From: Candidatus Magasanikbacteria bacterium RIFOXYC2_FULL_42_28
GTDB lineage: Bacteria > Patescibacteriota > Patescibacteriia > Magasanikbacterales > GWA2-37-8
Length of the DNA: 64,000 bases
Assembly: GCA_001784435.1 (NCBI GenBank)
Contig: MFQZ01000010.1
Coordinates: 105,960 to 169,959 of the forward strand
Reading direction: 5' to 3'
The first letter of the stretch is position 1. The number at the start of each line of letters is the position of its first letter. The notes under the pieces were generated by a model. The model was not told the DNA's origin. It did not search any database and saw only the letters and a program-made list of their open reading frames with translations. The position numbers and the translations under genes are program-made. Below, piece after piece: positions 1-64,000 of the stretch.

Positions 1-578
1 CGCATAGCGCTGGTGAAATAGCGGTAACGGTGGCGCGCGGGTCGGAGATGATTACCAAAAATATTCGTCCTACCATATATCAAGATACCGGCAAAGCGGG
101 GTTTGGCGTGGCTGTGGCCGAAATTGGCACGGTAAAATACAATGTGTTCCAGGCGTTGTATCATGGATTTATAGATACCTTTGTTTATTTGAAAGCGATT
201 GTTGTGGCGTTTTATAATTTAATCGCGGGAATTTTTGCCGGCACGGGCGTGGGCGAAAGTGTTTCTGGTCCGGTCGGGATTGCGGTGATGAGTGGTAAGG
301 CCGCGCGCATGGGCTGGTCGTATTTAATTCAATTCACCGCTTTGCTGTCTTTGAACTTGGCGATATTTAATGTTTTGCCATTTCCAGCGTTAGACGGTGG
401 ACGATTATTATTTTTGGTAATTGGAAAATTAAAAGGCAGTCCGGTTAATCCCAAATGGGAGCAGTTGTCGCATAGTATTGGTTATGGATTATTATTGTTA
501 TTATTTGTGGTCGTTACCGCGCGGGATTTGAGTGGATTAGGGGCGAAGGTGGTGGGTTTGGTGGAGAGGATTTTTTAA
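1..578 (+). CDS. rseP: RseP-like site-2 protease (M50 family), C-terminal part; gene begins upstream of window
   Basis: ORF frame is open to window start; C-terminal motif LNLAIFNVLPFPALDGGRLLF and hydrophobic tail typical of RseP/YaeL. Confidence 0.7.
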   Translation, partial: HSAGEIAVTVARGSEMITKNIRPTIYQDTGKAGFGVAVAEIGTVKYNVFQALYHGFIDTFVYLKAIVVAFYNLIAGIFAGTGVGESVSGPVGIAVMSGKAARMGWSYLIQFTALLSLNLAIFNVLPFPALDGGRLLFLVIGKLKGSPVNPKWEQLSHSIGYGLLLLLFVVVTARDLSGLGAKVVGLVERIF

Positions 579-600
579 GATTTATTTGGTCAATAATATT

Positions 601-915
601 ATGGAGGTAAAATTTTTTGATCAAACACTAGAAAATTTTGTAGATGATTTAGAAAAATCAACCATTGCTAAAGTAGTGCGAGCTATCGAACTGCTGGAAC
701 ACTTTGGATATAAGTTGGGGATGCCGCATAGCAAGAAAATTAGTGTACGTTTATTTGAATTGAGAATCCGAGGCAAACAAGAGGTTAGAATATTTTATAT
801 TTATAAAGATAATGAAATTGTGTTATTGCACGGTTTTGTTAAGAAATCAGATAGAATACCAGAAAAAGAATTAAAATTAGTAAATCAGAAGTTGATGATG
901 GTTGACAAGTTATAA
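601..915 (+). CDS. higB: HigB/Gp49-like RelE/ParE-superfamily toxin
   Basis: Pattern LEHFGYKLGMPHSKKIS..LFELRI..EVRIFYIY..IVLLHGFVKKS matches phage Gp49/HigB-like toxins; ATG at 601 preferred over TTG 586. Confidence 0.7.
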   Translation: MEVKFFDQTLENFVDDLEKSTIAKVVRAIELLEHFGYKLGMPHSKKISVRLFELRIRGKQEVRIFYIYKDNEIVLLHGFVKKSDRIPEKELKLVNQKLMMVDKL

Positions 916-956
916 CATATATGTTATAATGACTATGTAGTAATTTACTTATACTT

Positions 957-1235
957 ATGAAATCATTTAGTCAAATAAAAAATCGTTTATTAAAAAACAA
1001 AGAAATCCGCAAGGCCTACGAAGATTTGGGGCCTGAATTTGAATTGGCGCGCATGTTGATTGAGAGTAGGGCAAAGAAAGGATTAACTCAAACCGCCTTG
1101 GCCAAAAAAGTCGGCACTAAACAATCGGCGATTGCTCGTTTAGAATCAGGCCAATACAATCCCACAGTATTTTTTTTAGGAAAAGTGGCAAAAGCGTTGG
1201 ACACAAATTTATCAATTTCTTTCAGAAGCCGGTAA
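957..1235 (+). CDS. higA: XRE-family HTH antitoxin (HigA-like)
   Basis: HTH motif GLTQTALAKKVGTKQSAIARLESG; directly downstream of HigB-like toxin. Confidence 0.65.
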   Translation: MKSFSQIKNRLLKNKEIRKAYEDLGPEFELARMLIESRAKKGLTQTALAKKVGTKQSAIARLESGQYNPTVFFLGKVAKALDTNLSISFRSR

Positions 1236-1247
1236 TTTCATAAAATT

Positions 1248-2279
1248 ATGTTAGCAGACCTAAAAAAATTAAAAGATGAAGCGCTGACCGCAATAAACGC
1301 GGCCGCGGATGTTTTGAATTTGGAAGAATTGGAAAATAGATTTTTGGGGCGGAAGTCCGGTGAAATTACTAATTTAATGAAAGGGTTGAAAGAATTGGCG
1401 GTAGATGCTAAACGTGAGGCCGGGGCGGTTGCCAATGAGGTCAAAACAGCGGTAGCGGAGGCGTTGGCCACTAAACGCAATGAACTGGCGGGTGTGAGTC
1501 AGTCCGAGGCATTGTCGGCTGAAAAATTGGATATTACCCAATCGTATTTACCACCGGTGGAGCAGGGGCATTATCACCCGAGCACCCTCGTGCAAACTGA
1601 TTTGGAAGATTTGTTTTTGTCCATGGGTTTTGTGGTGTTGGATGGGCCAGAATTGGAAAGTGATTATTATAATTTTACCGCCGTGAATGTTCCACCTGAG
1701 CATCCGGCGCGTGATATGCAAGATACTTTTTATATAAAAAATCATTCGGGCTGGGTGATGCGCACCCACACCTCGCCGGTACAAGTGCGGGCGATGCAAA
1801 AATATGGCGCGCCCCTACGCGGGATTGTGCCGGGAAAATGTTTTCGCAACGAAGCGACCGACGCGCGTCATGAGCACACGTTGTATCAATTGGAGGGAAT
1901 TGTCGTGGACAAAAATATTAATTTTTCACATTTGAAGGGTGTATTGGAAGCGATGGCACGGCATTTGTATGGTGCTAACACGCAGGTCCGTTTGCGACCA
2001 AAATTTTATCCGTTTGTGGAGCCGGGCGTTAATGGCGAAGTTACCTGTTTTTTGTGCGCGGGCCAAGGTTGCCGAGTGTGTAAAAAATCAGGATGGCTCG
2101 AAATTTTAGGCGCCGGTATGATTCACCCGAATGTTTTGCGCGAGGGTGGCATTGACCCCAAAATTTATAGCGGTTTTGCTTTTGGTTGCGGTTTGGATCG
2201 TTTGACAATGTTAAAATATGGCATTGATGAAATTAGGGTTTTAAAAGCCGGGGATTTAAGATTTGTTAATCAATTTTAG
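1248..2279 (+). CDS. pheS: phenylalanine--tRNA ligase alpha subunit
   Basis: FRNEATDARHEHTLYQLEGIVVD and class II aaRS motifs; followed by pheT. Confidence 0.95.
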   Translation: MLADLKKLKDEALTAINAAADVLNLEELENRFLGRKSGEITNLMKGLKELAVDAKREAGAVANEVKTAVAEALATKRNELAGVSQSEALSAEKLDITQSYLPPVEQGHYHPSTLVQTDLEDLFLSMGFVVLDGPELESDYYNFTAVNVPPEHPARDMQDTFYIKNHSGWVMRTHTSPVQVRAMQKYGAPLRGIVPGKCFRNEATDARHEHTLYQLEGIVVDKNINFSHLKGVLEAMARHLYGANTQVRLRPKFYPFVEPGVNGEVTCFLCAGQGCRVCKKSGWLEILGAGMIHPNVLREGGIDPKIYSGFAFGCGLDRLTMLKYGIDEIRVLKAGDLRFVNQF

Positions 2280-2285
2280 CTAATT

Positions 2286-2356
2286 ATTGTCATTGCGAAC
2301 GAAGTGAAGCAATCTAACGTTGGGATTGCCGCGTCGCTACGGCTCCTCGCAATGAC
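2286..2356. repeat. family B palindromic repeat (ttgtcattgcgaRcgaagYgaagcaatc ... tcgcaatgacaa)
   Basis: Inverted-repeat element; related copies at 14922-15009, 22973-23002, 31028-31056. Confidence 0.7.
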
Positions 2357-2369
2357 AAATAAAAAAACT

Positions 2370-4826
2370 ATGTTAATTTCCTATAATTGGCTCAAAGAGC
2401 ATTGTGATTTACCGGCCGGGTTAACTCCGGCGGAATTAGGCGATAAATTTAAATTGGCAGTGGTTGAAGTTGAAAAAATTGTGAGCGAAGGTGAGAATTT
2501 GGAAAATATTGTCGTGGGCAAAGTGGTGTCGGCTGAGAAACACCCCAATGCTGATAAATTAAAAGTTTGTAAAGTTGATGCCGGTGGTGAATTGGTTCAG
2601 GTAGTGTGTGGTGGATCCAATGTTGCCGAAGGAATGCTCGTGGCGTTTGCGCCGATCGGTGCGAAAGTGCGCTGGCATGGGGAAGGGGATTTGGTGGAAT
2701 TAACCGAAGCGACTATTCGGGGCGAAAAATCATATGGCATGATTTGCGCTTCTACTGAAATTGGTTTGGGCGAAAAATTCCCGCTGAAAGACGAAAAAGA
2801 AATTTTAGATTTGACTTTTTTGAAATTAAAAGTGGGAACGCATTTGAAAACTGCTCTGAAATTAAACGACGCAGTTTTAGAAATTGACAACAAGTCGCTT
2901 TCGCACCGTCCGGATTTATGGGGGCACTTGGGTTTGGCGCGCGAGGCGGCCGCTTTGTTTAGTCGTCAATTGAAAGAATTGAAATTAGGGAAAATTAAGC
3001 CGGGCAAAAGTGTTTCTCTGTCGGTAAAAGTGGAAGATACTAAATTGTGTCCGCGTTATTTGGCGGTTGCGCTCGCCGGTATAAAAGTAGCGCCGTCGCC
3101 TGATTGGCTGCAGAGCCGATTGTTGACGGTGGGAATTAACCCCATCAATAATATCGTGGATATTACCAATTATGTCATGTTGGATTTGGGGCAACCGATG
3201 CACGCCTTTGACGCTTCGCGTATTGCTGTCATCCCAACGAAAGTCGGGATCTCTGTCCGTCTTGCAAAATCCGGTGAAACCATCGTCGCTTTAGACAAAA
3301 AAGAATACAAATTAACTGAAAATGATTTGGTAATCGCCACTGCCGAGCGTCCGATTGCTATTGCCGGCGTGATGGGCGCTTTGAATAGCGGAGTAACCGA
3401 CGCGACGGAAACTATTATTTTTGAATCAGCTAATTTTAATCCGGTGAGTGTGCGTAAGACCTCCACGCGTTTAAATTTGCGTTCGGACAGCGCGCAACGG
3501 TTTGAAAAATCCTTGGATCCTAATTTGTGCGAAATCGCGTTGCAAAAAGCCGTGGCCATGACTTTGGAAATTTGTCCGGGCGCGTCGGTAGCGAGCAAGG
3601 TTATTGATGAAAAACATTTTTCTCTATTCACCGGACCGCTCTTAATGCCGAAAAATATTTTTGAAAAAAAATTAGGCGTGGTTATTCCGCCCAAAAGAAT
3701 TAAAGAAATTTTAGAAAAATTGGGGTTTGTCGTTACTGAAAAAAAAGACGAATTGTCAGTCAAAATTCCCACTTGGCGCGCGACCAAAGATATTGCCATT
3801 GCCGAAGATATTGTGGAAGAAGTGGGGCGGATTTACGGTTTTAGCAATATTCCCGGCACGTTACCAACATTCCCGATTACTCCGGCTAGTTTAACACCGG
3901 TGCAAAAATTACAGCGCACGGTAAAAGATGTTTTGGTGCGCGAGTTGGGTTATTCGGAAATGTATAATTATTCGTTCGTGAGTGCGGAGCAAATTGTTCG
4001 TTCCGGAGATAACGTGGCAAACTATTTAGAGCTGGACAATCCGATTTCCAAAGAGAAACCATTTTTGCGGAGAAATCTGCTTTTAAATTTAATGGAAAAT
4101 CTTGAAAGAAATATCAATTCGGCTGAAGTAATAAAATTATTTGAAATTGGCAAAATATTTCAACCTGAAGAAGCCGGGCCACGCGCAGACAGCAACGGTG
4201 ATGAATTATTGCCCCGTCAAGATACCTGGTTGGGCGCAGTTAACGTAGAAAAAAAGAATGACACTCCTTTTTGGGAAGCGCGACGAGTCGCCGAGATTAT
4301 CACTCGCGAGCTTGGTGTTACAGTCAAATTTGTGCCAGGAGAAACTCTTTCGATGGCGCCTTATCAACATCCGGGGCGGACTGCTTGGATTTATGCCGGC
4401 GATAGTTTAGTCGGACGAGTGTGGGAGCTGCATCCGAAAGTTGCCGCTAATTTTAATTTTCCTTACCGGGTGGGTGTGTGTGGTTTTAACCTAAATATTT
4501 TGGCCGATAAACAGAGGGAGGCCCGCATTTTTAAACCGTTGTCACTGTATCCAGAAGTAAAACGCGATGTTGCTTTTGTCGTGTATACAAAAATTGTTCA
4601 TGTGGAAGTTGAGAAAGCGCTTGCTGGAATTGATCCGCTTGTGAAAGGCGTAGAATTGTTTGATGTATATACTGGCAAGAATTTGGGCGCAGGCAAAAAA
4701 AGTATGGCCTATCGTTTAACACTTTTAAATTCCGAGCGGACTTTGGAGTCCAAAGAAGTGGATGTGGTGATGGATAAGGCGACAAAAATGTTAGTTGAAA
4801 ATTTTGGGGCGGAGATGCGGGGGTAA
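2370..4826 (+). CDS. pheT: phenylalanine--tRNA ligase beta subunit
   Basis: Starts MLISYNWLKEHCDL; B3/B4, tRNA-binding and FDX-ACB-like regions; upstream ORF extension to 2304 is encoded by a repeat and rejected. Confidence 0.9.
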   Translation: MLISYNWLKEHCDLPAGLTPAELGDKFKLAVVEVEKIVSEGENLENIVVGKVVSAEKHPNADKLKVCKVDAGGELVQVVCGGSNVAEGMLVAFAPIGAKVRWHGEGDLVELTEATIRGEKSYGMICASTEIGLGEKFPLKDEKEILDLTFLKLKVGTHLKTALKLNDAVLEIDNKSLSHRPDLWGHLGLAREAAALFSRQLKELKLGKIKPGKSVSLSVKVEDTKLCPRYLAVALAGIKVAPSPDWLQSRLLTVGINPINNIVDITNYVMLDLGQPMHAFDASRIAVIPTKVGISVRLAKSGETIVALDKKEYKLTENDLVIATAERPIAIAGVMGALNSGVTDATETIIFESANFNPVSVRKTSTRLNLRSDSAQRFEKSLDPNLCEIALQKAVAMTLEICPGASVASKVIDEKHFSLFTGPLLMPKNIFEKKLGVVIPPKRIKEILEKLGFVVTEKKDELSVKIPTWRATKDIAIAEDIVEEVGRIYGFSNIPGTLPTFPITPASLTPVQKLQRTVKDVLVRELGYSEMYNYSFVSAEQIVRSGDNVANYLELDNPISKEKPFLRRNLLLNLMENLERNINSAEVIKLFEIGKIFQPEEAGPRADSNGDELLPRQDTWLGAVNVEKKNDTPFWEARRVAEIITRELGVTVKFVPGETLSMAPYQHPGRTAWIYAGDSLVGRVWELHPKVAANFNFPYRVGVCGFNLNILADKQREARIFKPLSLYPEVKRDVAFVVYTKIVHVEVEKALAGIDPLVKGVELFDVYTGKNLGAGKKSMAYRLTLLNSERTLESKEVDVVMDKATKMLVENFGAEMRG
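3227..3261. repeat. family A repeat (tgtcatcccaacgaaagtcgggatctctgtccgtc) in frame inside pheT
   Basis: Matches intergenic copies at 27772, 30744, 15337; encodes VIPTKVGISVRL within the PheT B3/B4 region. Confidence 0.7.
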
Positions 4827-4830
4827 TTGT

Positions 4831-4868
4831 TTGTCATTCCGACCGAGTGTAGCGAGCGGAGGAATCCC
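4831..4868. repeat. family A-like repeat (ttgtcattccgaccgagtgtagcgagcggaggaatccc)
   Basis: Sequence similarity to the other tgtcatYccga...ggaatc copies. Confidence 0.6.
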
Positions 4869-4889
4869 TTAGTATTTAATAATTTGTGT

Positions 4890-5585
4890 ATGGTCAAGCC
4901 GTTGGGTTTTAATGTTACAAAAGAAGTATTAAATTTGGGCGTAAAAGTTATTACAGCTCGAATTATCGGAGTAAATAATTCTGAAATTAATCAAGATTTT
5001 GAAATTTATAAGAATGAAGAATTAGAGAATATAAAGAAGAAATTAACTGGTAAAAATTACAAAGATGATCCGATATTACAAGGTTTTCGGGATCTTCATA
5101 CTAAAGTTGGCAGAAGCAACCGTGATTATGTCGCCTCGCCAGAGGGATTACGACGTTTATTTTTGGAGCGATCGCGATTTCCACACATTAATACTGTTGT
5201 TGATATATATAATTTAGTTTCATTAAAAAGTGGGTTAGCATTAGGGGCGCATGATGTTGATAAAATACAAGGCAATGTAAAACTTTGCCTTACCAAAGGG
5301 GATGAAATTTTTATTCCACTCGGCGCGGACAATCAAGTTGCTGTTTTTCCGGGTGAGTATTGTTATGTTGACGATGGCAACAATGTTATTTGTCGGCTCG
5401 AGGTTCTCCAAGTGGAACCAACAAAAATTACGACCAGCGCCCAAGATATATTTATCATTGTTGAGGGTAATGCTAATACGTCGTTTGAATATGTAGCGGA
5501 AATGGCCAAAGAGGTGTGTACTCTGATAAAACGCTACTGTGGTGGCGATGTTTCTTTTTTTCCACAGGCCGCTATTGACACGTGA
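4890..5585 (+). CDS. stand-alone B3/B4 tRNA-binding domain protein
   Basis: VVDIYNLVSLKSGLALGAHDVDKIQG resembles the PheT B3/B4 motif (NNIVDITNYVMLDLGQPMHAFD in the pheT here); start moved to ATG 4890 downstream of the repeat. Confidence 0.55.
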   Translation: MVKPLGFNVTKEVLNLGVKVITARIIGVNNSEINQDFEIYKNEELENIKKKLTGKNYKDDPILQGFRDLHTKVGRSNRDYVASPEGLRRLFLERSRFPHINTVVDIYNLVSLKSGLALGAHDVDKIQGNVKLCLTKGDEIFIPLGADNQVAVFPGEYCYVDDGNNVICRLEVLQVEPTKITTSAQDIFIIVEGNANTSFEYVAEMAKEVCTLIKRYCGGDVSFFPQAAIDT

Positions 5586-5625
5586 TGTAATCAGTGATAT
5601 TCTATCAGTAGTTCATTATCATAAA

Positions 5626-5785
5626 CTATTTATCAAGAAGAGACGAGGGAATTGGCCCGTTGACTCTCTACCAACCTAACTTCGGTTAAGGTGGTAATTC
5701 CAAACCCATTAGGGGAAAGATATGTCTTCCGGCACTGCCGGAAGAAAATTAGATTTCTTATCCTTGGGTAAGATTTTTTTTATTG
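5626..5785 (+). promoter_or_regulatory. SAM-I (S-box) riboswitch aptamer plus hairpin/T8 terminator
   Basis: TTATCAAGAAGAGACGAGGGAATTGGCCCG...CAACC...GGTGGTAATTCC...GAAAGATA matches the SAM-I consensus (UUAUCAAGAGNGG.GGAGGGA.UGGCCC...GCAACC...GGUGCUAAUUCC); followed by hairpins and TTTTTTTT at 5774-5781. Confidence 0.65.
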
Positions 5786-5883
5786 TTCTTTAAAATGGTT
5801 GTTGACAGCCACTCGCGCCTTACCCATGGTGGGTTGGGCGCGATCGCTGTTGGCAACTTACACTTTAAGAGGAGAGTTTGAAC

Positions 5884-6681
5884 ATGGGGTTTCCGATTTG
5901 TATCGTGAGCGACTGTGGCGGTCAGGCCATGGAGCGTATGGTTTTGCGCTTCGCAACTCTTTTTCCCGGTGCTACGATTGCGAGGATTTTGTCATCCTCC
6001 GCGGTCGAGGCCTCCGGCAACATCGTTGATGCGGTAGATGCGATGTCTGGTGGTCCTGGAATCGTGGTGTGCAATTCGGCACCTCGCAAGGATCATCGCG
6101 GGACCAACGGTAGCGCGATCGTTTTTGGCAAGATCGCCCAGGTTGGTATCGTCGTGACCGCCGGGACGCTTGGCCTGGTCAAGAAGATGTTTCCGGGTCT
6201 CTCTGTCGCGGAGGTTGATGCCGATAGTTTCATGGTGAACACCTACCCTGAGGTCGGTCGCGGCACTTTCAACTTTCGTGGTTTGGAGGTGATTCCACGC
6301 CTGGCGCACCAGATCGTTGCTGGTCGTGATCTGAGCCACTTGAGCGTGGAGCACAACCACTTCCCGGCGGTGGAAGATGGTGTCTGGCTGATTGACCAGA
6401 TCGCGGGTGTGCCCACCAACTTGAAGCTCACTGTGCGGAGGAGCGATCTGCTCGGTTTTCAAGTCGGCGCGGTGGCGTCTGTCTCAATCGCTGGCCAGAC
6501 GTACCAGATCGGATGCTATAATCGGCTGACGCAGATCCCCGCCGGCGAGCTCGGCATCTATGAAGGTAGCTCTGGCTTTGGCCACGAGCGGTTCCTCGAG
6601 ATTGCCGTCATGGGTGGTTCTGCCGCCCAACAGCTCCACGTCAACGATTCCGGCACGTCCGTGTCGATCTCCATCCTCTGA
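5884..6681 (+). CDS. SAM hydroxide adenosyltransferase family protein (DUF62; fluorinase/chlorinase-like SAM hydrolase)
   Basis: C-terminal signature GIYEGSSGF..FLEIAVMGGSAAQQLHVNDSGTSV matches the DUF62 ..GS.G.LEIAVN.GSAAE.L.V..GD.V motif; N-terminal ICIVSDCGG resembles I.L.TDFG; RBS AAGAGGAGAG before ATG 5884; gene is about 58% GC against a 40% background. Confidence 0.7.
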   Translation: MGFPICIVSDCGGQAMERMVLRFATLFPGATIARILSSSAVEASGNIVDAVDAMSGGPGIVVCNSAPRKDHRGTNGSAIVFGKIAQVGIVVTAGTLGLVKKMFPGLSVAEVDADSFMVNTYPEVGRGTFNFRGLEVIPRLAHQIVAGRDLSHLSVEHNHFPAVEDGVWLIDQIAGVPTNLKLTVRRSDLLGFQVGAVASVSIAGQTYQIGCYNRLTQIPAGELGIYEGSSGFGHERFLEIAVMGGSAAQQLHVNDSGTSVSISIL

Positions 6682-6848
6682 AGTTCTGCCTCGTCGGTCG
6701 GCGAATAGACCGGCAAAGTGCGCCACACACTTTCTAAAGTGGCATCTCAACTTGTGCACAAACGAGGCGAAAAATCGATCATAACTTGATTGATTTTTTG
6801 TTTAAAAATAAATATCCCCAGCTTGACGTTCGCCACCACTTGATTTTT

Positions 6849-6858
6849 GTGGTATAAT
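6849..6858 (+). promoter_or_regulatory. possible extended -10 promoter (TGgTATAAT)
   Basis: tgtggtataat about 100 nt upstream of ORF 6959; followed by 5'UTR hairpin atgctgaa..ttcagcat and RBS AAAGGAGGA. Confidence 0.3.
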
Positions 6859-6958
6859 ACTCACATGTCATGCTGAACTTGTTTCAGCATCTCTCGGTAT
6901 CACAAGGGATCCTGAAATAAATTTAGGATGACAACTAATTTTTAAAGGAGGAAAAAAT

Positions 6959-7345
6959 ATGTTAGAAACATCCAAAGACATTTTGTATCTCGTGATTTCT
7001 TTTTGCGTTTTGTGGACAACCGTATTTTTGTGCTGGGTATTTTATTATGTCATGCGTCTACTGCGCAACACCAACCAAATCGTAGAAGAATTTCGTGTGC
7101 GTCTGCAGGCGTTAACCGAAGCGATAAATTATATCCGCGGTAAAGTAGAGCACATGTCCGGACTAATGACTTTAATTACCGACGGCGCGGCAGGACTGGC
7201 CAAAAAATTTGTGGCGCGCAAAGCCGGGGAGTGGGGTCAAGCGGGCGCGGATAAATTTGACGAAGCAGCCAAAGACGCGGTTAGTAAAGCGGTGGCGGCG
7301 ACAGCCAAGGGGATGCGCGGGGCGGTGAAGAAGATGAAAAGGTAA
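6959..7345 (+). CDS. small membrane protein (N-terminal TM helix, Ala/Lys-rich amphipathic C-terminus), function unknown
   Basis: Strong RBS AAAGGAGGAAAAAATATG; hydrophobic segment ILYLVISFCVLWTTVFLCWVFYYV. Confidence 0.5.
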   Translation: MLETSKDILYLVISFCVLWTTVFLCWVFYYVMRLLRNTNQIVEEFRVRLQALTEAINYIRGKVEHMSGLMTLITDGAAGLAKKFVARKAGEWGQAGADKFDEAAKDAVSKAVAATAKGMRGAVKKMKR

Positions 7346-7346
7346 T

Positions 7347-7451
7347 TTCAAAATTCCAATATCCAATTTCCAATCAAATCCAAATGTCCAACCGTTTTGA
7401 TATTTTAATTTTGACATTGATTTGACATTGGAAATTGGATATTTGATATTT
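7347..7451. repeat. family D AT-rich palindromic element (ccaatatccaatttccaatcaaatccaaa ... tttgacattggaaattggatattt)
   Basis: Imperfect inverted repeat; related copies at 39326-39440, 53787-53852, 55826-55925. Confidence 0.7.
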
Positions 7452-7456
7452 ATATA

Positions 7457-7480
7457 AGCCCAAATAAGGGCTTTTTTGTT
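7457..7480 (+). terminator. rho-independent terminator (agcccaaataagggc + T-run)
   Basis: GC hairpin followed by TTTTTTGTTTT. Confidence 0.55.
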
Positions 7481-7530
7481 TTAAAAATTTATTTGCCAAG
7501 TCAGGTAATTTAGGTTAAAATAGAGCCGTT

Positions 7531-8814
7531 ATGTTAATCGCCGATCTCCACATCCACTCTCGCTATTCCCGCGCCTGCTCGCCGGAATTGAATTTGGCTA
7601 ATATTGCTAAATGGTGCCAAATTAAGGGGATAAATTTGGTGTCTACCGGGGATTTTACCCACCCGGCTTGGATTGAAGAAATTAAGCGGGATTTGGAGGA
7701 AGTTGGGAATGGGTTTTTAAAGTTGAAACTCCCACCCCCTCCTACCTCCCCCTCGGGCAGGGGGAGGAACGATGACGTTCGATTTATCCTCGGCACCGAA
7801 GTATCTTGTATTTATTCCCAAGGTGGCAAAACCCGCCGCGTGCATTTACTTTTATTTTTTCCAAAAATTTCGGACGTGGAAAAATTTAATTCGGCACTCA
7901 CGAAAGAAGGTTGTAATATCCGCGCGGACGGTCGGCCAATTTTAGGACTTACAGCCAAAGAGGTTTTGCAAATAATGAAAGATATCAATCCAAAATCCGT
8001 GCTGATTCCGGCGCACGCTTGGACGCCGTGGTTCGCGGTGTTTGGTTCCAAATCCGGCTATGACAGTTTGGAAGAATGTTTTGAAGAGCTAACGCCGGAA
8101 ATTTTTGCGATTGAAACTGGCTTGTCCAGCGACCCGCCAATGAATTGGCGTCTGTCGGCTTTGGACAAAATTACTTTAATTTCCAATTCGGACGCACACA
8201 GTTTGCCAAATTTGGGGCGCGAGGCCAATATGTTTAATTTGGATATTGCCAAAACAAATTACGATGAATTTTTTGGAGCGATTAAAAACAAAGACAGCGA
8301 ACTATTTTTAAAAACGATTGAATTTTATCCGGAAGAGGGGATGTACCATGTGGATGGCCACCGCGCTTGCGATTTTAGTTGTACGCCAACGCAAACTAAA
8401 AAATTGGGCGGATTATGTCCCAAATGTAAAAAATCTTTGACCGTCGGTGTATTATCGCAAGTGGAAAAATTGGCCGATCGGCCGGAAGGGTATCGTCCGC
8501 CGGACGCGATTCCGTATGTGAGTTTGGTGGAATTAGATAAAATTATCGCACAAGCATTGGGGGTGAAAAGCCGTAAAAGCGTTAAGGTGCAGGCCGAATA
8601 TGAAAAATTAATAAAATACCACAACGAGTTTGAAATTTTATTGGATTTGTCGTATGATGAGCTCGCAAAAATTACCACGCCAATTATCGTAGAAGGAATA
8701 AAACGCGTGCGCGAAGGCAAACTAAAAATCACGCCCGGGTTTGACGGCGAGTATGGTCGGGTGGAAATTTTTACTGATGACGAGAGAAAGGAATTCCAGG
8801 GTAAATTATTTTAA
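7531..8814 (+). CDS. PHP-domain protein with Cys4 zinc ribbon, EndoQ-like
   Basis: N-terminal PHP motif MLIADLHIHSRYSRA, HAWTP, Cys cluster C..C...CPKC, C-terminal GFDGEYG; architecture resembles endonuclease Q; family C repeat inserted in frame (PPPPTSPSGRGRNDD). Confidence 0.5.
   Translation: MLIADLHIHSRYSRACSPELNLANIAKWCQIKGINLVSTGDFTHPAWIEEIKRDLEEVGNGFLKLKLPPPPTSPSGRGRNDDVRFILGTEVSCIYSQGGKTRRVHLLLFFPKISDVEKFNSALTKEGCNIRADGRPILGLTAKEVLQIMKDINPKSVLIPAHAWTPWFAVFGSKSGYDSLEECFEELTPEIFAIETGLSSDPPMNWRLSALDKITLISNSDAHSLPNLGREANMFNLDIAKTNYDEFFGAIKNKDSELFLKTIEFYPEEGMYHVDGHRACDFSCTPTQTKKLGGLCPKCKKSLTVGVLSQVEKLADRPEGYRPPDAIPYVSLVELDKIIAQALGVKSRKSVKVQAEYEKLIKYHNEFEILLDLSYDELAKITTPIIVEGIKRVREGKLKITPGFDGEYGRVEIFTDDERKEFQGKLF
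7730..7770. repeat. family C GC-rich palindromic repeat (reverse orientation) inside PHP gene
   Basis: cccaccccctcctacctccccctcgggcagggggagg is the reverse complement of the copies at 31131, 44666, 59581. Confidence 0.7.
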
Positions 8815-8817
8815 ATT

Positions 8818-11800
8818 ATGTCCGATTTTGTTCACTTACACGTCCACAGCCACTACTCGCTTTTAGACGCCGTGTCTAAAATTGATGAGTTAGTCAAGAC
8901 CGCCAAAAAGCGTGGTTTTTCGGCTTTGGCTTTGACTGATCATGGGAATTTGTATGGGGCGATTGAATTTTATGAGGCGTGTAAAAAGGAAGACATTAAG
9001 CCGATTATTGGCGTGGAGGCGTATATCGCGCCCGTAAATCGATTTGAACAGGACCCATCTAATCGGTATCACCATTTGGTATTGTTAGCAGTTAACGAAA
9101 CCGGTTATCGAAATTTAATTAAATTGGTATCGCTGGCGCATTTGGAAGGATTTTATTATAAGCCCCGAATGGATAAAGAATTATTGCGGGCGCATCACGA
9201 AGGACTAATTGCGTTGTCGGCTTGTCAGAGTGGGGAAGTGTTAAAAAATTTTAAAAATGGCAATTTTGAAGGCGCGAAAGCGTCGGCTTTGGAATATTCG
9301 GAAATTTTTGGACCGGATAATTTTTATTTGGAATTGGGTGATTTGCCGGCGTTGTCCGGGCAAACAGAATTAAACAATCAGGTGATAGAATTATCAAAAG
9401 CCACTGGGCTACCACTCGTGGTTACACGCGATTGTCATTATTTAAATCCTGATGATGCCGAAGCGCGGGAAATTTTAACTTGTATTCGCGATGGCCGTAC
9501 GATTGACGAGCCGGATAGGCAAAGTTTGGCCGAGGTTGATTTGTCTCTGGCCACGGCCAAAGATATTGCTTCGCGTTTTAAACACATTCCCGAAGCGCTT
9601 GCCAATACCGTCAAAATTGCCGAACGCGTGAATTTAGAATTAGTTTTGAACAAATGGAATTTTGCGGATTTTCCAATTCCGAGTGGGAAAACCGCGGATG
9701 AATATTTGCGTGAACAGGTTTATGAAAAATTGCCTTTGAAAATTGCCATGACTGACGAGGTGAAAACTCGTATTGAGTATGAATTAGGTGTTATTTTTGG
9801 AAAAGGGTATTCCCCATATTTTTTAATTGTCGCCGACTATGTGCAATACGCGCGCGACCACGATATTATTGAAACCACTCGTGGCTCGGCCGCTGGATCC
9901 ATTGTCGCCTATGCCGTTGGAATTACGACTGTTAATCCGTTATATTTTAAATTGCCGTTTGAACGTTTCTTAAATCCATTTCGCCCGAGTGCGCCGGATG
10001 TGGACGCGGATTTTGCCGACGATAAGCGTGATGAAATGATTGCCTATGTTACCAAAAAATATGGCGCGGATAAAGTGGCGCAGATTATTACTTTTGGAAC
10101 AATGGCGGCGCGTGGGAGTGTGCGTGATGTCGGGCGCGCGCTTGGCTACTCTTATGGATTTTGCGATCAAGTTTCTAAATTAATTCCCTTTGGCGCGCAA
10201 GGTTTCCAGATGACAATTACGAAAGCATTGGATTTGGAACCGGATTTAAAAAAGAAATATAACGAAGATCCGAAGGTGCGGCGTTTGATTGACCTGGCGC
10301 GAAAAATTGAGGGTTGCGCCCGTCATACTTCTATTCACGCGGCCGGCGTGGTGATTTCGCCAACACCGTTAACGGATTTTACGCCCGTGCAACACGAAAC
10401 CGGTGGGGGGCGGGTTACTACCCAATACGAAATGCACGCGGTGGAAGCGGCTGGATTACTTAAAATGGATTTTTTGGGCATTCGCAATCTATCAATTTTG
10501 GGACACGCGGTGGAAATTATTAAAAAAACTACCGGTCAGAAAATTGATATTTTTAATATCCCTTGGGATGATAAAAAAACTTACGAAATGCTCGCGGCTG
10601 GGGACACGATGGGCGTGTTTCAATTATCATCTTCCGGCATGACGCGTTATTTAAAAGAATTAAAACCGGAAACGATTTTTGATATTATGGCGATGGTGGC
10701 GTTGTTTCGCCCGGGTCCGATGGAATCAATTCCGGAATATATTCGCCGAAAAAATAATCCCGAGGTGATTGAGTATTTACATCCGAAAATGGCGGATTAT
10801 TTAGATCAATCGCTTGGGCTAATCGTTTATCAGGACGATGTCCTCATGACTGCTATTAATTTGGCGGGATATAATTGGGAAGAGGCGGATAAATTTCGCA
10901 AAGCCATGGGTAAAAAAATTCCCGCGGAAATGGCCAAACAGGAAGAAAAATTTAGAAAAGGGTGCAAAGAATTTAGCCAAATATCCAAAGAAAATATTGA
11001 TATTTTATGGGAGCGGATTAAACCTTTCGCGGCTTACGGGTTCGGCAAAGCGCACGCGTCCAGTTATGGTGTCGTGGCCTATCAAACCGCTTATCTCAAA
11101 GCTAATTTCCCGCACCAATATATGACCGCGGTGTTAATCGCCGAGTCCGGTGATATGGACAAAGTGCCGGAAATTATTCATGAATGCGAACGGATGGGCG
11201 TGAAAGTTAAACCGCCGGATATTAATGAAAGTTTTAAAAATTTCGCGCTTGTGGGTTGGGAAAAAAATGACGGTTCGGCGCATATTCGTTTTGGTTTGTC
11301 AGCGATTAAAAATTTGGGCGAACACATTGCCGAAGAAATTTATCGGGAGCGTAAAGAACGCGGGGCTTACAAAGATTTGAAAGATTTATTGACGCGGGTG
11401 ACTGATAAGGACTTAAATAAAAAATCTTTGGAAAGTTTGGCCAAGTGCGGGGCATTGGATAGTTTTGGAATTGAACGCGGGAAATTAATCGCCAATACCG
11501 AAAATATGTTGGCGTTTTCGCGCGCGTCCAATGAGCAATTGGCTTCAACGCAGAATTCGTTATTCGCCGGCGCGGGGATTGATTTTGCTTTAAAATTGAA
11601 ATTAGAGGAGGCACCACCGGTTGGTTTAGACGAGAAGATAGGTTGGGAAAAAGAATTATTGGGTTTGTATGTTACCGCTCACCCCTACGCGCCCTGGCAG
11701 AAAAAAATGGCAAAAATTTCGATTTTAATTCGGGATTTGGGGCAGGCGAAGCGATCCGATTGGGTTACCGTGGGTGGAATTGTCTCGGCCACGAAAAAGA

Positions 11801-12288
11801 AAATTACGCGCAGTGGCGCGGCGATGATGTTCGTTACGATTGAAGACACGAGTTCCAGTTTGGAATTGTTGGTTTTTCCGCGCACTTACGAAACGACGAA
11901 AGATATTTGGCAAGAAGGAAAAATTGTGTGCGTGATGGGGAAAACTTCGGAGAGTGAAGATGATGATAAATTGTTTGTAGAGCGGGCGTATGAATTGACC
12001 GAGGAAACCGCGCCGGCGATTATCGCGCAATTGGGTTTTGGTCAAGTTTCCACGCAGACATTTACTCGCCCCGAGCCAAAAGAAAAAGTGCGCGTGACGG
12101 GGGATATGATAGAAATATTAGTTCCGGAAAAAATGCCGCCGGCCTTAGCACAAAATTTAAAAGAAATTTTAACAAAATATCCGGGGGATAAGGTTGTTTA
12201 TTTATTGGCCGGGGAGAAAAAAATAAAGACCTCTTTTAGGGTGGCAATTGACGGGGGAGTGTTTAAAGAATTAGAGAGTCTTGTTTAA
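8818..12288 (+). CDS. dnaE: DNA polymerase III alpha subunit
   Basis: N-terminal PHP HLHVHSHYSLLDAV; 1156 aa with polymerase core, HhH and OB regions. Confidence 0.95.
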   Translation: MSDFVHLHVHSHYSLLDAVSKIDELVKTAKKRGFSALALTDHGNLYGAIEFYEACKKEDIKPIIGVEAYIAPVNRFEQDPSNRYHHLVLLAVNETGYRNLIKLVSLAHLEGFYYKPRMDKELLRAHHEGLIALSACQSGEVLKNFKNGNFEGAKASALEYSEIFGPDNFYLELGDLPALSGQTELNNQVIELSKATGLPLVVTRDCHYLNPDDAEAREILTCIRDGRTIDEPDRQSLAEVDLSLATAKDIASRFKHIPEALANTVKIAERVNLELVLNKWNFADFPIPSGKTADEYLREQVYEKLPLKIAMTDEVKTRIEYELGVIFGKGYSPYFLIVADYVQYARDHDIIETTRGSAAGSIVAYAVGITTVNPLYFKLPFERFLNPFRPSAPDVDADFADDKRDEMIAYVTKKYGADKVAQIITFGTMAARGSVRDVGRALGYSYGFCDQVSKLIPFGAQGFQMTITKALDLEPDLKKKYNEDPKVRRLIDLARKIEGCARHTSIHAAGVVISPTPLTDFTPVQHETGGGRVTTQYEMHAVEAAGLLKMDFLGIRNLSILGHAVEIIKKTTGQKIDIFNIPWDDKKTYEMLAAGDTMGVFQLSSSGMTRYLKELKPETIFDIMAMVALFRPGPMESIPEYIRRKNNPEVIEYLHPKMADYLDQSLGLIVYQDDVLMTAINLAGYNWEEADKFRKAMGKKIPAEMAKQEEKFRKGCKEFSQISKENIDILWERIKPFAAYGFGKAHASSYGVVAYQTAYLKANFPHQYMTAVLIAESGDMDKVPEIIHECERMGVKVKPPDINESFKNFALVGWEKNDGSAHIRFGLSAIKNLGEHIAEEIYRERKERGAYKDLKDLLTRVTDKDLNKKSLESLAKCGALDSFGIERGKLIANTENMLAFSRASNEQLASTQNSLFAGAGIDFALKLKLEEAPPVGLDEKIGWEKELLGLYVTAHPYAPWQKKMAKISILIRDLGQAKRSDWVTVGGIVSATKKKITRSGAAMMFVTIEDTSSSLELLVFPRTYETTKDIWQEGKIVCVMGKTSESEDDDKLFVERAYELTEETAPAIIAQLGFGQVSTQTFTRPEPKEKVRVTGDMIEILVPEKMPPALAQNLKEILTKYPGDKVVYLLAGEKKIKTSFRVAIDGGVFKELESLV

Positions 12289-12350
12289 TAAGAGGTTTTT
12301 TGTTATAATAAATACAGGGTAGTTAACTAGTTTATTTTTATTATAATTAT

Positions 12351-14600
12351 ATGTCAAAACTAACACCAGGTGAACGTATTGGACAGGAATCAAAAGTTGA
12401 TGTAAACGGGTTAAGCGAACTGGATCAATTAATTGCGGATGCGGAAATGGCGGCGCGGGAAGCGCAGCAGTTGGCCGTGACCGAAGAAATGGCAACAACG
12501 CGAACAAAAAAACAATCTTCCGCTGAATCCGCGACGCGCGTCGAAGAATTACAACAATGGTATGCCGGATTAAGGGCGGACGATGCTTTTGTCGCGGATT
12601 ACGCGTACGAACAGGTTTTTGTAGCCGCTGAAGCTGAAACCGGCATTGCGACGTCGGAAAAAATCCACGGAATAATAGCCGCGTTAAAGAAAGCCGGGGA
12701 TGCGTTAAAAAACATTGGAGCGGTTGAACCCAAAACCGACGCGCTATTGAACAAAATGGACGCATTGCAGAAATTGCATGATAAACTTTTTGAGCAGATA
12801 CAGGCCGCGGCGGTGGACGTTTTGGACGCGGTAAAGCAGAAGTATAAGGGCGAGGAAACAGATTTTGAAAAGCGCTACCAGACACTAATCAACAGTCCAT
12901 TGGTGCGGGGCGTTGAGTTTGATCCCAACAGTCCGGAGGCGCGTGAACGAGCGTTAAAACAAGAGATTGTAGAAGTATTATTGCGGCCAGTGGCGGAAAA
13001 TCGTTTAAAGGCAATTGAGAAGATGATTGTGGACGCGCAGGCGAGGATTGAACAAATAGAAGATAAAGTGTATACAAAAATGGATCGGTTGCGTTCTCCT
13101 GGTGGCTATGAAAACCAGCAAAGTAAAAAAGCAGAGGCGTTAAGTATTGCTCGTGATTTAGGATTGGTTAGTAAAGATGATTCTCGTAATTATGGAAACG
13201 ATAATTTTACAGTGGCTGATTTAAATAGGTTAGCGTCTGATAAAATCAAGTCGCTCAGTGAATCAATCCGCATGCTTGAGTTAATTCTCGCCAGAGAGCG
13301 ATTGGCATTTGAAGTAAATCGCATGGTGGTTGAAGACGCTATTGACGATGAGCACATTGATGATGAGCACGATGAGGATGTTTTACGCGAGGCAATGGTG
13401 GAGCTACGTACTTTTTTAACTATATTACGCAATAACAGTAACCCGAATAGAGATTTTAGTAGAGATGTGCCTCCTCCCCAGAGTGGGTTGGCCGTCAAAG
13501 TTTTGGCGCAGTACCAGCAATTTGCTGTTTCGACGTCTGACGGATCTATCGGCCAAAATTCTATTTATGAAATTCACGCTCTTGACCCGGGGGCGCAACT
13601 TCTTGGCCAGACGGGAATTAGCCGGGAATATCCTAGGGAGACCAGGGAGGAAGGGTATTTGCGCTACCAATTGCGAAAGCTTAATTTGCAGCCGCGATTA
13701 TCCGGAGTTGATATCGAAAATTCGTTGTTGCGTAATTTTGATATTCAGAGTCAGAGTTTGACCCCAGGGTCATTACGTGGTGATTATAACCAAATAGCTA
13801 GACAACATAAAGATAATAAAGAAAAGCGTCCAGAAGTTGCCAAATTTTTGGCAGAATTTCCAACCGCAGAATCTTTTTTAAAACATATGTTCGCTGGGCA
13901 GGGCAAACTATTTAATTTGCGTCGCGCTTATAATAAAGTTGACGCGGGTTTGAGCAACAAAAAAAATGTGGCGGCCGTACCAGAGGGGTTAATTGAAGTG
14001 GGGTGGACTGAATCAACATTAGGGGCATTAGTGGAGCCGGGACAAAACGCGCGTGGGGTGGATGGTAAATACGCGCGCCTTTTGGAACATTTATCAGAAC
14101 CGCAGCTTGAGGCCGAACGCGCGTTTGATATTCGTGGCGAACGGGGTGAATTTAAGGTATATACCATAGAACAAGCGGTAGATCTTTTGCGCCGGGCTCG
14201 TCGGGATGTAAGGGCACTCGTGGGCGACTCCGATCGTGAGACCAAAAATGTGAAAGCGGATAAAAATAAAGATGAAATCAAAATTGCCGGTTTGTCAGCA
14301 GAGGTGGACGCTTTGAAAAAGAAGTTGGAGAGTGCGCTTGAAGGTGCTAAGCAAGCTGGGAAATCTGTTACGATTGCCAACAAAGAACGAGATCAAGCTA
14401 AAGAAGCGGCTGATCGTCATCAACGTAATGTTGGCACACTTCAGCAAGCCAACAAGCAACTAGAGGACCAACTAGAGGACAGTGTGCAAAGCGTATTGGC
14501 TGGTCTGAAGAGCGCGTTAGAGGCAAAATCTGGATTTTTAGGGGGTGAAAAAGATTTGAGGGCTGCGGTTGAAAGGTTGATGCGACAGCTTGAGAAATAA
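12351..14600 (+). CDS. hypothetical protein, 749 aa, coiled-coil rich
   Basis: Long ORF with no recognisable catalytic motif; heptad-like Glu/Lys/Ala/Leu-rich stretches. Confidence 0.4.
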   Translation: MSKLTPGERIGQESKVDVNGLSELDQLIADAEMAAREAQQLAVTEEMATTRTKKQSSAESATRVEELQQWYAGLRADDAFVADYAYEQVFVAAEAETGIATSEKIHGIIAALKKAGDALKNIGAVEPKTDALLNKMDALQKLHDKLFEQIQAAAVDVLDAVKQKYKGEETDFEKRYQTLINSPLVRGVEFDPNSPEARERALKQEIVEVLLRPVAENRLKAIEKMIVDAQARIEQIEDKVYTKMDRLRSPGGYENQQSKKAEALSIARDLGLVSKDDSRNYGNDNFTVADLNRLASDKIKSLSESIRMLELILARERLAFEVNRMVVEDAIDDEHIDDEHDEDVLREAMVELRTFLTILRNNSNPNRDFSRDVPPPQSGLAVKVLAQYQQFAVSTSDGSIGQNSIYEIHALDPGAQLLGQTGISREYPRETREEGYLRYQLRKLNLQPRLSGVDIENSLLRNFDIQSQSLTPGSLRGDYNQIARQHKDNKEKRPEVAKFLAEFPTAESFLKHMFAGQGKLFNLRRAYNKVDAGLSNKKNVAAVPEGLIEVGWTESTLGALVEPGQNARGVDGKYARLLEHLSEPQLEAERAFDIRGERGEFKVYTIEQAVDLLRRARRDVRALVGDSDRETKNVKADKNKDEIKIAGLSAEVDALKKKLESALEGAKQAGKSVTIANKERDQAKEAADRHQRNVGTLQQANKQLEDQLEDSVQSVLAGLKSALEAKSGFLGGEKDLRAAVERLMRQLEK

Positions 14601-14605
14601 TTTTG

Positions 14606-15733
14606 TTATTCTATTTCCCAATTCGGATCAGCATTAAGAATTCGCCAATCGGTGAATTCTTTTTTTTGCGCTTGGTAATATCCAGCGACGGCGATCATGG
14701 CGGCGTTGTCCATGCAATATTTTAAATTTGGAATAAGTAGTTCATGGCCAATAGATTGCGATTCGTGAGCGAGCGTTTCGCGCAACTTTTCATTGGCCGC
14801 CACGCCACCACCCAAAATTATAGTTTTAGGATTATAAAGTTTGGCGGCTTTTAAAGTTTTGCCTACCAAGACATCAACAATTGCTTGTTCAAAAGACGCG
14901 CAGAAGTCGTTGACACTCGGTTTGTCATTGCGAGGAGTGAAACTACGAAGCAATCCCATGACTGTTGGCCAGAGATTGCCGCGCTCCCTACGGTCGCTCG
15001 CAATGACAGTGCCGGCGAGTTTATTATCGCGCAACCAATACAGAGCCGCTGTTTTTAATCCGGAAAAACTAAACTCCAAATTATCATCTTTTAGCATCGG
15101 CCGTGGAAAATCAATCGCGTCCGTTCGTCCGGTCTTCGCCAACTCCGAAATTTTTGGTCCACCCGGGTATTCTAACTCTAAAAGTTTTGCCACTTTATCA
15201 AAACATTCACCGGCGGCATCATCACGCGTCGCGCCGATTTTTTTGTATTCATTTGCCGAGTTCATTAAAATTAATTCCGTATGCCCACCACTCACAATCA
15301 GTGCGAGCGCCGGATATTCAATTGTCGTCACCGTATTGTCATCCCGATGAAAATCGGGATCTCTGTCCGTCTGTATTTCCACCGAGTGGCTGTGCCCCCA
15401 AATATGATTAACCGCAACAATAGGCACATTCCAAACCATACTCAAAGTCCGCGCCGCCTCTACGCCAACAATTAAACCGGTAATTAGTCCCGGTCCAGCC
15501 GTAACAGCAATCACATCCGGCCGTGGTTGGTTTTTTAAAACCTCTTCAATCAAAGGCACAATCTTCTCCGCGTGCGCTCTACCAGCCAATTCCGGCACCA
15601 CCCCACCATATTTTTTATGCAAATCAATTTGCGATACTGCCGATTCACGAACAACAAAACAGCCCTCGGGAGAACAATCCACAAGGGCCACCGCGGTATC
15701 GTCGCAAGATGATTCAATGCCGAGAATCAACAT
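14606..15733 (-). CDS. tsaD: tRNA N6-adenosine threonylcarbamoyltransferase
   Basis: MLILGIESSCDDTAVALV and the Kae1/YgjD fold; carries two in-frame repeat insertions. Confidence 0.9.
   Translation of the reverse strand: MLILGIESSCDDTAVALVDCSPEGCFVVRESAVSQIDLHKKYGGVVPELAGRAHAEKIVPLIEEVLKNQPRPDVIAVTAGPGLITGLIVGVEAARTLSMVWNVPIVAVNHIWGHSHSVEIQTDRDPDFHRDDNTVTTIEYPALALIVSGGHTELILMNSANEYKKIGATRDDAAGECFDKVAKLLELEYPGGPKISELAKTGRTDAIDFPRPMLKDDNLEFSFSGLKTAALYWLRDNKLAGTVIASDRRERGNLWPTVMGLLRSFTPRNDKPSVNDFCASFEQAIVDVLVGKTLKAAKLYNPKTIILGGGVAANEKLRETLAHESQSIGHELLIPNLKYCMDNAAMIAVAGYYQAQKKEFTDWRILNADPNWEIE
14922..15009. repeat. family B palindromic repeat in frame inside tsaD
   Basis: ttgtcattgcgag...ctcgcaatgaca; encodes about 29 aa (..DRRERGNLWPTVMGLLRSFTPRNDK) on the - strand. 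Confidence 0.7.
15337..15372. repeat. family A repeat in frame inside tsaD
   Basis: ttgtcatcccgatgaaaatcgggatctctgtccgtctg; encodes TDRDPDFHRDDNT on the - strand. Confidence 0.75.
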
Positions 15734-15737
15734 AGTG

Positions 15738-15809
15738 TCAGAGGAGAGAGTCGAACTCTCGACCTAAGGGTTATGAATCCTTCGCTCTTACCAACTGAGC
15801 TACTCTGAC
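15738..15809 (-). tRNA. tRNA with CAU anticodon (Met, or Ile2 if lysidinylated)
   Basis: Reverse complement folds: acceptor GTCAGAG/CTCTGAC, D stem GCTC/GAGC, anticodon loop TTCATAA, T arm GAGAG-TTCGACT-CTCTC; CCA not encoded. Confidence 0.8.
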
Positions 15810-15852
15810 GTTGGCCTGTATTATAGCGGAAATTAAGGAAAAGTCAATCTTT

Positions 15853-17061
15853 TCATTCAACATCCGGCTGAATTTCTATTTTACCGGTAATATCGCTTAA
15901 AAAATGAATTTCCAGACCGTGCTTTGTTTTAACTAATTTAAAATCATCATTAAAATTTTCTGGCACAATTTGTTTGCCGGTAAAGTGCGAAGTTTCAAAA
16001 TGGGGGAGTTGGCCACGGAATTCTTTTTTCTGGCGTAATTCACGCATAATTTTTTGTCCGGTGGCGACGCTTGTGCGTAAATGCGCAGTGCCTGGCACGG
16101 GCATGGCGTGCGATAAATAATGGAGACGAACATTTTCTTGGCGAAGCGCACGGAATAAATCTGTCAAAATTTCGGTATTGTCGTTTATGTTTTTTAATAA
16201 AACCGTTTGATTATACACGCCAATGCCAGCACGGCGCAATGAGCGAATAGCGTTAAGCGCTTCCGGTGATAATTCATTGAGATGATTAAAATGCACCCCG
16301 ATTTCGATACTAACACCTCGTTCGCGTCCTTTAATATTCCAACTGTCTGCTTGAATTTTTGCTAAAGTATTAACAAACTTTTTATCTATTCTAAACGGAT
16401 TATGTAAAAGCGCGCGGGTGTTTAAACGAATGGTAGAAACATGCGGAATTTTGATAATCTCCCCGAGGTAGTGAAATAATAATTGGTCGGGGATAATCAT
16501 CGGGTCGCCGCCGCTAATTAAAATTTGGCGAACGGATTTTTGCGCGGAAATTGTTTCCAGCGCTTTTTTAAATTGGATCGGGCCAATGGCAGTGCGGACG
16601 GAATTGCGCAAAGTGCGTTCTTTTTCAAAACAAAAACGGCAAAAGGCATTACAGGTGCTCGCCAAGCGCAATAAAATAATGTCCGGATATTTTTGCTGGA
16701 TAAAACGATTGGCGCCGTCGGCAAAATCCTTGGGTTGTTCCCATACTTTACTTAGCGCGTAGCGGTCGGGTTTAAATTCAGCTTCACTGGGAATATGTTG
16801 CAAGCGAATCGGGTCGGTTGGGTTTTTCCAATCAATTAGCGAAACTAAAAAAGGCGTTAAGCGCACCGCGTCTAACCCGGGTTCGGCCAGTTTAGCAAAC
16901 AAAGCCATTAGTTTTTTAGATTCGGATTTTGGCAAATTAGCCACCGCGCCCAGTTGTTCGGCCGTATTGATATTATTGGCCAATTGCCAACGCCAGTCGT
17001 GCCACTTGGCGATAGTGACACCTTGTTTTATATAGTATTTTGGAATTGTTGATTTTACCAT
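15853..17061 (-). CDS. KamA-family radical SAM enzyme (lysine 2,3-aminomutase-like)
   Basis: Radical SAM motif CNAFCRFCFEK; 402 aa, length and motifs of the KamA/EpmB family. Confidence 0.8.
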   Translation of the reverse strand: MVKSTIPKYYIKQGVTIAKWHDWRWQLANNINTAEQLGAVANLPKSESKKLMALFAKLAEPGLDAVRLTPFLVSLIDWKNPTDPIRLQHIPSEAEFKPDRYALSKVWEQPKDFADGANRFIQQKYPDIILLRLASTCNAFCRFCFEKERTLRNSVRTAIGPIQFKKALETISAQKSVRQILISGGDPMIIPDQLLFHYLGEIIKIPHVSTIRLNTRALLHNPFRIDKKFVNTLAKIQADSWNIKGRERGVSIEIGVHFNHLNELSPEALNAIRSLRRAGIGVYNQTVLLKNINDNTEILTDLFRALRQENVRLHYLSHAMPVPGTAHLRTSVATGQKIMRELRQKKEFRGQLPHFETSHFTGKQIVPENFNDDFKLVKTKHGLEIHFLSDITGKIEIQPDVE

Positions 17062-17106
17062 ATTATATAAAAACTTCGCTGTTTAAACGAAGTTCTAATT
17101 TTTTTG

Positions 17107-17178
17107 TGATCCCATCGGGAATCGAACCCGAATTTTCGCCTTGAAAGGGCAACGTCCTAACCGTTAGACGATGGGACC
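17107..17178 (-). tRNA. tRNA-Glu (UUC)
   Basis: Reverse complement GGTCCCATCGTCTAACGGTTAGGACGTTGCCCTTTCAAGGCGAAAATTCGGGTTCGATTCCCGATGGGATCA folds as a cloverleaf, anticodon loop CTTTCAA. Confidence 0.9.
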
Positions 17179-17226
17179 ATGTTTGGCCGATATTATACAG
17201 TATTTTTTCAAAATGTCAACTTTCGG

Positions 17227-18318
17227 TTAATTTCCTTGTAGCAGTTTTAAGCGGTTTTTTATTCCGGGTAAAGATTTTAAATAGGCGAGTAGGCGCAATA
17301 GTCCTCCCAATCGACCGTTTAATCTGAATGGTCCGGCCATGCCGGCGGCTGTACCGGCTCCGGTCATCATCAAAAATCCCTGCATTTTAAATTTGTTTGG
17401 TGATAGCGTATGTTGCACAGCGTGGGCAAGTATATTTTTAGCCACTAAATTACCTTCATACTCCGCCGCTTGGGCGGTTTTTAAATTGGGAGAGTTACTG
17501 ACATCACCGGCGGCAAAAATATTTTCGTCAATGGTTTGTAAAAATTCATTAACTTTAATTTGTCCGCGTTCATCCAAAAATTCCGGCGCGCAAAATTTGA
17601 CATTGGCGCGGCCACCCGCCGTCAAGATATTTAATTCACTATTGTGCAGATTGGTTCCGCAGACCACACCTTCGGGGCAGAGGCGGGTAATAGTTTGATT
17701 CGGTATAAAATTAATATTGTGAGTTTTAAAAATTTTTACTAAAAGCGTGGCGAGCCAGGCCGGGTTATTGTTAATCGGCAGGGGTAGGTTATGGAATAAA
17801 TTAATTTGCCATTTCTCCGTTCGCGCTTTTAGATAAGTGGCGAGCGCCAAAGCCGTTTCCACGCCGGTCGCGCCCGCGCCAATGATATTGACCGCGATTG
17901 TTCCGCCGACTTTAATTTTGGTTTTTAAATAATCACTAATTTTTACCACATCGGCCACGGATTTAAATAAAATACTGTTTTGCTCGTTTCCTTCAATTGC
18001 CATTTTTCCGTCCATGCCGGTAGCGATTAAAAGATAGTCATATTCGGCGGTGGATTTTTCGCCACGAACTATTTTGGTCGTGGCATCAACGCCAACAACT
18101 TTTTCCGTGAGTAATTGGAAATTTTTATAACCCAAAAGTGGCGCAAACGAAAATTCCGCGAGCATTGGTTTATCTTTAATTAGCGCGTCTGGCAAAAGCG
18201 GTGAAAATTCAAAAACCGCCCGCGGGTTAAACATGGTAACGCTAAAATTATTTTTTAGGAGTTTTAAACCGGCGGTGATACCGGCAAAGCCGCCGCCGGT
18301 GATTATTACTTTTTTCAT
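17227..18318 (-). CDS. FAD/NAD(P)-binding oxidoreductase, type II NADH dehydrogenase-like
   Basis: Two dinucleotide-binding motifs GGGFAG and GAGATGVE. Confidence 0.65.
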   Translation of the reverse strand: MKKVIITGGGFAGITAGLKLLKNNFSVTMFNPRAVFEFSPLLPDALIKDKPMLAEFSFAPLLGYKNFQLLTEKVVGVDATTKIVRGEKSTAEYDYLLIATGMDGKMAIEGNEQNSILFKSVADVVKISDYLKTKIKVGGTIAVNIIGAGATGVETALALATYLKARTEKWQINLFHNLPLPINNNPAWLATLLVKIFKTHNINFIPNQTITRLCPEGVVCGTNLHNSELNILTAGGRANVKFCAPEFLDERGQIKVNEFLQTIDENIFAAGDVSNSPNLKTAQAAEYEGNLVAKNILAHAVQHTLSPNKFKMQGFLMMTGAGTAAGMAGPFRLNGRLGGLLRLLAYLKSLPGIKNRLKLLQGN

Positions 18319-18401
18319 ATGTTATATTTTACCTTGTTATCGGGGAAAAGGCAATTTTGTGTATTTCGTCTTGCTATTTTGCTATTTTTTTGATATAATG
18401 A

Positions 18402-18812
18402 TTGTATATGGAAAATAGTCAAAAAGACAAATTAGTTAAATATTGGGCAGACGGCTCAAAAAATTCTTTACGATTGGCCAGTGATGTTTTTGATAGTCGC
18501 CACTTTGACCACGCTTTGTTTTGCGGGCATTTGGCTTTGGAAAAATTATTTAAAGCCAAAGTAGTAAAAATTCTTAATAATCACGCTCCTCATTCTCACG
18601 ATTTATTATATTTGGCCGGTTTGTCTAAAATTGATTTAGACATAGAGCAGCAACAATTTCTGGCGCAGGTTAACAAATTCAACATTGAAGGTCGTTATCC
18701 GGAAGAAAAATCCGAATTTTATCATTTAGCCACAAAAAAATATGCCGGTGAGTGGTTAGAAAAAATCAAAAAATTTTATTTATGGTTATCAAAACAGAGC
18801 GGAAAAAACTAA
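18402..18812 (+). CDS. HEPN domain protein (HepT-like toxin component)
   Basis: HEPN-like helices and a His-rich motif HAPHSHDL; paired with a downstream nucleotidyltransferase. Confidence 0.6.
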   Translation: MYMENSQKDKLVKYWADGSKNSLRLASDVFDSRHFDHALFCGHLALEKLFKAKVVKILNNHAPHSHDLLYLAGLSKIDLDIEQQQFLAQVNKFNIEGRYPEEKSEFYHLATKKYAGEWLEKIKKFYLWLSKQSGKN

Positions 18813-19126
18813 GTTCGGCGCGCGTGCGAGTATTGGCGCGCAAATTGAAAAAGAATTTATTGCAAGAGGGTATGCCGGTGCGTGAATTATTTTTGTTTGG
18901 TTCATACGCGACCGGCCGGCCTCACCTTGACAGTGATATTGATGTCGCGGTAATTGTGCCATCGGGAATGACAGTGCGTGAACAAAAAAAAGCGCAACAA
19001 ATTACTTGGTTGACGAAGCAAACTAATGTTAAGTTTGAACCACATATTTTTAGCGAACGCGATTTTAACAATCGCTGGCTGTCTTTGCCGGCAGAAATCA
19101 AAAAACACGGTGTTAAAATTAGGTAG
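18782..19126 (+). CDS. minimal nucleotidyltransferase (MntA-like antitoxin component)
   Basis: LFGSYATGRPHLDSDIDVAV Pol-beta NTase motif; start taken at internal ATG 18782 overlapping the HEPN gene end. Confidence 0.65.
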   Translation: MVIKTERKKLSSARVRVLARKLKKNLLQEGMPVRELFLFGSYATGRPHLDSDIDVAVIVPSGMTVREQKKAQQITWLTKQTNVKFEPHIFSERDFNNRWLSLPAEIKKHGVKIR

Positions 19127-19155
19127 TATAATATCGGAAGGTGAAATAATTAAAA

Positions 19156-19189
19156 ATACCGTTTGCCAGCTGGCGAACGGTATTTTTTT
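19156..19189. terminator. bidirectional hairpin terminator between convergent MNT and hup
   Basis: ataccgtttgccagctggcgaacggtat followed by a T-run (an A-run on the opposite strand). Confidence 0.55.
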
Positions 19190-19203
19190 GTAGTAGGTTT
19201 TTT

Positions 19204-19482
19204 TTACGCTTTCAAAGCGTCTTTTAACGCTTTCCCCGCCTTGAACTTCGGCACCGTCACCGCCGGAATCTGAATTTTTTCCGTTGGTTTTTGCGGGTTA
19301 ACACCCACTCGTCCGGCTCGTTTGCGCGCGGAAAAGGCGCCAAAACCGGTCAATACTACTTCTTGGCCAGATTTTAATGCTTCCGTCACCAATTCGGTAA
19401 AAGTATTTAACATGTTTTCGGTTTCCCGTTTGGACATGTTTAATTTCTCGGCTAATTTTTGTGATAGTTCGGCTTTATTCAT
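19204..19482 (-). CDS. hup: HU family DNA-binding protein
   Basis: MNKAELSQKLAEKLNMSKRETENMLNTFTELVTEAL...GFGAFSARKRAGRVGVNPQK. Confidence 0.85.
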   Translation of the reverse strand: MNKAELSQKLAEKLNMSKRETENMLNTFTELVTEALKSGQEVVLTGFGAFSARKRAGRVGVNPQKPTEKIQIPAVTVPKFKAGKALKDALKA

Positions 19483-19544
19483 AGTTTTAGATATGTTAAG
19501 AGTAATGATTACGATAATATTATAGCACCCGTGGTTTATTTTGG

Positions 19545-19735
19545 CTATAAATAGGTAAAATAGTTATCCACAGGGCTTCGCCTTCGGCTACGCCCTGTAA
19601 ACTACACTCTATTTATTTTAGTGATTTAGTTTACCCGGCATAGCGTAGCGAAGTCGGGCCCTGTAAACTAATCATTTTTTACCACAACGTAGCACGCAAG
19701 CCCTACTTGTAGGGCGTAGCCTTAGCGAAGCCCTA
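19545..19735. repeat. cluster of GC-rich hairpins (cagggc..gccctg, gccctacttgtagggc) with gcgtagcgaagcc motifs and one TTATCCACA
   Basis: Direct and inverted repeats visible; motif shared with 42490-42535. Confidence 0.5.
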
Positions 19736-21271
19736 TCTCGCATATTCAATCACCCTTGTCTCTCTGATCATCGTAATTCTAATTTCACCCGGGTACTGCA
19801 ATTCCTCTTCAATTTTGCGAGCGATATCTTTGGCTAATTGGACGGTGCCGTAATCATCCACTTCATTTGGGCGGATAAACACGCGTACCTCGCGACCGGC
19901 TTGAATAGCATAGACCTTTTCCACGCCCGGGAACGAGGCGGCGGTTTTTTCCAAGTCCTCTAAACGAGCGACAAACAATTCAAAAGTATCACGTCTGGCA
20001 CCCACGCGCGCGCCGGAAATGGCGTCAGCCGCTTTGGCAATGCAGGCATAAATACTCGTCGGGTGGTCAATGTGATGGTCGCGGGCGGCTTCGCAGGTGT
20101 CATCGTCCATGTTGAATTTTTTCAAAATGGTGTAGCCGATGGCCGGATGCGCGCCTTGGGTTTCTTGATCAACGGCTTTGCCAATATCGTGGAAAAATCC
20201 GGCGCGTTTGGCTTTGGCTGGGTCTACGCCCCCGATTTCACTAGCAATAACCGCGGCCAACTGTCCCACCTCCATCGAGTGGTTCATAATATTTTGGCCG
20301 TAAGAAGTGCGGTATTTTAACCGGCCGACAATGCCAACTAATTTCGGATCAATACCGGTGATGCCCATTTTTAATAAGGCCTCTTCGCCGGCTTTACGAA
20401 TATCAATGGATAATTCTTGTTTGGCTTTTTCCACAAACTCTTCAATGCGCGCTGGTTGGATGCGACCGTCCGCCATTAATTTGGTTAAGGCGATGCGAGC
20501 GACTTCACGGCGGATAGGGGAGAAGCACGAAATCATAATTGAGTCTGGAGTGTCGTCAATAATCAACTCACAGCCGGTCAATTTTTCAATGGTTTTAATG
20601 TTGCGTCCTTCTTTGCCAATGATACGTCCTTTCATATCATCGGACGGCAGTGGCACCATGGAGGCGGTCGTTTCGGCCGAGTGCGAAGAAGCATTGCGTT
20701 GAATCGCGTCCAAAATTATATCACGCGCTTTGGCTTCGTAAACTTCGGAATTTTCTTTGTCTAATTTAACAATGCGGTTCATTAAATCGCCTTTGCTTTC
20801 TTCTTCCACCATTTCCAGCAAGCGCAATTTCGCTTCGTCTTTGGTTAAAGAAGCCACGGCCTGCAGTTTTTCCATCTGTTGCATTTTCAAAGTTTCAATT
20901 TCCAGCTTGATTGCTTTCACGCGCTCTACTTTTTCCATTAATTTGGTTTGATCGCCTTGGAGCTCCAATAACTTTTGGTCAAAAGTGGTTTCGCGTTTTT
21001 CCAAGCGCAATTGCGCGGCCGCTAATTCGTTTTTGGCTTGGCGTTCTTCGTGCTTGGCTTCGTCGATCATTTTTTGCGCTTTTTCTTTGCCTTCCAGGAC
21101 TAATTCCTGTTGTTTGGTTTTGGCCTCGGCCATGATTTTTTCCGCCTTGGCCTCCAAAGAATTGGCTTGGTTTTTGGCTAAACTTTTTCGCAAAAAATAG
21201 CCGGCGGTAACGCCGATGCCGATGGCCACAATGGCCGTGCCGAGTAGGGTAAAGAGAGTTTCTGTTTCCAT
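19733..21271 (-). CDS. rny: ribonuclease Y
   Basis: N-terminal TM, coiled coil, KH domain and HD domain (HDIGK). Confidence 0.9.
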   Translation of the reverse strand: METETLFTLLGTAIVAIGIGVTAGYFLRKSLAKNQANSLEAKAEKIMAEAKTKQQELVLEGKEKAQKMIDEAKHEERQAKNELAAAQLRLEKRETTFDQKLLELQGDQTKLMEKVERVKAIKLEIETLKMQQMEKLQAVASLTKDEAKLRLLEMVEEESKGDLMNRIVKLDKENSEVYEAKARDIILDAIQRNASSHSAETTASMVPLPSDDMKGRIIGKEGRNIKTIEKLTGCELIIDDTPDSIMISCFSPIRREVARIALTKLMADGRIQPARIEEFVEKAKQELSIDIRKAGEEALLKMGITGIDPKLVGIVGRLKYRTSYGQNIMNHSMEVGQLAAVIASEIGGVDPAKAKRAGFFHDIGKAVDQETQGAHPAIGYTILKKFNMDDDTCEAARDHHIDHPTSIYACIAKAADAISGARVGARRDTFELFVARLEDLEKTAASFPGVEKVYAIQAGREVRVFIRPNEVDDYGTVQLAKDIARKIEEELQYPGEIRITMIRETRVIEYAR

Positions 21272-21275
21272 ATAA

Positions 21276-21303
21276 AATAAAAATCCTCAATTTTGAGGAT
21301 GTA
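21276..21303 (-). terminator. possible terminator hairpin downstream of truB
   Basis: atcctcaaaattgaggat followed by TTTTATTTT on the - strand. Confidence 0.35.
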
Positions 21304-21562
21304 AAATCGTGGGCAGCGCGTATTTTTACGCCCGTCCGGTTGACTGGGTTGATTTAAAAGTTGAAATACAAAAACCGCCCTAGTTTTTCTTTTTAGGTGT
21401 CAAAATTGACAAATTGTTAAGAAGAAACAGACAGTTTTTACGCATATTTAAGGGAAATAGGAGCGTATTCAATCAACTTTCAAAATAAAGTCAAACCGAT
21501 TAAATCCTCAAAATGTTTTAAAAATTACTATACATATAGTATAACACCAATGAGGTATTTTG

Positions 21563-22405
21563 TCAATCGGCCAATATATTGGGGTTTTTGGTTGCTTCGG
21601 CTGGTGAGCGAGCATCGGTCAAACCGTATTCCCCAATTTGGGTCCTTGTCAAGGCCTGGCAGTAGGCCCCGGTGCCGAGTTTTTTGCCAATGTCTTCGGC
21701 GAGGGTGCGGATGTAAGTGCCGGCCGAGCAGGTGACTTCTATTGTTAAATTTGGCCAGACGTAGTCCAGAAGTTTGATGTCATAAATTTCAATTGCCGAT
21801 GGTTTGCGTTCCACGGTTTTGCCCACGCGAGCAAGTTCGTATAATTTTTTGCCAGCGATTTTTTTGGCGCTGTACATCGGGGGAACTTGCTTATTTTTGC
21901 CAATGAAAGATTTAATAATTTTTTGTGTTAGTTCTAGTGTCGGTGGAATTGGTGAGAGAATATTGAATATTGGATATTGAATATTAGTGTCCGGTCGTCC
22001 AATTGTCATTCCGACAGAGGCTCGCGCCGACGAGGAATCTCCATCCCGTCCAATTTTCTTTAATATCCAATATTTAATATTTAATATCCAAGACTTTTTT
22101 TGAAAGGGAATGATTGTCCCAGTGCAGTCGCCCGTATCCGAAACAGCGCCAAGCCGTATCGTCGCCACATAAGTTTTTCGTAAATTTTTAAATTCATCCA
22201 ACCGCTTAGTCGCCTCGCGCCCCACGCCCACAATTAACAAACCAGTCGCAAACGGATCCAAAGTGCCAGCATGCCCCACCCGAATATTTTTTGGCGCGCC
22301 GTTATTAATCAAATTTTTACGAATAAACCCAACCACATCAAAACTAGTCCAGTTGATTGGTTTATTGATAAGGAGGAAATTTGTGGGTAATTGTGTTTTG
22401 GTCAT
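21563..22405 (-). CDS. truB: tRNA pseudouridine(55) synthase
   Basis: GHAGTLDPFATGLLIVGVG catalytic motif; about 45 aa in-frame insert from a composite repeat. Confidence 0.9.
   Translation of the reverse strand: MTKTQLPTNFLLINKPINWTSFDVVGFIRKNLINNGAPKNIRVGHAGTLDPFATGLLIVGVGREATKRLDEFKNLRKTYVATIRLGAVSDTGDCTGTIIPFQKKSWILNIKYWILKKIGRDGDSSSARASVGMTIGRPDTNIQYPIFNILSPIPPTLELTQKIIKSFIGKNKQVPPMYSAKKIAGKKLYELARVGKTVERKPSAIEIYDIKLLDYVWPNLTIEVTCSAGTYIRTLAEDIGKKLGTGAYCQALTRTQIGEYGLTDARSPAEATKNPNILAD
21959..22092. repeat. composite MITE-like element inside truB: AT-rich inverted arms (attgaatattggatattgaatatt / aatatccaatatttaatattt) flanking a family A core
   Basis: Core tgtcattccgacagaggctcgcgccgacgaggaatctccatcccgtc; translated in frame as SWILNIKYWILKKIGRDGDSSSARASVGMTIGRPDTNIQYPIFNILSPI. 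Confidence 0.75.
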
Positions 22406-22501
22406 GGCGATATATTAGCAGGTTAGAGACGGTGGGGCAAGGTGCTTGATTTTTCTACATATTTATGGTATTATAATGGTATAGAAATGAATACTATTTT
22501 T

Positions 22502-22735
22502 ATGTCAAAATCTTTACACTACAATTTATTTTTTCGCCCAGAACCGGAAGGCGGTTTTACAGTCGTAGTGCCGGCTTTGCCGGGTTGTGTTAGTTACGGG
22601 CGCGATTTAAACGAAGCCCAAGCAATGGCTACTGACGCTATTGGCGCGTATTTAAAAAGTGTGCGCAAACATCGCGGTGATGTTGTCAGTGATAAAAATA
22701 GTTTTATCTCTTCGGTAGATGTCGCTTATGCCTAA
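22502..22735 (+). CDS. hicB: HicB-family antitoxin
   Basis: YNLFFRPEPEGGFTVVVPALPGCVSYGRDLNEAQAMATDAIGAYL (UPF0150/HicB fold). Confidence 0.65.
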   Translation: MSKSLHYNLFFRPEPEGGFTVVVPALPGCVSYGRDLNEAQAMATDAIGAYLKSVRKHRGDVVSDKNSFISSVDVAYA

Positions 22736-22931
22736 AACGCCGCGGTTAACTTCCAAACAAGTAATAAAAATTTTGGAAAATAACGATTTTGTTTTAGATC
22801 ATGTTTTCGGAAGCCACTATGTTTTTTATCGTGCTTCTGATAAAAGGCGAGCGGTGGTACCGTATCATACCAAAAATTTACCGATTGGGACTTTAAAAAG
22901 TATTTTGCGTTCGGCGGAGATTGAGATTTAG
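22728..22931 (+). CDS. hicA: HicA-family toxin
   Basis: MPKTPRLTSKQVIKILENNDFVLDHVFGSHYVF...VVPYHTKNLPIGTLKSILRSAEI matches the HicA consensus. Confidence 0.7.
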   Translation: MPKTPRLTSKQVIKILENNDFVLDHVFGSHYVFYRASDKRRAVVPYHTKNLPIGTLKSILRSAEIEI

Positions 22932-22972
22932 TAATTTTGTCATCTCCGTGAAAACGCGGATCCAGTCGCAGA

Positions 22973-23002
22973 TTGTCATTGCGAGCAAAGCGAAGCAATC
23001 TG
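22973..23002. repeat. family B repeat (ttgtcattgcgagcaaagcgaagcaatctg), preceded by an A-like degenerate copy at 22936-22971
   Basis: Sequence identity to the other B copies. Confidence 0.65.
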
Positions 23003-23080
23003 TACAACAGGCGTAACGTCTGTTTTTTGTTTGCATATTTAGCTCTGCCTCGTAAAGCCATAGCAAAAATGGTGACAGCC

Positions 23081-23124
23081 TGTGGATAACTTATTTGCCA
23101 AAAGCGGTTGGGGGGGGGGTATAC
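23081..23124 (+). promoter_or_regulatory. conserved promoter module copy 1: TGTGGATAA - TTGCCA(-35) - 18 nt spacer ending in G10 - TATACT(-10)
   Basis: Near-identical modules at 44804, 46537, 47787; G-run at 23109-23118. Confidence 0.45.
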
Positions 23125-23163
23125 TTATATGGAGAAAAATTTTATTTTTAATTTTTTAAAAAT

Positions 23164-23658
23164 ATGCGATCAGAAATTTCTTCTGAAGTGAGAGGCAAAA
23201 ACACGGATGTGGCGGTAGATAAATTACGAGAATATTTAGCTACTCATTATAGTTATACAAATGAAGATGGGGCTGATTCTGTAATTAACGAAAGAGATGC
23301 CGCCTCTGTTGTGGCGCTGTTTCCAGAGCTCTCAGTGGCTGTTGTCAGTGAAGAAATTAGGAAAAATAATCAATGGAACGAAGAAACTCGAGACAACAAA
23401 GTACAAAATAGAGAAATCTTTTTGAAAACATTAGACGGAGAAATTAAAACTTATGAAGATGCCGTACGAATGTTTCCGTCATTGCATGCGGAAGAAATTT
23501 TAGATTCTTTTGCTTGTGGACAATCTGGGATTCTAGAAAGAAAAATAAAAGATGGTAGTATCATGACAACGGAGCAGTGTGAGAAGGAATTTCAATGGCT
23601 GTTAATAAATTCACCAGTTAGATATGGGCAGGCGTTGTTATACTTATCACAAAAATAA
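23164..23658 (+). CDS. hypothetical protein (cargo gene behind promoter module 1)
   Basis: ORF with ATG about 40 nt downstream of the module; acidic, no TM or signal peptide. Confidence 0.45.
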   Translation: MRSEISSEVRGKNTDVAVDKLREYLATHYSYTNEDGADSVINERDAASVVALFPELSVAVVSEEIRKNNQWNEETRDNKVQNREIFLKTLDGEIKTYEDAVRMFPSLHAEEILDSFACGQSGILERKIKDGSIMTTEQCEKEFQWLLINSPVRYGQALLYLSQK

Positions 23659-23747
23659 TAAGTGAATTAAAGTAGGTAATTAATCGGAGTGTTTACTTGT
23701 CTTTGGTAGTTGTAGGTAAATATTTAAAATTTTAATTTTAATTTAAT

Positions 23748-24335
23748 ATGTCGCCTGACAAAAACAGTTCAGTAGATCATTCTGTTATTTTTGAAAAAGC
23801 AAAAAATGTAGCAAATTTACATTTAGAAAGTCCAAGAGGAATAATGGATAACGACAAACGACAACTTGAGACAGCAATTGGTATTGGGTCGCCTGAAGGT
23901 TTGTTCAAACTAACACCTGAAGCAACCATGGTAATGATTGAAAATTCTGCCGAAGAACTAGCTAAAGGTTTTAGCAGTGCGAAGTTTTTAGAATTGGCGC
24001 GTTTTTTGATTGGAAAACCATCCAGCAATGTAGATGGGAGTTGGAGCAACCAACCGTTATTGGACGCGTTAGATAAAGTTGAAAAAGGTGATTTAGCCGG
24101 TATCCAAGAGTTGGAGGGATTGTACGAAAAGTCAAAACATAGAGATGAAGATGAATACACTGGAGATTCACGGATAAATTCACAAGTATTGATCGTCGCA
24201 AAGACTGTGGCTGGACAAATAGGTGCAGCTCAAGCATTGCGTGAAATTGCAAGAGCGTCCTCGTATGGGAGCATGGGTCAAAATATAGGAACAGCAGCAA
24301 ATAGAAAAATTTTAGAGATGGCACTTAGGGCGTAA
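23748..24335 (+). CDS. hypothetical protein
   Basis: 195 aa ORF, no recognisable motif. Confidence 0.4.
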   Translation: MSPDKNSSVDHSVIFEKAKNVANLHLESPRGIMDNDKRQLETAIGIGSPEGLFKLTPEATMVMIENSAEELAKGFSSAKFLELARFLIGKPSSNVDGSWSNQPLLDALDKVEKGDLAGIQELEGLYEKSKHRDEDEYTGDSRINSQVLIVAKTVAGQIGAAQALREIARASSYGSMGQNIGTAANRKILEMALRA

Positions 24336-24390
24336 GAATAAGCCACTGCAAGTTCAGCGTATTTATTGTATTGATAACTTTAGCACACTT

Positions 24391-24442
24391 ACAAAAAACC
24401 GGCCTCTAAAAAGCCGGTTTAATTTTGGGATTGGGCCGGCGA
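24391..24442. repeat. 52-bp direct repeat copy 1 (acaaaaaaccggcctctaaaaagccggtttaattttgggattgggccggcg), contains a terminator-like hairpin
   Basis: Near-identical copy at 25322-25374. Confidence 0.75.
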
Positions 24443-24450
24443 CAGAAGTG

Positions 24451-24696
24451 TCAGCCGGCCTTGGGGGTGGGATGGGCGAGCGTGGTGTTACGAAGCGGAT
24501 GCTTCGCGCGCCATGAGCGGGTGGGAGCGGTGCGGTAGCTTCTCCCGCAATCCTGGCACTTATCGGCCTGGATTACGGTGCCGTAACCAGAGTATAGTAC
24601 CTCCATGTAGGTTTTTTGTTCGCACCAGTGGCAGAACTTACAACCGGTCTCCATCTCACACCTCCTTACCTCAAATTCTCTCATCATCATCATCAT
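24451..24696 (-). CDS. Cys-rich zinc-ribbon protein (GC-rich ORF), function unknown
   Basis: CKFCHWC...CQDCG cysteine pairs; begins with five Met codons, so start is uncertain; locally about 58% GC. Confidence 0.35.
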   Translation of the reverse strand: MMMMMREFEVRRCEMETGCKFCHWCEQKTYMEVLYSGYGTVIQADKCQDCGRSYRTAPTRSWRAKHPLRNTTLAHPTPKAG

Positions 24697-24852
24697 TTGT
24701 CAAATACATGTATTTTCTTAAACAGTAAAAATGTGTTATAATTACTAGCGTTGAGCCAAAAGAAAGCATGCTTTCTTTTGCGAGACGCGAAGTAATTTCA
24801 AGCTCCGCTTATAGTAATATTGAACTAAATTAGCGCAATTTAAAAAAACAAT

Positions 24853-25473
24853 ATGAACGAACCAATTGGAGATACTACCGAAACAACAAAAATCGCTCTT
24901 TTTAAGGGTAGGCAGATTAGAAAAATATTTTATCAGAATGAGTGGTGGTTTTCGGTTGTTGATGTTATTGAAGCGTTAACGGAAACCGAAAGACCGCGAA
25001 AGTATTGGAGTGATTTAAAGAAAAAGTTGATAGCAGAAGGATATTCCGAGTTGTCCGAAAATATCGGACAACTGAAATTGCCGTCAGCGGATGGAAAATT
25101 TTACGAAACTGATTGCGCTAATGCCGAGAGTATTTTTCGTCTGATCCAATCAATTCCCTCACCCAAAGCCGAGCCGTTTAAGCGCTGGCTCGCGAAAGTT
25201 GGTTATGAGCGGGTGCAGGAAATTGAAAATCCAGAATTGGCGGTCAAACGGACTCGCACGCTTTACAAGTTAAAAAGGTATGGTGAAGATTGGATAGAAA
25301 AAATTTTGTTAAATTACATTTACAAAAAACCGGCCTCTAAAAAGCCGGTTTTAATTTTGGGATTGGGCCGGCGGACAGGGGTGCCAATTGACTTATCATT
25401 AAAAATCAGATATAATGGAACCACTAATCTAATATCGCTAATCTTCACGAATAATATTTGTGTTGATTCGTGA
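24853..25473 (+). CDS. Bro-N domain protein (phage antirepressor-like)
   Basis: KIALFKGRQIRKIFYQNEWWFSVVDVIEAL resembles the Bro-N/KilA-N motif; 3' end runs into the second direct-repeat copy. Confidence 0.45.
   Translation: MNEPIGDTTETTKIALFKGRQIRKIFYQNEWWFSVVDVIEALTETERPRKYWSDLKKKLIAEGYSELSENIGQLKLPSADGKFYETDCANAESIFRLIQSIPSPKAEPFKRWLAKVGYERVQEIENPELAVKRTRTLYKLKRYGEDWIEKILLNYIYKKPASKKPVLILGLGRRTGVPIDLSLKIRYNGTTNLISLIFTNNICVDS
25322..25374. repeat. 52-bp direct repeat copy 2
   Basis: tacaaaaaaccggcctctaaaaagccggttttaattttgggattgggccggcg. Confidence 0.75.
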
Positions 25474-25489
25474 TTAAAATTCGTGGTTC

Positions 25490-27505
25490 ATGAATGTATC
25501 CGAACTCGCTCGAAAATTACGCGTCCACCCTAAAAAGCTCTTGGAAATATTGCCGGAGTTTGGTTTTGATATTGGGGCGCGGGCGGTGAAAGTTGATGAT
25601 CGCGTGGCCGAACAGATTACGAAAGCGTGGCGCCGGATTAAATTTGTATTGGAGCAACGCGAGACCCAAGAGCGCGAAAAACAAAAACAATTGGAAAAAG
25701 AACAACGTCAACAAAGTGGGGCGGAAATTGCGGTGCCGTCTTTAATTACGGTGCGCGAATTTGCTGATTTACTCCAAATGCCAATTAATAAATTGATGTT
25801 GGAATTAATGAAGAACGGAATTTTGGCAGCGCAAAATGAAAAAATTGACCGCGTCAGCGCGACGATTATTGCCGAAGAACTTGGGTTCAATGTGCGCGCG
25901 GAAGAAAAATCCACCAACAATGTTGCCGATGATAGTGTCCATACTTCTGATTTAGAAATGGCTTTAAAAGAAGGTGGCACGCCACGCCCACCAGTAGTTG
26001 TCGTAATGGGTCACGTTGACCACGGTAAAACAAAATTATTAGATGCGATTCGTAATACTGATGTGGTCGCTGGCGAAGCCGGTGGTATTACCCAACACAT
26101 TGGCGCGTATCAAGTGATTTGGACTAATCCCAAAACCAAAGAATTAACACCCTTAACTTTTATTGATACTCCGGGCCACGAAGCGTTTACCGTAATGCGT
26201 TCGCGTGGTGCGAAAGTTGCTGACATTGCGATTCTGGTCGTCGCGGCTGATGATGGCGTGAAACCGCAAACCATTGAAGCGATAAATATTATCAAAGCGG
26301 CGAAATTGCCGGTCGTGGTCGCGATTAATAAAATTGACCGCGAGGGTGCGGATTTAAAAAGAACGCGTAATGATTTGTCTCTGCACGGATTAGTTGCCGA
26401 TGATTGGGGCGGCGAAACACCGGTCGTGGAAATTTCGGCCAAGCACAATACTAATATTGATAAGCTATTAGACACGGTGATGCTCGTCGCCGATATGAAC
26501 GCGACGGCTATTTGCGCCGAGCCGAATCGCGCGGCCGCCGGAACGGTAATTGACGCGCGCGTGGACAAAGGTCAGGGGCCGGTCGCGACTGTGCTGGTGC
26601 AAACCGGAACTTTGAAAGTGAATGATCCGCTCGTTATCAACGGCGAAATTTACGGCAAAGTGCGCGCGATGAAAAATTATCGCGGGGAAAATATTTTGAC
26701 AGCGACACCATCCACCCCGATTAGAATTTTAGGTTTTAAAGTGGCTCCCCAGATGGGAGATGTGTTGGATGTGGGCAAATCCGCCGGTGCCAGTGAAGTG
26801 GATTTACGCGCCAAACGCACAGCGCAATCGGGCGCGGAACAACGCACGCCGGTTGTAGTTGATGAAGATGACGAAAATAAACATCAGTGGTATAATGTAG
26901 TGGTGAAAGCCGATGTGCTCGGGTCTTTGGAGGCCTTTATTGCGTCTTTGGAAAAATTAAAAAATGATGAGGTGGGTGTGAAAGTTGTGGGCAAGGGTTT
27001 GGGCAATATCACGGCTGATGATGTGGAATTGGCCAAGACAACCGGCGCGACAATTTATGGTTTTAATGTAAACGCGTCTACGCTGGCTCTCCAAATGATG
27101 GATGTGGCCGGTGTGAAATTTGAAAAAGATAAAATTATTTATAATTTGTTAAATTTAATTAAGAAGCAATTAGAAACAATGTTGAATCCAGAATTAGTAA
27201 CGACGGAACTGGGGAATTTTAAAGTGGTGCAAATTTTCCGCACGGAAAAGAATTTGATGATTGTGGGCGGGCGGGTGGAAATGGGTAAATTAGTACGTGA
27301 TTGTTTCGCGCGCGTTAAACGTGCCGGGGAGATTGTTGGCAAAGGAAAATTAATAAAATTACAATCCGCCAAACAGGATATGAGTGAATTGCCGGCTGGT
27401 AACGAAGGCGGTGTGCAATTTGAAGGCAAGTTGGAATTGGAAGTGGGCGATATTTTGGAAGGATATATTGAGACAAAGAAAGAAAAGAAATTAGTGTTGA
27501 GTTAA
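25490..27505 (+). CDS. infB: translation initiation factor IF-2
   Basis: GTPase motifs [21 protein letters not shown]; IF-2 C-terminal domains. Confidence 0.95.
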
Positions 27506-27512
27506 TCAGGTC

Positions 27513-27597
27513 ACGCGCTATACAACTTTTTTTCAAAAGGCGTAAGCTTGGCCGAGCGGCCTAGAGTGTACTTTTGAAAAACAGTTGTATGGCGCGC
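27513..27597. repeat. long imperfect palindrome (about 26 bp arms: gcgctatacaactttttttcaaaag / cttttgaaaaacagttgtatggcgc) with inner hairpin ggccgagcggcc
   Basis: Inverted repeat seen directly; could be a terminator or small structured RNA after infB. Confidence 0.45.
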
Positions 27598-27771
27598 CCC
27601 GCTAACTAATTAATATTCAAATAAATATTTTAATTATTAATATAATTCTATGAATTCAGCACTACGTTCGCGTGTTGCGCATAGTCGCAAAAATACCAAG
27701 AAGGGCAAATCCCTCAAATTAAAGAAGTCGCGCAAATATTGCAAAATATAATCAGTATTAATTTTGTAATT

Positions 27772-27825
27772 TTGTCATCCCGAGTGAGGACTCCCGACTT
27801 AGTCGGGACGAGGGATCTCTGTCCA
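27772..27825. repeat. family A repeat (ttgtcatcccgagtgaggactcccgacttagtcgggacgagggatctctgtcc)
   Basis: Intergenic copy upstream of trxA. Confidence 0.75.
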
Positions 27826-27842
27826 GTTCATCATCACTGGTA

Positions 27843-27887
27843 ATCTTCAATCTTAAATCTTCAATCTTAAATCTTCAATCTTAAATC
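27843..27887. repeat. tandem repeat, 14-bp unit aatcttcaatctta x3, in the trxA 5' UTR
   Basis: Direct tandem copies ending 4 nt before the trxA ATG. Confidence 0.8.
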
Positions 27888-27891
27888 ACAT

Positions 27892-28215
27892 ATGGAACAC
27901 ACATTCACTGACGCTAATTTCGATGCTGAAGTAATTAAATCCGACGTACCAGTGTTAGTCGATTTTTGGGCGCCTTGGTGTGGCCCTTGCCAAATGATGG
28001 GGCCAATCGTGGAAGAGTTGGCCAAAGAAAGCGTTGGCAAAAAATTTAAAATTGGGAAATTAAATGTGGACGATAACCAAAACACGGCCGGGCAATACAA
28101 TGTGATGAGCATTCCGACCTTTTTGGTGTTTAAAGGCGGGCAGGCCGTTGATCAAGTTACCGGCGGTGTGCAAAAAGAAAAATTACAGGAATTGGTGGAT
28201 AAATATAGCAAGTAA
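27892..28215 (+). CDS. trxA: thioredoxin
   Basis: WAPWCGPC active site, 107 aa. Confidence 0.9.
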   Translation: MEHTFTDANFDAEVIKSDVPVLVDFWAPWCGPCQMMGPIVEELAKESVGKKFKIGKLNVDDNQNTAGQYNVMSIPTFLVFKGGQAVDQVTGGVQKEKLQELVDKYSK

Positions 28216-28284
28216 AATTTTGGATTGACATAACCCGTGCTTAGTTCTACAATACTAGCACGGGTTTTTTAATATAAAAAATAT

Positions 28285-29277
28285 ATGAACAAAGTAATAA
28301 AAACAATTCTCTGGCTCGCACTCGCTTTTTTATTAGTCGCCGTCGGTGTGGCCGTGATGTCTTTCTCACGTGGCAGTTTGATGTCGGCGACGACCGGTAA
28401 TTTTGGTTATGATGATAGCGGTGATTATCGGGGAGAAGCGGTCGCGGATATGTCTTACGCGCAAACCACTGGCCTAAGTTCTGCCGAAGCCGGTGGTACT
28501 GTTCAATCGTTTGTAAAAAGTTTATCAGTTAGTAAATCATCAGTGCCAAGTTCGCAAGCGCCAACAGCCGCTGATGCCACGGTCGAGCGCATGGTAGTCA
28601 AAACCGGCGCGTTGTCGGTAGTGGTAAAAGATGTGGCCGAGGCCATTAAAACAATTTCGCAGTACGCGGTGAAACAAAAAGGGTATATTGTTGCCAGCAA
28701 TGTTTACAAGCGTGGACTCGCGCCTTATGGCACTTTGACTATAAAAATTCCGGCGGTAAATTTTGATAGCGGATTAAACGAAATCAAAGCGCTTGGCGAA
28801 GTGGTAAGTAATAGCGTTAATGGCCAAGATGTTACCGAAGAATACGTTGATTTAGACGCGCAACTTAAAAATTTACAAGCCACGGAAAAACAATTTTTGA
28901 CAATTTTAAATAAGGCGGTAAAAATAGAAGATATTTTGGCAGTGCAAAGAGAGTTGACCCAAGTGCGCGGGCAAATTGAACAACTCCAAGGCCGAATGAA
29001 ATATCTAAAATCAAGTGCGGATATGTCCACAATTACGGTTGACCTAGCAACCGATCCGTCCGTGTTGCCGTCGGTAGATAATTCCAAGACCTGGAAACCG
29101 TGGGCAATAGTAAAAGAGGCGACCCGATCCCTGCTCGCCGCCGGTAAATCTTTGGTAAATTTCTTGATTTGGTTGGTAGTGTTTGTGCCGGTGTGGGCGG
29201 TGATTGCTTTGGTGGTGTGGGTCGTCGCGAAAGTTGTTAATAAAATAAAAAATCGGGGGAAGTTTAAGTTGGAGTAA
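28285..29277 (+). CDS. membrane-anchored coiled-coil protein (DUF4349-like), N- and C-terminal TM helices
   Basis: TM at the N terminus (ILWLALAFLLVAVGVAVM) and C terminus (FLIWLVVFVPVWAVIALVVWVVA); coiled-coil centre. Confidence 0.45.
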   Translation: MNKVIKTILWLALAFLLVAVGVAVMSFSRGSLMSATTGNFGYDDSGDYRGEAVADMSYAQTTGLSSAEAGGTVQSFVKSLSVSKSSVPSSQAPTAADATVERMVVKTGALSVVVKDVAEAIKTISQYAVKQKGYIVASNVYKRGLAPYGTLTIKIPAVNFDSGLNEIKALGEVVSNSVNGQDVTEEYVDLDAQLKNLQATEKQFLTILNKAVKIEDILAVQRELTQVRGQIEQLQGRMKYLKSSADMSTITVDLATDPSVLPSVDNSKTWKPWAIVKEATRSLLAAGKSLVNFLIWLVVFVPVWAVIALVVWVVAKVVNKIKNRGKFKLE

Positions 29278-29427
29278 ATCGCAAAATTAATCAAATAAGC
29301 CCTTTCGCCATAAACGACGGGGCTTTTGTTTTATTTGTTTGACGCCATTTTTTAGTGGGTATATAATACTGGACACGTTGTAATGAAAACTGAAGAATAA
29401 AGATTGAAGATTCGCGAATTTAATCCA

Positions 29428-29455
29428 TTAATCTTTAATCTTTAATCTTTAATTT
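29428..29455. repeat. tandem heptamer repeat (taatctt x3-4) in the gdhA 5' UTR
   Basis: ttaatctttaatctttaatctttaatttt. Confidence 0.7.
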
Positions 29456-29463
29456 TCACCCCT

Positions 29464-30735
29464 ATGTCCCAATCCGCCTTCGATAACGCCATGTCCCAAT
29501 TAGACAAGGCCGCCAAAGTCATGAATTTGGATAAAAATATTCATGAAATTTTAAAATCGCCGGATCGAGTTTTGATTGTTTCGGTGCCGGTTAAAATGGA
29601 TAATGGTGAAGTGAAAGTTTTCACTGGTTATCGCTCGCAATACAACAATGCCATGGGGCCCTACAAAGGTGGTATTCGCTATCATCCGAATGTTTCGTTG
29701 GACGAAGTCAAGGCCTTGTCATTTTGGATGATGATTAAATGCGCGACCGTGAATATTCCGATGGGCGGAGGCAAAGGCGGGATTATTGTTTATCCGAAAG
29801 ATTTATCACATGGGGAATTGGAAAGAATGTCGCGCGGGTATATTCAAAAAATTTATCGGGAAATCGGTTCGGATAAAGATGTGCCGGCGCCGGATATGTA
29901 CACCACTCCGCAAATTATGGGATGGATGCGGGATGAGTTTGAAAAATTAATTGGACGCAAAGATCCGGGTGTAATTACCGGCAAAGCGATTGCTGACGGT
30001 GGCAGTGAAGGGCGTGAGACCGCGACCGCGCAAGGTGGGGTATATGTCGTGCGTGAGCTTGCAAAAAAAATGGGATTAAAACCAAATCTCACCACTGTGG
30101 CCGTTCAAGGCATGGGCAATGTGGGCGGATTTATGGCGAAAATTTTAGCGGCCGATGGTTACAGAATTGTGGCAATTTCTGATTCCAAAGGCGGAGTATA
30201 TAATGAGGCCGGGTTAGATATGGCCAAGGTAGAAGAAATTAAAAAAGCCGGTGGTATGCTCGGGTGCTATTGTTTAGGCAATGTTTGTAAATTAGAAGAA
30301 ATGCCCAAAGATGGCCCGTGCCGGCATGTTTCTAACGAGCAGTTATTGGAATTGCCGGTTGATATTTTGGTGCCGTCGGCTTTAGAAAACCAGATTACCG
30401 AAACCAACGCGAATAATATCAAAGCAAAATATATTATTGAAATGGCGAACGGTCCGACCACGCCGGAGGCGGATGAAATTTTGAAAAGCCGAGGAGTGAT
30501 AGTCGTGCCGGATGTTTTGGCTAATGCCGGTGGTGTTACCGTCAGTTGTTTTGAATGGGAACAAAATGTGAAAGGCGAAAAATGGACCGAGGCGCAAGTA
30601 TTTGCAAAATTAGAACCGATGATGGTGCAGTCATTTAACGAAGTGTGGGAAACAAAAGAAAAATATAATGTGCCAATGCGCACGGCGGCGTTTGTAAAGG
30701 CGATCAAGCGGGTGGCGGCAAAAATGAAGATCTAA
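29464..30735 (+). CDS. gdhA: Glu/Leu/Phe/Val-family glutamate dehydrogenase
   Basis: KGGIRYHP motif; Rossmann motif GMGNVGG. Confidence 0.9.
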   Translation: MSQSAFDNAMSQLDKAAKVMNLDKNIHEILKSPDRVLIVSVPVKMDNGEVKVFTGYRSQYNNAMGPYKGGIRYHPNVSLDEVKALSFWMMIKCATVNIPMGGGKGGIIVYPKDLSHGELERMSRGYIQKIYREIGSDKDVPAPDMYTTPQIMGWMRDEFEKLIGRKDPGVITGKAIADGGSEGRETATAQGGVYVVRELAKKMGLKPNLTTVAVQGMGNVGGFMAKILAADGYRIVAISDSKGGVYNEAGLDMAKVEEIKKAGGMLGCYCLGNVCKLEEMPKDGPCRHVSNEQLLELPVDILVPSALENQITETNANNIKAKYIIEMANGPTTPEADEILKSRGVIVVPDVLANAGGVTVSCFEWEQNVKGEKWTEAQVFAKLEPMMVQSFNEVWETKEKYNVPMRTAAFVKAIKRVAAKMKI

Positions 30736-30743
30736 TTTTTTTG

Positions 30744-30775
30744 TGTCATCCCGATGAAAATCGGGATCTCTGTCT
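30744..30775. repeat. family A repeat (tgtcatcccgatgaaaatcgggatctctgtcta) abutting the mutM start
   Basis: Identical core to the copy in tsaD. Confidence 0.8.
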
Positions 30776-31690
30776 ATGCCCGAACTTCCCGAAGTAGAAA
30801 CAGTTCGCCGTGATTTGGAAAAAGTTTTGGTTGGTAAAAAAATCACGGCAGTAGAAATTTTAGATAAAAAAATTGTCGGCGGTAAACCGGCAGTTTTTGT
30901 GTCGGCTGTAAATGGTAAGAAAATTGTTGGGGTGGAGCGAAGAGGGAAATTATTGGCGTTTAAATTAAGTAGCGGTGAATATTTGTTAGCGCATCTGAAA
31001 ATGACCGGGCAGTTGATTTGTGTTTCATTGTCATTGCGAGCGAAGCGCGGCAATCTCATCGCCGGCGGTCACCAAGTTGGTAAAAACGATTTAACTGTGC
31101 CAAACAAATTCACGCGCGTCATTTTTGCATTTTCCCCTCCTGCCCGAGGAGGGGCGAGGGGTGGTGGGAGCGTTGGTGGCACACTATATTTCAACGACCT
31201 CCGTCGTTTCGGTTATTTAAAAGTTGTATCGGCGGAAGAAAAAGAAACCATATTTAAAAATAATTTTGGTATTGAACCATTGACACCCGATTTTAAATTA
31301 TCAGCTTTTACAAAAATATTTCGAAACCGTAAAACCAATTTAAAAGCGATTTTGATGAATCAAAAATTAATTTCTGGCTTGGGGAATATTTACGTGGACG
31401 AGGCCTGTTTTAACGCTGGACTTTTACCGTGGCGATCGGCTAAGTCACTAAAACCGCCAGAAATTAAAAAATTATTTTCTTGTATTCAAAAAGTAATCGC
31501 CGTGGCCATTAAAAATCGCGGCACCACTTTTAAAGATTTTCGCGATGGCGCGGGTGGGCGCGGGGCGCATTATAATTTTCTTAATGTGTATGGGCGCAAA
31601 GGTGAAAAATGCCGGAAGTGTAAAAATTTTATAAAAAAGACCAAACACGCCGGGCGGGGGACGCATTTTTGTCCGAAATGTCAGCGGTAA
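30776..31690 (+). CDS. mutM: formamidopyrimidine-DNA glycosylase
   Basis: MPELPEVETVRR N terminus, H2TH region and C-terminal zinc finger CRKCKN..C..C; two in-frame repeat insertions. Confidence 0.85.
   Translation: MPELPEVETVRRDLEKVLVGKKITAVEILDKKIVGGKPAVFVSAVNGKKIVGVERRGKLLAFKLSSGEYLLAHLKMTGQLICVSLSLRAKRGNLIAGGHQVGKNDLTVPNKFTRVIFAFSPPARGGARGGGSVGGTLYFNDLRRFGYLKVVSAEEKETIFKNNFGIEPLTPDFKLSAFTKIFRNRKTNLKAILMNQKLISGLGNIYVDEACFNAGLLPWRSAKSLKPPEIKKLFSCIQKVIAVAIKNRGTTFKDFRDGAGGRGAHYNFLNVYGRKGEKCRKCKNFIKKTKHAGRGTHFCPKCQR
31028..31056. repeat. family B repeat in frame inside mutM
   Basis: ttgtcattgcgagcgaagcgcggcaatctc encodes CVSLSLRAKRGNLIAG. Confidence 0.75.
31131..31172. repeat. family C repeat in frame inside mutM
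   Basis: ttttcccctcctgcccgaggaggggcgaggggtggtgggagcg encodes FSPPARGGARGGGSVG. Confidence 0.75.
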
Positions 31691-31752
31691 TTTGCCTTTT
31701 TCCCTATATTTTAGTACAATACGATTACCGTTTAATGGTAATTTTTTGTTAT

Positions 31753-34700
31753 ATGTCAAAATACGATCATAAAAAAATAGAAGCAAAATGGAAGAAAAAT
31801 TGGGAAAAGTCCGGGATATATAAAACCGGCGACCCATCCTTCGCTAAGGATTCGGCGGGCAAGCCCAAGTATTATGTCTTGGACATGTTTCCGTATCCAT
31901 CAGGCGCGGGTTTGCATGTCGGCCACCCCAAGGGTTTTATCGCCACCGACATTGTCGCGCGTTTAAAAATGATGCAAGGGTACAATGTTTTGCACCCGAT
32001 GGGTTGGGACGCGTTTGGGCTACCGGCGGAAAATTATGCTTTGAAAAATAAAGTTCATCCGGCGGACGCGACTGCCGAAAATATTAAAGTTTTTAAAAAA
32101 CAATTAGGCCTTTTGGGTTTTACTTATGATTGGAGCAGGGAAGTGAATACGACTGATCCAGAATATTATAAATGGACCCAGTGGATATTTTTACAATTAT
32201 TTAAAAAGGGTCTGGCGTTTGAATCTTACGAACCGATTAATTGGTGCCCGTCGTGCAAAACCGGTTTGGCTAATGAAGATTTGGAAGATGGGAAATGTGA
32301 GCGCTGTGGGAGCGTGGTAGAACAAAAACCTTTGCGCCAATGGGTATTGAAAATTACCGATTATGCCGAGCGTTTGCTCAATGATATTGAATTATTAAAA
32401 GAATGGCCCGAGCCGATTAAAGAAATGCAGAGAAATTGGATTGGACGCAAGGAGGGTATAAATATCGTATATCAAATTGAGGGGTCGGATAAAAAAGTTA
32501 TTTGTTTCACCACTCGTCCTGACACAAATTTCGGTGCTACTTTTGTTGTGGTTGGCCCGGAACATTCTTTGATTTCATCAATAACAACATCGGAGTATAA
32601 AGAAGATGTAGAAAAATATGTATCCGCCGCTAAAAATAAAACAGAATTAGATAGAATTGCGGAAGGTAGAGAGAAAAGTGGTGTGTTTACCGGTTCGTAT
32701 TGCATAAATAATTTGACTGATTATAAAATGCCGATTTGGGTGGCTGATTATGTGTTAGGCAATGTAGGAACTGGCATGGTAGTAGGTGTGCCGGGACATG
32801 ATAAACGCGATTTTGAATTTGCCAATAAATTTGGTATTGAAATAAAAAGAGTGGTGGTGGCCGGTGATGGTGATACGTCGCCTATTACTAAAATAGAACA
32901 GGTGCAGGAACATGAAGGGGAAATGATAAATTCTGGATTTTTGGATGGTTTAGATATTCACGATGCTACACGTAAGATAATGGATCGTTTAGAAGAAAAA
33001 GGATGGGGTAAGCGAGTGATTAATTATAAATTACGCGATTGGGTTTTTTCGCGCCAACGTTATTGGGGGGAGCCGATACCGCTCGTGCATTGTGAAGTGT
33101 GCAAAAATAAAAAATATAATTACATTATTTTACACGGATATACCGGTACGGCCGATCAAAATGGACCGGGTAGAGGCGATTCTAATAATTGGCGCCCGTG
33201 GGTAAAAGTTAAATTAGAAGAACGTGGCAATAAAGTTTTTTGTCCTAATCTTCCAAACACTAATGAACCAAATATAGATGAACAAGTGCAATATGTTATA
33301 GACAATGTTAATTTTGAGATAGACGAAAACACGGTTATAGTTGGGCATAGTTTGGGTGGAGTAGTGATATATAAACTGTTGGAAAAATTAAATAAGAAAG
33401 TTGGCAAAGTATTGTTAGTTGATCCGGTAGTAAGTCCCGAGTTTCCGGACAAAGAAAGACTAAATGTAAAAAAGAGTTGTGACTGGAAATTTAATTTTGA
33501 GAAGATAAAAAAATTAAGTGATGATTTTGTTGTTTTGGGTGCGTCTGATTTTGCGACTATCTTTGAAAAAGATTTAAGATTTGTGGCCGATAAACTGGAA
33601 GCAAATTTAGTTTTAGCTAAACCAGCGGAAGGGCATTTTACAGCTGAAGAAGAGCCGGTCGTATTAAATTTATTAAATAATACTGGCTGGTACCCAGTCC
33701 CAGAAAAAGACCTGCCACTTGAATTGCCAAAAGTAAAAAATTATGAACCGACTGGAACCGGGGAATCGCCACTCGCGGGAATTGATAAGTGGGTGAATAC
33801 ATTATGTCCTCATTGTGGCGGGCCGGCGAAACGTGAAACCAATACCATGCCACAGTGGGCGGGGAGTTGTTGGTATTATTTGCGCTATGAAGATCCGCAT
33901 AACAGTAAAGCACTCGTGGATAAAGATAAAGAAAAATATTGGTCGCCGGTGGATTTTTATGTTGGTGGCGCCGAACACGCCACGCGCCATTTAATTTACG
34001 CGCGGTTTTGGCATAAGTTTTTATTTGATATTGGGGCGGTTAGCAATATTGAGCCGTTTACCAAATTACAAAGTGTGGGTTTGATTCTGGCCGAAGACGG
34101 GCGCAAGATGAGTAAGCGTTGGAATAATGTAATTAATCCCGATGATGTTGTGGCTGAATTTGGCGCGGACGCGATGCGTTTGTATGAAATGTTTATGGGG
34201 CCATTTGATCAGGCTTGCGCTTGGAGTACGAAAGGTGTGATTGGGTGTCGGCGGTTTTTGGAAAAGGTTTGGGTGCTGGGCGAGAAGATTAAAGATGAAA
34301 GATTGAAGATTAATGGTGATAATAATAAAAATATTGAGATATTATTAAACCAAACAATCAAAAAAGTTACCGAAGACATTCCAGCGATGCGATTTAACAC
34401 GGCCATCGCGCAACTGATGATTTTTGCGAATGAGGCTTCACAATCTTCTATCTTAAATCTTCAATCTTTCGCTTCATTCCTCCAACTTCTCGCTCCATTT
34501 GCTCCGCATATGACAGAAGAGCTGTGGGCAAATTTAGGCAACAAAGAAAGTATTTTTAAATCCGCGTGGCCGAAATTTGACCCCACCAAAATTCAACATT
34601 CCGAAATTACCGTCGTCGTTCAAGTAAACGGTAAGCTGCGCGATGAAATAATTGTGCCAGTTGATATTGCCGAAGCCGATGCCAAAGCGCGGGCGCTTTC

Positions 34701-34788
34701 AACAGAAAAAATTAAAAAATGGTTAGATGGCAAAGAGCCGAAGAAAGTGATTTATGTGAAAGGGAAGCTCGTGAGTATAGTGGTGTAG
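31753..34788 (+). CDS. leuS: leucine--tRNA ligase with an embedded alpha/beta serine-hydrolase domain
   Basis: HIGH region (HVGHPKG), CP1 editing motifs TTRPDT and GTGMVVGVPGHDKRDFEFA, KMSKR; start at ATG 31753 (MSKYDHKKIEAKW); about 190 aa longer than a typical bacterial LeuS. Confidence 0.9.
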   Translation: MSKYDHKKIEAKWKKNWEKSGIYKTGDPSFAKDSAGKPKYYVLDMFPYPSGAGLHVGHPKGFIATDIVARLKMMQGYNVLHPMGWDAFGLPAENYALKNKVHPADATAENIKVFKKQLGLLGFTYDWSREVNTTDPEYYKWTQWIFLQLFKKGLAFESYEPINWCPSCKTGLANEDLEDGKCERCGSVVEQKPLRQWVLKITDYAERLLNDIELLKEWPEPIKEMQRNWIGRKEGINIVYQIEGSDKKVICFTTRPDTNFGATFVVVGPEHSLISSITTSEYKEDVEKYVSAAKNKTELDRIAEGREKSGVFTGSYCINNLTDYKMPIWVADYVLGNVGTGMVVGVPGHDKRDFEFANKFGIEIKRVVVAGDGDTSPITKIEQVQEHEGEMINSGFLDGLDIHDATRKIMDRLEEKGWGKRVINYKLRDWVFSRQRYWGEPIPLVHCEVCKNKKYNYIILHGYTGTADQNGPGRGDSNNWRPWVKVKLEERGNKVFCPNLPNTNEPNIDEQVQYVIDNVNFEIDENTVIVGHSLGGVVIYKLLEKLNKKVGKVLLVDPVVSPEFPDKERLNVKKSCDWKFNFEKIKKLSDDFVVLGASDFATIFEKDLRFVADKLEANLVLAKPAEGHFTAEEEPVVLNLLNNTGWYPVPEKDLPLELPKVKNYEPTGTGESPLAGIDKWVNTLCPHCGGPAKRETNTMPQWAGSCWYYLRYEDPHNSKALVDKDKEKYWSPVDFYVGGAEHATRHLIYARFWHKFLFDIGAVSNIEPFTKLQSVGLILAEDGRKMSKRWNNVINPDDVVAEFGADAMRLYEMFMGPFDQACAWSTKGVIGCRRFLEKVWVLGEKIKDERLKINGDNNKNIEILLNQTIKKVTEDIPAMRFNTAIAQLMIFANEASQSSILNLQSFASFLQLLAPFAPHMTEELWANLGNKESIFKSAWPKFDPTKIQHSEITVVVQVNGKLRDEIIVPVDIAEADAKARALSTEKIKKWLDGKEPKKVIYVKGKLVSIVV
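33105..33690 (+). other. YdeN/RBBP9-like alpha/beta serine hydrolase domain inserted within LeuS
   Basis: IILHGYTG...NWRPWVK...VIVGHSLGG (nucleophile elbow)...LGASDF...AEGHF (Ser-Asp-His candidates); sits between PIPLVHCEVC and the C-terminal CPHCGG...WYYLRY region. Confidence 0.6.
34441..34475. repeat. short tandem-repeat-like insert (caatcttctatcttaaatcttcaatcttt) in frame in the leuS 3' region
   Basis: Same aatcttcaatctta motif as the trxA upstream tandem repeat; encodes SQSSILNLQSF. Confidence 0.6.
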
Positions 34789-34790
34789 GT

Positions 34791-36272
34791 ATGAACTTAA
34801 AGGAGGGGGCCGAAAAAATTTATAATTCCAAAAGCCGCAGTTTTTTAATTTACTGCGGCTTTTTTATCTTAGGGGCGGCGATATTTTCTTTGGGCGAAAC
34901 GCGCGGGGATAAATTAAATTATTTATTGGTCGGAATTTTACTCGCGTTTTTTTTATTATCATTTTTATTTAAAAATCATCTCGGACGATTTGGCGCGATC
35001 ATTTTACTTTTATTTTGTTTGGGCGCGATGCGGGCGGTCGCGGTTTTGCCAAGCGGTAGCGCGGATGAAGTCGCGAGTATTATTGGTAAGCAAATTACTT
35101 TGGAAGGCCATGTCGCCAAAGTGGAAAAACCCGGCCAATATATTTTTGCGCCGGATAATTATCATGGGAAAATTCTGGTAAATTATGGTCCGTATCCGAT
35201 TTACCATTACGGCGATAAGTGGCGATTGAATTGCGAGTTGGAAGCGCCGGCGCCGTATGAAGATTTTCGGTATGATAAATATTTATTAAATAAAGGCGTG
35301 TATGTTATTTGTAAGTTCCCCAATGTAATTTTAACATCCGGATTTTCCGGCAACCGGTTAAAACAAGCAATTTTTAATTTTAAAAATATTGTCGGCGCGC
35401 GCGTCAATTTATTATGGCCCGAGCCGGAGTCGGGTTTAATGGCCGGATTATTGTATGGCGAAAAAAGTGCTCTGCCAGCCGAGTTATTAAATAATTTTAA
35501 TCGCACCGGACTAACGCATATTATTGCTGTGTCCGGTTATAATACTTCGGTAATTGTAGTCGCAGTTTTGGCCGGATTAATTTTTGTCGGATTTTGGCGC
35601 AAGCAGGCGTTGTGGTTATCGGCGTTAATTATTTTTGCGTTTGTAATTTTTACCGGCGCGACGGCGTCGGTCGTGCGCGCGGCACTTCTCGCGTGCATTG
35701 GTATCACCGCCCAACTATTAGGCCGGCCGGCTCGTTCGCTTAATGGTTTGGTATTCGCGGCTGCGCTAATGATTTTATTTCATCCGTTAATTATTTGGTA
35801 TGACGCCGGTTTTCAATTATCGTTTCTCGCTGTAATTGGCGTGATGTATTTGGGCCCAAAGTTGGCTGTGATTTTTAAATTTGAAAATGAGGAAAATATG
35901 TTGTGCACAACTATGGGTGCGATAATTTTGACTTTGCCTTTGCTCGCTTATCAATTCGGCCGCGTATCACTGGTAGCACCCCTGTCCAATTTTTTGATTT
36001 TATGGATTATCCCGTTTTTGATGCTATCCGGTTTTATTGCCGCGTTAATCGGTTTAATTTTTTTACCAGCCGGACAGGCATTGGCGTTTATTGCGTATTT
36101 AGGGTTAAAATATGTTATAATAACAGTGAATTGGTTAGGCGGATTAGCGTTTGCTTCGCGGGAAATTTCCTTGTCAATTTATTTAATGGTTTTGGCTTAT
36201 ATTTTAATTTTTTGGTTTTTAATATTCTATGGCAAAAAAAATAAAAATTCTACCATCAGACACGGGCTATGA
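34791..36272 (+). CDS. comEC: ComEC/Rec2-family membrane protein (DUF4131 + competence domains, no MBL domain)
   Basis: Polytopic membrane protein with the LTHIIAVSGYNTSV competence motif; start ATG 34791 right after the leuS stop. Confidence 0.7.
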   Translation: MNLKEGAEKIYNSKSRSFLIYCGFFILGAAIFSLGETRGDKLNYLLVGILLAFFLLSFLFKNHLGRFGAIILLLFCLGAMRAVAVLPSGSADEVASIIGKQITLEGHVAKVEKPGQYIFAPDNYHGKILVNYGPYPIYHYGDKWRLNCELEAPAPYEDFRYDKYLLNKGVYVICKFPNVILTSGFSGNRLKQAIFNFKNIVGARVNLLWPEPESGLMAGLLYGEKSALPAELLNNFNRTGLTHIIAVSGYNTSVIVVAVLAGLIFVGFWRKQALWLSALIIFAFVIFTGATASVVRAALLACIGITAQLLGRPARSLNGLVFAAALMILFHPLIIWYDAGFQLSFLAVIGVMYLGPKLAVIFKFENEENMLCTTMGAIILTLPLLAYQFGRVSLVAPLSNFLILWIIPFLMLSGFIAALIGLIFLPAGQALAFIAYLGLKYVIITVNWLGGLAFASREISLSIYLMVLAYILIFWFLIFYGKKNKNSTIRHGL

Positions 36273-36837
36273 TTTAGCCGCGCCGCGTTATGATGACAAA
36301 GAAGATTATTTGAATAGTTTTGAGCAGGGAAAAGTTTTGACATATTTGCAGGATGTTGCCGGGAAAAAGGTTCTGGATGTTGGTGCTGGCACCGGAAGAT
36401 TGTCGGTGGAATTAAGCCGACGCGGAGCGCTCGTGACGGCACTAGATGTATCTTCGGAAATGCTAAAAGTTTTGGCCAAGAAAAATAAATATATTGAATT
36501 AGCAATCGGAGACGCGGAGTATTTACCTTTTGGTAATGAAGTTTTTGATTATGTGATCGCGACTTTTTTGATTGTGCACTTGCGCGATCCAAAACAATTT
36601 TTTGATGAAGCGTATCGGGTATTAAAAGATGGCGGGCGATTAATTGTTACCAATATCAATCAAGCCGAAGCGCCGGAAGTAGAAACAGACGCGGGGCCAA
36701 TTAAAATTGAATCGTTTTATCATCGACCGGAAGCGGTCATGAAAAAATTGGAAGAATTGGCGTATACGATTGAAAAAGAAGATATGGTGTTTGAGGGGGA
36801 TGTGTGGGTGAATCAGATTTTGGTGGCTAAAAAATAA
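36229..36837 (+). CDS. class I SAM-dependent methyltransferase
   Basis: VLDVGAGTGRLS motif I; DAEYLPFGNEVFDYV. Confidence 0.7.
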   Translation: MAKKIKILPSDTGYDLAAPRYDDKEDYLNSFEQGKVLTYLQDVAGKKVLDVGAGTGRLSVELSRRGALVTALDVSSEMLKVLAKKNKYIELAIGDAEYLPFGNEVFDYVIATFLIVHLRDPKQFFDEAYRVLKDGGRLIVTNINQAEAPEVETDAGPIKIESFYHRPEAVMKKLEELAYTIEKEDMVFEGDVWVNQILVAKK

Positions 36838-36843
36838 AATTAT

Positions 36844-37010
36844 GAAAAATAATTACTTCTTCACACGGCGCTTCATCCTTTGAAAATTATCTCGTTTTTT
36901 CTTAAAAATCCACGCGTTTTTTCGCTATTTGCTCAAAAACACGGGATTTTTCTCAAAAAAACTCGTAATTTTCTAAAGTTCTCCGCGGTGTGTTCAGAAG
37001 TAATTATTTT
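36844..37010. repeat. MITE-like element with about 27 bp terminal inverted repeats (aaaataattacttcttcacacggcg / cgcggtgtgttcagaagtaattatttt) and three internal GTTTTTTC..AAAAAC units
   Basis: Inverted repeats seen directly; sits between the methyltransferase and the MBL gene. Confidence 0.45.
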
Positions 37011-37023
37011 ATCTCGGTAATTT

Positions 37024-37872
37024 ATGTTTTCTAAATTTAAAATCATTTTAATTATTTTAGCGATTATCGTTGCCACATTTTTTATTTACGATGACTGGCA
37101 AAAATATCACGACAAAAATTTCCAAGTGATTTTTTTAAACATCGGCCAAGGCGACAGCGCTTTAATTAAATTTCGCAACGGTGAAAAAATGTTGGTAGAT
37201 TGCGGGCCGAATAATACCGTTTTGGCGCGACTCTCCACGTACCTATCTTTTTTTGACCGCACGATTGATTATTTGGTGGTAACCCATCCGGACTTAGATC
37301 ATTATGGTGGTTGTGTGGATGTGTTGCGCCGATATAAAGTAAAAAATATTATTGAAAACGGCGACACGAAGAATGATTCGTATTTTAGAGAGTGGCAAAA
37401 CCTGGCTGACGTGGAAGGCGCCAAGCGTTTTATTCAGACCGAACGTCATGCCACTGAAATTGGTGGCACAAAAATTGATTGGTTGGCGCCTGACCAGGGT
37501 GTGATAGTGGATAATCCCGATAGTAATAATCGCTCTATTGTTTTTAAATTAACTGATGATAAAAAAAGTTTTTTGTTAACCGGTGACGCAGAAATGCCAC
37601 TGGAAAATGCTTTACTGAAAAAATATTGCGCCACGTTGAGCGCCTGTCCTGCGCTTCAATCTGAATACCTAAAAGTCGGCCACCACGGTTCAGATTCATC
37701 TTCTGGCGCCGAGTGGCTATCGACCATCGCGCCTAAAGTCGGGATTGTTTCCGTGGGTAAGAATAAATTCGGGCATCCGTCGTTACGGGTAATGAGGAAT
37801 TTACAGCGGGTGGGAGCAGGGATATTGCGAACGGATGAGATTGGTGATATTACAGTGAATACAGCCATTTGA
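37024..37872 (+). CDS. metallo-beta-lactamase-fold protein (ComEC C-terminal-domain-like), N-terminal TM
   Basis: VVTHPDLDHYGG motif; LKVGHHGS; resembles the ComEC Lactamase_B domain. Confidence 0.65.
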   Translation: MFSKFKIILIILAIIVATFFIYDDWQKYHDKNFQVIFLNIGQGDSALIKFRNGEKMLVDCGPNNTVLARLSTYLSFFDRTIDYLVVTHPDLDHYGGCVDVLRRYKVKNIIENGDTKNDSYFREWQNLADVEGAKRFIQTERHATEIGGTKIDWLAPDQGVIVDNPDSNNRSIVFKLTDDKKSFLLTGDAEMPLENALLKKYCATLSACPALQSEYLKVGHHGSDSSSGAEWLSTIAPKVGIVSVGKNKFGHPSLRVMRNLQRVGAGILRTDEIGDITVNTAI

Positions 37873-37959
37873 CAATACTTTAAATTTGTGCTATACTATT
37901 GACAGAACTATAAAACGCTTCATTGATGAGGCGTTTTTAATTTAAACACCAAATCCTAA

Positions 37960-38075
37960 ACCATAAATCCTAAACAAACCCAAATATTTAAAGTTCAAAT
38001 TAAAAAAACGCGATTTGAAAATTTGGATTTTGAAATTGTTTAGAATTTAGTATTTAGAGTTTAGAATTTAATTTA
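37960..38075. repeat. AT-rich palindromic element related to family D (aaatcctaaa ... tttagaattt) upstream of nusA
   Basis: Inverted arms ccaaatcctaaaccataaatcctaaa / tttagaatttagtatttagagtttagaattt. Confidence 0.5.
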
Positions 38076-38083
38076 TTTATATT

Positions 38084-39310
38084 ATGTCCTCGGAAATCAC
38101 CAAAGCAATTCAGGCCCTATGCGACGAAAAAAACTTATCGTATGAGGCAGTTTTAGAAACGGTAGAAACCGCGCTCGCGGCCGCTTATCGCAAAGATTTT
38201 GGTAACAAACAACAGAATATTAAAGTAAAATTTGATCCTGAAACCGGTGCGATTAAAGCGTGGGATGTTAAGTCCGTCGTGGCCGATGTGGCCGAAGATG
38301 TTTTGGAAAAAGCGCAAGAAGAAGCGGCCGCTCGCCGGGAAAAAGCGCGCGAAGAAGATCGCGAAATCACCCCGGAAGAATTAGAAGATTTGCCACGCTT
38401 CAATCCCAAATTAGAATTGATGTTAACCGCCGCCAAAGAAGTTGATAAAAAAGCCAAAGTGGGTGATATTTTAGAAATTAAATTAGAGGTGGGGGGCGAG
38501 TTTGGGCGCATGGCCGCGCAAACTGCCAAGCAGGTGATTATTCAAAAAATTCGCGAAGCCGAACGCGGTCTCGTGTTCGAGGATTTTAAAAAGCAAGAAA
38601 ATACGATTATCAGTGGCACAGTTCAGCGAGTTGAGGCGCGCAAGATTTTAATTGACCTCGGTAAAATTACCGGTATTTTACCAAACGAAGAACAAATTCG
38701 TCGCGAGCATTATCGCCCGGGGGTGCGCATGAAATTTTTTGTTTTGAAAGTTGAAATGTCCGTGCGTGGTCCGGAAATTATTTTGTCGCGCGCGAGTTCT
38801 AAAATGGTGGAGGAAATTTTCCGCCAAGAAATTCCGGAAATTGAAAGCGGTTCGGTGGAAATTAAAGGCGTGGCGCGCGATGCCGGCTGGCGCTCTAAGG
38901 TGGCTGTGGCTACAAGTGATCAGACCATCGACCCAATTGGTTCTTGTATTGGCCAGCGCGGGAGCCGGATTAATACTATTATAGAAGAATTAGGCGGTGA
39001 AAAAATTGATATTATCGCTTGGAGTGAAAATCCAGCTGAATATATTGTGAAAGCATTAGCGCCAGCCAAAACTGCGGAAGTGGAATTGGATGAGGCGAGT
39101 AAAGTTGCCAAGGCGCATGTTCCAACCGAACAATTTTCAATGGCGATTGGTAAGAGCGGACAAAATGTTCGTTTGGCTTCGCAATTGACCGGTTGGAGAA
39201 TTGATGTGATGGAAAAAGGCGGGGAACAGGTTGTTTCCAGTGAGGACGCGCCGGTTGAGGATGTTGAAGAAGTTGTGGTAGAGGAAGATAATAAAGAGGA
39301 GACAAAATAA
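38084..39310 (+). CDS. nusA: transcription termination/antitermination factor NusA
   Basis: S1 and KH domains; acidic C-terminus. Confidence 0.9.
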   Translation: MSSEITKAIQALCDEKNLSYEAVLETVETALAAAYRKDFGNKQQNIKVKFDPETGAIKAWDVKSVVADVAEDVLEKAQEEAAARREKAREEDREITPEELEDLPRFNPKLELMLTAAKEVDKKAKVGDILEIKLEVGGEFGRMAAQTAKQVIIQKIREAERGLVFEDFKKQENTIISGTVQRVEARKILIDLGKITGILPNEEQIRREHYRPGVRMKFFVLKVEMSVRGPEIILSRASSKMVEEIFRQEIPEIESGSVEIKGVARDAGWRSKVAVATSDQTIDPIGSCIGQRGSRINTIIEELGGEKIDIIAWSENPAEYIVKALAPAKTAEVELDEASKVAKAHVPTEQFSMAIGKSGQNVRLASQLTGWRIDVMEKGGEQVVSSEDAPVEDVEEVVVEEDNKEETK

Positions 39311-39325
39311 AATATTTATTAATAA

Positions 39326-39440
39326 TTTCAAAATCCAAATTTCCAATTTCCAAATTAATGTCTAAGCTAAAATAACAAATTTGACATTTAGATTTTGGAT
39401 TTTGTTTGACATTGGATATTGGATATTTGACATTTAAATT
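39326..39440. repeat. family D AT-rich palindromic element
   Basis: caaaatccaaatttccaatttccaaa ... tttgacattggatattggatatttgacattt; produces spurious MEIWIL ORFs. Confidence 0.7.
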
Positions 39441-39441
39441 T

Positions 39442-40254
39442 ATGGGCGCCATCTTCAACACATTCTTATATCAGCCACTGCTTAACATTTTCGTCGCTCT
39501 CTATAACCTGATTCCCGGCCACGATGTTGGTATTGTAATTATCGTGATTACGATACTTTTGCGTATCGCTCTTTATCCTTTGACCAATAAATCCTTGAAG
39601 GCGCAAAAAGATTTACAAGAATTGCAACCGAAATTGGAAGAAATAAAAACAAAATATAAAGATGATAAGCAGGGTCAGGCGCAAGCGACGATGGAGTTGT
39701 ACAAAAATAATAAAGTAAACCCGTTCGCGTCTTGTTTGCCTTTAATTGTGCAGTTGGTAATCTTGATTGCGTTATATCAAGTTCTGCGCAACATGTTGGA
39801 TCCGGCCTATGATATCGCCTCGCATTTATATTCATTTGTAAAAAATCCCGGTGTGATTAACCAGATATCATTTGGATTTTTGAATTTAGCTGAAAAGAGC
39901 ATCGTGCTGGCGGTTTTGGCCGGCGCGGCGCAGTTTTGGCAGGCTAAATCAATGAGTACCAAACGTCCGCCAGTCGCGTCCGGTGTTGGTGGTAAGGACG
40001 AAGGAATGATGGTGATAATGAATAAGCAGATGTTATATATGATGCCGGTGATGACTGTTTTTATCGGTATTTCGCTTCCGGCCGGATTGACCTTGTATTG
40101 GTTTTGGAGTACATTATTAATGGCACTGCAACAGGTGTGGTTGTTTTCCGCCAAAGGCGCTGCGTCTGCCTCTGGCATGGGACCCACCTCTGGCGGGAAA
40201 GACGGTCCTTCTACTGGCGACACAAAGGTGATAGAAGGCAAAATAGCAAAATAA
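39442..40254 (+). CDS. yidC: membrane protein insertase YidC/Oxa1 family (short form)
   Basis: Conserved YidC TM region; start ATG 39442 immediately after the element. Confidence 0.85.
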   Translation: MGAIFNTFLYQPLLNIFVALYNLIPGHDVGIVIIVITILLRIALYPLTNKSLKAQKDLQELQPKLEEIKTKYKDDKQGQAQATMELYKNNKVNPFASCLPLIVQLVILIALYQVLRNMLDPAYDIASHLYSFVKNPGVINQISFGFLNLAEKSIVLAVLAGAAQFWQAKSMSTKRPPVASGVGGKDEGMMVIMNKQMLYMMPVMTVFIGISLPAGLTLYWFWSTLLMALQQVWLFSAKGAASASGMGPTSGGKDGPSTGDTKVIEGKIAK

Positions 40255-40257
40255 ATT

Positions 40258-40512
40258 ATGAAAATTACTTTTTCCCAATTAAAAAAATTATCGGTGCAAA
40301 CTCAAAGCGGAGTTTACTTGGGAAAAGTGGTTGATGTGGTTTTATCGGTTGAAGAAAATTTAATTTTACAATACAAAGTGCGTTCGTATAAAATTGTCGG
40401 CCATACTTTTTTAATTAACAATTCGCAAGTGCGAGAAATTACGGCGGAAAAAATTGTGGTGGATGACGCGAGTTTGCCAGATGCGACCGCGGTTTTTAGT
40501 ACTTCTGTTTAA
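40258..40512 (+). CDS. small PRC-barrel-like protein
   Basis: 84 aa; weak similarity to the YlmC/YmxH PRC barrel. Confidence 0.3.
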   Translation: MKITFSQLKKLSVQTQSGVYLGKVVDVVLSVEENLILQYKVRSYKIVGHTFLINNSQVREITAEKIVVDDASLPDATAVFSTSV

Positions 40513-40521
40513 TATATTAAT

Positions 40522-41346
40522 ATGGGCACTGTTTCCAGTTTAGAGCAATATCGACAAAAAATTGAGAGCGAGGGCGCTAACAGTCAGCCACCTAAAAAAG
40601 AATTAGGAAAAGTTTGGCGCAATGTCTTAGGTGACGCGCGTTTTAATTATGTTGATCGACAATATGGTGCCAAACGGTTCACGGCCGGTGATGTTGATAA
40701 AATTTTTCATTTAATCAACGCGGAAGTTGGTGAAAAAGAAGATGAGGTCTCTGATGAGGTGGTGAATGATATCAAGGCAGACAAAACCGCTGTGGCGCTT
40801 GCCAAGGGCCAAGATTGTACCTCGTCTATCGCTTCCGAAGTTAAAGGTCTGCGTGAACTGTGGCAATTTTTTGTAAGAATGGCCAATGCCAGCTCCATTA
40901 CCGGTGGAGAATATTCTGCCGCCAAAATGTTTATGGTGGACGACGCGAGCGTCGGACGTTTGAAACAAATGAACCAGATTGATTTTAAAGGTCAACCGTT
41001 AAATTCTTCGGCGATAAATGTTGATACTGCCAATGCCGGCGCGCAATATTATTTTGTGCTTGATAATGATGAAGGGAAAAATGTTAAAGAAATTTTTGAG
41101 AAGCACGGTCATAATATTTCCGAAAATAAAAATGGTCCCGGTTTTCAGGCGGAAATGGGGCGGGTACGATTTGCCTTTTTGTATGTGGAAATGGACAAGG
41201 ACTTGGAAGAAGATGTTGCCAATGAAAAAGGAGAAAAATCTGTGATGGTGGGCGGTGAAAAGAAAAAAATAGAAACAGCGAAAAAAGACGGCGCCGCCAA
41301 TGACAATGAAGAAATTTCCGAAGAAAAAGTTGCCAGAGCCGCATGA
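40522..41346 (+). CDS. hypothetical protein
   Basis: 274 aa ORF, acidic C terminus, no motif recognised. Confidence 0.4.
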   Translation: MGTVSSLEQYRQKIESEGANSQPPKKELGKVWRNVLGDARFNYVDRQYGAKRFTAGDVDKIFHLINAEVGEKEDEVSDEVVNDIKADKTAVALAKGQDCTSSIASEVKGLRELWQFFVRMANASSITGGEYSAAKMFMVDDASVGRLKQMNQIDFKGQPLNSSAINVDTANAGAQYYFVLDNDEGKNVKEIFEKHGHNISENKNGPGFQAEMGRVRFAFLYVEMDKDLEEDVANEKGEKSVMVGGEKKKIETAKKDGAANDNEEISEEKVARAA

Positions 41347-42344
41347 ACAAATTATTGCAACAAGCTATCATCCGGACCTTAACTTATTTTGATATTGTAA
41401 AAAAATCCCTAACGCGCGCGGAGTTATTTAGTTTTTTGTGGCAACCACCGTTTGTTGGTCGTGAAGAATTTAATAAATATTTAGAAGAGAACACTGTTGT
41501 CATCCTGAGCGAAGCGAAGGATCCCTTAAGGTCAAATGTAAGGGATTCTTCGGCTACGCCTCAGAATGACAAAAAAAGTTGGCAAGCGAAAGATGGTTTG
41601 TATTTTTTACCTGGCCATGATGAATTCGTTGAAAAACGCGCCGCTGGTCGGGAGCATAGCGATCGATTATTAAAAATCGCTGTGCGCGCGGTTAAAAAAA
41701 TTCGTTCTATTCCGTTTGTCCGCGCGATTTTTGTTTGCAATTCGGTCGGGTCGGGGACGGCGAGCGACAACTCGGATGTGGATTTATTTATCATCACCGC
41801 GCCCAAGAGAGTATGGCTTGTTAGATTTTTTACTAATATCACGATGTTATTATTTGGCTTGCGCCGGCACGGTGATAAAGTTGCCGGTAAAGTTTGTTTA
41901 TCATTTCTAGTAGATGAAAAAAAATTAAATATGGCGCCGTGGCGCGTTTGTGATGACGATATTTATCTGGCGTATTGGCTGTTCCAATTAATTCCGTTGT
42001 ATGATCCGAATAATTTATATGATAAGTTGATAGCGGCCAATGGTTGGGTAAAAAAGTATTTGCCTAATGTTAAAAAAAATTCTACAGATACTTTCGCTTT
42101 GACAGATTCAGTCTGGGGATTAAAATGGAAAAACCTTTGGGAAAAATTTTGGACCGGCGCGTATGGTGATTTAATTGAAAATCAAGCGCGGGGAACGCAG
42201 CAGGCCAAAATGAAATTTAGTTCGCACGGTAAAGTTCGCCCGCATGACAAAAGCGTAATTGTGGGGGAGGGAGTGATTAAATTACACGAAGGTGATACGC
42301 GGGAAGAATTACACCGACAGTGGCTTGACGCCATTTCCGAATAG
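41343..42344 (+). CDS. hypothetical protein with nucleotidyltransferase-like GS..DvDlfI motif; carries an in-frame family A palindrome
   Basis: GSGTASDNSDVDLFIIT; repeat encodes VVILSEAKDPLRSNVRDSSATPQNDKK. Confidence 0.4.
   Translation: MNKLLQQAIIRTLTYFDIVKKSLTRAELFSFLWQPPFVGREEFNKYLEENTVVILSEAKDPLRSNVRDSSATPQNDKKSWQAKDGLYFLPGHDEFVEKRAAGREHSDRLLKIAVRAVKKIRSIPFVRAIFVCNSVGSGTASDNSDVDLFIITAPKRVWLVRFFTNITMLLFGLRRHGDKVAGKVCLSFLVDEKKLNMAPWRVCDDDIYLAYWLFQLIPLYDPNNLYDKLIAANGWVKKYLPNVKKNSTDTFALTDSVWGLKWKNLWEKFWTGAYGDLIENQARGTQQAKMKFSSHGKVRPHDKSVIVGEGVIKLHEGDTREELHRQWLDAISE
41497..41572. repeat. family A palindromic composite (ttgtcatcctgagcgaagcgaaggatccc ... gggattcttcggctacgcctcagaatgacaa)
   Basis: Perfect-ish inverted repeat inside the CDS at 41343-42344. 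Confidence 0.7.
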
Positions 42345-42587
42345 GAGTAAGATTACAGTCCAAGCCGGTAGTAACGGCAGACGCTTTGGCTCGCCAGCGC
42401 TTACGTCTACACCTTGACAGGCATAGATATAAGCACATCTGGACGACCACAAGGGTCTGCCATTGTTGCCGGCTTTTTTATTTAATTTTAGCCAAAGTTT
42501 ACAGGGTGTAGCGTAGCGAAGCCTGTGGATAAGTATTATAAAAATATCCTTGACATGTCGGTTTTTTGTGTTAAAATGATACTGTAA

Positions 42588-42614
42588 TTATCACTCGTTG
42601 GGTCGGAGTGATAA
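42588..42614 (+). promoter_or_regulatory. CIRCE-like HrcA operator (TTATCACTC-N9-GAGTGATAA)
   Basis: Matches the CIRCE consensus TTAGCACTC-N9-GAGTGCTAA with one substitution per arm, 28 nt upstream of groES; TTGACA -35 box at 42550. Confidence 0.7.
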
Positions 42615-42642
42615 AAAATTATTTATTAATTTATATATTATT

Positions 42643-44612
<1,970 letters not shown>

Positions 44613-44665
44613 AAAATGTAAAATGTAAATATCAAAAATCAAAATTAGCGAGTTTTCCGTTCGTT

Positions 44666-44708
44666 GTCTCCCCCTGCCCGAGGGGGAGAATAAGAGGGGG
44701 TGGGAGCG
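44666..44708. repeat. family C repeat downstream of groEL
   Basis: ccccctgcccgagggggagaataagagggggtgggagcgg. Confidence 0.7.
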
Positions 44709-44730
44709 GATTCTTTATTCGCACAACCAC

Positions 44731-44764
44731 AAAAATAATCGACCGCTCGGTCGGTTATTTTTTT
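44731..44764 (+). terminator. conserved terminator module T (aaaaataatcgaccgctcggtcggttatttttt), copy 1
   Basis: Perfect hairpin plus T-run; identical copies at 46498 and 47715; degenerate copy at 50138. Confidence 0.7.
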
Positions 44765-44803
44765 GTTTGCCTTGCAAGGCCATAGCCCGCAGGGCGACGG
44801 CTT

Positions 44804-44849
44804 GTGGATAACTTTATTTGCCAAATACGGTCGGGGGGGGGGGTATACT
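44804..44849 (+). promoter_or_regulatory. conserved promoter module copy 2: TGTGGATAA - TTGCCA - 20 nt spacer ending in G11 - TATACT
   Basis: G-run at 44833-44843. Confidence 0.45.
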
Positions 44850-44884
44850 TAATTACGAGAGAATTTATTATTAATTATAAAATT

Positions 44885-45814
44885 ATGCCAGAAATAAAAG
44901 CGGGTTACATTCCGCAGGAGTCACGTGGGTCGTCTGAATTAGAACAACAGGCAATTGTGGACAGCGCGACAGATTTGATATTAAAAACATTGAATAGGCA
45001 CCTTGATAAAGATCATGCGCCAAAAATACCTGATCAAGAGAAAATAAAGAAAGCATTAATTTTGTTAATGGCGGGAAAAAATGTACATAATGAAATAACG
45101 ATTCCAACAACTACAGAAAGCAGAGGACGTTTTGATGGCGCGAACTCTGCCAAATGGTATCCAAATGTATTGGTGGCTCTACATGAAGCAGTAGGTGACA
45201 AACCAAGACGATTGACAATTCAATTCAATCATCAGTCCGACGCAGAAGAGTCGGAGGAAGTCTGTGCTAGACATATTAGTGGTGCCCGGCCGATGGATAA
45301 GCCAATAATACAATCAATAGTTATTCCACCATCATATTCCAAAGAGGAAAAGACAATAATGACTAGTCGACGCAAGTCAGCTGTTAGTTTAGAAGATAGT
45401 GGTGCTGTGCCCGTCCAAGATGTCGGAGCGGATAAGCGGCGCTTAGAAGTAACTCGTTCGCAAGTTGAAAAGGCGCGTGGGGAGATGTTTAAAGATATTG
45501 GTACAAGCGAAGATGGTTCAAGGGGTTATTTTTCAGAGTATATTGGACCTGATCGTGATAGTATGAGTAAAGGCAAAATATTGTCTAAGCGAGACAGACA
45601 ATATGTCGCCAAATTGTCAGAAATTAGCGGAAAATTACTAGAGTTAGATAAAGTAATTGATAGCAAGTCGAGTGCTAGCGCGGTGAAGAAGGCGGAAGCT
45701 AAACATTTGAAATTAAGGCAAGAGGCCCGGATTATTATCGATAATTATGATCAAGAAGATCGCCATGCCTTCGAAAATGGTATGGCTGGGGTTCGGCCCA
45801 CAGTCGAATATTAA
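44885..45814 (+). CDS. hypothetical protein (cargo gene behind module 2)
   Basis: ATG 44885 (MPEIKAGY) about 35 nt after the -10 box; hydrophilic, no motif. Confidence 0.45.
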   Translation: MPEIKAGYIPQESRGSSELEQQAIVDSATDLILKTLNRHLDKDHAPKIPDQEKIKKALILLMAGKNVHNEITIPTTTESRGRFDGANSAKWYPNVLVALHEAVGDKPRRLTIQFNHQSDAEESEEVCARHISGARPMDKPIIQSIVIPPSYSKEEKTIMTSRRKSAVSLEDSGAVPVQDVGADKRRLEVTRSQVEKARGEMFKDIGTSEDGSRGYFSEYIGPDRDSMSKGKILSKRDRQYVAKLSEISGKLLELDKVIDSKSSASAVKKAEAKHLKLRQEARIIIDNYDQEDRHAFENGMAGVRPTVEY

Positions 45815-46006
45815 AACAGTATAATTGATTTATAAAAACGGATTTAAATATCCGTTTTTTAGTTAAAAAATGTATGAGTTGTATTAGCTATTTCGTGATT
45901 AGGGATTTTAATCTTTTGATTTTATTGGGTTCTTGACAAAAAGTAAGAAATATGATACAATAAGAATGTAGTAAAGTAATACTTTCTTACTCATCAATTT
46001 TATTTT

Positions 46007-46243
46007 ATGGAAACTACTGTTCAAAAAACCACCACCAAAGGCCAAATCACTTTGCCCAAACACTGGCGCGATCAGTTTAAAACCAATCATTTCGCCATGA
46101 TGCCGCAGGATGATTTTTTGATTATTCGGCCGTTGTCGTTGGATGACGAGGATAATTATATTAGTGTGTTTGACGCCAAACGCGACAATCGGGGCAAAGG
46201 TATGCCAGCTAAAAAGTTATTGAAAATTTTAAAGTCCGTTTAA
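46007..46243 (+). CDS. AbrB/MazE/SpoVT-type antitoxin
   Basis: TTKGQITLPKHWRDQF looped-hinge motif; precedes a RelE toxin with 1-nt spacing. Confidence 0.6.
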   Translation: METTVQKTTTKGQITLPKHWRDQFKTNHFAMMPQDDFLIIRPLSLDDEDNYISVFDAKRDNRGKGMPAKKLLKILKSV

Positions 46244-46244
46244 A

Positions 46245-46487
46245 ATGGACAAGATTAAAAAATTATTTAAGAAATTATCCGCAACCGACCGAATTGCTTT
46301 GGCAGCAGCGTTGGAATTATTAGTCGCGAATAACTTGGAGGGGTTGGATATAAAAAAGTTGGCCGGTGGTAATTTATGGCGTTTGCGCGTTGGTAATTTT
46401 CGGATTATTTTTAAACGCCATAACGCTGAAAATATTGTTTACGAAATTCGTCGGCGTGATGAGAATACTTATAAAGGATTAGTTTGA
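46245..46487 (+). CDS. relE: RelE/ParE-family toxin
   Basis: GNLWRLRVGNFRIIFKRHNAENIVYEIRRRDENTY matches the ..YRLRVGDYRIIY.....I.IL.IGHR consensus. Confidence 0.65.
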   Translation: MDKIKKLFKKLSATDRIALAAALELLVANNLEGLDIKKLAGGNLWRLRVGNFRIIFKRHNAENIVYEIRRRDENTYKGLV

Positions 46488-46497
46488 TTGTGATAAT

Positions 46498-46531
46498 CAA
46501 AAATAATCGACCGCTCGGTCGGTTATTTTTT
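46498..46531 (+). terminator. terminator module T, copy 2
   Basis: aaaaataatcgaccgctcggtcggttattttttt. Confidence 0.7.
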
Positions 46532-46536
46532 TATCT

Positions 46537-46580
46537 GTGCATAACTTATTTGACAAATATCGTCGGGGGGGGGGTATGCT
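46537..46580 (+). promoter_or_regulatory. conserved promoter module copy 3: TGTGCATAA - TTGACA - 19 nt spacer ending in G10 - TATGCT
   Basis: G-run at 46565-46574. Confidence 0.45.
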
Positions 46581-46628
46581 ATAAGCAAATTATGAATTGT
46601 TAAAAATTTGTTAAATATAAAAAATAAT

Positions 46629-47243
46629 ATGGAAAAATTCAATCCATCAAATCCGAAGTATAAAAAAGTTGCAGATTTACCACGTGCGCGGAGGGAAAAA
46701 TTTGTTGATGTTGAAACCGGAGGATTTGTGCGAAAAAGCGCAGATGAAATTTTTTTTGAAGCCGAAAAAGAAGCAGTTCGTAATGAGGATGTAGTAGTTC
46801 ATGAGTATGGGCGTCGTCTCCCCAGAGAGAATAATCCACAAGACATTTTACAAGAGCAAGCCGTTGATTTGGAAAACTACAGGAAAGCAATATTAACCAA
46901 TCCCAAAAAGTATTTTTGGCTTAGCGACGACAAAAGGGAGCAATTTTTTAGGGGGGATGATTTTTTGGATGATAAAGAAGTTATGATGCAAGTTCTGAAG
47001 CATGTTAGAGACGCTGGTATTATTAGAAAGTTATCACCTCGATTGCAACAAGACAGGGAGGTCATTTTGGCGGCACTTCGTGGCCCTCTTAGCAATGGAG
47101 ATAATTTTTATAGTTATAGTGGAGGGATTCATCATGAATTTAAAGCGGCTCAATTAGTTCCACAAGATATGTTGGATGATCCTGAAATTAAAAAAGCCAT
47201 TGATGAATATGATACACCTGATGACCTGCCCGGATCAGCATAG
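46629..47243 (+). CDS. hypothetical protein (cargo gene behind module 3)
   Basis: ATG 46629 (MEKFNPSNPKYKK); hydrophilic. Confidence 0.45.
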   Translation: MEKFNPSNPKYKKVADLPRARREKFVDVETGGFVRKSADEIFFEAEKEAVRNEDVVVHEYGRRLPRENNPQDILQEQAVDLENYRKAILTNPKKYFWLSDDKREQFFRGDDFLDDKEVMMQVLKHVRDAGIIRKLSPRLQQDREVILAALRGPLSNGDNFYSYSGGIHHEFKAAQLVPQDMLDDPEIKKAIDEYDTPDDLPGSA

Positions 47244-47309
47244 ATTATAAAATTAAACACCGACAGGTAGCTGGTTTTTTATAATCTGTAAAAGCACTAC
47301 GGTAGACTG

Positions 47310-47459
47310 ATGATGATACCGCAGGATGATTTTTTGATTATCAGGCCGTTGTCTTTGGACGATGAAGATAATCATATTAGCGTTTTTGATGCCAAGCGCG
47401 ATAATCGCGGTCAAGGCATTCCGGCTAAAAAATTATTGAAAATTTTAAAGTCCGTTTAA
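47310..47459 (+). pseudogene. 5'-truncated duplicate of the AbrB-type antitoxin (lacks the DNA-binding N terminus)
   Basis: MMIPQDDFLIIRPLSLDDEDNHISVFDAKRDNRGQGIPAKKLLKILKSV aligns with the C-terminal 49 aa of 46007-46243. Confidence 0.6.
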
Positions 47460-47460
47460 A

Positions 47461-47703
47461 ATGGATAAGATTAAAAAGTTATTTAAAAAATTATCCACAA
47501 CCGACCGCGTTGCTTTGGCAGAAGCGTTGGAATTATTGGCCGTGAATAATTTGGAAGGGTTGGACATAAAAAAGTTGGCCGGTGGTAATTTATGGCGTTT
47601 GCGCGTTGGTAATTTTCGGATTATTTTTAAACGCCATAACGCTGAAAATATTGTTTACGAAATTCGTCGGCGTGATGAGAATACTTATAAAGGATTAGTT
47701 TGA
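47461..47703 (+). CDS. relE: RelE/ParE-family toxin, second copy
   Basis: 75 of 80 aa identical to 46245-46487 (about 94%). Confidence 0.65.
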   Translation: MDKIKKLFKKLSTTDRVALAEALELLAVNNLEGLDIKKLAGGNLWRLRVGNFRIIFKRHNAENIVYEIRRRDENTYKGLV

Positions 47704-47714
47704 TTGTGATAATC

Positions 47715-47748
47715 AAAAATAATCGACCGCTCGGTCGGTTATTTTTTT
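47715..47748 (+). terminator. terminator module T, copy 3
   Basis: aaaaataatcgaccgctcggtcggttattttttt. Confidence 0.7.
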
Positions 47749-47786
47749 GTCTGCTTGCAGTGAATCGGCCGTAGGCCTGGTTCACT

Positions 47787-47830
47787 GTGCATAACTTATT
47801 TGCCAAACACGGTCGGGGGGGGGGTATACT
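47787..47830 (+). promoter_or_regulatory. conserved promoter module copy 4: TGTGCATAA - TTGCCA - 19 nt spacer ending in G10 - TATACT
   Basis: G-run at 47815-47824. Confidence 0.45.
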
Positions 47831-47862
47831 TTAAGTACAGTTTTATTTTTAATTTTAATAAT

Positions 47863-48396
47863 ATGGCTGAGTTTAAACGTTTTACTCCAGAGGAAATGAA
47901 GATAGCGAACTCGCGTGCGGAATCAGTTGATCATTTAATAAATGGGAAAGAAGTTAGGCGCGGTGGGCATGGTGGTTCCTGGCCAGGCGAAAAAGTTGGG
48001 GGTGGGGCAGAATACGTCCGGGATGATGGTGTTGAAAAACCTCGTCTGCATGTTACCGAAGACCAATTAGAGTCCGCGCGCTTTAATATGGCTGTTGCTA
48101 AGGTAGAAAAAGATTATGTGTTTCCCGATGATAATGCCAGGGCGATGTTTATGAAAGAAAGTGGCGGCGAGAAATTAAACCAAAGAGAAATAGATTATTT
48201 AGTCAAACTTAAAGAATTAGGTGACGAGTATAACAGACTAAAAGTTTTGCGTAAAAATAAGGAGATGAGTACCCCAGCATATTCTGACAAAACATTTGAA
48301 TTAAATAAACAGTGGATGGCGCTTCGTGATAATTTTGATGAGGATGAACATCCTACTCCTGACAAAGGGCGCGATCATGGCGCCCAAGCTCGGTAA
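47863..48396 (+). CDS. hypothetical protein (cargo gene behind module 4)
   Basis: ATG 47863 (MAEFKRFTPEEMK); the TTG at 47800 lies inside the promoter and is rejected. Confidence 0.45.
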   Translation: MAEFKRFTPEEMKIANSRAESVDHLINGKEVRRGGHGGSWPGEKVGGGAEYVRDDGVEKPRLHVTEDQLESARFNMAVAKVEKDYVFPDDNARAMFMKESGGEKLNQREIDYLVKLKELGDEYNRLKVLRKNKEMSTPAYSDKTFELNKQWMALRDNFDEDEHPTPDKGRDHGAQAR

Positions 48397-48451
48397 TGTT
48401 TGCCGACAAGAAGTTTAAAATAAAGTTTCAATAATTATTAAGAAGAATCCC

Positions 48452-48496
48452 GTTAACTCGGGATTCTTTGATTTTATTTCGTTTATATAGTACAAT
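48452..48496 (+). promoter_or_regulatory. class-2 module: hairpin gaatcccgttaactcgggattc + TTGATT - 17 nt - TACAAT
   Basis: Similar modules at 50138-50196 and 52058-52109 with a conserved ctttgattttatt..tatagtaYaat. Confidence 0.45.
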
Positions 48497-48585
48497 TACT
48501 TTCGCGTAAGTATTGACAAATAAATAATTTGGTGTTATAATTCTAATACAAATATGCGTAAATTTGTATTAAATTCTATACAAAT

Positions 48586-49776
48586 ATGTTAAAAAGAGTA
48601 CTTTTTTATGATATTTTAGGGCAAATTGACCATAAAAATGCTTTGGTAGTTACCGGTATGCGCCAAGTGGGCAAAACCACCCTAATGAAGCAAATTTTTG
48701 AGGAAATTGGCCAAGATAAGTCAAAATTATGGTTTGATTTTGAAAATCCGCTGGATATGAAGGTTTTTGAGGATATTGATTACAATGTCATCTATACTCG
48801 TCTGGCGCAAATGGCTGGTAATACTAAAAATCGGTTGTATATTTTTATTGATGAAATTCAGAATTTCCCGGAAATCACCAAAATCATAAAATATTTAATT
48901 GATCATTATGGCGTGAAGTTTTTAGTAACCGGATCGTCTAATTTTTATTTGAAAAATTTATTTCCAGAAAGTTTGAGTGGACGAAAATTTTTGCATGATT
49001 TGTCACCGTTAAGTTTTAAAGAATTTTTATATTTTCACGATCAAATTTCTTTGGACGATGCCAAACGAAATGATTTGGTATCAATGCTTCATTCGCACGC
49101 GCTCATAGAAATTAAAAAATTTGAACCATATTATGATAACTATTTGCGTTATGGTGGTTTTCCCGAAGTGGCGATGGAGGTGGACAATGAATTAAAAAAA
49201 GAAATTCTTAAAAATATTTTTAAGTCATTTTTTGAAAAGGATTTAAAAATTCTCTCCGACCACAAAGATATTCGCGAATTACGTGATTTGCTTTTACTTT
49301 TAGTGCCACGAGTTGGCTCGATGTTGGATATTTCCAAAGTTGCAAGTGAGTTGGGGGTAGAACGCGCAAAAATTTATAGTTATTTGGAATTTTTACAAGG
49401 CACTTTTATGATTCGTCTTTTGCCGAAATTTTCGAAAAGTATCGATCGTGCTGTTGCTGGTGGGAAAAAAGTATATTTTTCTGATAATGGATTACTGGGC
49501 GCGATCGGCTCCGTGAATGACGCGCAATTATTGGAAAACGCTGTTGTTAATCAATTGGCAAATTATGGCGATTTAAGTTTTTATAATAAACGTAACACCG
49601 CGGAGATTGATGTGATTTATAATAAAAAAATTGCTATAGAAATCAAAGCATCCGGATCAGAGTCTGATCGGCGAAAATTAACCGAATTGTCGGGTAGTTT
49701 GGGGATTAAACAGAATTATATTATTTCTAAAAATTTTGTTGAGAAAGATGGTTTTGTTTCGCCGGCGCAGTTGTAG
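48586..49776 (+). CDS. AAA+ ATPase of the COG1373 type (AAA_14 + DUF4143-like)
   Basis: P-loop [12 protein letters not shown]; Walker [10 protein letters not shown]; 3' end fused to the groEL-tail duplicate. Confidence 0.6.
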
Positions 49777-50030
49777 CCGAAGAAGTCAAACGTCGTGAAG
49801 GCAATGTCGGCTATAACGCCGCGACTGGTGAATACGAGGACTTGGTCAAAGCCGGTATTATTGACCCGACAAAAGTAACACGTACAGCCTTGCAAAATGC
49901 CGCGTCAATTGCCGGAATGTTGCTCACTACCGAAGTCGTTATCACCGATATTCCAAAAAAAGATGAACTGGCGATGCCGGGTGGTGGTATGTCGGGAGGA
50001 ATGGGTGGTATGGGTGGAATGTATTAAATG
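49777..50030 (+). pseudogene. duplicated 3' fragment of groEL (about 85% nucleotide identity to 44350-44612)
   Basis: Encodes ..[83 protein letters not shown]; differences mostly synonymous. Confidence 0.8.
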
Positions 50031-50079
50031 GTGGTATGCTTGCCCGCCTCTGGCGGGGGGGATGTATTAAAACACCATC

Positions 50080-50124
50080 TGTCATTCCGAGCGAGGCCAA
50101 AGGCCGACGAGGAATCTCTGTCTA
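50080..50124. repeat. family A repeat (tgtcattccgagcgaggccaaaggccgacgaggaatctctgtcta)
   Basis: Follows the groEL-tail duplicate, like the repeats after the real groEL. Confidence 0.7.
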
Positions 50125-50137
50125 CACACACAACCAT

Positions 50138-50196
50138 AAAAATAATCGACCGCTCTGGTTCGTTCTTTTGATTTTATTTAGATGGTATAGTATAAT
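50138..50196 (+). promoter_or_regulatory. degenerate terminator T copy + class-2 promoter (TTGATT - 17 nt - TATAAT)
   Basis: aaaaataatcgaccgctctggttcgttcttttgattttatttagatggtatagtataat. Confidence 0.45.
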
Positions 50197-50234
50197 TATA
50201 ATATTAAATATGATATAGTTATAATATAAATTTT

Positions 50235-50906
50235 ATGTCTAAATCTATTAATTTTAATACTGGAGCATTGGTTAATGCTGATTTGAATTTGGAGCAGTTT
50301 GAAGAAAGTTTGCAGCGTATTTTAATTGAATCACTCGTTAAGGTTGGCATACTTAAATTAGGAGAAGAAGACCATTATTACGATATATCGCAGATATATT
50401 TTTATAGAGAAAGCGTGGAGCTGAACAAAAGGATGAATGTAAAAGCAGAAAAAAATATTCGGGGCTCTGAAGAAAGCGACGCATATGAAACCCCAACTTC
50501 GCTTGACCCTGCAAAAATTCCAGGGTACTTCCTATACATTGAAGAGCATGGTTCGGAGGTGGTCGATCCGAATGATGAGGTTATATTGGTTGTTATTACA
50601 AAATTTAATGAAATTGTCGATCGGATTAATAAGAATATCACTGAGACGGGTAGACAAGATAGTCTTGAAATGCAAAATGATTTACAAGCTTATTACGACT
50701 TGATTGCTGGTTTAAGAAAACATGGGGAAATTAATATGTCTAAAATTAAAAGCGAAATTGATTCTGTCATTAATCTGGCGTTAGAACAGAGTCTTGAAAA
50801 TGCCAGGTCTGAAATGTCTGAAAGGAAGCATTCAAGTGAAGATGTTCGTGAGGATGAAACAAGTTGGGGGTTTGATTTACCGTCTGGAAAGAAACGTTTA
50901 AATTAA
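50235..50906 (+). CDS. hypothetical protein
   Basis: 223 aa acidic ORF downstream of a class-2 promoter. Confidence 0.4.
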   Translation: MSKSINFNTGALVNADLNLEQFEESLQRILIESLVKVGILKLGEEDHYYDISQIYFYRESVELNKRMNVKAEKNIRGSEESDAYETPTSLDPAKIPGYFLYIEEHGSEVVDPNDEVILVVITKFNEIVDRINKNITETGRQDSLEMQNDLQAYYDLIAGLRKHGEINMSKIKSEIDSVINLALEQSLENARSEMSERKHSSEDVREDETSWGFDLPSGKKRLN

Positions 50907-50976
50907 CCGCTTATCTGTTGTGTTAATTGTTACACAAGTACGAAAGAGTAATTTTTTTAATTTATAAAAAAACGGT

Positions 50977-51618
50977 ATGTATTTAAAAAAAATGTTCGGA
51001 CTCGATAGAGGAACCCAGCCACAAATCAAGATCGGAATCAATCACGAAGAGGTCGACTTGGATCAGTTGGCAAGGCTAGATAGTATTGCTAATTTTGCAT
51101 TTGACCCTTCAGAAACGGATAGTACATTGTTGGTGGAGAAGAGGGATCAAATTGCTCAATATGCCGACGACGCAAGATTATTAATAAAATTTGAATCCGG
51201 TGGTTTGGCGGTTTTAAGCGCTGGTGAAATTCGTCGTGAATTGGAAGAAGATTTTGTTTCTACTAGTCGTTTGCATGATAATTTTTTTGTGGTCGATGAT
51301 GTAAACCCAGATCAAAAAAAAGCAATCTTGGAAGAGCGGCGAAACAAGGAGCTATTGAGATATGATAATTTGCCAGAAAAATTTGCCGCCGAGCACGGGA
51401 TTGGTGTGTTGGCAAATGAAGATGTTGTAGTATATTTAGAAAATATCAAATATTTGGCTCCGCCAGTTCAAAAGACAGTTGCTCAATATCATCAGATGTT
51501 TGATTTGAAATCTCGACGAGAGCGATATGGTCAGAGCGGTGAAGATTCCTTGTTTGCGCTGTTGGAAGAATGGAACTACGCCGGTGGTATCGTTTTTATC
51601 GGTAGGTCCTCGTTGTGA
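50977..51618 (+). CDS. hypothetical protein
   Basis: 213 aa ORF. Confidence 0.4.
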   Translation: MYLKKMFGLDRGTQPQIKIGINHEEVDLDQLARLDSIANFAFDPSETDSTLLVEKRDQIAQYADDARLLIKFESGGLAVLSAGEIRRELEEDFVSTSRLHDNFFVVDDVNPDQKKAILEERRNKELLRYDNLPEKFAAEHGIGVLANEDVVVYLENIKYLAPPVQKTVAQYHQMFDLKSRRERYGQSGEDSLFALLEEWNYAGGIVFIGRSSL

Positions 51619-51901
51619 TGACCAAGATAAAGTTGCTAAAGAATTATCAGAAAAATATTACGCGGATCGAAGCAAGCGTCGTTCTTTAGCGGTTGAAAAA
51701 GCACTCGCTACTATCAATGCTTTGTCTGATTTTTGGGATCAGGTTGAAAATGGACTAGATGAAACGGTGCTAGTTGTTTTTCCTGGTGCTAAACCAGTGA
51801 ATGTCAGTAAAAATGAAATCAGGAATTTTGTTAACACACAAACAATCCGACAGTTAGGAGTGCCGACAGTTAATGGTAAGCCGATACCTGAACTGGAGTG
51901 A
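51527..51901 (+). CDS. hypothetical protein; overlaps the previous ORF by about 90 nt in another frame (possible frameshifted continuation)
   Basis: No in-frame ATG after the overlap; could be one gene interrupted by a frameshift. Confidence 0.3.
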   Translation: MVRAVKIPCLRCWKNGTTPVVSFLSVGPRCDDQDKVAKELSEKYYADRSKRRSLAVEKALATINALSDFWDQVENGLDETVLVVFPGAKPVNVSKNEIRNFVNTQTIRQLGVPTVNGKPIPELE

Positions 51902-52057
51902 TAATTTGGTCGGAGCAAATTTATAAGAAGTATATAAATAATAAATGATGGTTGGCAAGCCATAATGCTAGTGATGGTAAGAAAATAATTTTAGTTGTAC
52001 ACGTATTTAAATCATAATATAAATACGTATATAAAATATATTAGAAATTTAAAAAAG

Positions 52058-52109
52058 GAACGGGCTAAATGGTTCGTTCTTTGATTTTATTCTATTTATA
52101 TAGTATAAT
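52058..52109 (+). promoter_or_regulatory. class-2 module: hairpin gaacgggctaaatggttcgttc + TTGATT - 17 nt - TATAAT
   Basis: ATG of the downstream gene at 52119. Confidence 0.45.
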
Positions 52110-52118
52110 AAACCTATT

Positions 52119-52610
52119 ATGATCAACTACTTAGTCGGTTTATTTTCGTCTTGGCCGCCGGAATTGGCTACATTTTTTTTAGCAATGTTGCCGGTGGGGG
52201 AGTTGCGCTTGGCAATTCCAGTTGCTATTTTTGGTCTGCATTTATCAAAATGGAGCGCTTATTTTTGGTCGGTTTTGGGTAATTTGGTGCCAGCGCTATT
52301 AATTTTATATTTTGCAAAATATTTTCATAATTGGGTTGATAAAAAATCCGGTTTTTTTGGTAAGCGTTGGATAAACGCTTTGGACCGCGCTCATAAAAAA
52401 TTTGAAGGTGATTATTTAAAATACCGATTAGTCGGGTTGTTGATTTTTATTGGCGTACCTCTGCCACTTACTGGTGCTTGGACTGGATGCCTGGCTGCAT
52501 TTGTATTTGGTATTCCGTTTAAAAAAGCTTGGCCGTTTGTGGTGGGCGGAGTGTTGTTATCGGGGGTATTGACTTTGCTTTTAACAGTCGGGGCGGATAA
52601 GATATTTTAG
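52119..52610 (+). CDS. small polytopic membrane protein (putative small multidrug export family-like)
   Basis: LPVGELRLAIPVAIFGL resembles the P.GELR.AIP motif of the Sm_multidrug_ex family; 4 predicted TM helices. Confidence 0.45.
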   Translation: MINYLVGLFSSWPPELATFFLAMLPVGELRLAIPVAIFGLHLSKWSAYFWSVLGNLVPALLILYFAKYFHNWVDKKSGFFGKRWINALDRAHKKFEGDYLKYRLVGLLIFIGVPLPLTGAWTGCLAAFVFGIPFKKAWPFVVGGVLLSGVLTLLLTVGADKIF

Positions 52611-52620
52611 TATTATTATT

Positions 52621-52700
52621 TTGTCATGCCGATGAAAATCGTCATCTCTGTCCGTTGGTTATTGATTAAGATAGAGATCCCGACTTTCGTCGGGATGATA
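52621..52700. repeat. family A composite (two inverted copies: ttgtcatgccgatgaaaatcgtcatctctgtcc ... gatcccgactttcgtcgggatga)
   Basis: Upstream of prfB. Confidence 0.7.
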
Positions 52701-52710
52701 GTAAAAAAAT

Positions 52711-53784
52711 ATGATAGAACAATTAACAAATCTCCAACAAAAAATTACCGAAGCAATGGCGCTTTTGAAATTGCCGGATTTAAAAAATAAAATGGCGCAG
52801 TTAGCCGAGCAAATGAACGCGCCGAATTTTTGGTCTAACCAGAAGAACGCGACAATGGTTTCGCAAGATTATCAGGATATAAAAAACGAAGCAGAAAAAT
52901 GGGAAGATTTGTTAAAGCGGGCGAATGACCTGATGGAATTAGCCGAGTCGGGTGATGAATCGCTGGCTAATGAAATTGACGCACAAACCACCGAATTACA
53001 AAAAGAATTTGAAAAATATGAATTGTCTTTGTTGTTAAACGGTCCATATGACACGAGTAATGCTATTGTCGCGATTCATTCTGGTAGTGGTGGCACTGAA
53101 GCGCAAGATTGGGCGGAAATGTTGTTTCGGATGTATAGTCGTTTTTGTGAAAATAAAAAATGGAAAACAGAAATTTTGGATGAAGCGCGCGGAGCCGAGG
53201 CTGGTTATAAATCCATTATGTTTCGGGTATCTGGTCGGTATGCGTTTGGTAATTTAAAATCCGAACACGGCGTGCATCGTTTGGTGCGCATCTCGCCCTT
53301 TGATGCGGAAAAAATGCGTCATACCTCGTTCGCGCTTGTGGAAGTTTTACCGGAATTGCCGGATAATGTGGAAGTTGAAATTGATCCAAAAGATTTGCGT
53401 ATTGATACATTTATGAGCGGAGGCAAAGGCGGGCAGTCGGTGAATACCACTTATAGCGCGGTGCGCATTGTGCATCTGCCGACCAATATCACGGTGTCGT
53501 GCCAAAATGAACGCAGTCAACAACAAAACAAAGAAACCGCCATGAAAGTTTTGCGGTCAAAATTATATTTATTGGAAATGGAACGCTTGGCCAAAGAAAA
53601 ACAGGACTTGCGCGGGGAATATAAGAGTGCCGAATGGGGCAATCAAATTCGTTCGTATGTTTTGCATCCGTATCATATGGTAAAGGATTTGCGTAGTAAT
53701 TATGAAACTAGTGATGACGTCGGCGTGTTGGAAGGTGATTTGGATGGGTTGGTGGAGGCGTATTTGAAGTGGTTGAAGAAGTAA
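52711..53784 (+). CDS. prfB: peptide chain release factor 2 (no programmed +1 frameshift)
   Basis: SPF tripeptide (RISPFDAEK) and GGQ motif; single continuous ORF. Confidence 0.9.
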   Translation: MIEQLTNLQQKITEAMALLKLPDLKNKMAQLAEQMNAPNFWSNQKNATMVSQDYQDIKNEAEKWEDLLKRANDLMELAESGDESLANEIDAQTTELQKEFEKYELSLLLNGPYDTSNAIVAIHSGSGGTEAQDWAEMLFRMYSRFCENKKWKTEILDEARGAEAGYKSIMFRVSGRYAFGNLKSEHGVHRLVRISPFDAEKMRHTSFALVEVLPELPDNVEVEIDPKDLRIDTFMSGGKGGQSVNTTYSAVRIVHLPTNITVSCQNERSQQQNKETAMKVLRSKLYLLEMERLAKEKQDLRGEYKSAEWGNQIRSYVLHPYHMVKDLRSNYETSDDVGVLEGDLDGLVEAYLKWLKK

Positions 53785-53786
53785 TG

Positions 53787-53852
53787 CCAAAATCCAAATT
53801 TCCAATTTCCAATCAAATCCAAAATCCTAATATCAAATTTGAAATTAAAAAA
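53787..53852. repeat. family D element (left half: ccaaaatccaaatttccaatttccaatcaaatccaaaatcc)
   Basis: Shares 30+ nt with the copies at 7347 and 39326. Confidence 0.65.
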
Positions 53853-53854
53853 AT

Positions 53855-54460
53855 ATGCAAATTTTTAAATTTGAAAATTTAGAAGAAATTATTGATTTGA
53901 TAAAAGCAGGTGGTGTAGTTATCTTCCCCACCGAAACATCCTATGGTTTAGGTTGTGTTGCCACGAACCAAAAATCGGTTGATAAAATTTTTGCAATTAA
54001 AGGGCGGGTGGGTGATAAGCCGTTACTTGTAGTTGTGCCAGATGTAGCGATGGCGAAAAAATATTTGGAGTGGAATGCGACGTTAGATAATTTAGCAAAA
54101 AAATATTGGCCTGGGGCGCTAACAATAGTAGGTAAGTGTCGGAAAAAAATATTTGGAAAAAATTTAGTGAGTGGGGCGGTCGGTAAAGATAACACCGTGG
54201 CGGTTCGTGTTACGGCTCATCCCTTTTTAAAATTAATTACCGAAAAATTAGGCGTGCCACTCGTGGCGACTTCGGCGAATTTAGCCGACGCGGGGGAAAT
54301 TTACGATTCGGCCGAGGCGATTAAAATTTTTGCCAATTTAGAAAATGCGCCGGACGCGATTGTGGACGCGGGCGTGTTGCCAAAAAATTTGCCGTCGACA
54401 ATTGTGAGTGTAGTAGATGATAATATAAAAGTATTGAGACAGGGGAGCGTGCGGTTGTAA
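53855..54460 (+). CDS. tsaC: threonylcarbamoyl-AMP synthase (YrdC/Sua5 family)
   Basis: IFPTETSYGLGCVATN...KGR..KPLLVVV motif. Confidence 0.85.
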   Translation: MQIFKFENLEEIIDLIKAGGVVIFPTETSYGLGCVATNQKSVDKIFAIKGRVGDKPLLVVVPDVAMAKKYLEWNATLDNLAKKYWPGALTIVGKCRKKIFGKNLVSGAVGKDNTVAVRVTAHPFLKLITEKLGVPLVATSANLADAGEIYDSAEAIKIFANLENAPDAIVDAGVLPKNLPSTIVSVVDDNIKVLRQGSVRL

Positions 54461-54580
54461 TTTTCAATGATCAATTTTCAATCAATTATCAATGCTCAAT
54501 TTTCAATTAGTGTTTGGAAATTATGGAATTGAAAATTCACTGAAAATTGAAAATTGGTAATTGAAAATTATTAATATTGT
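54461..54580. repeat. AT-rich palindromic element (caattttcaat / attgaaaattg units)
   Basis: Multiple inverted copies of ttttcaat and attgaaaa. Confidence 0.5.
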
Positions 54581-55810
54581 GTGTTAAATCAACATAAAGC
54601 ATATTATTGGCTTATCGTTCTTACGGCCTATGCCGCCGGTGCGTTTTTGATCCTAAATGCTTGGGAAGGGGTAAATTTGAGTTGGGAGGCCTCTACGCCG
54701 AATTATCCCATTCATAATTTGCATTTATCCTACGGCAATAGTAAGCCACCGGCACGTGTTGTAAAGGGGCTGTATTTAACCGCCTATTCCGCTGGCAATC
54801 CAGCTAAAATTGACGAAATAATCAACTTGATTGATAAGACAGAATTAAACGCGGTCGTGATTGATATTAAAGATTATAGCGGTTTAATTTTTTATCCATC
54901 GCAAGTGCCGCTCGTGGTAAAAATTAACGCCTCGGAAAATCGTTTGCGTGATATTGTCGCGACTATAAAAAAATTACATGATCACAATATATATGTAATC
55001 GCTCGGCAAACGGTTTTTCAAGATCCTTTTTTGGCCGAAGCACGGCCGGAGTGGGCGATTAAATCAAAAAGTGGGGGATCCGTCTCTGCTACGGCTACGC
55101 CGGACAAGTTATGGCGCGACAACAAAGGTTTAACTTGGGTTGACCCCACCCGTAAGGAAGTTTGGAATTATAATTTGGCCATCGCGCGCGAGGCGGCAGA
55201 ATTAGGCTTTGATGAAATAAATTTTGATTACGTGCGCTTTCCGTCGGACGGGCCGATGAGTCAAGTGGTGTATAGTGATACTCGGAAATTATACGAAATA
55301 ATGGGAGAATTTTATAAATTTATCGGGGCGGGAATGAAAGGTGCACCGGTTTGGATTTCGCTTGATATGTTTGGATTTGTAATGGAAAAATCCGGTGAGG
55401 ACGATATGCGTATTGGCCAACGCGTGGTGGACGCGGTTAATTTTACTGATTATATTTCGCCGATGATGTATCCGTCGCATTATCCGTCCGGCCACTTAAA
55501 TTTAAAAAATCCGGCGGCGTTCCCTGGCGCGGTGATTGATAATGGGATGAAAATGGGTGAACATTTTTTTACAACGTCCACACGCGCGCAAGTCCGGCCA
55601 TGGCTCCAAGCCTTTAATATGGGGGCGATTTATGATGCGGAAAAAATTCGCGCGCAAATTGATATGGTGGAGAAATATCCGAACGCGGGGTGGTTGTTGT
55701 GGAATGCGTCGAATAGATATTCAGATGCGGGACTCACCGTTTGTCATCCCGATGCGCCCGAGCGAAGCGACAAGTACTCTTGGGGTGAAAATCGGGGTCT
55801 CTGTCCGTAA
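54581..55810 (+). CDS. TIM-barrel putative glycoside hydrolase-like protein (DUF4015/GHL-type), N-terminal TM
   Basis: GFDEINFDYVRFP motif typical of GHL10/DUF4015 proteins; C terminus encoded by a family A repeat. Confidence 0.45.
   Translation: MLNQHKAYYWLIVLTAYAAGAFLILNAWEGVNLSWEASTPNYPIHNLHLSYGNSKPPARVVKGLYLTAYSAGNPAKIDEIINLIDKTELNAVVIDIKDYSGLIFYPSQVPLVVKINASENRLRDIVATIKKLHDHNIYVIARQTVFQDPFLAEARPEWAIKSKSGGSVSATATPDKLWRDNKGLTWVDPTRKEVWNYNLAIAREAAELGFDEINFDYVRFPSDGPMSQVVYSDTRKLYEIMGEFYKFIGAGMKGAPVWISLDMFGFVMEKSGEDDMRIGQRVVDAVNFTDYISPMMYPSHYPSGHLNLKNPAAFPGAVIDNGMKMGEHFFTTSTRAQVRPWLQAFNMGAIYDAEKIRAQIDMVEKYPNAGWLLWNASNRYSDAGLTVCHPDAPERSDKYSWGENRGLCP
55741..55808. repeat. family A repeat forming the 3' end of the preceding CDS
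   Basis: ttgtcatcccgatgcgcccgagcgaagcgacaagtactcttggggtgaaaatcggggtctctgtccgt. Confidence 0.7.
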
Positions 55811-55825
55811 TAAAGTATTATTAAT

Positions 55826-55925
55826 GTCAAATTTCCAATTTCCCATGTCAAATCAAATCCAAAATCCAAATTACGAAATTGACATTTTGGCTTTGACATT
55901 GATTGGAAATTGGAAATTTGGATTT
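55826..55925. repeat. family D AT-rich palindromic element
   Basis: caaatttccaatttcccatgtcaaatcaaatccaaaatccaaa ... tttgacattgattggaaattggaaatttggattttg. Confidence 0.7.
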
Positions 55926-55939
55926 TGAAATTATCACCT

Positions 55940-56896
55940 ATGCACTTCTTTACCCCCAAAGCCATTCAAAACCTTTGCCAACAATATGGCCTAAAACCAT
56001 CGCGCGATTATGGTCAGAATTATTTGTTGTCGTTAGAGCCGATTGAGGCGATGCTTAAAGCGGCCGAGATTAAAAAGACCGATACCATCGTGGAAATTGG
56101 CCCTGGTTTTGGCGCGCTTACATGTGGCTTGGCTGATGAGGCCGGTAAAGTGATTGCGTTTGAAATTGAGAAAAAAATTGAAAAATATTGGCAGGAAAAA
56201 ACCAAAGAATATCCGAACGTGGAAATTGTGTGGGGGAATGTATTGAGAATGTTTTGTCATTTCGAGCGAGGCCTCAAGGCCGACGAGAAATCTCCATCCG
56301 ATGCGATTGACGATAATGGAGATCCCCCACATTCGTTCGGGATGACAGTGGGCGAGCCGTATAAAGTCGTCGCTAACATTCCTTATCAGATTACTTCCCC
56401 CTTAATTAAATTATTTTTAGAAGATATAAAAAACAAACCTGAGTTGATGGTTCTTATGGTGCAAAAAGAAGTGGCCGAGCGCATTTGCGCCAAGCCCGGT
56501 GATATGTCGGTGCTTGCGATTGCAGTACAATATTTTGCGACGCCGGAAATAATTATTCATGTCCCTCGTCATTTTTTTTATCCCATTCCGGAAGTTGATT
56601 CGGCGGTGATTAAAATTACTCTCAAAAAATTTGATAAAAATCAAGAAGAAAATACTAAACAATTTTTTAAATTAGTCAAAACCGGATTTTCCAGTCGTCG
56701 TAAAATTCTTGTCAAAAATTTATTACCACTGGTCGGGGGTGGGTCGGGGCTTAAAAAATTACAAGAAATTTGGGAGAAATTGGGTTACTCACGCACCATT
56801 CGAGCGCAGGAATTAAGCGTTACTGACTGGATAAAATTGGCGCAAGAGTTGGCGCAGAGTTATCCACATACAAAAAAAGATGAAGATGTGGTATAA
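55940..56896 (+). CDS. rsmA: 16S rRNA (adenine1518/1519-N6)-dimethyltransferase
   Basis: GQNYLL, VEIGPGFGALT and NIPYQITSP motifs; about 26 aa in-frame repeat insert; start ATG 55940. Confidence 0.9.
   Translation: MHFFTPKAIQNLCQQYGLKPSRDYGQNYLLSLEPIEAMLKAAEIKKTDTIVEIGPGFGALTCGLADEAGKVIAFEIEKKIEKYWQEKTKEYPNVEIVWGNVLRMFCHFERGLKADEKSPSDAIDDNGDPPHSFGMTVGEPYKVVANIPYQITSPLIKLFLEDIKNKPELMVLMVQKEVAERICAKPGDMSVLAIAVQYFATPEIIIHVPRHFFYPIPEVDSAVIKITLKKFDKNQEENTKQFFKLVKTGFSSRRKILVKNLLPLVGGGSGLKKLQEIWEKLGYSRTIRAQELSVTDWIKLAQELAQSYPHTKKDEDVV
56254..56330. repeat. family A repeat in frame inside rsmA
   Basis: ttgtcatttcgagcgaggcctcaaggccgacgagaaatctccatccg... encodes FCHFERGLKADEKSPSDAIDDNGDPP. Confidence 0.7.
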
Positions 56897-56920
56897 TAAA
56901 GAAGTAAATTAATCCTATCT

Positions 56921-57601
56921 ATGGCCGAAAATAACGAAGAACCGGCCGTAAAAAATAATTTGTCTAAAGAGCAAAAAATTGGTTTTATTTTAATGCTCTT
57001 TTTTGCTATTTTCGCGATTGGTTTAGGCGTCCTCCAAATTCGCAATACTTTCCACGCGCCGTTTGCGTTAAATAGTCAGATTCCGAATGCAGTTAAAGAC
57101 GAAGTTAATACCGTTGAGGCCTTGCGCTATCGCGACACTGACCGCGACGGCTTGAATGATTTTGATGAAATTTATGTTTATACCACCAGTGCGTATATTG
57201 TCGATACTGATTCTGATGGTTTGGCTGACAAAGAAGAGGTTGACGGTGGCACCAATCCGCTTTGCGCCGAAGGGGCTGATTGCGCGACGCTCGCGAGCGC
57301 TGGAGCAGAAGAGCCATTATCCGGCACCAGCACTTTTGTCGGTTTGCCCGGAGCAAATGATTTAACTGATTTTGGCCCTATCCCGGTTGACTTGGAAGTG
57401 GCCTTAAAAGATCCGGCGCAAGTCCGTGTTTTGTTGGCGCAGGCCGGGGTGCAAAAAGAATTAATAGAAAAGATTTCAGATGCTGATTTAATGAAAATGG
57501 TAGCGGAAGTTTTAGCAGCTGATTTATCTACCAACCAGGACACCGGCAGTTCTATCGATGCTTTAAATCGTTTGTTGTCTACTACTACCACTAAACAATA
57601 A
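56921..57601 (+). CDS. membrane protein with thrombospondin type-3-like Ca-binding repeats
   Basis: TM GFILMLFFAIFAIGLGVL; DTDRDGLNDFDE and DTDSDGLADKEE repeats; stop TAA sits 2 nt before the next ATG. Confidence 0.55.
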   Translation: MAENNEEPAVKNNLSKEQKIGFILMLFFAIFAIGLGVLQIRNTFHAPFALNSQIPNAVKDEVNTVEALRYRDTDRDGLNDFDEIYVYTTSAYIVDTDSDGLADKEEVDGGTNPLCAEGADCATLASAGAEEPLSGTSTFVGLPGANDLTDFGPIPVDLEVALKDPAQVRVLLAQAGVQKELIEKISDADLMKMVAEVLAADLSTNQDTGSSIDALNRLLSTTTTKQ

Positions 57602-57603
57602 TT

Positions 57604-60600
57604 ATGCGTCAACCGCCTAAAAAATTAGGTCTTTCGGCACTGTTAGCGATGTTTGTCGCGACCACGATGTTTGGTTCGCTTTTTACTTTAACTCCGGCGC
57701 GCGCGCAATGGACGATTGTTGGCGACTTACCGCGTATGGCGACTGAAATCGGTGAAAAAATCAAAGAAGGATTGGGTGTCGCGGTTTTAAATGGCGCGTT
57801 GCGAGCGGTTTCATACGCGGCGCGTAAAATCGCTTATGACGCGGCCGTATGGGTGGCATCGGGTGGCAAAGGTCAACAGCCGTTGGCTTTTAGCAAAGGG
57901 TTTGGCGCTTATATGAAAGATGTGGGCTCGGCGTCGTTTGGCGAAGCCGTGTCTTCAATCGAAGATCAATTTGGCGTAAGCATCTGTCAGATACCGGACG
58001 TAAAATTGGATTTGGCTTTACGGATTGGCATTCGCGGGTTAAACACGGTTGAACCTAAACGGCAAGGAGATTGCGATTTTCAAACATTTACGAAAAACTG
58101 GAGTTCGGAAAATTTAAAAAGTAAATATGGCTCTGTTGAGGGCTTAACTAAACAATTTAACGCGTCGCTTAAAACCGAGAATACGGATTTTGGTGTTTAT
58201 TTGGACTCGGTGGCTAAAATTGATGAATATACTAAAAAAAGCCGTGAGGCCTTGCTTTTGGATCGTCAAGAAGGCCAGGGAACAAAAAATTTAACCGATT
58301 ATGTTTCCGGTAATATTTTGACACCAGCGCAACAAGTTAAGAAATTTATTGATGATAACAGTGTGGGCGAACAGCAAAAAGCCGATCAAGCCACCATATA
58401 CTCGGCGATTGGGAGCGGTTTTGTCCAGGTGATTCCTTCTACCATCTCAATGTTTTTAAACACTTTGGCCGGCACGATGCTGAAGAATTTTATGACTAAT
58501 GGCACGTTGCCGTTTGGTTTGGGTTGCGTTGGCGAGAATAATAAAGATTGTTTGGGTGGTAACCCGGCGGAATTTGCCGGTAGTGGCGCGCGCGGTGGTC
58601 GGCAAGCGGCGCAAGCCGTGTTTAGCGAGTTGCTTGTTCCAACGATTAATCCAAACATTAGTTTTGATATTGTCGCCGAATTAAGCAGTTGTCCGGACAC
58701 GCCGTCGGCGTTTAATTGCCGAATGGATGGGGATTTAGTCGCCGCGCTTCAAAGTGCCTTTATTGTCGGTGGAGAACCGATGACCATAAGGGAGGCGTTA
58801 GATAAAGGTTATTTGCATAAAGATTGGCGCTTGTTGCCACCAAGTCGTCCGGAAAATCAAATTGATCGGGCTTATGAAACCGCCTATACTTATGCCAATA
58901 TTAAGGCCTTGCGTTTGGCGCGAATTTTGCCACTTGGTTTTGAAATTGCGGCTTTGGAAAGCGACCCTGATAATCCCTGGAAATTAGGTGAAGTGGTGGG
59001 CATGGAAGAGGGTGATGGCACCGGTTGGGAAGATTGCACTGATGTTGATAATAACGGCACCCCCGAATATGACGCCGCCAAAAAATTCTGCCACTTAATT
59101 GATCCTAATTGGATTTTGAAAGCGCCTAAAAGTCGGTGCAATGCTTTTGTATTTGGCAATCAACCGTTATCCGGTGGTGTGCCTAATCGCCTACAAGAAT
59201 GTGTTGATTTGAGCAGTGTGGTGGCTTACAATTCCGACAAAACGCCTTTGTCTTATGCCTATTGCGCGCGCGAAAAAAATGTTTGGAAATCAAACGCCGA
59301 CACTTGCGATAGTCAATACGCCACCTGCTTGGCTTACACCGCGCCCGATGGGCAACAGGTTGGGTATTTACAACGTACTTTAAATACCGGCAATTGCGAT
59401 GCCAGCAATGTCGGCTGCAGTGCTTATAGTTTAACGCAAAATTCCTCTGGAATTTGGCAACAGCCGGCGTTTGATGCAACTTTGGCGAATTTTAATCGGG
59501 GCATTCATTTTAATAATAAATTATCGTCAGCTTGTAGCGCCAATTCAGCCGGTTGTTCAGCATTCACATTGGCCGGCAATTTCCCCCCTTCTGCCCGAGG
59601 AGGGGGCGAGGGGGTGGTGGGAGCATTGTATTTACGTAAAGCCCCGGATTATTTAGGATGTTATGACGCCGAACCGGCCGTCGCGGGTGTAAAATGGCCG
59701 ACCACCACCGCTGAATTATCAATTATTGCTGTTAACAAAAAACCGCAATGCGCCGATTATTCCCAAGCGTGCATTCCGAGTGAAGTTGGTTGTAATATGT
59801 TTACGGCTGTAAAAAGCGGTTGGCAGATACCGGGCAAATTTACACCAGCGACGATTAAAAGTGACGGCACCGGCATTGAAAAATGGAACGACCAGTGTGA
59901 TGCCAAATGCGATGGTTATGATGGCTATGTCCGTTTGGCTGATAATTATTCCAGCAGTTCACCTGTGGATTATATCATTCCGTCCACCAACGCGACTTGC
60001 GCCCGAGAGGAAGTCGGTTGTACCGGTTTCACCAATATGAGCGCGGTATATGAGGGTGGGGAACAGGTGGAATATTTCTCGCTGTTGCGTTCGTGTATCA
60101 AGCCGGACGCGACTAAGCAAAAGAATTTTTATACTTATGAGGGCTCAACTTTGGGCGGGTATCAATTAAAGGTCTATACTTTGGAAAAAGATGAGGAGGG
60201 CGGGCCGAAATATTTTTATAAAGATGATGCCGAGCGCCTTACTTTTAACCAGCTTTGCAGTGAAGAAAAATACAAAGATAATACCGCCGCGACCGATTGT
60301 CGACAATTTAACGATGACCAAGGTGCTGTTTACTACCGTTTATTAGGTAAAACAATTGTCGTTTCGGACAAATGCACGCCTTATCGGTTAAATTCCACGG
60401 AAATGGAAATATCAACGCCAGGGAGTGAAAAATGTTTCCAAAACGGTGAATACAAAGATGGCTTTTGCTATTACAATGGCTTACCGGGTGGAGTGATCGC
60501 GTCCGAAGGCCAAAGTAATTCTTGTAGCGCCACGGCAGAGTCCTGCCACGCCTATAAAGGCAACGCCGGCAACAATATTGAAAATGTAGCCAGTTTAGAT

Positions 60601-63600
60601 TTTGAAAATTCGGATACGCCTTTAAGCGGTTGGAACTCTGGCGCGGTGTTATCAGTTGAAAGTACCAAAGTGGGCGGGCATTCGGTTGGTTATGTCGGCA
60701 ACGGCGCTTTGGAGTGGAGCGCGCAAGCCGATGATTCTGATACGGTTGGCTTGGTTACCAGCACCAGTTACTCTTTAAGTTTTTGGGCCAAAGGCCGAGT
60801 GGGTGGCGATGGTAATTTAAATGTTATTTTGGCCGGTGTGTCACTCGGCACAATCCAACTAAGCGATGTTTGGCGATTGTATGAATTTGGCGCCAAACAG
60901 ATTGTTAGCGGTGCTAACGCTAAATTGATTATCAACAATTCTGCGTCGGTCGCTAAAACAATTTATTTGGATAATTTACATTTAACCAAAGTAGTGGATT
61001 CGTTGTATTTAGTGCAAAAGAAATTAACCGTTGACCCGTTGTGCGACAGTAATTTAACCGATAATTTACCCGGCGAAGCGCTGGGGTGCAAGGGCTATAC
61101 CGTGCCGGATGTTTCCGCTACTTTTTATCTTACCAATTTCAGTTATTTATGCCGTGAAAACGCGATTGGGTGCACGGCTTTGATTGATACGCAGAATACT
61201 TTGGATACGGATAAGCCCAAGGCGTATAATGTCCAGTTGTTCGGTGGTAGTGGTGATTTAGTGCGGGTGGTAATAGAAGAGAAAGAATTTTCTTGTCAAA
61301 TTTTGGTGGGGGAAGACAAATGTCATGTAGATATTGACGGATTTGAAAAACTATTAACTGGCGGTATTAGCGGGGCGTTTGTTGACAGTATTGAGGAAGC
61401 AAAAATTGAATATAAAAATAATGTTGGGACGTGGATAGAATATTATCCCCAAAAAGAACCTGAATTTACCACTTCCACCGCCTTTATTCCCGCCGACACC
61501 GCCACTTCCACTCCAATCTATTTAGTCGCCAATAAAGAAGCCACCTGTAATCAAGTTGATCTCGGTTGTACTTACGCCGGCCTTCAAAAACAAACTCCCA
61601 CCGGTATTCAATTTACCACTGTTACTATTAAAAATGACCCAGCGCAATACGACGCGCAAGGCGGTGGTACTCTGTGTCAAGCCGAAGCGGTGGGGTGCAA
61701 CGCCTATACTTCCGGTGCCGGTAGCACCTATTATTTCAAAGATCCGATTGCTACCGGTCAAAAAGTTTGCGCTTACAAAGCGCGCGCGACCGCCCTTGGA
61801 TCGGACGCGTCCGGTTGGTTTTGGAAAGATGTGGGACGATGTGGTGGTGCTGATACTGGCGCTTACTGTTCGTCCAATTCTGATTGCGCGGTTGGAGTTG
61901 GTTGTGATAAAACACAAGATTGGGCTTGTTACCCGGATTATCGGTTAAGCGGTAATGATTTTGGCCTTTGGTCTTATGGCGATCGGACAAAATATCAAAA
62001 TTTCGTGGGGGAATGTCCTACGGCTCAAAGTGGTTGTACTGAATTTATTGATCGCAACGCCTCGGATCCGGCAACTGATTTGGCCTACACTTCGTATTTT
62101 TGGATAAAAAATAGCAAAATTGACTATGATACTTGCGCTGGTAAAGTAAGTTTAAGAGAGGGATGTGTTTTGTTTGACGAGACCGATGTTCCGCGCAAAC
62201 AGTGGAATATGGTGGCCAGTTACGAAGCCAGCGAAAACAACGACTCGCGTTTGACCGCGCCGGTTGATGTTAGCGGTCGCAATGATGCTAACCAAATTAT
62301 CAAAGTAACGCGCGACCGCGAGTGTGGTGAATGGTTGCAGTGTAAACGTTCGCATTCGGTTTTGGATACCAGCCAAAGTCCGGTCGGTAATAATATTTTC
62401 AAAGAAGTGTGCGAGGCGGTAGGTCGATGTGACGAAGGGCCAGCGGATAGTGGCGGAGACAGTATCACCAATTGCGGGCGTTTTGTGTCCGCGCCGTCAA
62501 AAGTTTTGACAGTAGAGGATTATCGTCGGCGCGATATTAATTGGGGTGGCATGGATTATTCTGGGTATTCTCTTTTGAATATGTATCAACCGGACGCGTT
62601 GGAACAATTTAATATCAGCGCTACCACTCGACCGGATTGGCGTTTAGTAAAACGAGTCCAATGTACGGCCGGTTTCGGCACCGAACAAGTGTGTCTTCCG
62701 CCCGCGCAAAACAATTCGTATGGCTGTAAAGTCAAGTATGGTGCGTCGGCAATTTCAACTGATGATGTGAGGTGTGCCAACAATGCTGTTTGTCGTAATC
62801 AAGTTTGTGTTCAAACTCATCGGGGCGATGATGATTTTGATGGTCCAACCGTTCCCGCTGAATCCAATTATACCGAAAATAAATTAGAGCCCGCTTGTCG
62901 CGCTTATCCGGAGGTTGATGCGCCGTTTCCGACCACACCGCAAATTAGTGGATCTGATCTGACTAACGCCTCCTCATTTTATCAGGCGGCGAATAAATGT
63001 AACGAAGCGATATCCGGCACGCGCAGTTTCACCTTGGATTGGGCCTGCGAGTGTGATTACACTAAAGTAACTTATGGTGAAACTCAAGGACTAAAACGCT
63101 ATTTTAATTATTTGGAACCAAACAGTCGCGCGACCGAACCGGGTGTGCCGGTTGGCATTTGCCAAAATGGTAATGTGGGTATTAGTTGTAGCACCGATGC
63201 CGAATGTCAAGTTGGTGGCGCTGTTGGTGGTTTTTGCGCTCTGAAACAAAAAGAATCCAAACTGCTTGGTTGGCGCGGTTATTGTTTGGAGCCGGATTAT
63301 TCGCGCTTGGCTTTTGCCGACCCGAATAAATATGCCTGTTTGTCGTGGTTGCCGGTGGGTTCATTGTCTGGTTTTGCCGATATTGACAACCAACATTTGG
63401 AAGCGGGGTATTTGCCAAGTGAGCAATTGCGTAGTTTGGGCTATACGCCACAAGGTGATGATTTGTTTGGGCAGTTTTATTGTCAGCAGTCAACCCGATT
63501 TGATAATTTGCTAGTTAATCGCGATGGTTCTAACGCTATCAAGGTAGATACCGCTAATGTTGATGATTGCTATAGTGATGATGTGAGTGTGGCCACACCG

Positions 63601-64000
63601 CATTCGCTGTTAAATAATTTTTCTGTTAGTACTAATATTATGCCAGATTTGAGTGCGCGCTGTTTCAATATAGCCAATACACAAGAAACAAATTTAAAAC
63701 AATCAGACATAGAGTATATTAAATTTACTGTGGCGGAAAACACTGATGAAAGTCCAAAACAGAACACTAATTTATTTATTTACCCCAATGTTTATAAGAA
63801 TGACAATAAACCGTATATTGTCGGGCATTTGCCACTTAAAGGAGATAGTAGTAAAAGTGGTATTTATGTGGCTGGTAATTTTATGGGCAAAAAGAATTTG
63901 CCGGCGTTCTTTTATAGTTCACAGAAAGATGATAAGGACGGCGACGGGACGTATGGCTACATTAATGACGAAGGGGTTTTGAGTGTAAAATACAAAGAAG
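57604..64000 (+). CDS. giant Cys-rich secreted protein (>2130 aa), 3' end beyond window
   Basis: No + strand stop in this frame to the window end; spot translations at 57604, 60001, 62401 and 63967 are all open; signal peptide MRQPPKKLGLSALLAMFVATTMFGSLFTLTPARA; many Cys pairs. Confidence 0.7.
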   Translation, partial: MRQPPKKLGLSALLAMFVATTMFGSLFTLTPARAQWTIVGDLPRMATEIGEKIKEGLGVAVLNGALRAVSYAARKIAYDAAVWVASGGKGQQPLAFSKGFGAYMKDVGSASFGEAVSSIEDQFGVSICQIPDVKLDLALRIGIRGLNTVEPKRQGDCDFQTFTKNWSSENLKSKYGSVEGLTKQFNASLKTENTDFGVYLDSVAKIDEYTKKSREALLLDRQEGQGTKNLTDYVSGNILTPAQQVKKFIDDNSVGEQQKADQATIYSAIGSGFVQVIPSTISMFLNTLAGTMLKNFMTNGTLPFGLGCVGENNKDCLGGNPAEFAGSGARGGRQAAQAVFSELLVPTINPNISFDIVAELSSCPDTPSAFNCRMDGDLVAALQSAFIVGGEPMTIREALDKGYLHKDWRLLPPSRPENQIDRAYETAYTYANIKALRLARILPLGFEIAALESDPDNPWKLGEVVGMEEGDGTGWEDCTDVDNNGTPEYDAAKKFCHLIDPNWILKAPKSRCNAFVFGNQPLSGGVPNRLQECVDLSSVVAYNSDKTPLSYAYCAREKNVWKSNADTCDSQYATCLAYTAPDGQQVGYLQRTLNTGNCDASNVGCSAYSLTQNSSGIWQQPAFDATLANFNRGIHFNNKLSSACSANSAGCSAFTLAGNFPPSARGGGEGVVGALYLRKAPDYLGCYDAEPAVAGVKWPTTTAELSIIAVNKKPQCADYSQACIPSEVGCNMFTAVKSGWQIPGKFTPATIKSDGTGIEKWNDQCDAKCDGYDGYVRLADNYSSSSPVDYIIPSTNATCAREEVGCTGFTNMSAVYEGGEQVEYFSLLRSCIKPDATKQKNFYTYEGSTLGGYQLKVYTLEKDEEGGPKYFYKDDAERLTFNQLCSEEKYKDNTAATDCRQFNDDQGAVYYRLLGKTIVVSDKCTPYRLNSTEMEISTPGSEKCFQNGEYKDGFCYYNGLPGGVIASEGQSNSCSATAESCHAYKGNAGNNIENVASLDFENSDTPLSGWNSGAVLSVESTKVGGHSVGYVGNGALEWSAQADDSDTVGLVTSTSYSLSFWAKGRVGGDGNLNVILAGVSLGTIQLSDVWRLYEFGAKQIVSGANAKLIINNSASVAKTIYLDNLHLTKVVDSLYLVQKKLTVDPLCDSNLTDNLPGEALGCKGYTVPDVSATFYLTNFSYLCRENAIGCTALIDTQNTLDTDKPKAYNVQLFGGSGDLVRVVIEEKEFSCQILVGEDKCHVDIDGFEKLLTGGISGAFVDSIEEAKIEYKNNVGTWIEYYPQKEPEFTTSTAFIPADTATSTPIYLVANKEATCNQVDLGCTYAGLQKQTPTGIQFTTVTIKNDPAQYDAQGGGTLCQAEAVGCNAYTSGAGSTYYFKDPIATGQKVCAYKARATALGSDASGWFWKDVGRCGGADTGAYCSSNSDCAVGVGCDKTQDWACYPDYRLSGNDFGLWSYGDRTKYQNFVGECPTAQSGCTEFIDRNASDPATDLAYTSYFWIKNSKIDYDTCAGKVSLREGCVLFDETDVPRKQWNMVASYEASENNDSRLTAPVDVSGRNDANQIIKVTRDRECGEWLQCKRSHSVLDTSQSPVGNNIFKEVCEAVGRCDEGPADSGGDSITNCGRFVSAPSKVLTVEDYRRRDINWGGMDYSGYSLLNMYQPDALEQFNISATTRPDWRLVKRVQCTAGFGTEQVCLPPAQNNSYGCKVKYGASAISTDDVRCANNAVCRNQVCVQTHRGDDDFDGPTVPAESNYTENKLEPACRAYPEVDAPFPTTPQISGSDLTNASSFYQAANKCNEAISGTRSFTLDWACECDYTKVTYGETQGLKRYFNYLEPNSRATEPGVPVGICQNGNVGISCSTDAECQVGGAVGGFCALKQKESKLLGWRGYCLEPDYSRLAFADPNKYACLSWLPVGSLSGFADIDNQHLEAGYLPSEQLRSLGYTPQGDDLFGQFYCQQSTRFDNLLVNRDGSNAIKVDTANVDDCYSDDVSVATPHSLLNNFSVSTNIMPDLSARCFNIANTQETNLKQSDIEYIKFTVAENTDESPKQNTNLFIYPNVYKNDNKPYIVGHLPLKGDSSKSGIYVAGNFMGKKNLPAFFYSSQKDDKDGDGTYGYINDEGVLSVKYKE
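59581..59623. repeat. family C repeat in frame inside the giant protein
   Basis: ttccccccttctgcccgaggagggggcgagggggtggtgggagc encodes FPPSARGGGEGVVGA. Confidence 0.7.

Follow-up and report, generated by a model that had tools for sequence, protein, structure and literature searches.

REP-like tagged hairpin repeats and in-frame genic copies in a Magasanikbacteria genome segment

CPR/Patescibacteria are considered extremely streamlined, yet in a 64,000-nt stretch of one such genome (the window: positions 105,960–169,959 of contig MFQZ01000010.1, Candidatus Magasanikbacteria bacterium RIFOXYC2_FULL_42_28) about half of the selfish-looking repeat copies lie within genes, among them tsaD, mutM, rsmA, and truB. 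This raises the question of what these repeats are, how they come to lie in such genes, and on what terms they are kept there. The reading that we consider probable is that most of the named repeat types (A and B) are REP-like hairpins of the CGTC class, multiplied in this CPR lineage together with a G-rich family (C) and AT-rich repeats, and that the copies surviving within genes are loop segments whose reading frame has been kept.

The original prediction described three families of palindromic repeats, A, B, and C, and a copy was found at every position listed there, far above chance. Consensus searches of the window returned five matches to family A, three to B, and four to C, against none expected (100 shuffles each), and a structural search for a YGTC tag with an AT-starting hairpin found 20 units, compared with 2.1 in shuffled sequence (maximum 6). 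The division into three was incorrect: family C is a separate family of G-rich hairpins, but A and B fall together as sub-types within a single superfamily, characterised by a (T/C)GTC tag, a hairpin with an AT-starting stem, and a short tail, and there exists a fourth, AT-rich family, which takes in the leuS copy and the truB flanks. We know of neither relatives nor an enzyme for family C or the AT-rich repeats. Distribution of the repeats is patchy (33 of 81 Magasanikbacteria sequences), and Rfam reported two tRNAs and a SAM riboswitch in the window, with no match at the repeats.

All window units carry the tag TGTC. When candidate hairpins from 82 loci are counted along with those of the window, the 4-mer on the left reads TGTC in 97 and CGTC in 7. 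The stem starts with AT in all units, AT being required by the search itself. The A-type unit reads ATCCCGAT-GAAA-ATCGGGAT, an 8-bp stem with a 4-nt loop; in the B-type unit, the closing stem is just 5 bp and the interior 12–30 nt. Tails in window units are CTC or CCC, and a CCA tail occurs in related loci (L006) and in units flanking ssn genes. A/B units are found alone or in head-to-head dimers of 68–94 nt, the latter with perfect terminal inverted repeats of 12–14 nt. The window holds five dimers plus one inverted pair with a spacer, and its sole head-to-tail case is 22937/22973. The hairpin itself is conserved, with at least six stem variants each accompanied by a matching partner (197 matching stems versus a permutation control mean of 75, maximum 100). 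A replication-strand bias was considered and rejected: in the window, 10/10 single units share one orientation on the G-rich strand, but in related loci the division is 25 vs 21 (p = 0.66).

Copies outside genes are the following.

2287–2358, no strand assigned: B-type TGTC head-to-head dimer in the pheS–pheT spacer (fold −28.2 kcal/mol)
4831–4868, plus strand: single unit, intergenic, 5 nt past the pheT stop codon
6866–6934, no strand assigned: intergenic dimer, TGTCATGCTGAA.. / ..TTTAGGATGACA (−30.6 kcal/mol)
22937–23002, plus strand: two tandem single units (22937–22966, 22973–23002), intergenic
27772–27823, plus strand: single long-interior unit, located upstream of the thioredoxin gene
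30744–30774, plus strand: single A-type unit filling the gdh–mutM spacer
44665–44707, plus strand: family C unit, intergenic, downstream of groEL
50079–50122, plus strand: single unit, intergenic
52621–52700, no strand assigned: two inverted A-type units, 17 nt apart, intergenic, upstream of prfA

Most intergenic copies sit directly past stop codons. The first copy (2286) falls inside the mechanical ORF 2304–4826 because of an upstream GTG only; this dimer (2287–2358) is non-coding if the pheT start codon is the ATG near 2352–2370. The unit at 27772–27823 is followed by an AT-rich tandem tract with a 7-nt period (27842–27896).

Within genes, the window holds the following copies.

3227–3262, plus strand: single A-type unit (TGTCATCCCAACGAAAGTCGGGATCTCTGTCCGTCT) in pheT, read as AVIPTKVGISV
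7729–7766, minus strand: family C unit in the EndoQ gene (G-rich hairpin plus GGGGGTGGGAG tail), read as LPPPPTSPSGR
14922–15008, no strand assigned: 87-nt dimer in tsaD (a minus-strand gene), 29 codons, read as VIASDRRERGNLWPTVMGLLRSFTPRND
15336–15372, plus strand: single A-type unit in tsaD, antisense to the gene, ~10 aa, read as TDRDPDFHRDDN
21959–22091, no strand assigned: composite insert in truB (a minus-strand gene), about 45–49 aa
31028–31057, plus strand: single B-type unit in mutM, read as LSLRAKRGNL
31131–31171, plus strand: family C unit in mutM, read as SPPARGGARGGGS
34442–34468, plus strand: AT-rich 7-nt-periodic tract in leuS, matching the intergenic tract at 27842 in 26/27 positions
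41497–41572, no strand assigned: dimer in ORF 41343–42344, read as VVILSEAKDPLRSNVRDSSATPQNDK
55741–55808, plus strand: A-type unit with extra loop sequence, forming the final ~22 codons of a DUF4015 gene
56254–56347, no strand assigned: 94-nt dimer in rsmA, read as CHFERGLKADEKSPSDAIDDNGDPPHSFGMT
59581–59624, plus strand: family C unit in frame in a giant secreted protein, read as PPSARGGGEGVVGA

Comparison with orthologues or solved structures confirms that the copies in EndoQ, truB, rsmA, and ORF 41343, and both of those in tsaD and in mutM, are true insertions. The claim that every copy adds 10–48 residues is wrong, as is the counting of the leuS (0) and pheT (0–4) copies as added residues. 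The site of the tsaD dimer at 14922 is empty in P0003/L081 (72% identical) and occupied in L001 and L082; neither mutM insert (31028, 31131) is present in L014, L026, or L042; and the rsmA insert is missing from P0227–P0230, P0235, P0248, and P0294. The EndoQ insert adds 11 aa relative to L005/L013 and 15 aa relative to PfuEndoQ (5zb8), where it falls in an alignment gap. Within truB, an AT-rich inverted repeat (arms 21959–21994 and 22046–22091) surrounds a TGTC unit at 22003–22041. ORF 41343–42344 encodes a conserved CPR protein of unknown function; its insert is missing in P0122, and in P0125 the same site is occupied by a VIPAKAGIQ..RIPVRND dimer. The giant-protein ORF starts at 57604 and continues past the window end, with the repeat copy at 59581 in frame.

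In pheT and leuS, the copies stand in place of other sequence instead of adding to it, and a simple insertion model does not account for this. At pheT 3227, the unit matches at 30/31 positions and gives a net gain of 0–4 aa in a loop whose length varies among 39 orthologues. The leuS tract, which has an inverted partner at 34288–34316, leaves the length exactly as in 28 orthologues; thus, no residues were added and native sequence was replaced.

Such little or no length difference, together with the origin of the window as MAG sequence (Rifle), is what would be expected if the segments were native lineage-specific loops resembling repeats, or artefacts of metagenome assembly. Genic copies are, however, 90%–100% identical to intergenic ones, orthologues of 65%–80% identity are without the inserts, the tsaD dimer is common to three separate assembly records (window, L001, and L082), and analogous inserts are found in MAGs of many other sites. 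This explanation is largely refuted, and the probability left to it is very slight.

The positions of the genic copies recur. In other lineages the same loops hold different repeats, and in close relatives the sites are empty. One TsaD loop has received at least 12 independent insertions of differing repeat types, each with its own DNA sequence, and loops of RsmA, MutM, and the ORF 41343 protein have likewise been hit repeatedly by different repeats. The AlphaFold model of TsaD has a mean pLDDT of 87.9, and segments below 50 occur only within the two inserts. Predicted junction peptides of the inserts are NKLAGTVIASDR, GNLWPTVMGLLR, MFCHFER, and FSPPAR. The suggestion that host proteins tolerate these segments is supported by their location: the loops concerned differ from one orthologue to another, and in TsaD the inserts make up the only low-confidence parts of the model; the accompanying suggestion of selection for the encoded peptides found no support.

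In-frame insertion into housekeeping genes, as in the Rickettsia palindromic elements, was the central claim of the original prediction, and it holds: the frame is open at all genic copies. Units are depleted from genes relative to random placement, with 48% in ORFs while ORFs make up 73% of the DNA, and one codon phase is used by 48 of the 64 genic units. Peptides encoded in the window include VIPTKVGIS, CHFERG, LSLRAKRGNL, DRDPDFHRDD, TPRNDK, and SFGMT, and P0125 carries VIPAKAGIQ, P0226 CHSRENGNP. Stops are present in three to four of the six frames of the dimers, never in the frame used by the gene. We discarded the idea that the repeats are by nature free of stops in every frame, both because of these stopped frames and because genic and intergenic units are similar in their numbers of open frames. 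Conservation of the frame suggests that the genic copies are translated into protein, and the pattern may reflect purifying selection.

Selection could also act on the repeats directly, were they kept for some usefulness: as modulators of transformation or recombination (as with Neisseria NTS), as RNA or terminator elements, or as useful loops, with the genic copies themselves under selection. Transformation in Neisseria is modulated by NTS and Ssn (PMC11893778), the competence gene ComEC lies within the window, and the placement of most intergenic copies directly past stop codons would suit such a role. The tsaD dimer is central in a tract of ~400 nt (14845–15244) that is 97%–99% identical to L001, the rest of the gene being 70%–80% identical; between lineages in which tsaD otherwise differs at most synonymous sites, the dimer keeps 88% identity. 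A mosaic tract of this kind was, however, seen once only. Repeated hits to the same loops also fit usefulness, but a permissive-site filter predicts them equally, and against any lasting benefit stand the absence of each insert from close relatives, the unrelated sequences of same-site inserts across lineages, and the predicted disorder of the inserts. We regard maintenance through usefulness as unlikely.

The form of the dimers, 68–94 nt with perfect 12–14-nt terminal inverted repeats, is also that of classical MITEs, which would be deletion derivatives of DDE-transposase insertion sequences, moved by cut-and-paste via TTGTCAT...ATGACAA termini and leaving target-site duplications. Single units are, however, as frequent as dimers, no target-site duplication is present at dimer ends, and neither the window nor the neighbourhoods of units in related and viral loci (2.3 Mb) yielded a transposase; the gene that does lie between inverted units encodes a GIY-YIG nuclease. 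An origin as MITEs is thus highly unlikely. A 4-bp target-site duplication (TGTC...TGTC around A units) was also considered and discarded: the A-unit tail is conserved as CTCTGTCCGTCT, and the second TGTC is therefore part of the element. A co-varying TATC...TATC pair at 52670 had at first suggested such a duplication as well.

The 64-kb window contains no GIY-YIG gene and no other transposase-like gene, and Y1_Tnp had no match in window ORFs or in ORFs enclosed by units. Candidate genes near units on viral contigs encode small HTH proteins or have no matches, and of the ORFs that lie between inverted units in Magasanikbacteria loci, all but one are ordinary genes. This exception, in the related genome L031, is a 100-aa GIY-YIG ORF (Pfam PF01541, 3e-17) with inverted TGTC units framing it exactly, and it occupies the pheS–pheT spacer in which the window holds the gene-less dimer at 2287–2358. 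Among 73 metagenomic GIY-YIG homologues with sufficient flank, units accompany the gene on both sides in 34 cases and on a single side in 23; unit density is 5.9/kb beside the gene versus 0.26/kb farther off, with tags facing outward.

This association reproduces that of Chenal et al. 2025 and is thus already published. Ssn is a single-domain GIY-YIG nuclease of ~100 aa that binds and cuts its motif only as ssDNA and in a strand-specific manner, and the ssn gene typically lies between two inverted motif units (Chenal et al. 2025, PMC11893778). The SRM pattern HGTCWYN(0-2)YYVSBRHN(0-5)WNVSBRGN(0-2)RNCYNB has one match in the window (22938) versus 0.27 in shuffles; Magasanikbacteria loci contain 0.1 matches per 10 kb, the surroundings of ssn homologues 5.2 per 10 kb. 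As the published pattern misses the window variants, the family probably extends far beyond its reported range.

The favoured reading, REP-like hairpins with frame-kept genic survivors, can be set out as a series of putative steps. Each A/B unit comprises an unpaired (T/C)GTC tag, a stem whose first pairs are A-T and T-A, and a short C-rich tail; a head-to-head dimer folds as one long hairpin, and gene-less dimers look derived from a unit–gene–unit element. New copies may be made by Ssn or by an ssDNA-based process. Multiplication in the CPR lineage would have proceeded alongside that of the G-rich family C and the AT-rich palindromes. A genic copy would persist only where the frame is kept, no stop is brought in, and the site is a tolerant surface loop, and the survivors would be translated as extra, probably disordered loop segments.

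A more far-reaching proposal, which we judge unlikely, is that the Ssn-linked repeats of CPR spread among co-occurring species via DNA uptake and homing-like short-patch gene conversion (with about 70–150 nt of flank co-converted), recurrently generating loop variation in essential proteins and possibly marking recombination tracts. Homing-like spread in CPR would therefore make the repeats a general generator of loop variation, and possibly tract-shaping markers, rather than passive junk.

The inserts matter in practice: they inflate or distort protein alignments, HMM coverage, and CPR marker-gene phylogenies, and they give rise to spurious 'hypothetical' ORFs. They also constitute a natural map of insertion-tolerant loops in essential enzymes. 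With them, both the Rickettsia RPE phenomenon and the Ssn/SRM system extend to a large uncultivated branch of bacteria.

RPE-1, reportedly described by Ogata and colleagues in 2000 (work cited in PMC3733652), is a palindromic repeat of about 100–150 bp that lies in frame in many unrelated genes of a reduced genome and is translated, in surface loops. The window copies resemble it as in-frame, stop-free inserts at loop sites in unrelated ORFs; they differ in their shorter units and different sequence family, and in that translation, shown for RPE-1, is here deduced from sequence. REPIN/RAYT systems have a GTAG tag and a Y1 (IS200-like) transposase (Bertels and Rainey 2011, PMC3116915). Like these, the present repeats form inverted doublets that give a longer hairpin, occur as singlet remnants, and flank a single-copy enzyme gene; unlike these, they carry a YGTC tag and are linked to a GIY-YIG nuclease gene.

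The closest resemblance is to the CGTC-tagged REPs of Di Nocera, De Gregorio and Rocco 2013 (PMC3733652), which include Neisseria dRS3 and Rickettsia RPE-4 and RPE-6. These have a CGTC, often TGTC, tag, a stem of 8–9 bp starting from AT, a loop of 4–5 nt, and a CCA tail; their genic peptides include VIPAKAGI, CHSRESGNP, SFPRKRES, DSRFRGND, and ..AGMT, and no dedicated transposase was found for them (PMC3733652). The window units share the unpaired 5′ tag, AT stem start, short C-rich tail, and mostly head-to-head dimers, and the A-type has the 8-bp stem with a GAAA loop. Copies likewise lie just downstream of genes, and genic copies fall in tRNA synthetases, truB, and an rRNA methyltransferase, with the same peptide frames. 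In contrast to the published elements, the B-type has a 5-bp closing stem and long interior, tails are CTC or CCC and not CCA, the intragenic fraction is very high (about 48%), and the host belongs to CPR/Patescibacteria, whereas the hosts in PMC3733652 are Proteobacteria, Chlorobi, Bacteroidetes, Spirochaetes, and Thermotogae. The A/B units thus appear to be members of the CGTC/TGTC-tagged REP class (dRS3/NTS, Ssn-related motifs).

The architecture of the SRM/NTS motif CGTCATTCCCGCGMAVGCGGGAATCYRG is shared as well. As in the Ssn system, a motif–ssn–motif arrangement is seen in L031 and in 57/73 metagenomic homologues (both sides or one), and enrichment is in host-dependent bacteria with small genomes (PMC11893778). 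Unlike the Ssn system, the window is without an ssn gene and has one site matching the degenerate string, and PMC11893778 reports neither CPR nor in-frame genic copies. A literature search with the repeat sequences gave unrelated primer matches only. The novelty first supposed is accordingly narrower, since the element class, the genic copies, and the nuclease are already published (PMC3733652, PMC11893778); the CPR/Patescibacteria host was unreported in the literature searched. The window feature is real, and CPR is an additional host group for a known class of element.

The window, which belongs to a MAG of the CPR/Patescibacteria recovered at the Rifle aquifer, has a G+C content of about 43% and a positive GC skew throughout. 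According to a Pfam map of its ORFs, it encodes a series of housekeeping genes (pheS/pheT, dnaE, tsaD, RNase Y, truB, infB, gdh, mutM, leuS, comEC, nusA, yidC, groES/EL, prfA, sua5, and rsmA); several toxin-antitoxin pairs and a single giant secreted protein are also encoded, and no transposase was found among these ORFs. The consensus sequences of the three GC-rich palindromic families originally proposed, A, B, and C, are recovered five, three, and four times, respectively (no more than three mismatches), with none expected for any of them from 100 dinucleotide-preserving shuffles. When copies are compared side by side, family C stands as a separate element, but A and B prove to share one plan: TGTC, then a hairpin with a stem starting AT, and then C(T/C)C. 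Stem variants of this plan include ATCCCGAT-GAAA-ATCGGGAT, ATTGC...GCAAT, ATTCC...GGAAT, and ATCCT...AGGAT. Family C, by comparison, has the form CCCCTCCT-GCCCG-AGGAGGGG, with GGGGTGGTGGGAGC as its tail.

Many A/B copies are dimers, in which two units are paired head to head (TTGTCAT....ATGACAA) over 68–94 nt, and each dimer folds as a whole into a single long hairpin (−28 to −39 kcal/mol). A structural search for the A/B plan returned 20 units in the window versus 2.1 in shuffles (maximum 6). Stem triplets vary by sub-type and are always matched by the partner triplet. In the window together with related loci, tagged sites that possess a matching partner number 197; in a permuted-triplet control, the mean was 75 and the maximum 100. 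Matching of such variable triplets indicates that the hairpin, and not the primary sequence, is conserved. One A-type unit (52670–52700) carries TATC in place of TGTC at both the tag and the tail (TATC-hairpin-CTC-TATC); the tail TGTC of A-type units otherwise lies within a conserved CTCTGTCCGTCT, which leaves the TATC co-variation unexplained. All ten single TGTC units in the window point in the same direction on the G-rich (+) strand, even in the minus-strand genes tsaD and truB, a bias not reproduced in the related loci (25 versus 21).

The leuS copy and the flanks of the truB copy belong to none of the three families. They consist of AT-rich palindromes and of tracts with a 7-nt period, and sequences of this sort also occupy several intergenic spacers. 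The AT-rich palindromic elements are about 110 nt long (..AAATTTCCAATTTCCAA.. / ..TTGGAAATTGGAAATT..), similar sequence flanks the truB TGTC unit, and the spacer copies are as follows.

AT-rich palindromic elements in the window
7343–7455, intergenic
39322–39439, intergenic
53782–53878, intergenic
55822–55937, intergenic
38015–38074, intergenic
54459–54573, intergenic

The two AT-rich 7-nt-periodic tracts of leuS (34288–34316 and 34442–34468) lie 125 nt apart in opposite orientation, match the intergenic tandem tracts at 27842–27896 and 29425–29453, and leave protein length unchanged.

Every genic copy was originally said to add roughly 10–48 residues in frame, and genuine in-frame insertions are present at 8 of the 11 listed sites in genes. 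Relative to Thermotoga maritima TsaD, residues 238–269 of the window protein have no counterpart and about 10 extra residues are present at 121–141; the 32-residue segment is wholly absent from a CPR orthologue that is 72% identical (P0003). Codon alignment places the 87-nt tsaD dimer as 29 codons in the window and in the related loci L001 and L082. MutM lacks both inserts in three related loci (L014, L026, and L042), and a different dimer occupies the first MutM site in L064. EndoQ is 11 residues longer than its counterparts in L005 and L013 (66%–71% identical), and these residues correspond to a gap against PfuEndoQ. A stretch of nine residues in T. maritima TruB corresponds to 58 in the window TruB, and three CPR orthologues lack the segment. 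The RsmA insert is absent from seven orthologues (P0227–P0230, P0235, P0248, and P0294), and the dimer in ORF 41343, a conserved CPR protein, is absent from its closest homologue (P0122). The copy in the giant protein, a candidate insertion, is also in frame. The expected lengthening fails in two genes: the leuS tract is identical in length to that of 28 orthologues, and native residues have thus been replaced with none added, while the pheT copy, which matches 30 of 31 unit positions, brings a net gain of only 0–4 residues in a loop of variable length among 39 orthologues. As judged from these alignments, the leuS and pheT sites are replacements, not additions. The copy at 2286 is located in the pheS-pheT spacer.

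The same loops are used repeatedly. The TsaD loop following 'YWLRDN' spans 9–13 residues in the shortest orthologues, with a 30-residue form common to many, and carries repeat-derived inserts of differing sequence in at least 12 lineages; these are single or paired TGTC units with various types of stem, dimers of the G-rich family C, and inserts of a CHPEF...VQHD type. The RsmA, MutM, and ORF 41343 sites are likewise recurrently hit in other CPR lineages, and some of these inserts encode peptides, such as VIPAKAGIQ and CHSRENGNP, that are almost identical to those of Rickettsia. In an AlphaFold2 model of the window TsaD (28 sequences; mean pLDDT 87.9), pLDDT falls below 50 only at residues 128–133, 246–254, and 261–268, all within the two inserts and flanked by well-defined secondary-structure elements.

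Dimers contain stops in three or four of the six frames, and the frame of the host gene is open every time. Of the 134 units counted in the window plus 82 Magasanikbacteria loci, 64 (48%) fall within ORFs of at least 200 aa. Such ORFs make up 73% of the DNA, so that genes are hit less often than their share of it would predict, even though half of the copies are genic. A single codon phase, read as GTC ATx ('VI..') in one direction and as xAT GAC ('..ND') in the opposite direction, is shared by 48 of these 64 units; the set includes a few false positives and dimer halves that are not independent, and the preference exceeds that predicted from stop-codon content alone. The pattern is consistent with insertions surviving only where they are tolerated and leave the frame intact, and permissive loops combined with purifying selection are well supported as the mechanism of tolerance.

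Units were present in 33 of the 81 Magasanikbacteria sequences examined and absent from the remainder. B-type units are also found in at least 120 IMG/VR contigs (38%–66% G+C), and arrays in some of these reach 17 units. The superfamily is thus widespread, with an abundance that is lineage-specific. Two IMG/VR contigs of about 54% G+C, L121 (2669–2856) and L147 (8304–8491), carry tandem arrays of B-type units at a spacing of about 37–42 nt, reaching 17 units on one contig. Between the window and L001, another Rifle Magasanikbacteria locus (TsaD 74% identical), tsaD DNA is 70%–80% identical outside one tract at 14845–15244, where only 13 of 400 nt differ (97%–99% identical); its core (14845–15073) has two differences, with the dimer (14922–15008) at the centre. 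This single case looks like recent short-patch inter-species recombination that would have carried the dimer. ComEC is encoded in the window, and we hypothesise, from this one tract, that the elements may also spread by uptake and gene conversion.

Several other features of the window were observed. A second copy of the final ~220 nt of groEL, with 85% identity, lies at 49764–49985 (block 44340–50200). The ~5 kb between the copies encodes MazE/ParE-like toxins and antitoxins, an AAA ATPase, and a DUF4116 protein; it also includes an internal duplication of 300 nt and a repeated module (CAAAAATAATCGACCGCTCGGTCGGTTATTTTTTTG then ..TTATTTGCCAAA..GGTCGGGGGGGGGGTATAC) that occurs four times, with another at 23080; the block looks like an island integrated at the groEL 3′ end or a cassette array. 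LeuS (1039 aa) has an alpha/beta-hydrolase/Ser_hydrolase domain as an insertion between segments of the catalytic core (residues ~486–660, window 33120–33650; PF06821 2e-07, PF00561 5e-07). The NusA N-terminal domain (nusA, 38084–39310) is split into two separate Pfam matches and the YidC domain (yidC, 39406–40254) covers 205 residues versus 160 profile positions, which hints at further lineage-specific inserts. A SAM riboswitch (RF00162, 63 bits; 5627–5726) lies upstream of ORF 5878–6681, which weakly matches the SAM hydroxide adenosyltransferase C-terminal domain. The giant protein (57604–64000) exceeds 2132 aa and continues past the end of the window, with an N-terminal hydrophobic segment, many cysteines, and at most a weak CBM_4_9 match.

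When ORFs lying between inverted units were sought, a single case proved informative. The Magasanikbacteria locus L031 contains a GIY-YIG ORF of 100 aa (PF01541, 3e-17; 17554–17930) that sits exactly between TGTCATTCCCGTCGCAGCGGGAATCCAGTCG and its inverted copy in the pheS-pheT spacer, where the window holds a gene-less dimer; no ssn gene was found within the 64-kb window. The nearest solved relatives of the L031 protein are UPF0213 GIY-YIG proteins. A metagenome scan with this protein identified 80 homologues (57%–73% identical, contigs 28%–67% G+C), and among the 73 with enough flank, a tagged unit is present on both sides in 34 and on one side in 23. Units number 5.9 per kb up to 150 nt from the gene and 0.26 per kb beyond 300 nt, and tags face outwards (upstream 56 versus 11, downstream 60 versus 19). 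L001, the closest relative, contains, by tRNA-Glu, an extra ~900 nt (954–1882) missing at the syntenic window position (17179–17236). This segment holds another small GIY-YIG ORF, which shares 36% identity with the L031 protein and is flanked by other hairpins and no TGTC units.

The flank consensus of the L031 homologues, TGTCATTCCCGCGAAAGCGGGAATCCA, is the CGTC-1/NTS sequence, and linkage of GIY-YIG genes with such hairpins is already published (Chenal et al. 2025, PMC11893778). There, NTS and 'Ssn-related motifs' flank ssnA, which encodes a 94-aa GIY-YIG nuclease that binds and cuts its motif solely as single-stranded DNA and modulates Neisseria transformation; an IS-like NTS-ssnA-NTS architecture is described there, along with an enrichment in symbionts such as Rickettsia and Wolbachia (PMC11893778). 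The degenerate search string of that study matches one site in the window, and the CPR variants would thus escape it. How the repeats themselves are copied is a step that we infer.

CGTC-1 and CGTC-4 of the CGTC-tagged REPs have been equated with Neisseria dRS3 and Rickettsia RPE-6 and RPE-4, with in-frame intragenic copies listed in truB, tRNA synthetases, and dimethyladenosine transferase, among others, and the encoded peptides tabulated as VIPAKAGI, CHSRESGNP, SFPRKRES, DSRFRGND, and ..AGMT (Di Nocera et al. 2013, PMC3733652). This peptide table agrees with the three frames observed for the window repeats, and the window A-type unit shows every feature listed for the CGTC-tagged REPs, whereas B-type units differ in stem and loop size. 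The likeness to Rickettsia elements, originally drawn from their insertion into ORFs, thus extends beyond behaviour to architecture. In the open-access literature searched, no description of such repeats in Patescibacteria, CPR, or Magasanikbacteria was found. The class of element, its occurrence within genes, and the nuclease were known before; the novelty lies in the group of hosts, the divergent variants of the unit, the very high proportion of genic copies, and the recurrent occupation of the same loops.

Follow-up and report, generated by a model that had tools for sequence, protein, structure and literature searches.

In the S-box regulon of the Firmicutes, genes for methionine and cysteine biosynthesis, methionine transport and MTA salvage are placed under terminator-type SAM-I riboswitches that act as OFF switches, as is metK, one of the regulon's classical genes. 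Canonical DUF62 enzymes split SAM into adenosine and methionine (Kornfuehrer 2020 and Eustaquio 2008, both cited in bioRxiv 10.1101/2025.08.29.672840; PMC12120602). Their physiological role is unsettled, with one recent paper arguing for repair of (R,S)-SAM (bioRxiv 10.1101/2025.08.29.672840) and another doubting it (PMC12120602). The sensor that controls a given gene can also change from lineage to lineage, so that a T-box, a riboswitch or a leader peptide precedes the same gene, each ending in a terminator (Naville and Gautheret, 2010, PMC2965389).

We analyzed a 64,000-nucleotide stretch of contig MFQZ01000010.1 from Candidatus Magasanikbacteria bacterium RIFOXYC2_FULL_42_28 (the window), in which a SAM-I aptamer lies upstream of a gene for a DUF62-fold protein; all features described here are on the plus strand and are numbered from the first letter of the window. 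The locus has the RF00162 aptamer and the terminator/antiterminator logic of the Firmicutes S-box regulon, including an antiterminator that overlaps the 3' side of P1, and the predicted meaning is the same, namely expression when SAM or methionine is low. It differs in that the regulated gene encodes an enzyme of the SAM-cleaving DUF62 type and in that the host is an ultrasmall bacterium of the CPR/Patescibacteria with reduced metabolism. Our literature search for DUF62 proteins or SAM hydrolases in combination with a SAM riboswitch found no paper linking the two. The reading that we favor, with moderate confidence, is that the riboswitch is an OFF switch on a SAM-splitting, methionine-releasing enzyme, and that the gene family is a methionine-starvation gene into which the Magasanikbacteria clade swapped SAM-I as the sensor.

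The promoter, the aptamer, the alternative folds, the protein fold and the conserved pairing of aptamer and gene were all established computationally. A sigma70-like promoter at 5575-5603 (TTGACA, 17-nt spacer, extended TG-TATTCT) matches the consensus at 10 of 12 positions and carries a TG ahead of the -10 hexamer, which places the predicted transcript start near 5610. An Rfam scan of the whole window returned a single RF00162 match, at 5627-5726, which covers the full model (positions 1-108) and, at 63.3 bits (E = 2.4e-12), clears the gathering score of 44.4, confirming the S-box aptamer that an earlier note had recognized from the letters. Judged on its sequence, this four-way junction of P1-P4 is a genuine SAM-I aptamer and a predicted SAM sensor.

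In all, 10 distinct orthologous loci have SAM-I ahead of the gene. RF00162 scores were 57.6 bits for L142, 46.6 for L140, 44.4 for L002, 44.1 for L141, 43.3 for L001 (identical to L081 and L082), 43.2 for L146 and 30.6 for L137, and a covariance model of our own, built from the window and L142 with a hand-written structure, detected SAM-I in L145 (39.8 bits) and, more remotely related, in the homologue L010 (42.7 bits; 31.6 bits and E = 3e-5 with the Rfam model). These leaders follow two different architectures, one of them with 40-50 nt inserted into P2, and MAFFT alignments of all aptamers misaligned them; a regular expression for the SAM-I core, being crude, served as a cross-check only. 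Across seven leaders, 96.7% of cells were paired, compared to 39-50% in slid controls, and eight pairs had changed on both sides; none of 500 shuffles attained this score, for an alignment fitted to the model. Because the aptamer has been kept ahead of the gene in these 10 loci, its pairing with this gene is not accidental.

Downstream of the aptamer, the terminator-like hairpins and U8 tract that had been proposed to lie about 100 nt upstream of the gene were recovered at 5728-5742, 5756-5773 and 5797-5858, the T8 tract ending 102 nt ahead of the ATG at 5884. The first is a short GC hairpin (UCCGGC-ACU-GCCGGA) between aptamer and terminator that is present in both predicted states and whose layout recurs in L145, L142 and L137. 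The second, which forms when the downstream segment is folded alone, is the putative intrinsic terminator (5756-5781), a weak 7-bp stem that includes one G-U pair, with a CUUG loop and a U8 run at 5774-5781. In the ligand-free alternative (5704-5769), the P4/P1 3' side at 5704-5718 pairs with 5754-5769, which comprises the 5' arm and loop of the terminator. The antiterminator fold is also the unconstrained minimum (-47.8 kcal/mol, versus -42.2 kcal/mol for aptamer plus terminator), and the two structures are mutually exclusive, as a purely thermodynamic prediction. Since the ligand-bound fold leaves the terminator free while the ligand-free fold sequesters its 5' arm, the expression platform is predicted to follow classical OFF logic. 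The third hairpin, at 5797-5858, is long and GC-rich (26 bp, -40.3 kcal/mol), lies between the terminator and the ribosome binding site, marks the start of a GC-rich segment and has analogues in L010, L138, L143, L147 and L142. It is followed by a Shine-Dalgarno AGGAG at 5870-5874, 9 nt ahead of the ATG. Beyond the gene, an AT-rich 8-bp hairpin with a U run (6774-6799), read from the letters themselves, is the likely terminator of a single-gene unit, and a promoter scan places a promoter-like site of the next gene at 6830-6858. Two other calls in this region were discarded: a TTGACA at 5803-5808 tried as an internal promoter, and a minus-strand "terminator" at 5745-5725, which is the plus-strand hairpin read backwards and at which no minus-strand gene ends.

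Most other family members with a recognizable sensor are preceded by something else. Of 140 homologous CPR loci, 61 have ahead of the gene a short ORF that carries a string of 4-6 Met codons, compared to 7 of 3330 control windows with Met-rich leader ORFs; at 62 of the 140 loci there was no recognized sensor. A terminator follows 43 of 45 distinct Met leaders. The leader antiterminator pairs about 90% of the terminator 5' arm, and at 34 of 42 loci its stability exceeds that of 95 or more of 100 shuffles. Like the leaders trpL, hisL, pheL, leuL and thrL and those of the ilv genes, these loci combine a short ORF, in which codons for a single amino acid are strung together, with an intrinsic terminator, here 40-70 nt further on, and an alternative hairpin that sequesters its 5' arm. 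They differ in that the regulatory codons are Met (MMMxMM), in that they belong to CPR bacteria and in that most leaders have no Shine-Dalgarno sequence, with an SD-like motif at only 7 of 43 leader ORFs; some appear leaderless, as in L051, where the leader ATG sits about 9 nt past a -10-like hexamer. Rfam contains no Met leader peptide and our literature search for one found nothing relevant, and from their sequences these leaders look like an undescribed methionine leader-peptide attenuator. Since the gene is so often preceded by such an attenuator, we regard the family as a methionine-starvation gene. As in the sensor swapping described by Naville and Gautheret, one gene comes under different terminator-ending sensors in different lineages; here SAM-I and the Met leader are the two that replace one another, inside a single protein family and down to its 50%-identity clade. 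Two unrelated sensors thus converge on expression when methionine or SAM is low, which supports a role in salvage through methionine release.

The gene itself (5884-6681) has a GC content of 58%, compared to 43% in its flanks, and encodes a 265-residue protein that includes ...YEGSSGFGHERFLEIAVMGGSAAQQLHV... and matches, at 100% identity, a hypothetical protein recorded at NCBI for Candidatus Magasanikbacteria RIFOXYC2_FULL_42. An NCBIfam search of this protein gave no match and a single-sequence phmmer search of the PDB gave nothing relevant. Its AF2 model (pLDDT 93.4) has the two-domain DUF62/halogenase fold: all 37 significant Foldseek matches in the PDB are DUF62, SAM hydrolase, fluorinase or chlorinase structures (probability 1.00, E = 1e-14 to 1e-9, TM 0.60-0.74, among them 2zbv, 2wr8, 6ryz, 1rqp, 7ccg and 22uy). 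Profile-profile comparison with canonical DUF62 by hhalign gave 98.3-99.0% probability and makes the C-terminal domain homologous, with the local alignment spanning the C-terminal half only. The earlier assignment of the gene to DUF62 therefore holds at superfamily level, by fold and profile-profile comparison, but fails at the Pfam thresholds: PF20257 (SAM_HAT_C) scores 23.3 bits in the window protein, below its cut-off of 25.5, and PF01887 (SAM_HAT_N) has no match at E up to 1. Across the family, 57 of 59 members do match PF20257 at E up to 0.01 (best 4.6e-11), and 0 of 59 match PF01887 at that level. On its modeled fold and profile, the product is a member of the DUF62/halogenase superfamily, yet a non-canonical one, and it represents a divergent family that is largely confined to CPR genomes.

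Compared to the canonical DUF62 enzymes or (R)-SAM hydrolases (PH0463, 2wr8; MJ1651, 2f4n and 22uy; the TM protein, 2zbu; StDUF62; SaciSAMH), the CPR family has the common two-domain fold (TM about 0.7) and retains the ribose-binding Asp, the DxFGN-type Asp/Asn pair and the S-G..LEIA segment, but it has no PF01887 match, no Asp-Arg-His triad and a set of invariant residues of its own. The retained adenosine- and methionine-binding motifs consist of D10, the DxFGN-like D171/N179 and GSSG..LEIA; D10, D171, N179, S229 and G231 are invariant across the 59 members and S230 and E239 nearly so. The DxFGN and GSSG..LEI motifs align with canonical DUF62, the window's clade having a 4-residue insertion within DxFGN, while D10 is assigned by motif position only. 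In PH0463, the triad proposed to activate water is D68/R75/H127. In our alignment, the canonical His falls on the invariant R132, through alignment of TFHGRD with the family's (N/Q)FR(G/S)(L/F)E, and the canonical Asp on A66 (or N64), through alignment of VVDPGVG with N-x-A-P-R; for this mapping of the N-terminal half, global alignment had to be forced, and confidence in its single columns is low, in particular for A66. No conserved His occurs among the family members aligned. The family's own invariants are N64, A66, P67, R68, N75, G76 and R132. Besides R68 and R132, the basic residues R18, R22, K181 and R236 are fully or almost fully conserved. The fluorinase FlA and the chlorinases SalL and ClA1/2 have the same fold, and the hydrolase triad is absent from them too; sequence identity to them is 14-21%, and the CPR gene is without natural-product context. 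The protein falls short of the Pfam thresholds, a failure to match DUF62 that the earlier note had itself named as refuting, and it has no such triad; the label "SAM hydroxide adenosyltransferase" given to it in that note therefore calls for correction, and hydrolysis is not assured because the Asp-Arg-His triad is absent.

When neighboring ORFs were clustered, no partner gene proved to be widely conserved, the largest cluster comprising nine loci, and no conserved biosynthetic (natural-product) neighbors emerged. In five loci, metG lies directly downstream. Beyond metG and tandem paralogues, operon context offered little functional help. No MetK motif was found within the 64-kb window, and a literature search for metK in CPR returned nothing relevant.

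Taken in order, promoter, SAM-I, terminator, 5' hairpin and gene would make up a single-gene transcription unit. When SAM is plentiful, its binding to the aptamer would lock P1 and P4, the hairpin at 5756-5773 would form with its U8 tract and transcription would stop ahead of the gene; when SAM is scarce, the P4/P1 3' strands would pair with the terminator 5' arm and the gene would be transcribed. The ligand response is inferred, as are the substrate, products and physiological purpose of the enzyme. Its most likely reaction is cleavage of the C5'-S bond in SAM, a SAM epimer or an analogue, which would yield L-methionine and an adenosine-type product, and the released methionine would feed a methionine-auxotrophic CPR cell when it is short. 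At related loci, the Met-codon leader would report low charging of Met-tRNA, and in the Magasanikbacteria clade SAM-I would have been swapped in as the sensor of the same methionine-starvation gene. The enzyme is thus probably made when methionine runs short, and its purpose is most likely methionine recovery, for which the wider gene family with its Met-codon leaders is the strongest support. A salvage step producing methionine was one of the options raised before this analysis, and the Met-codon attenuators of relatives, together with the position of some family members beside metG, lend it independent support. Cleavage of active (S,S)-SAM at low SAM would amount to positive feedback on SAM depletion, and the scheme makes complete sense only if what is being controlled is methionine or if the enzyme acts on something outside the active cofactor pool.

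Two other readings concern the regulation. An ON switch, by which SAM would induce an enzyme that consumes its excess, had also been raised and would serve homeostasis if the enzyme degrades SAM. However, the predicted antiterminator uses the P1/P4 3' strands, which SAM binding would sequester in favor of the terminator, and the leader-peptide relatives, to judge from their codons, respond to low methionine; the convergence of two sensors on low methionine or SAM likewise argues against it, and we find this option scarcely credible. It is also highly improbable that the riboswitch does not control the gene at all, being a relic or a separate short RNA, with the gene carried on an inserted GC-rich cassette under its own promoter. 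Such uncoupling would fit the roughly 100 nt between terminator and ATG, the jump in base composition at about 5797 and the TTGACA hexamer at 5803-5808. Against this, the hexamer has no -10 element and the promoter scan is silent there, SAM-I stands ahead of the same gene in all those orthologous loci and in both leader architectures, and the same kind of long, hairpin-bearing spacer is seen in leader-peptide loci too.

The remaining readings concern the chemistry. The enzyme might serve damage control, hydrolyzing only the inactive (R,S)-SAM and so removing a harmful by-product rather than supplying methionine. The canonical DUF62 enzymes of Salinispora, Sulfolobus and Haloferax, which have the fold in common with the CPR protein, are (R,S)-SAM specific (bioRxiv 10.1101/2025.08.29.672840), and the feedback paradox would vanish, since recycling the inactive epimer at low SAM would restore both methionine and SAM. 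Doubt has been cast, however, on what hydrolysis of (R,S)-SAM does physiologically (PMC12120602). A pure detoxifier would moreover be expected to be constitutive or induced by high SAM, not expressed under methionine starvation, and the catalytic triad of the canonical enzymes is missing, which leaves this account unlikely. The altered, Arg-rich active site may leave room for a non-hydrolytic reaction, in which A66/N64, R68, R132 and the other basic residues would form an anion pocket. The adenosyl group would then pass to an anion, such as phosphate to give AMP and methionine, or the enzyme would form SAM in the manner of MetK. In favor of such a pocket are the conservation of R68 and R132 and, at least nearly, of R18, R22, K181 and R236, the want of a conserved His and the placement of R132 at the catalytic His position in the alignment. 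The halogenase relatives SalL and FlA use anions in reversible reactions, and metK, as a classical S-box gene, would suit the SAM-forming variant. That variant would nevertheless put a methionine-consuming enzyme under a leader induced by methionine starvation, which is counterproductive, and SAM synthesis from adenosine is thermodynamically unfavorable. The earlier idea of an enzyme running in reverse found no support. We judge a non-hydrolase distinctly improbable. The same small weight goes to its boldest form, in which the CPR family would be a catalytic type new to the DUF62 fold. The triad would have given way to an Arg-rich pocket (R68, R132, N64, A66) in which an anion, for instance phosphate, accepts the adenosyl group of SAM, so that AMP and methionine arise in one step, or the enzyme would provide a MetK-independent route between SAM and methionine, all under an undescribed Met leader attenuator across CPR. 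If phosphate transfer were true, a nucleotide and an amino acid would be salvaged together for organisms that make neither.

The idea of methionine recovery can be put to a direct test with a single protein and a single RNA. The locus and its relatives provide a predicted riboswitch-regulated gene and a predicted class of leader-peptide attenuators in Patescibacteria, a group whose native regulatory mechanisms have hardly been explored and for which tools for inducible expression are in demand. The altered active site makes the family a candidate for new SAM chemistry. The repeated recruitment of SAM-I and Met-codon leaders to the same family, in turn, supplies a regulatory, organism-level argument for methionine recovery in CPR.

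An Rfam scan of the entire 64-kb window found a sole riboswitch, a SAM-I aptamer (RF00162) at 5627-5726 that covers the full model at 63.3 bits and E 2.4e-12, above the gathering score of 44.4, which bears out the aptamer proposed in an earlier note. A predicted sigma70-like promoter (TTGACA, 17 nt, TG-TATTCT) precedes it at 5575-5603, and sequence and folding place a GC hairpin (5728-5742) and a 7-bp terminator hairpin (5756-5773) on its 3' side, the latter followed directly by eight T residues (5774-5781), confirming the terminator-like hairpins and U8 tract also described there. The DUF62-like gene, a 265-aa ORF at 5884-6681, starts at the ATG at 5884 behind AGGAG (5870-5874). Since it is followed by a weak AT-rich hairpin with a U run (6774-6799) and a new predicted promoter-like site (6830-6858), we take it to be a single-gene unit; all of these features lie on the plus strand.

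The pairing of SAM-I with this gene is conserved, with the aptamer directly upstream of orthologues in several homologous loci: L142 (57.6 bits), L140 (46.6 bits), L002 (44.4 bits), L141 (44.1 bits), L001 (identical to L081 and L082; 43.3 bits), L146 (43.2 bits), L137 (30.6 bits) and, using a covariance model built in this analysis, L145 (39.8 bits). It also precedes a homologue of 35% identity from a MAG that bears the label Saccharibacteria (L010; 42.7 bits with our own model, 31.6 bits and E 3e-5 with Rfam). The leaders fall into two architectures, one like that of the window and one with a 40-50 nt hairpin inserted in P2. When seven leaders were aligned under guidance of the model, 96.7% of cells were paired and eight pairs had changed on both sides, a covariation reached by 0 of 500 shuffles, while slid controls paired only 39-50%; because the alignment was fitted to the model, this evidence is supportive rather than independent. 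Gene callers have twice misread the riboswitch as an N-terminal protein extension, the public calls L140:249-1307 (P0004, 352 aa) and L146:350-1333 (P0013, 327 aa) running 60-90 extra residues through the aptamer.

Folded alone, the post-aptamer segment formed the 5728-5742 hairpin and the 5756-5773 terminator stem beside U8. In an unconstrained fold of the whole leader, P1 and P4 were lost and 5704-5718, the 3' side of P4/P1, paired with 5754-5769, comprising the terminator's 5' arm and loop; the predicted energy of this antiterminator fold was -47.8 kcal/mol versus -42.2 kcal/mol for aptamer plus terminator. According to these thermodynamic predictions the leader is a classical S-box arrangement, in which the antiterminator is lost on ligand binding, halting transcription, and the riboswitch is very probably a functional OFF switch for the DUF62-like gene. 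The ON switch offered as an option in the earlier note was not borne out, as the predicted folds, with the 3' side of P4/P1 as antiterminator, contradict it and leave it barely credible. It is also very improbable that the riboswitch is a relic and the gene is served by a separate promoter, given the conserved SAM-I-gene pairing and the absence of a -10 element for such a promoter.

The 265-aa protein matches a hypothetical protein from Candidatus Magasanikbacteria bacterium RIFOXYC2_FULL_42 at 100% identity, which places the window in a CPR/Patescibacteria genome. Pfam gave only a sub-threshold C-terminal match to SAM_HAT_C (PF20257, 23.3 bits, below the 25.5 cut-off) and no SAM_HAT_N match in the N-terminal part, and NCBIfam gave no match, so that the earlier DUF62 assignment, read literally as a Pfam match, fails. 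The fold and superfamily nevertheless stand. An AlphaFold model built from 24 homologues was confident (pLDDT 93.4, pTM 0.91), and all 37 significant Foldseek matches in the PDB were DUF62/SAM hydrolases (2zbv, PH0463 2wr8/1wu8, MJ1651 2f4n/22uy, 2cw5), fluorinases (1rqp and others) or chlorinases (SalL, ClA1/2), at TM 0.6-0.73 and 13-21% identity. When a profile of 59 family members was compared with one of 20 canonical DUF62 proteins, the probability was 98.3% locally (C-terminal 122 columns) and 99.0% globally (239 columns).

The family conserves the ribose-binding Asp D10 (assigned by motif position), the DxFGN-type D171/N179 and the GSSG..LEIA motif. In the alignments the canonical TFHGRD falls opposite (N/Q)-F-R-(G/S)-(L/F)-E, which puts the invariant R132 in place of the catalytic His, and canonical VVDPGVG falls opposite N-x-A-P-R in a low-confidence part of the alignment, by which the canonical Asp would correspond to A66. 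The family has no invariant His at any position. None of the 59 members matches PF01887 and 57 match PF20257 at E up to 0.01. Among 1.84 billion proteins the family comprises 576 representative clusters (E up to 1e-3), and its members come almost entirely from CPR MAGs. Given its altered catalytic signature, lack of PF01887 matches and distribution, the family does not consist of canonical SAM hydroxide adenosyltransferases but forms a separate, CPR-centred branch within the DUF62 superfamily. The otherwise CPR-restricted gene also turns up, in CPR-like contexts, in many MAGs that carry the titles 'uncultured Gammaproteobacteria' or 'Pseudomonadales' (e.g. L006, L007, L013, L015, L019, L020, L025), and these labels look unreliable.

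Within the 50%-identity clade to which the window belongs, three members (L138/L139, L143 and L147) carry, in place of SAM-I, a short Met-codon-rich ORF and then a strong terminator (for example MNFLQLQTLATSQMMMAMMNLLRRRCGFWMR, then CCUCCGCCGCAAGCGGAGGUUUUU). Across 148 loci we searched for short ORFs in which 7 codons include at least 4 Met; nearly all of those found share the strand of the DUF62-like gene and lie 84-258 nt upstream of it (for example L143:1955-2100, L147:712-850, L051:3847-3975, L029:3818-3945, L072:3841-3960). Of the 140 loci for which 150 nt or more of sequence lay upstream, 61 had a Met-rich leader, 11 had SAM-I (12 after adding L010, found later), 6 had a run of 3 Met, and in 62 neither sensor was recognised; control windows elsewhere in the same loci reached 4 Met in only 7 of 3330 cases. 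The leader runs hold 4-6 Met codons (MMMSMMM, MMMAMM), and a hairpin and U run follow 43 of 45 distinct leaders, 40-70 nt past the last Met codon and mostly beyond the leader stop codon. An alternative fold from the last Met codon to the terminator pairs about 90% of the terminator 5' arm versus 41% in shuffled controls (median dG -17.8 versus -9.7), and its stability was equalled by no more than 5 of 100 shuffles in 34 of 42 loci. Judged from sequence, these leaders have the organisation of a ribosome-mediated attenuator, which would sense Met-tRNA charging. No Rfam family matches the leader regions and a full-text literature search found no description of a methionine leader-peptide attenuator, so the class appears undescribed; sensor exchange at orthologous attenuators is already known (PMC2965389). 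The case is weakened by the scarcity of SD-like motifs, present in only 7 of 43 leaders, which leaderless starts may explain: at L051:3815-3850 the leader ATG lies a few nt past a -10-like hexamer (TTGACC, 17 nt, TAGCAT), suggesting leaderless translation of this peptide, and at least some leaders look leaderless.

Between attenuator terminator and ribosome-binding site the window has a long, stable, GC-rich 26-bp hairpin (5797-5858, plus strand, -40.3 kcal/mol by folding). Analogous hairpins (L010:831-880, L138:3925-3978, L143:2120-2172, L147:885-935, L142:335-378) are common to riboswitch-type and leader-type loci of the window's clade, are not conserved in sequence, and could act as an mRNA stabiliser, processing site or second control point. 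The gene exceeds its flanks by 10-20 points of GC in all seven measurable loci of this clade (in the window, 5797-6760, 58% versus 43%, GC3 0.68; also L002, L137, L138, L140, L141, L142), which suggests either that a GC-rich cassette is spreading horizontally or that codon selection is unusual; for the family as a whole the median excess is only 1.4 points.

No conserved neighbour genes were found across the family, and no MetK motif occurs within the 64-kb window. Methionyl-tRNA synthetase lies 87 nt downstream in five loci (L132:2070-3608, L117 and three others), a tandem paralogue about 113 nt downstream in seven (L009:4902-5723 and six others), and a gene with a homocysteine S-methyltransferase domain (PF02574; L137:5068-5955) about 1 kb downstream of one riboswitch-controlled homologue. 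In riboswitch loci with the P2 insertion, a small ORF of about 100-130 aa without a Pfam match follows the DUF62-like gene after a gap of about 2-65 nt, no wider than about 10 nt in three of the four loci, and is possibly co-transcribed (L141:1339-1710, L144:910-1278, L146:1344-1736, L140:1372-1677). Elsewhere in the window, a free-standing 252-aa B3/B4 domain protein (4827-5585; PF03483, E 2.7e-21) begins where full-length pheT (2304-4826) has its stop codon and may be a trans-acting editing-domain paralogue, and a single open reading frame of at least 2135 codons (57604-64000), cut by the window end and beginning with a signal-peptide-like sequence, looks like a giant CPR surface protein.

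Two unrelated sensors, of SAM and putatively of Met-tRNA, precede the same gene family, and both would permit expression when supplies of methionine/SAM are low; most simply read, this means that the gene product provides methionine. Canonical DUF62 relatives are described as splitting SAM into adenosine and methionine (bioRxiv 10.1101/2025.08.29.672840; PMC12120602). From the DUF62 fold, the retained adenosine/methionine binding motifs and this chemistry, the likely reaction is cleavage of the C5'-S bond, with L-methionine released from SAM, from its (R,S) epimer or from an imported analogue. This proposed reaction matches the methionine salvage step suggested in the earlier note; the whole chain, including methionine-releasing SAM cleavage, seems to us reasonably probable. 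Degrading the active cofactor at low SAM would be positive feedback on SAM, and the logic is cleanest if the controlled quantity is methionine for translation, as the leader peptides imply, although it would also be clean if the substrate were the inactive epimer, by analogy with canonical DUF62 enzymes. A pure (R,S)-SAM detoxifier has family precedent but does not fit starvation-induced control, and is unlikely. The altered active site is the sole hint of a non-hydrolytic or reverse reaction, the latter also raised in the earlier note, and we consider such chemistry rather improbable; the invariant Arg residues in place of the Asp-Arg-His triad of canonical enzymes might form an anion site, with a nucleophile other than water possible.

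SAM-I, the DUF62 fold and leader-peptide attenuation are of known kinds. What is new is the pairing of SAM-I with a DUF62 fold, a CPR-specific branch with a different catalytic constellation, a putative Met-codon attenuator class and, with the methionine-supply reading, a physiological inference for an enzyme family of debated role.

Follow-up and report, generated by a model that had tools for sequence, protein, structure and literature searches.

The tsaD gene, encoding the tRNA t6A37 threonylcarbamoyltransferase, lies at positions 14606-15733 on the minus strand of the window, the 64-kb stretch of Candidatus Magasanikbacteria DNA that was analysed as a whole. The open reading frame of 375 aa is intact and matched the Pfam TsaD family with E=4e-86. 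H110, H114 and D342, which bind the metal, are conserved. An AlphaFold model of the protein displayed a pLDDT of 87.8, with values below 50 only at residues 124-133 and 246-268, and the top Foldseek match for the core was E. coli YgjD (4wq5), with a TM of 0.93. An earlier note on this DNA had described two repeat segments read in frame within the gene, and both were confirmed.

One of the segments is a single hairpin unit, referred to as family A, located on the plus strand at 15337-15372. Its core, TGTCATCCCGATGAAAATCGGGATCTCTGTC, covers 15337-15367 and the tail reaches 15372. The unit starts with a TGTC tag (15337-15340), which is followed by the stem ATCCCGAT (15341-15348), a GAAA loop (15349-15352), the 3' side of the stem ATCGGGAT (15353-15360), a C at 15361 and the tail TCTGTCCGTC. 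Its minus-strand reading gives TDRDPDFHRDDNT, residues 122-134 of TsaD. A stretch of 31 nt of this unit was found to be an exact match to the intergenic positions 30744-30774, which bears out the 13-aa copy with a core identical to that at 30744 that had been noted before; no such match to the core was obtained in 100 shuffles. The hairpin stability z-scores for family A were -4.0 and -5.4, the former belonging to the DNA fold of the tsaD copy (-7.6 kcal/mol).

The other segment, family B, is an 86-nt dimer at 14923-15008 that encodes residues 242-270. It is formed by a left unit on the plus strand (14923-14957, TGTCATTGCGAGGAGTGAAACTACGAAGCAATCCC) and a right inverted unit on the minus strand (14972-15008, TGTCATTGCGAGCGACCGTAGGGAGCGCGGCAATCTC on that strand), with the tags outward. 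The ends of the dimer are a perfect 12-nt inverted repeat, TGTCATTGCGAG / CTCGCAATGACA; the window holds 8 occurrences of this terminus, where 0.25 would be expected. The peptide, at residues ~242-270, reads VIASDRRERGNLWPTVMGLLRSFTPRND. The DNA fold of the dimer was -18.6 kcal/mol (z=-3.6). The palindrome had been placed at 14922-15009 and credited with about 29 aa: its in-frame position stood, the bounds were shifted by one nucleotide at each end, and relative to the closest orthologue without the insert the insertion amounts to 32 codons (96 nt). The two families had also been presented as different repeats. This could not be maintained, since B consists of two units of the same build as A, paired with tags outward.

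The structural alignment that had been proposed revealed that, when set against solved structures of TsaD, both stretches are simply additional loops. T. maritima TsaD lacks the two of them: query residues 238-269 have no counterpart and chain residues 223 and 224 adjoin, and site A corresponds to a 10-residue gap. Loop length at both positions varies, in TsaD generally and across the lineage. The insert loops, at the protein surface, are predicted from the model to be disordered, and the catalytic core is intact. The predicted junction peptides of the inserts include VEIQTDRDPDFHR and LAGTVIASDR.

The units share one architecture, namely a (T/C)GTC tag that stays unpaired, a hairpin made of a stem beginning with A-T, its loop and the complementary strand, and lastly a conserved C. 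A generic scan of the 64-kb window for GTCAT followed by a 5-nt stem, the complement of that stem and a C returned 20 units against 2.0 expected. All 20 start with TGTC, among them the 15337 unit and the two halves of the family B dimer. Six dimers are present in the window, every one with tags outward. The tails are CTC or CCC, the first C alone being constant. Units of families B and D have an AT start, a perfect 5-bp stem and a 12-20-nt interior, often containing GCGAAGC. Classical MITEs, which derive from DDE transposons, were considered and set aside, since the termini are inverted but no target-site duplication was present in the flanks of 7 aligned dimers. Rfam searches yielded no more than 2 tRNAs and one SAM riboswitch for the whole window at gathering thresholds, and nothing relevant for the tsaD region at E<=10, indicating that the repeat is not a described RNA family.

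Further copies were found in frame in other genes. In pheT, a family A-type unit on the plus strand (3227-3262) encodes VIPTKVGISVR. The single plus-strand unit in truB (22004-22050) encodes DGDSSSARASVGMT and sits within an insert of ~49 aa that also holds AT-rich palindrome arms, while that in fpg/mutM (31029-31058, plus strand) encodes SLSLRAKRGNL and is part of an insert of ~32 aa. Dimers are in frame in rsmA/ksgA (56255-56348, encoding CHFERGLKADEKSPS...DPPHSFGMT) and in an uncharacterised 333-aa ORF, ORF 41343 (41498-41571, encoding VILSEAKDPLRSNVRDSSATPQND). A DUF4015 protein ends in a plus-strand unit (55742-55808), which supplies its last 22 residues together with the stop codon. Compared with solved homologues, the extra residues amount to ~21 aa in RsmA, ~49 aa in TruB and ~32 aa in Fpg.

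Intergenic dimers are located at 2288-2357, upstream of the true pheT start and with the B1/B2 unit types seen in tsaD, at 6866-6932 (TGTCATGCTGAACTTGTTTCAGCATC type) and at 52622-52701, upstream of prfA and composed of family A-type units. Intergenic single units, all on the plus strand, lie at 4832-4869 (between pheT and the following gene), 27773-27824 (with a long structured loop), 30744-30777 (the family A unit that has gdh and fpg as neighbours, with a core identical to that of tsaD) and 50080-50124 (TGTCATTCCGAG...GAGGAATC type), and two are in tandem at 22938-23003 (22938-22965 and 22974-23003). Small spurious ORFs, e.g. 22732-23061, are composed of hairpin repeats too. Approximately half of the element loci in the window are intragenic.

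Units of similar design were described by Di Nocera, De Gregorio and Rocco (2013) as CGTC/TGTC-tagged REPs, which include dRS3 of Neisseria and RPE-4/RPE-6 of Rickettsia conorii (PMC3733652). Their definition comprises a CGTC tag, often TGTC, a stem of 8-9 bp with A-T at the first two positions, a loop of 4-5 nt and a short, unpaired tail of 3 nt with the consensus CCA (PMC3733652). Many copies are scattered through a genome, mostly as inverted dimers. Those within genes give rise to the peptides VIPAKAGI or ...DSRFRGND, and the dimer peptides SFLRKQES...DSRFRGND imply a tags-outward arrangement, as in the window; the survey extended over five phyla, mostly Alphaproteobacteria (PMC3733652).

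The window units appear to match this kind of repeat, also known as dRS3/NTS (Neisseria), RPE-4/RPE-6 (Rickettsia) and 'Ssn-related motifs'. The unpaired TGTC tag and the A-T stem start are shared with the CGTC/TGTC-tagged REPs, and family A, with its 8-bp stem and 4-nt GAAA loop, corresponds to the CGTC-1 type. They are likewise multi-copy, occur as single units and tags-outward dimers, and form intragenic copies of 8-10 aa (single) or 20-30 aa (dimer), sometimes two per gene, in targets such as tRNA synthetases and truB. Even the peptides are alike (VIPAKAGI and VIPTKVGI in the window; DSRFRGND and DPDFHRDD in the window). On the other hand, the host is a bacterium of the Candidate Phyla Radiation (CPR), the loops of families B and D are 12-20 nt long and internally structured, the tails are CTC or CCC instead of CCA, and about half of the loci are intragenic.

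In-frame insertion of this sort was first described in Rickettsia, the palindromic elements of which have been reported in frame in many unrelated housekeeping genes, RPE-1 measuring ~100-150 bp with its own consensus (Ogata et al. 2000, 2002, as presented in PMC10969869 and PMC3733652). The window resembles that case in its in-frame palindromes, placed in housekeeping genes of a small genome at fold-compatible positions (tsaD, RsmA, TruB and Fpg). It differs in the size of the units (30-45 nt; dimers 70-95 nt), and the tag family of the window units includes no Rickettsia elements other than RPE-4 and RPE-6. A full-text literature search with the repeat sequences and encoded peptide motifs gave irrelevant matches only, and a search combining Patescibacteria with REP gave nothing relevant. 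Candidatus Magasanikbacteria is a new host lineage for an element of known kind, and the elements of the window are distinguished by an unusually high intragenic share and a strict strand polarity.

With regard to polarity, the tag strand was the G-rich strand in every single unit of the window (10-12), whether in plus-strand genes, minus-strand genes or intergenic DNA. Reverse-oriented units were present only as the second halves of dimers. The G-rich tag strand is lagging-strand template sequence. Among 119 units resembling family A that were taken from many phyla, local GC skew was positive in 56 and negative in 63, with no link to the coding strand; this crude test, performed with 8-kb pieces, did not show the polarity to be general. 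If it were genome-wide and flipped at the origin and terminus, it might be the footprint of single-strand mobilisation by an Ssn-type GIY-YIG nuclease, coupled to the replication fork, or of linked selection, although we regard this as rather unlikely.

Orthologues of tsaD were then compared. The TsaD of P0003 (72% identical) does not contain the family B insert, which is present in P0002 and P0004. The unit at site A is of another type, TGTCATTCCGAG...GAGGAATC, in both P0003 and P0004, and in P0003 its offset and codon phase differ as well. Among 120 homologues, dimer-type peptides (VI...[RQ][ND]D) of many sequences were observed at site B in ~24 and unit-type peptides at site A in ~10, and many TsaD orthologues carry no unit. 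The block at aa ~175-294 showed 94-100% nucleotide identity between the window and P0002, versus 77-83% elsewhere in the gene. It is a recombination tract, and for this reason the family B dimer shared with P0002 is not independent evidence. In P0004, the terminal 19-22 nt of the dimer are identical to those of the window while adjacent synonymous sites differ, and the conservation of these termini could be attributed to selection on DNA or RNA and not to neutrality. The same insert was found in independent assemblies from other samples. P0003 was evaluated as a clean empty site and rejected: the whole ancestral loop is missing, not the element alone, so the insertion boundaries are unreadable from it. 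No clean empty site was recovered among the orthologues compared.

The earlier note had argued from the two inserts in tsaD that insertion is a recurrent process. In agreement with this, the orthologues hold different units in the same loops and in different codon phases, and beyond tsaD there are in-frame units in pheT, truB, fpg, rsmA, ORF 41343 and the DUF4015 protein. The comparison did not refute the claim through orthologues having the same residues with no repeat similarity, and recurrence is strongly supported.

A possible agent of spread is suggested by the hairpins called NTS or SRM, which are recognised as single-stranded DNA by the Ssn GIY-YIG nucleases (Chenal et al. 2025, PMC11893778). 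Binding by Ssn depends most critically on the C that immediately follows the palindrome, NTS/Ssn modulates transformation in Neisseria, and 2% of the NTS in N. meningitidis are intragenic (PMC11893778). Patescibacteria and in-frame protein inserts are not mentioned in that study (PMC11893778). The window units share with NTS/SRM the HGTCWY tag, the hairpin and the C right after the palindrome. The published search pattern, HGTCWYN(0-2)YYVSBRHN(0-5)WNVSBRGN(0-2)RNCYNB (PMC11893778), had its sole match in the window at 22938-22965, neither tsaD element being matched. This degenerate pattern, outside which families A and B fall, was rejected as a detector for the window units as too narrow.

Clustering of 1084 ORFs from 117 unit-bearing loci brought up no recurrent transposase; the sole recurrent neighbour was a small GIY-YIG gene, and the association was therefore tested in 80 metagenome loci picked solely by the presence of such a gene. 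A unit was found at <=200 nt upstream in 62/69 cases, downstream in 65/74 and on both sides in 50/63. The median distance in these loci, which belong to other genomes, was 33 nt upstream and 13 nt downstream. Unit density was 6.5 per kb in the GIY-YIG flanks versus 0.30 per kb elsewhere, with the tags outward, and the flanking units include variants that are the same as, or close to, those of families A, B, D and E. This independently reproduces the association reported by Chenal et al. (2025). The same unit variants thus adjoin small GIY-YIG genes in the same tags-outward arrangement as described for NTS/SRM, and the elements are directional in both cases. The window differs in its intragenic share (about half of the loci, against the 2% of NTS) and in the absence of an ssn gene: no Ssn-like gene was detected in the 64 kb by tblastn or Pfam, and no transposase was found there. 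A close relative contains an 83-aa GIY-YIG gene that is homologous to the Ssn-like set and is not flanked by window-type units.

GTAG REPs and REPINs carry a GTAG tag and are associated with RAYT, a Y1 (HUH) transposase, and IS200/IS605 elements move by single-strand 'peel and paste'. The window units are similar to these systems in having a hairpin accompanied by a 4-nt tag that does not pair, a probable mobile form consisting of inverted doublets, no duplication of the target site and a putative strand-specific single-stranded DNA substrate, and their polarity puts the tag strand on the lagging-strand template. They are not members of the GTAG REP/REPIN-RAYT group, as the tag is TGTC, the associated enzyme is GIY-YIG and not HUH, and no Y1_Tnp (Y1/HUH) domain was found in ~50 window ORFs.

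Taken together, we consider it highly probable that both segments in tsaD represent copies of a single hairpin-repeat superfamily of the CGTC/TGTC REP kind, inserted recurrently as in-frame passengers and probably spread by Ssn. Copies would arrive at many sites, and in essential genes the survivors would be those that keep the frame, contain no stop and lie in tolerant loops. Four of the six reading frames of a unit are open, which, along with survival in tolerant loops, suggests that the encoded peptides are passengers. Spread would most likely involve recognition of single-stranded DNA in trans by a small Ssn-type GIY-YIG nuclease, the gene-less dimers being putative miniature derivatives of a unit-ssn-unit element. 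To our knowledge, no mechanism by which an Ssn nuclease copies a unit has been demonstrated by anyone. Homologous recombination may additionally transfer existing inserts between lineages. Translational bypassing or splicing of the inserts is unlikely, because all intragenic copies are frame-preserving and stop-free, which bypassing would not require.

Alternatively, the hairpins (as DNA or mRNA) or the loops may have become useful to the cell, either by Ssn marking against incoming single-stranded DNA recombination, as for NTS in Neisseria, or in translation or mRNA decay. Such co-option is very unlikely, as unit types, positions and codon phases vary between close relatives, many orthologues are unit-free, the insert peptides are predicted to be disordered and the dimer-bearing tract was swapped between lineages. 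The identity of the B termini in P0004 despite differing synonymous neighbours would favour a function, but gene conversion among many copies could equally explain it. Also in line with a function are the repeated strikes on both TsaD loops in the lineage, the presence in the window of a gene for ComEC, a DNA-uptake protein, the modulation of transformation by NTS/Ssn in Neisseria, and the one strand common to all single units.

It is highly improbable that homologous recombination or gene conversion alone, with no transposition-like process, shuffled a few ancient inserts among lineages and loci. The nearly identical dimer block shared with P0002 would fit this reading, as would the lack of a target-site duplication, of a clean empty site and of a mobilising enzyme gene in the window. 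However, the units occupy unrelated loci without flanking homology, both intergenic and in at least 7 genes, the same loop can hold different unit families with differing offsets and phases, near-identical units exist across many phyla, and an IS-like arrangement, unit-GIY-YIG-unit, is bounded by such units. Variable length at both TsaD positions and the metagenome-assembled source could also be taken to mean that these are ordinary lineage-specific loops or assembly artefacts with incidental repeat similarity. This is extremely improbable and effectively refuted by the exact 31-nt identity with an intergenic copy, absent from all shuffles, by the perfect 12-nt terminal inverted repeat with its 8 occurrences, by the recurrence of the insert in independent assemblies and by the intact reading frame and catalytic residues.

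The interpretation of the tsaD segments as recurrent in-frame passengers joins three literatures, on Rickettsia in-frame palindromes, on 'orphan' CGTC REPs and on the Ssn target hairpins of 2025, to a group of abundant and poorly understood bacteria. The spread of Ssn-associated hairpins becomes concretely testable through the high intragenic share and the strand polarity. If the reading of the polarity as a mobilisation footprint were true, the loops of housekeeping proteins would be the main repeat reservoir in a genome with ~10% intergenic DNA. On the passenger interpretation, many of the odd low-complexity loops of CPR housekeeping proteins (such as VIPS.., ..RNDK, ..SLRSLGMT and CH.E...) are repeat-derived passengers and not lineage-specific functional inserts, with consequences for how these proteins are annotated, aligned, placed in phylogenies and handled in structure prediction.

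The tsaD ORF (14606-15733, minus strand) encodes a protein of 375 aa, which was matched to Pfam TsaD (E=4e-86) and to solved bacterial TsaD structures (E~1e-74). The protein is identical to OGH87548.1, which comes from a metagenome-assembled genome of Candidatus Magasanikbacteria. Two segments of the gene were found to be in-frame repeat copies, as claimed in the earlier note, whose coordinates hold to within one base. The family B segment (14923-15008) ends in a perfect 12-nt inverted repeat, TGTCATTGCGAG / CTCGCAATGACA, a terminus with 8 copies in the window vs 0.25 expected, and is translated as residues ~242-270 (VIASDRRERGNLWPTVMGLLRSFTPRND). The family A segment, TGTCATCCCGATGAAAATCGGGATCTCTGTC (15337-15367), is translated as residues 122-134 (TDRDPDFHRDDNT). 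It is identical to the intergenic copy at 30744-30774, an identity already noticed for its core, and close copies lie at 3227 and 52622; the family A match was absent from every shuffled sequence.

All copies follow a common plan: after a TGTC tag come a stem whose first bases are AT, a loop, the complementary stem and a C, often with TCTGTC next. A generic scan for this plan returned 20 units in the window vs 2.0 in shuffled sequences. Family A consists of one unit, whose 8-bp stem encloses a GAAA loop (single-stranded DNA fold of -7.6 kcal/mol, z=-4.0), and family B of two inverted units whose tags face outward. The same two unit types as in family B, in identical order, make up the intergenic dimer at 2288-2357; in total the window holds six tags-outward dimers along with 10-12 single units. 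Given the shared unit plan, families A and B are one superfamily and not unrelated repeats; of the proposal that tsaD carries two different repeat insertions, the two separate in-frame copies stand.

Alignment with TsaD structures showed both segments to be extra relative to T. maritima TsaD. The latter has no counterpart for residues 238-269, its chain residues 223 and 224 being adjacent, and a 10-residue gap was found at site A, where the family A unit lies. An AlphaFold2 model of the window TsaD, obtained from 28 homologues, had a mean pLDDT of 87.8; the sole segments below 50 were 124-133 and 246-268, exactly both inserts, which look like floppy loops. The remainder of the model fitted E. 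coli YgjD with a TM of 0.93 at 2.4 Å, and the metal-binding residues H110, H114 and D342 were invariant across the TsaD alignment. The enzyme core looks intact.

The window tsaD was codon-aligned with the three closest orthologues with retrievable DNA (P0002, P0003 and P0004), and both insert presence and unit type were found to vary among these relatives. P0003, which is 72% identical, lacks the insert at site B, the position of the family B dimer, and reads ...GAT AAT AAA joined to AAA TAT..., with 32 codons fewer. P0002 and P0004 carry an 86-nt insert of the same length at the same position; in P0004 the terminal 19-22 nt are unchanged and the interior has diverged. At site A, P0003 and P0004 contain a different unit type, TGTCATTCCGAG...GAGGAATC, which resembles the window unit at 50080, and in P0003 both its offset and its codon phase differ (ATG ACA vs xAT GAC A). 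These differences in type, offset and phase imply no fewer than two or three distinct events at site A among four close relatives. Nucleotide identity between the window gene and that of P0002 (L002:10001-11248, a locus of another Magasanikbacteria genome) is 94-100% over aa ~175-294 (about 14850-15210) and 77-83% elsewhere, a mosaic that indicates a recent recombinational exchange; the dimer common to both genes lies within this tract and is therefore not independent evidence.

Among 120 homologues, the length of site A ranged from 12 to 49 residues and that of site B from 8 to 62. Dimer-type peptides, starting with VI or CH and ending in [RQ][ND]D, occurred at site B in ~24 of them, with many different interiors and offsets varying by 0-3 residues, and unit-type peptides occurred at site A in ~10. 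The tsaD of P0002 has repeat-derived inserts at two additional positions, where a third repeat, a G+C-rich hairpin (CCCCTCC...CCCGAGGAGGGG), is in frame as RAPTLALPFLKREGN and APTPSLSPSRAGGE. This hairpin is also present in the window at 7736-7769 and 31131-31164, and within fpg it translates as SPPARGGARGGGS. AT-rich palindromes of the TTCCAATTTCCAAT / ATTGGAAATTGG type form a second repeat family with no relation to the TGTC units; they are mostly intergenic (7343-7455, 39323-39439, 53782-53878 and 55822-55937). Some site A peptides of tsaD orthologues (ISNFQFPISN, FNFQFSIFKIK) look like this family.

In-frame units were also found in other window genes. Relative to solved homologues, truB (unit at 22004-22050) has ~49 extra residues, fpg (31029-31058) ~32 and rsmA (dimer at 56255-56348) ~21; in pheT the unit encodes VIPTKVGISVR, ORF 41343 contains a dimer at 41498-41571, and in a DUF4015 protein the unit forms the C-terminus. 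The truB unit has AT-rich palindrome arms on either side (21959-21994 and 22046-22081), which are translated (ILNIKYWILK...NIQYPIFNIL). Together with the differing units, offsets and phases in the orthologues, these genes bear out the view of a recurrent process rather than a one-off. Of the 16 element loci, about half lie within genes. Since coding DNA makes up ~90% of the window, element density per base is still roughly ten times higher between genes, which would be expected if selection removes most of the copies that arrive inside genes. A 109-aa ORF at 22732-23061 (minus), with no Pfam match, translates as a chain of repeat-derived peptides (LLRFARNDN, DPRFHGDD) and is therefore most likely spurious, over intergenic hairpin units.

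All single units in the window (3227, 4832, 15337, 22004, 22938, 22974, 27773, 30744, 31029, 50080 and 55742) lie on the plus strand, even where the surrounding gene is on the minus strand, as in tsaD and truB, and reverse units occur only as second halves of dimers. GC skew is positive in 16/16 4-kb bins of the window; the tag strand is thus the G-rich strand and corresponds in sequence to the lagging-strand template. The same polarity is shown by three more single units in relatives, and a crude cross-phylum test revealed no bias (56 vs 63). With n of ~10-13, the polarity is suggestive only.

Several other features were recorded in the window. An alpha/beta-hydrolase / Ser_hydrolase domain is embedded in the leucyl-tRNA synthetase (31669-34788, 1039 aa) at residues ~486-660, where it separates the editing domain from the remainder of the catalytic core. 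Duplicated segments cluster at 44340-50180 (300 nt at 46097/47313, 89% identical; 222 nt at 44340/49764, 85% identical), a region that also contains a repeated terminator-like hairpin, AAAAATAATCGACCGCTCGGTCGGTTATTTTT, and a conserved motif, TTATTTGCCAAA...GG(G)10TATAC, lies 5' of the small ORFs 23091, 44814, 46546 and 47796. A SAM riboswitch (5627-5726, 63 bits) precedes an ORF that weakly resembles the SAM hydroxide adenosyltransferase C-terminal domain. Sua5/TsaC (53855-54460), of the same t6A pathway as TsaD, is 38 kb from tsaD. Also encoded, at 34719-37872, are ComEC (Competence and DUF4131 domains) and a distinct ORF of the metallo-beta-lactamase fold, so DNA-uptake machinery is present in the window.

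No Rfam family matched the elements. Their encoded peptides match those tabulated for CGTC-tagged REPs (VIPAKAGI; SFLRKQES...LDSRFRGND; DPGLRRDD), defined by Di Nocera et al. 2013 (PMC3733652). In that work the tag is TGTC "in many repeats", dimers are frequent, intragenic copies are tabulated, some genes having two, the repeats correspond to dRS3 in Neisseria and RPE-4/RPE-6 in R. conorii, and an associated transposase was not found. Scanning one genome per species with the pattern TGTCATCCCGA-N3-7-TCGGGATCTC returned at least 117 loci; the matches listed include Bacteroidota, Ignavibacteria, Spirochaetes, several Proteobacteria classes, Planctomycetes, Nitrospirota, Chloroflexi and several Candidate Phyla Radiation groups. 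Clustering of ORFs around the 117 loci among the matches listed yielded no transposase, and the small GIY-YIG genes among them had units on both sides in 4/4 cases.

This association was evaluated independently in 80 metagenome loci selected solely by similarity to the small GIY-YIG protein. A unit was found within 200 nt upstream in 62/69, downstream in 65/74 and on both sides in 50/63, with a median distance from the gene of 33 nt on the upstream side and 13 nt on the downstream side; unit density was 6.5 per kb in the flanks vs 0.30 per kb elsewhere. Forward units lie upstream and reverse units downstream, so that the tags point outward, and the flanking units comprise the canonical TGTCATTCCCGCGAAAGCGGGAATCC and variants equal or close to window families A, B, D and E. 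The association is already published (Chenal et al. 2025, PMC11893778). According to that study, Ssn (single-domain GIY-YIG, cd10448) binds the NTS hairpin solely as single-stranded DNA and on one strand and cleaves a few nucleotides upstream, and its binding depends most critically on the C following the palindrome; the NTS-ssnA-NTS layout is IS-like, just 2% of N. meningitidis NTS are intragenic, and neither Patescibacteria nor in-frame protein inserts are mentioned. Its degenerate search pattern matches a single window unit (22938-22965), and the window families extend the published definition. No cognate ssn gene was found within the 64-kb window. In the genome of the closest relative, an 83-aa single-domain GIY-YIG gene adjoins a tRNA (L003:5007-5258); it shares homology with the Ssn-like set (97% by hhalign) and is present in L002 too; in L003 it has no flanking TGTC units and is preceded by different hairpins of the AAAATCGG type.

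The units are multi-copy, strand-directional hairpins, polymorphic among orthologues and tolerated in frame within disordered loops. Arrivals would be frequent, with selection keeping only those copies that preserve the frame, lack stop codons and lie in tolerant loops; 4/6 frames of family A are open. Dimers may be gene-less derivatives of a unit-ssn-unit element, and existing inserts may also spread by recombination. The in-frame repeat finding is real and its first reading was right; the element is of a known kind and the host lineage is new. The features of note are the unusually high intragenic share, the TsaD loop hot spots and the strand polarity.
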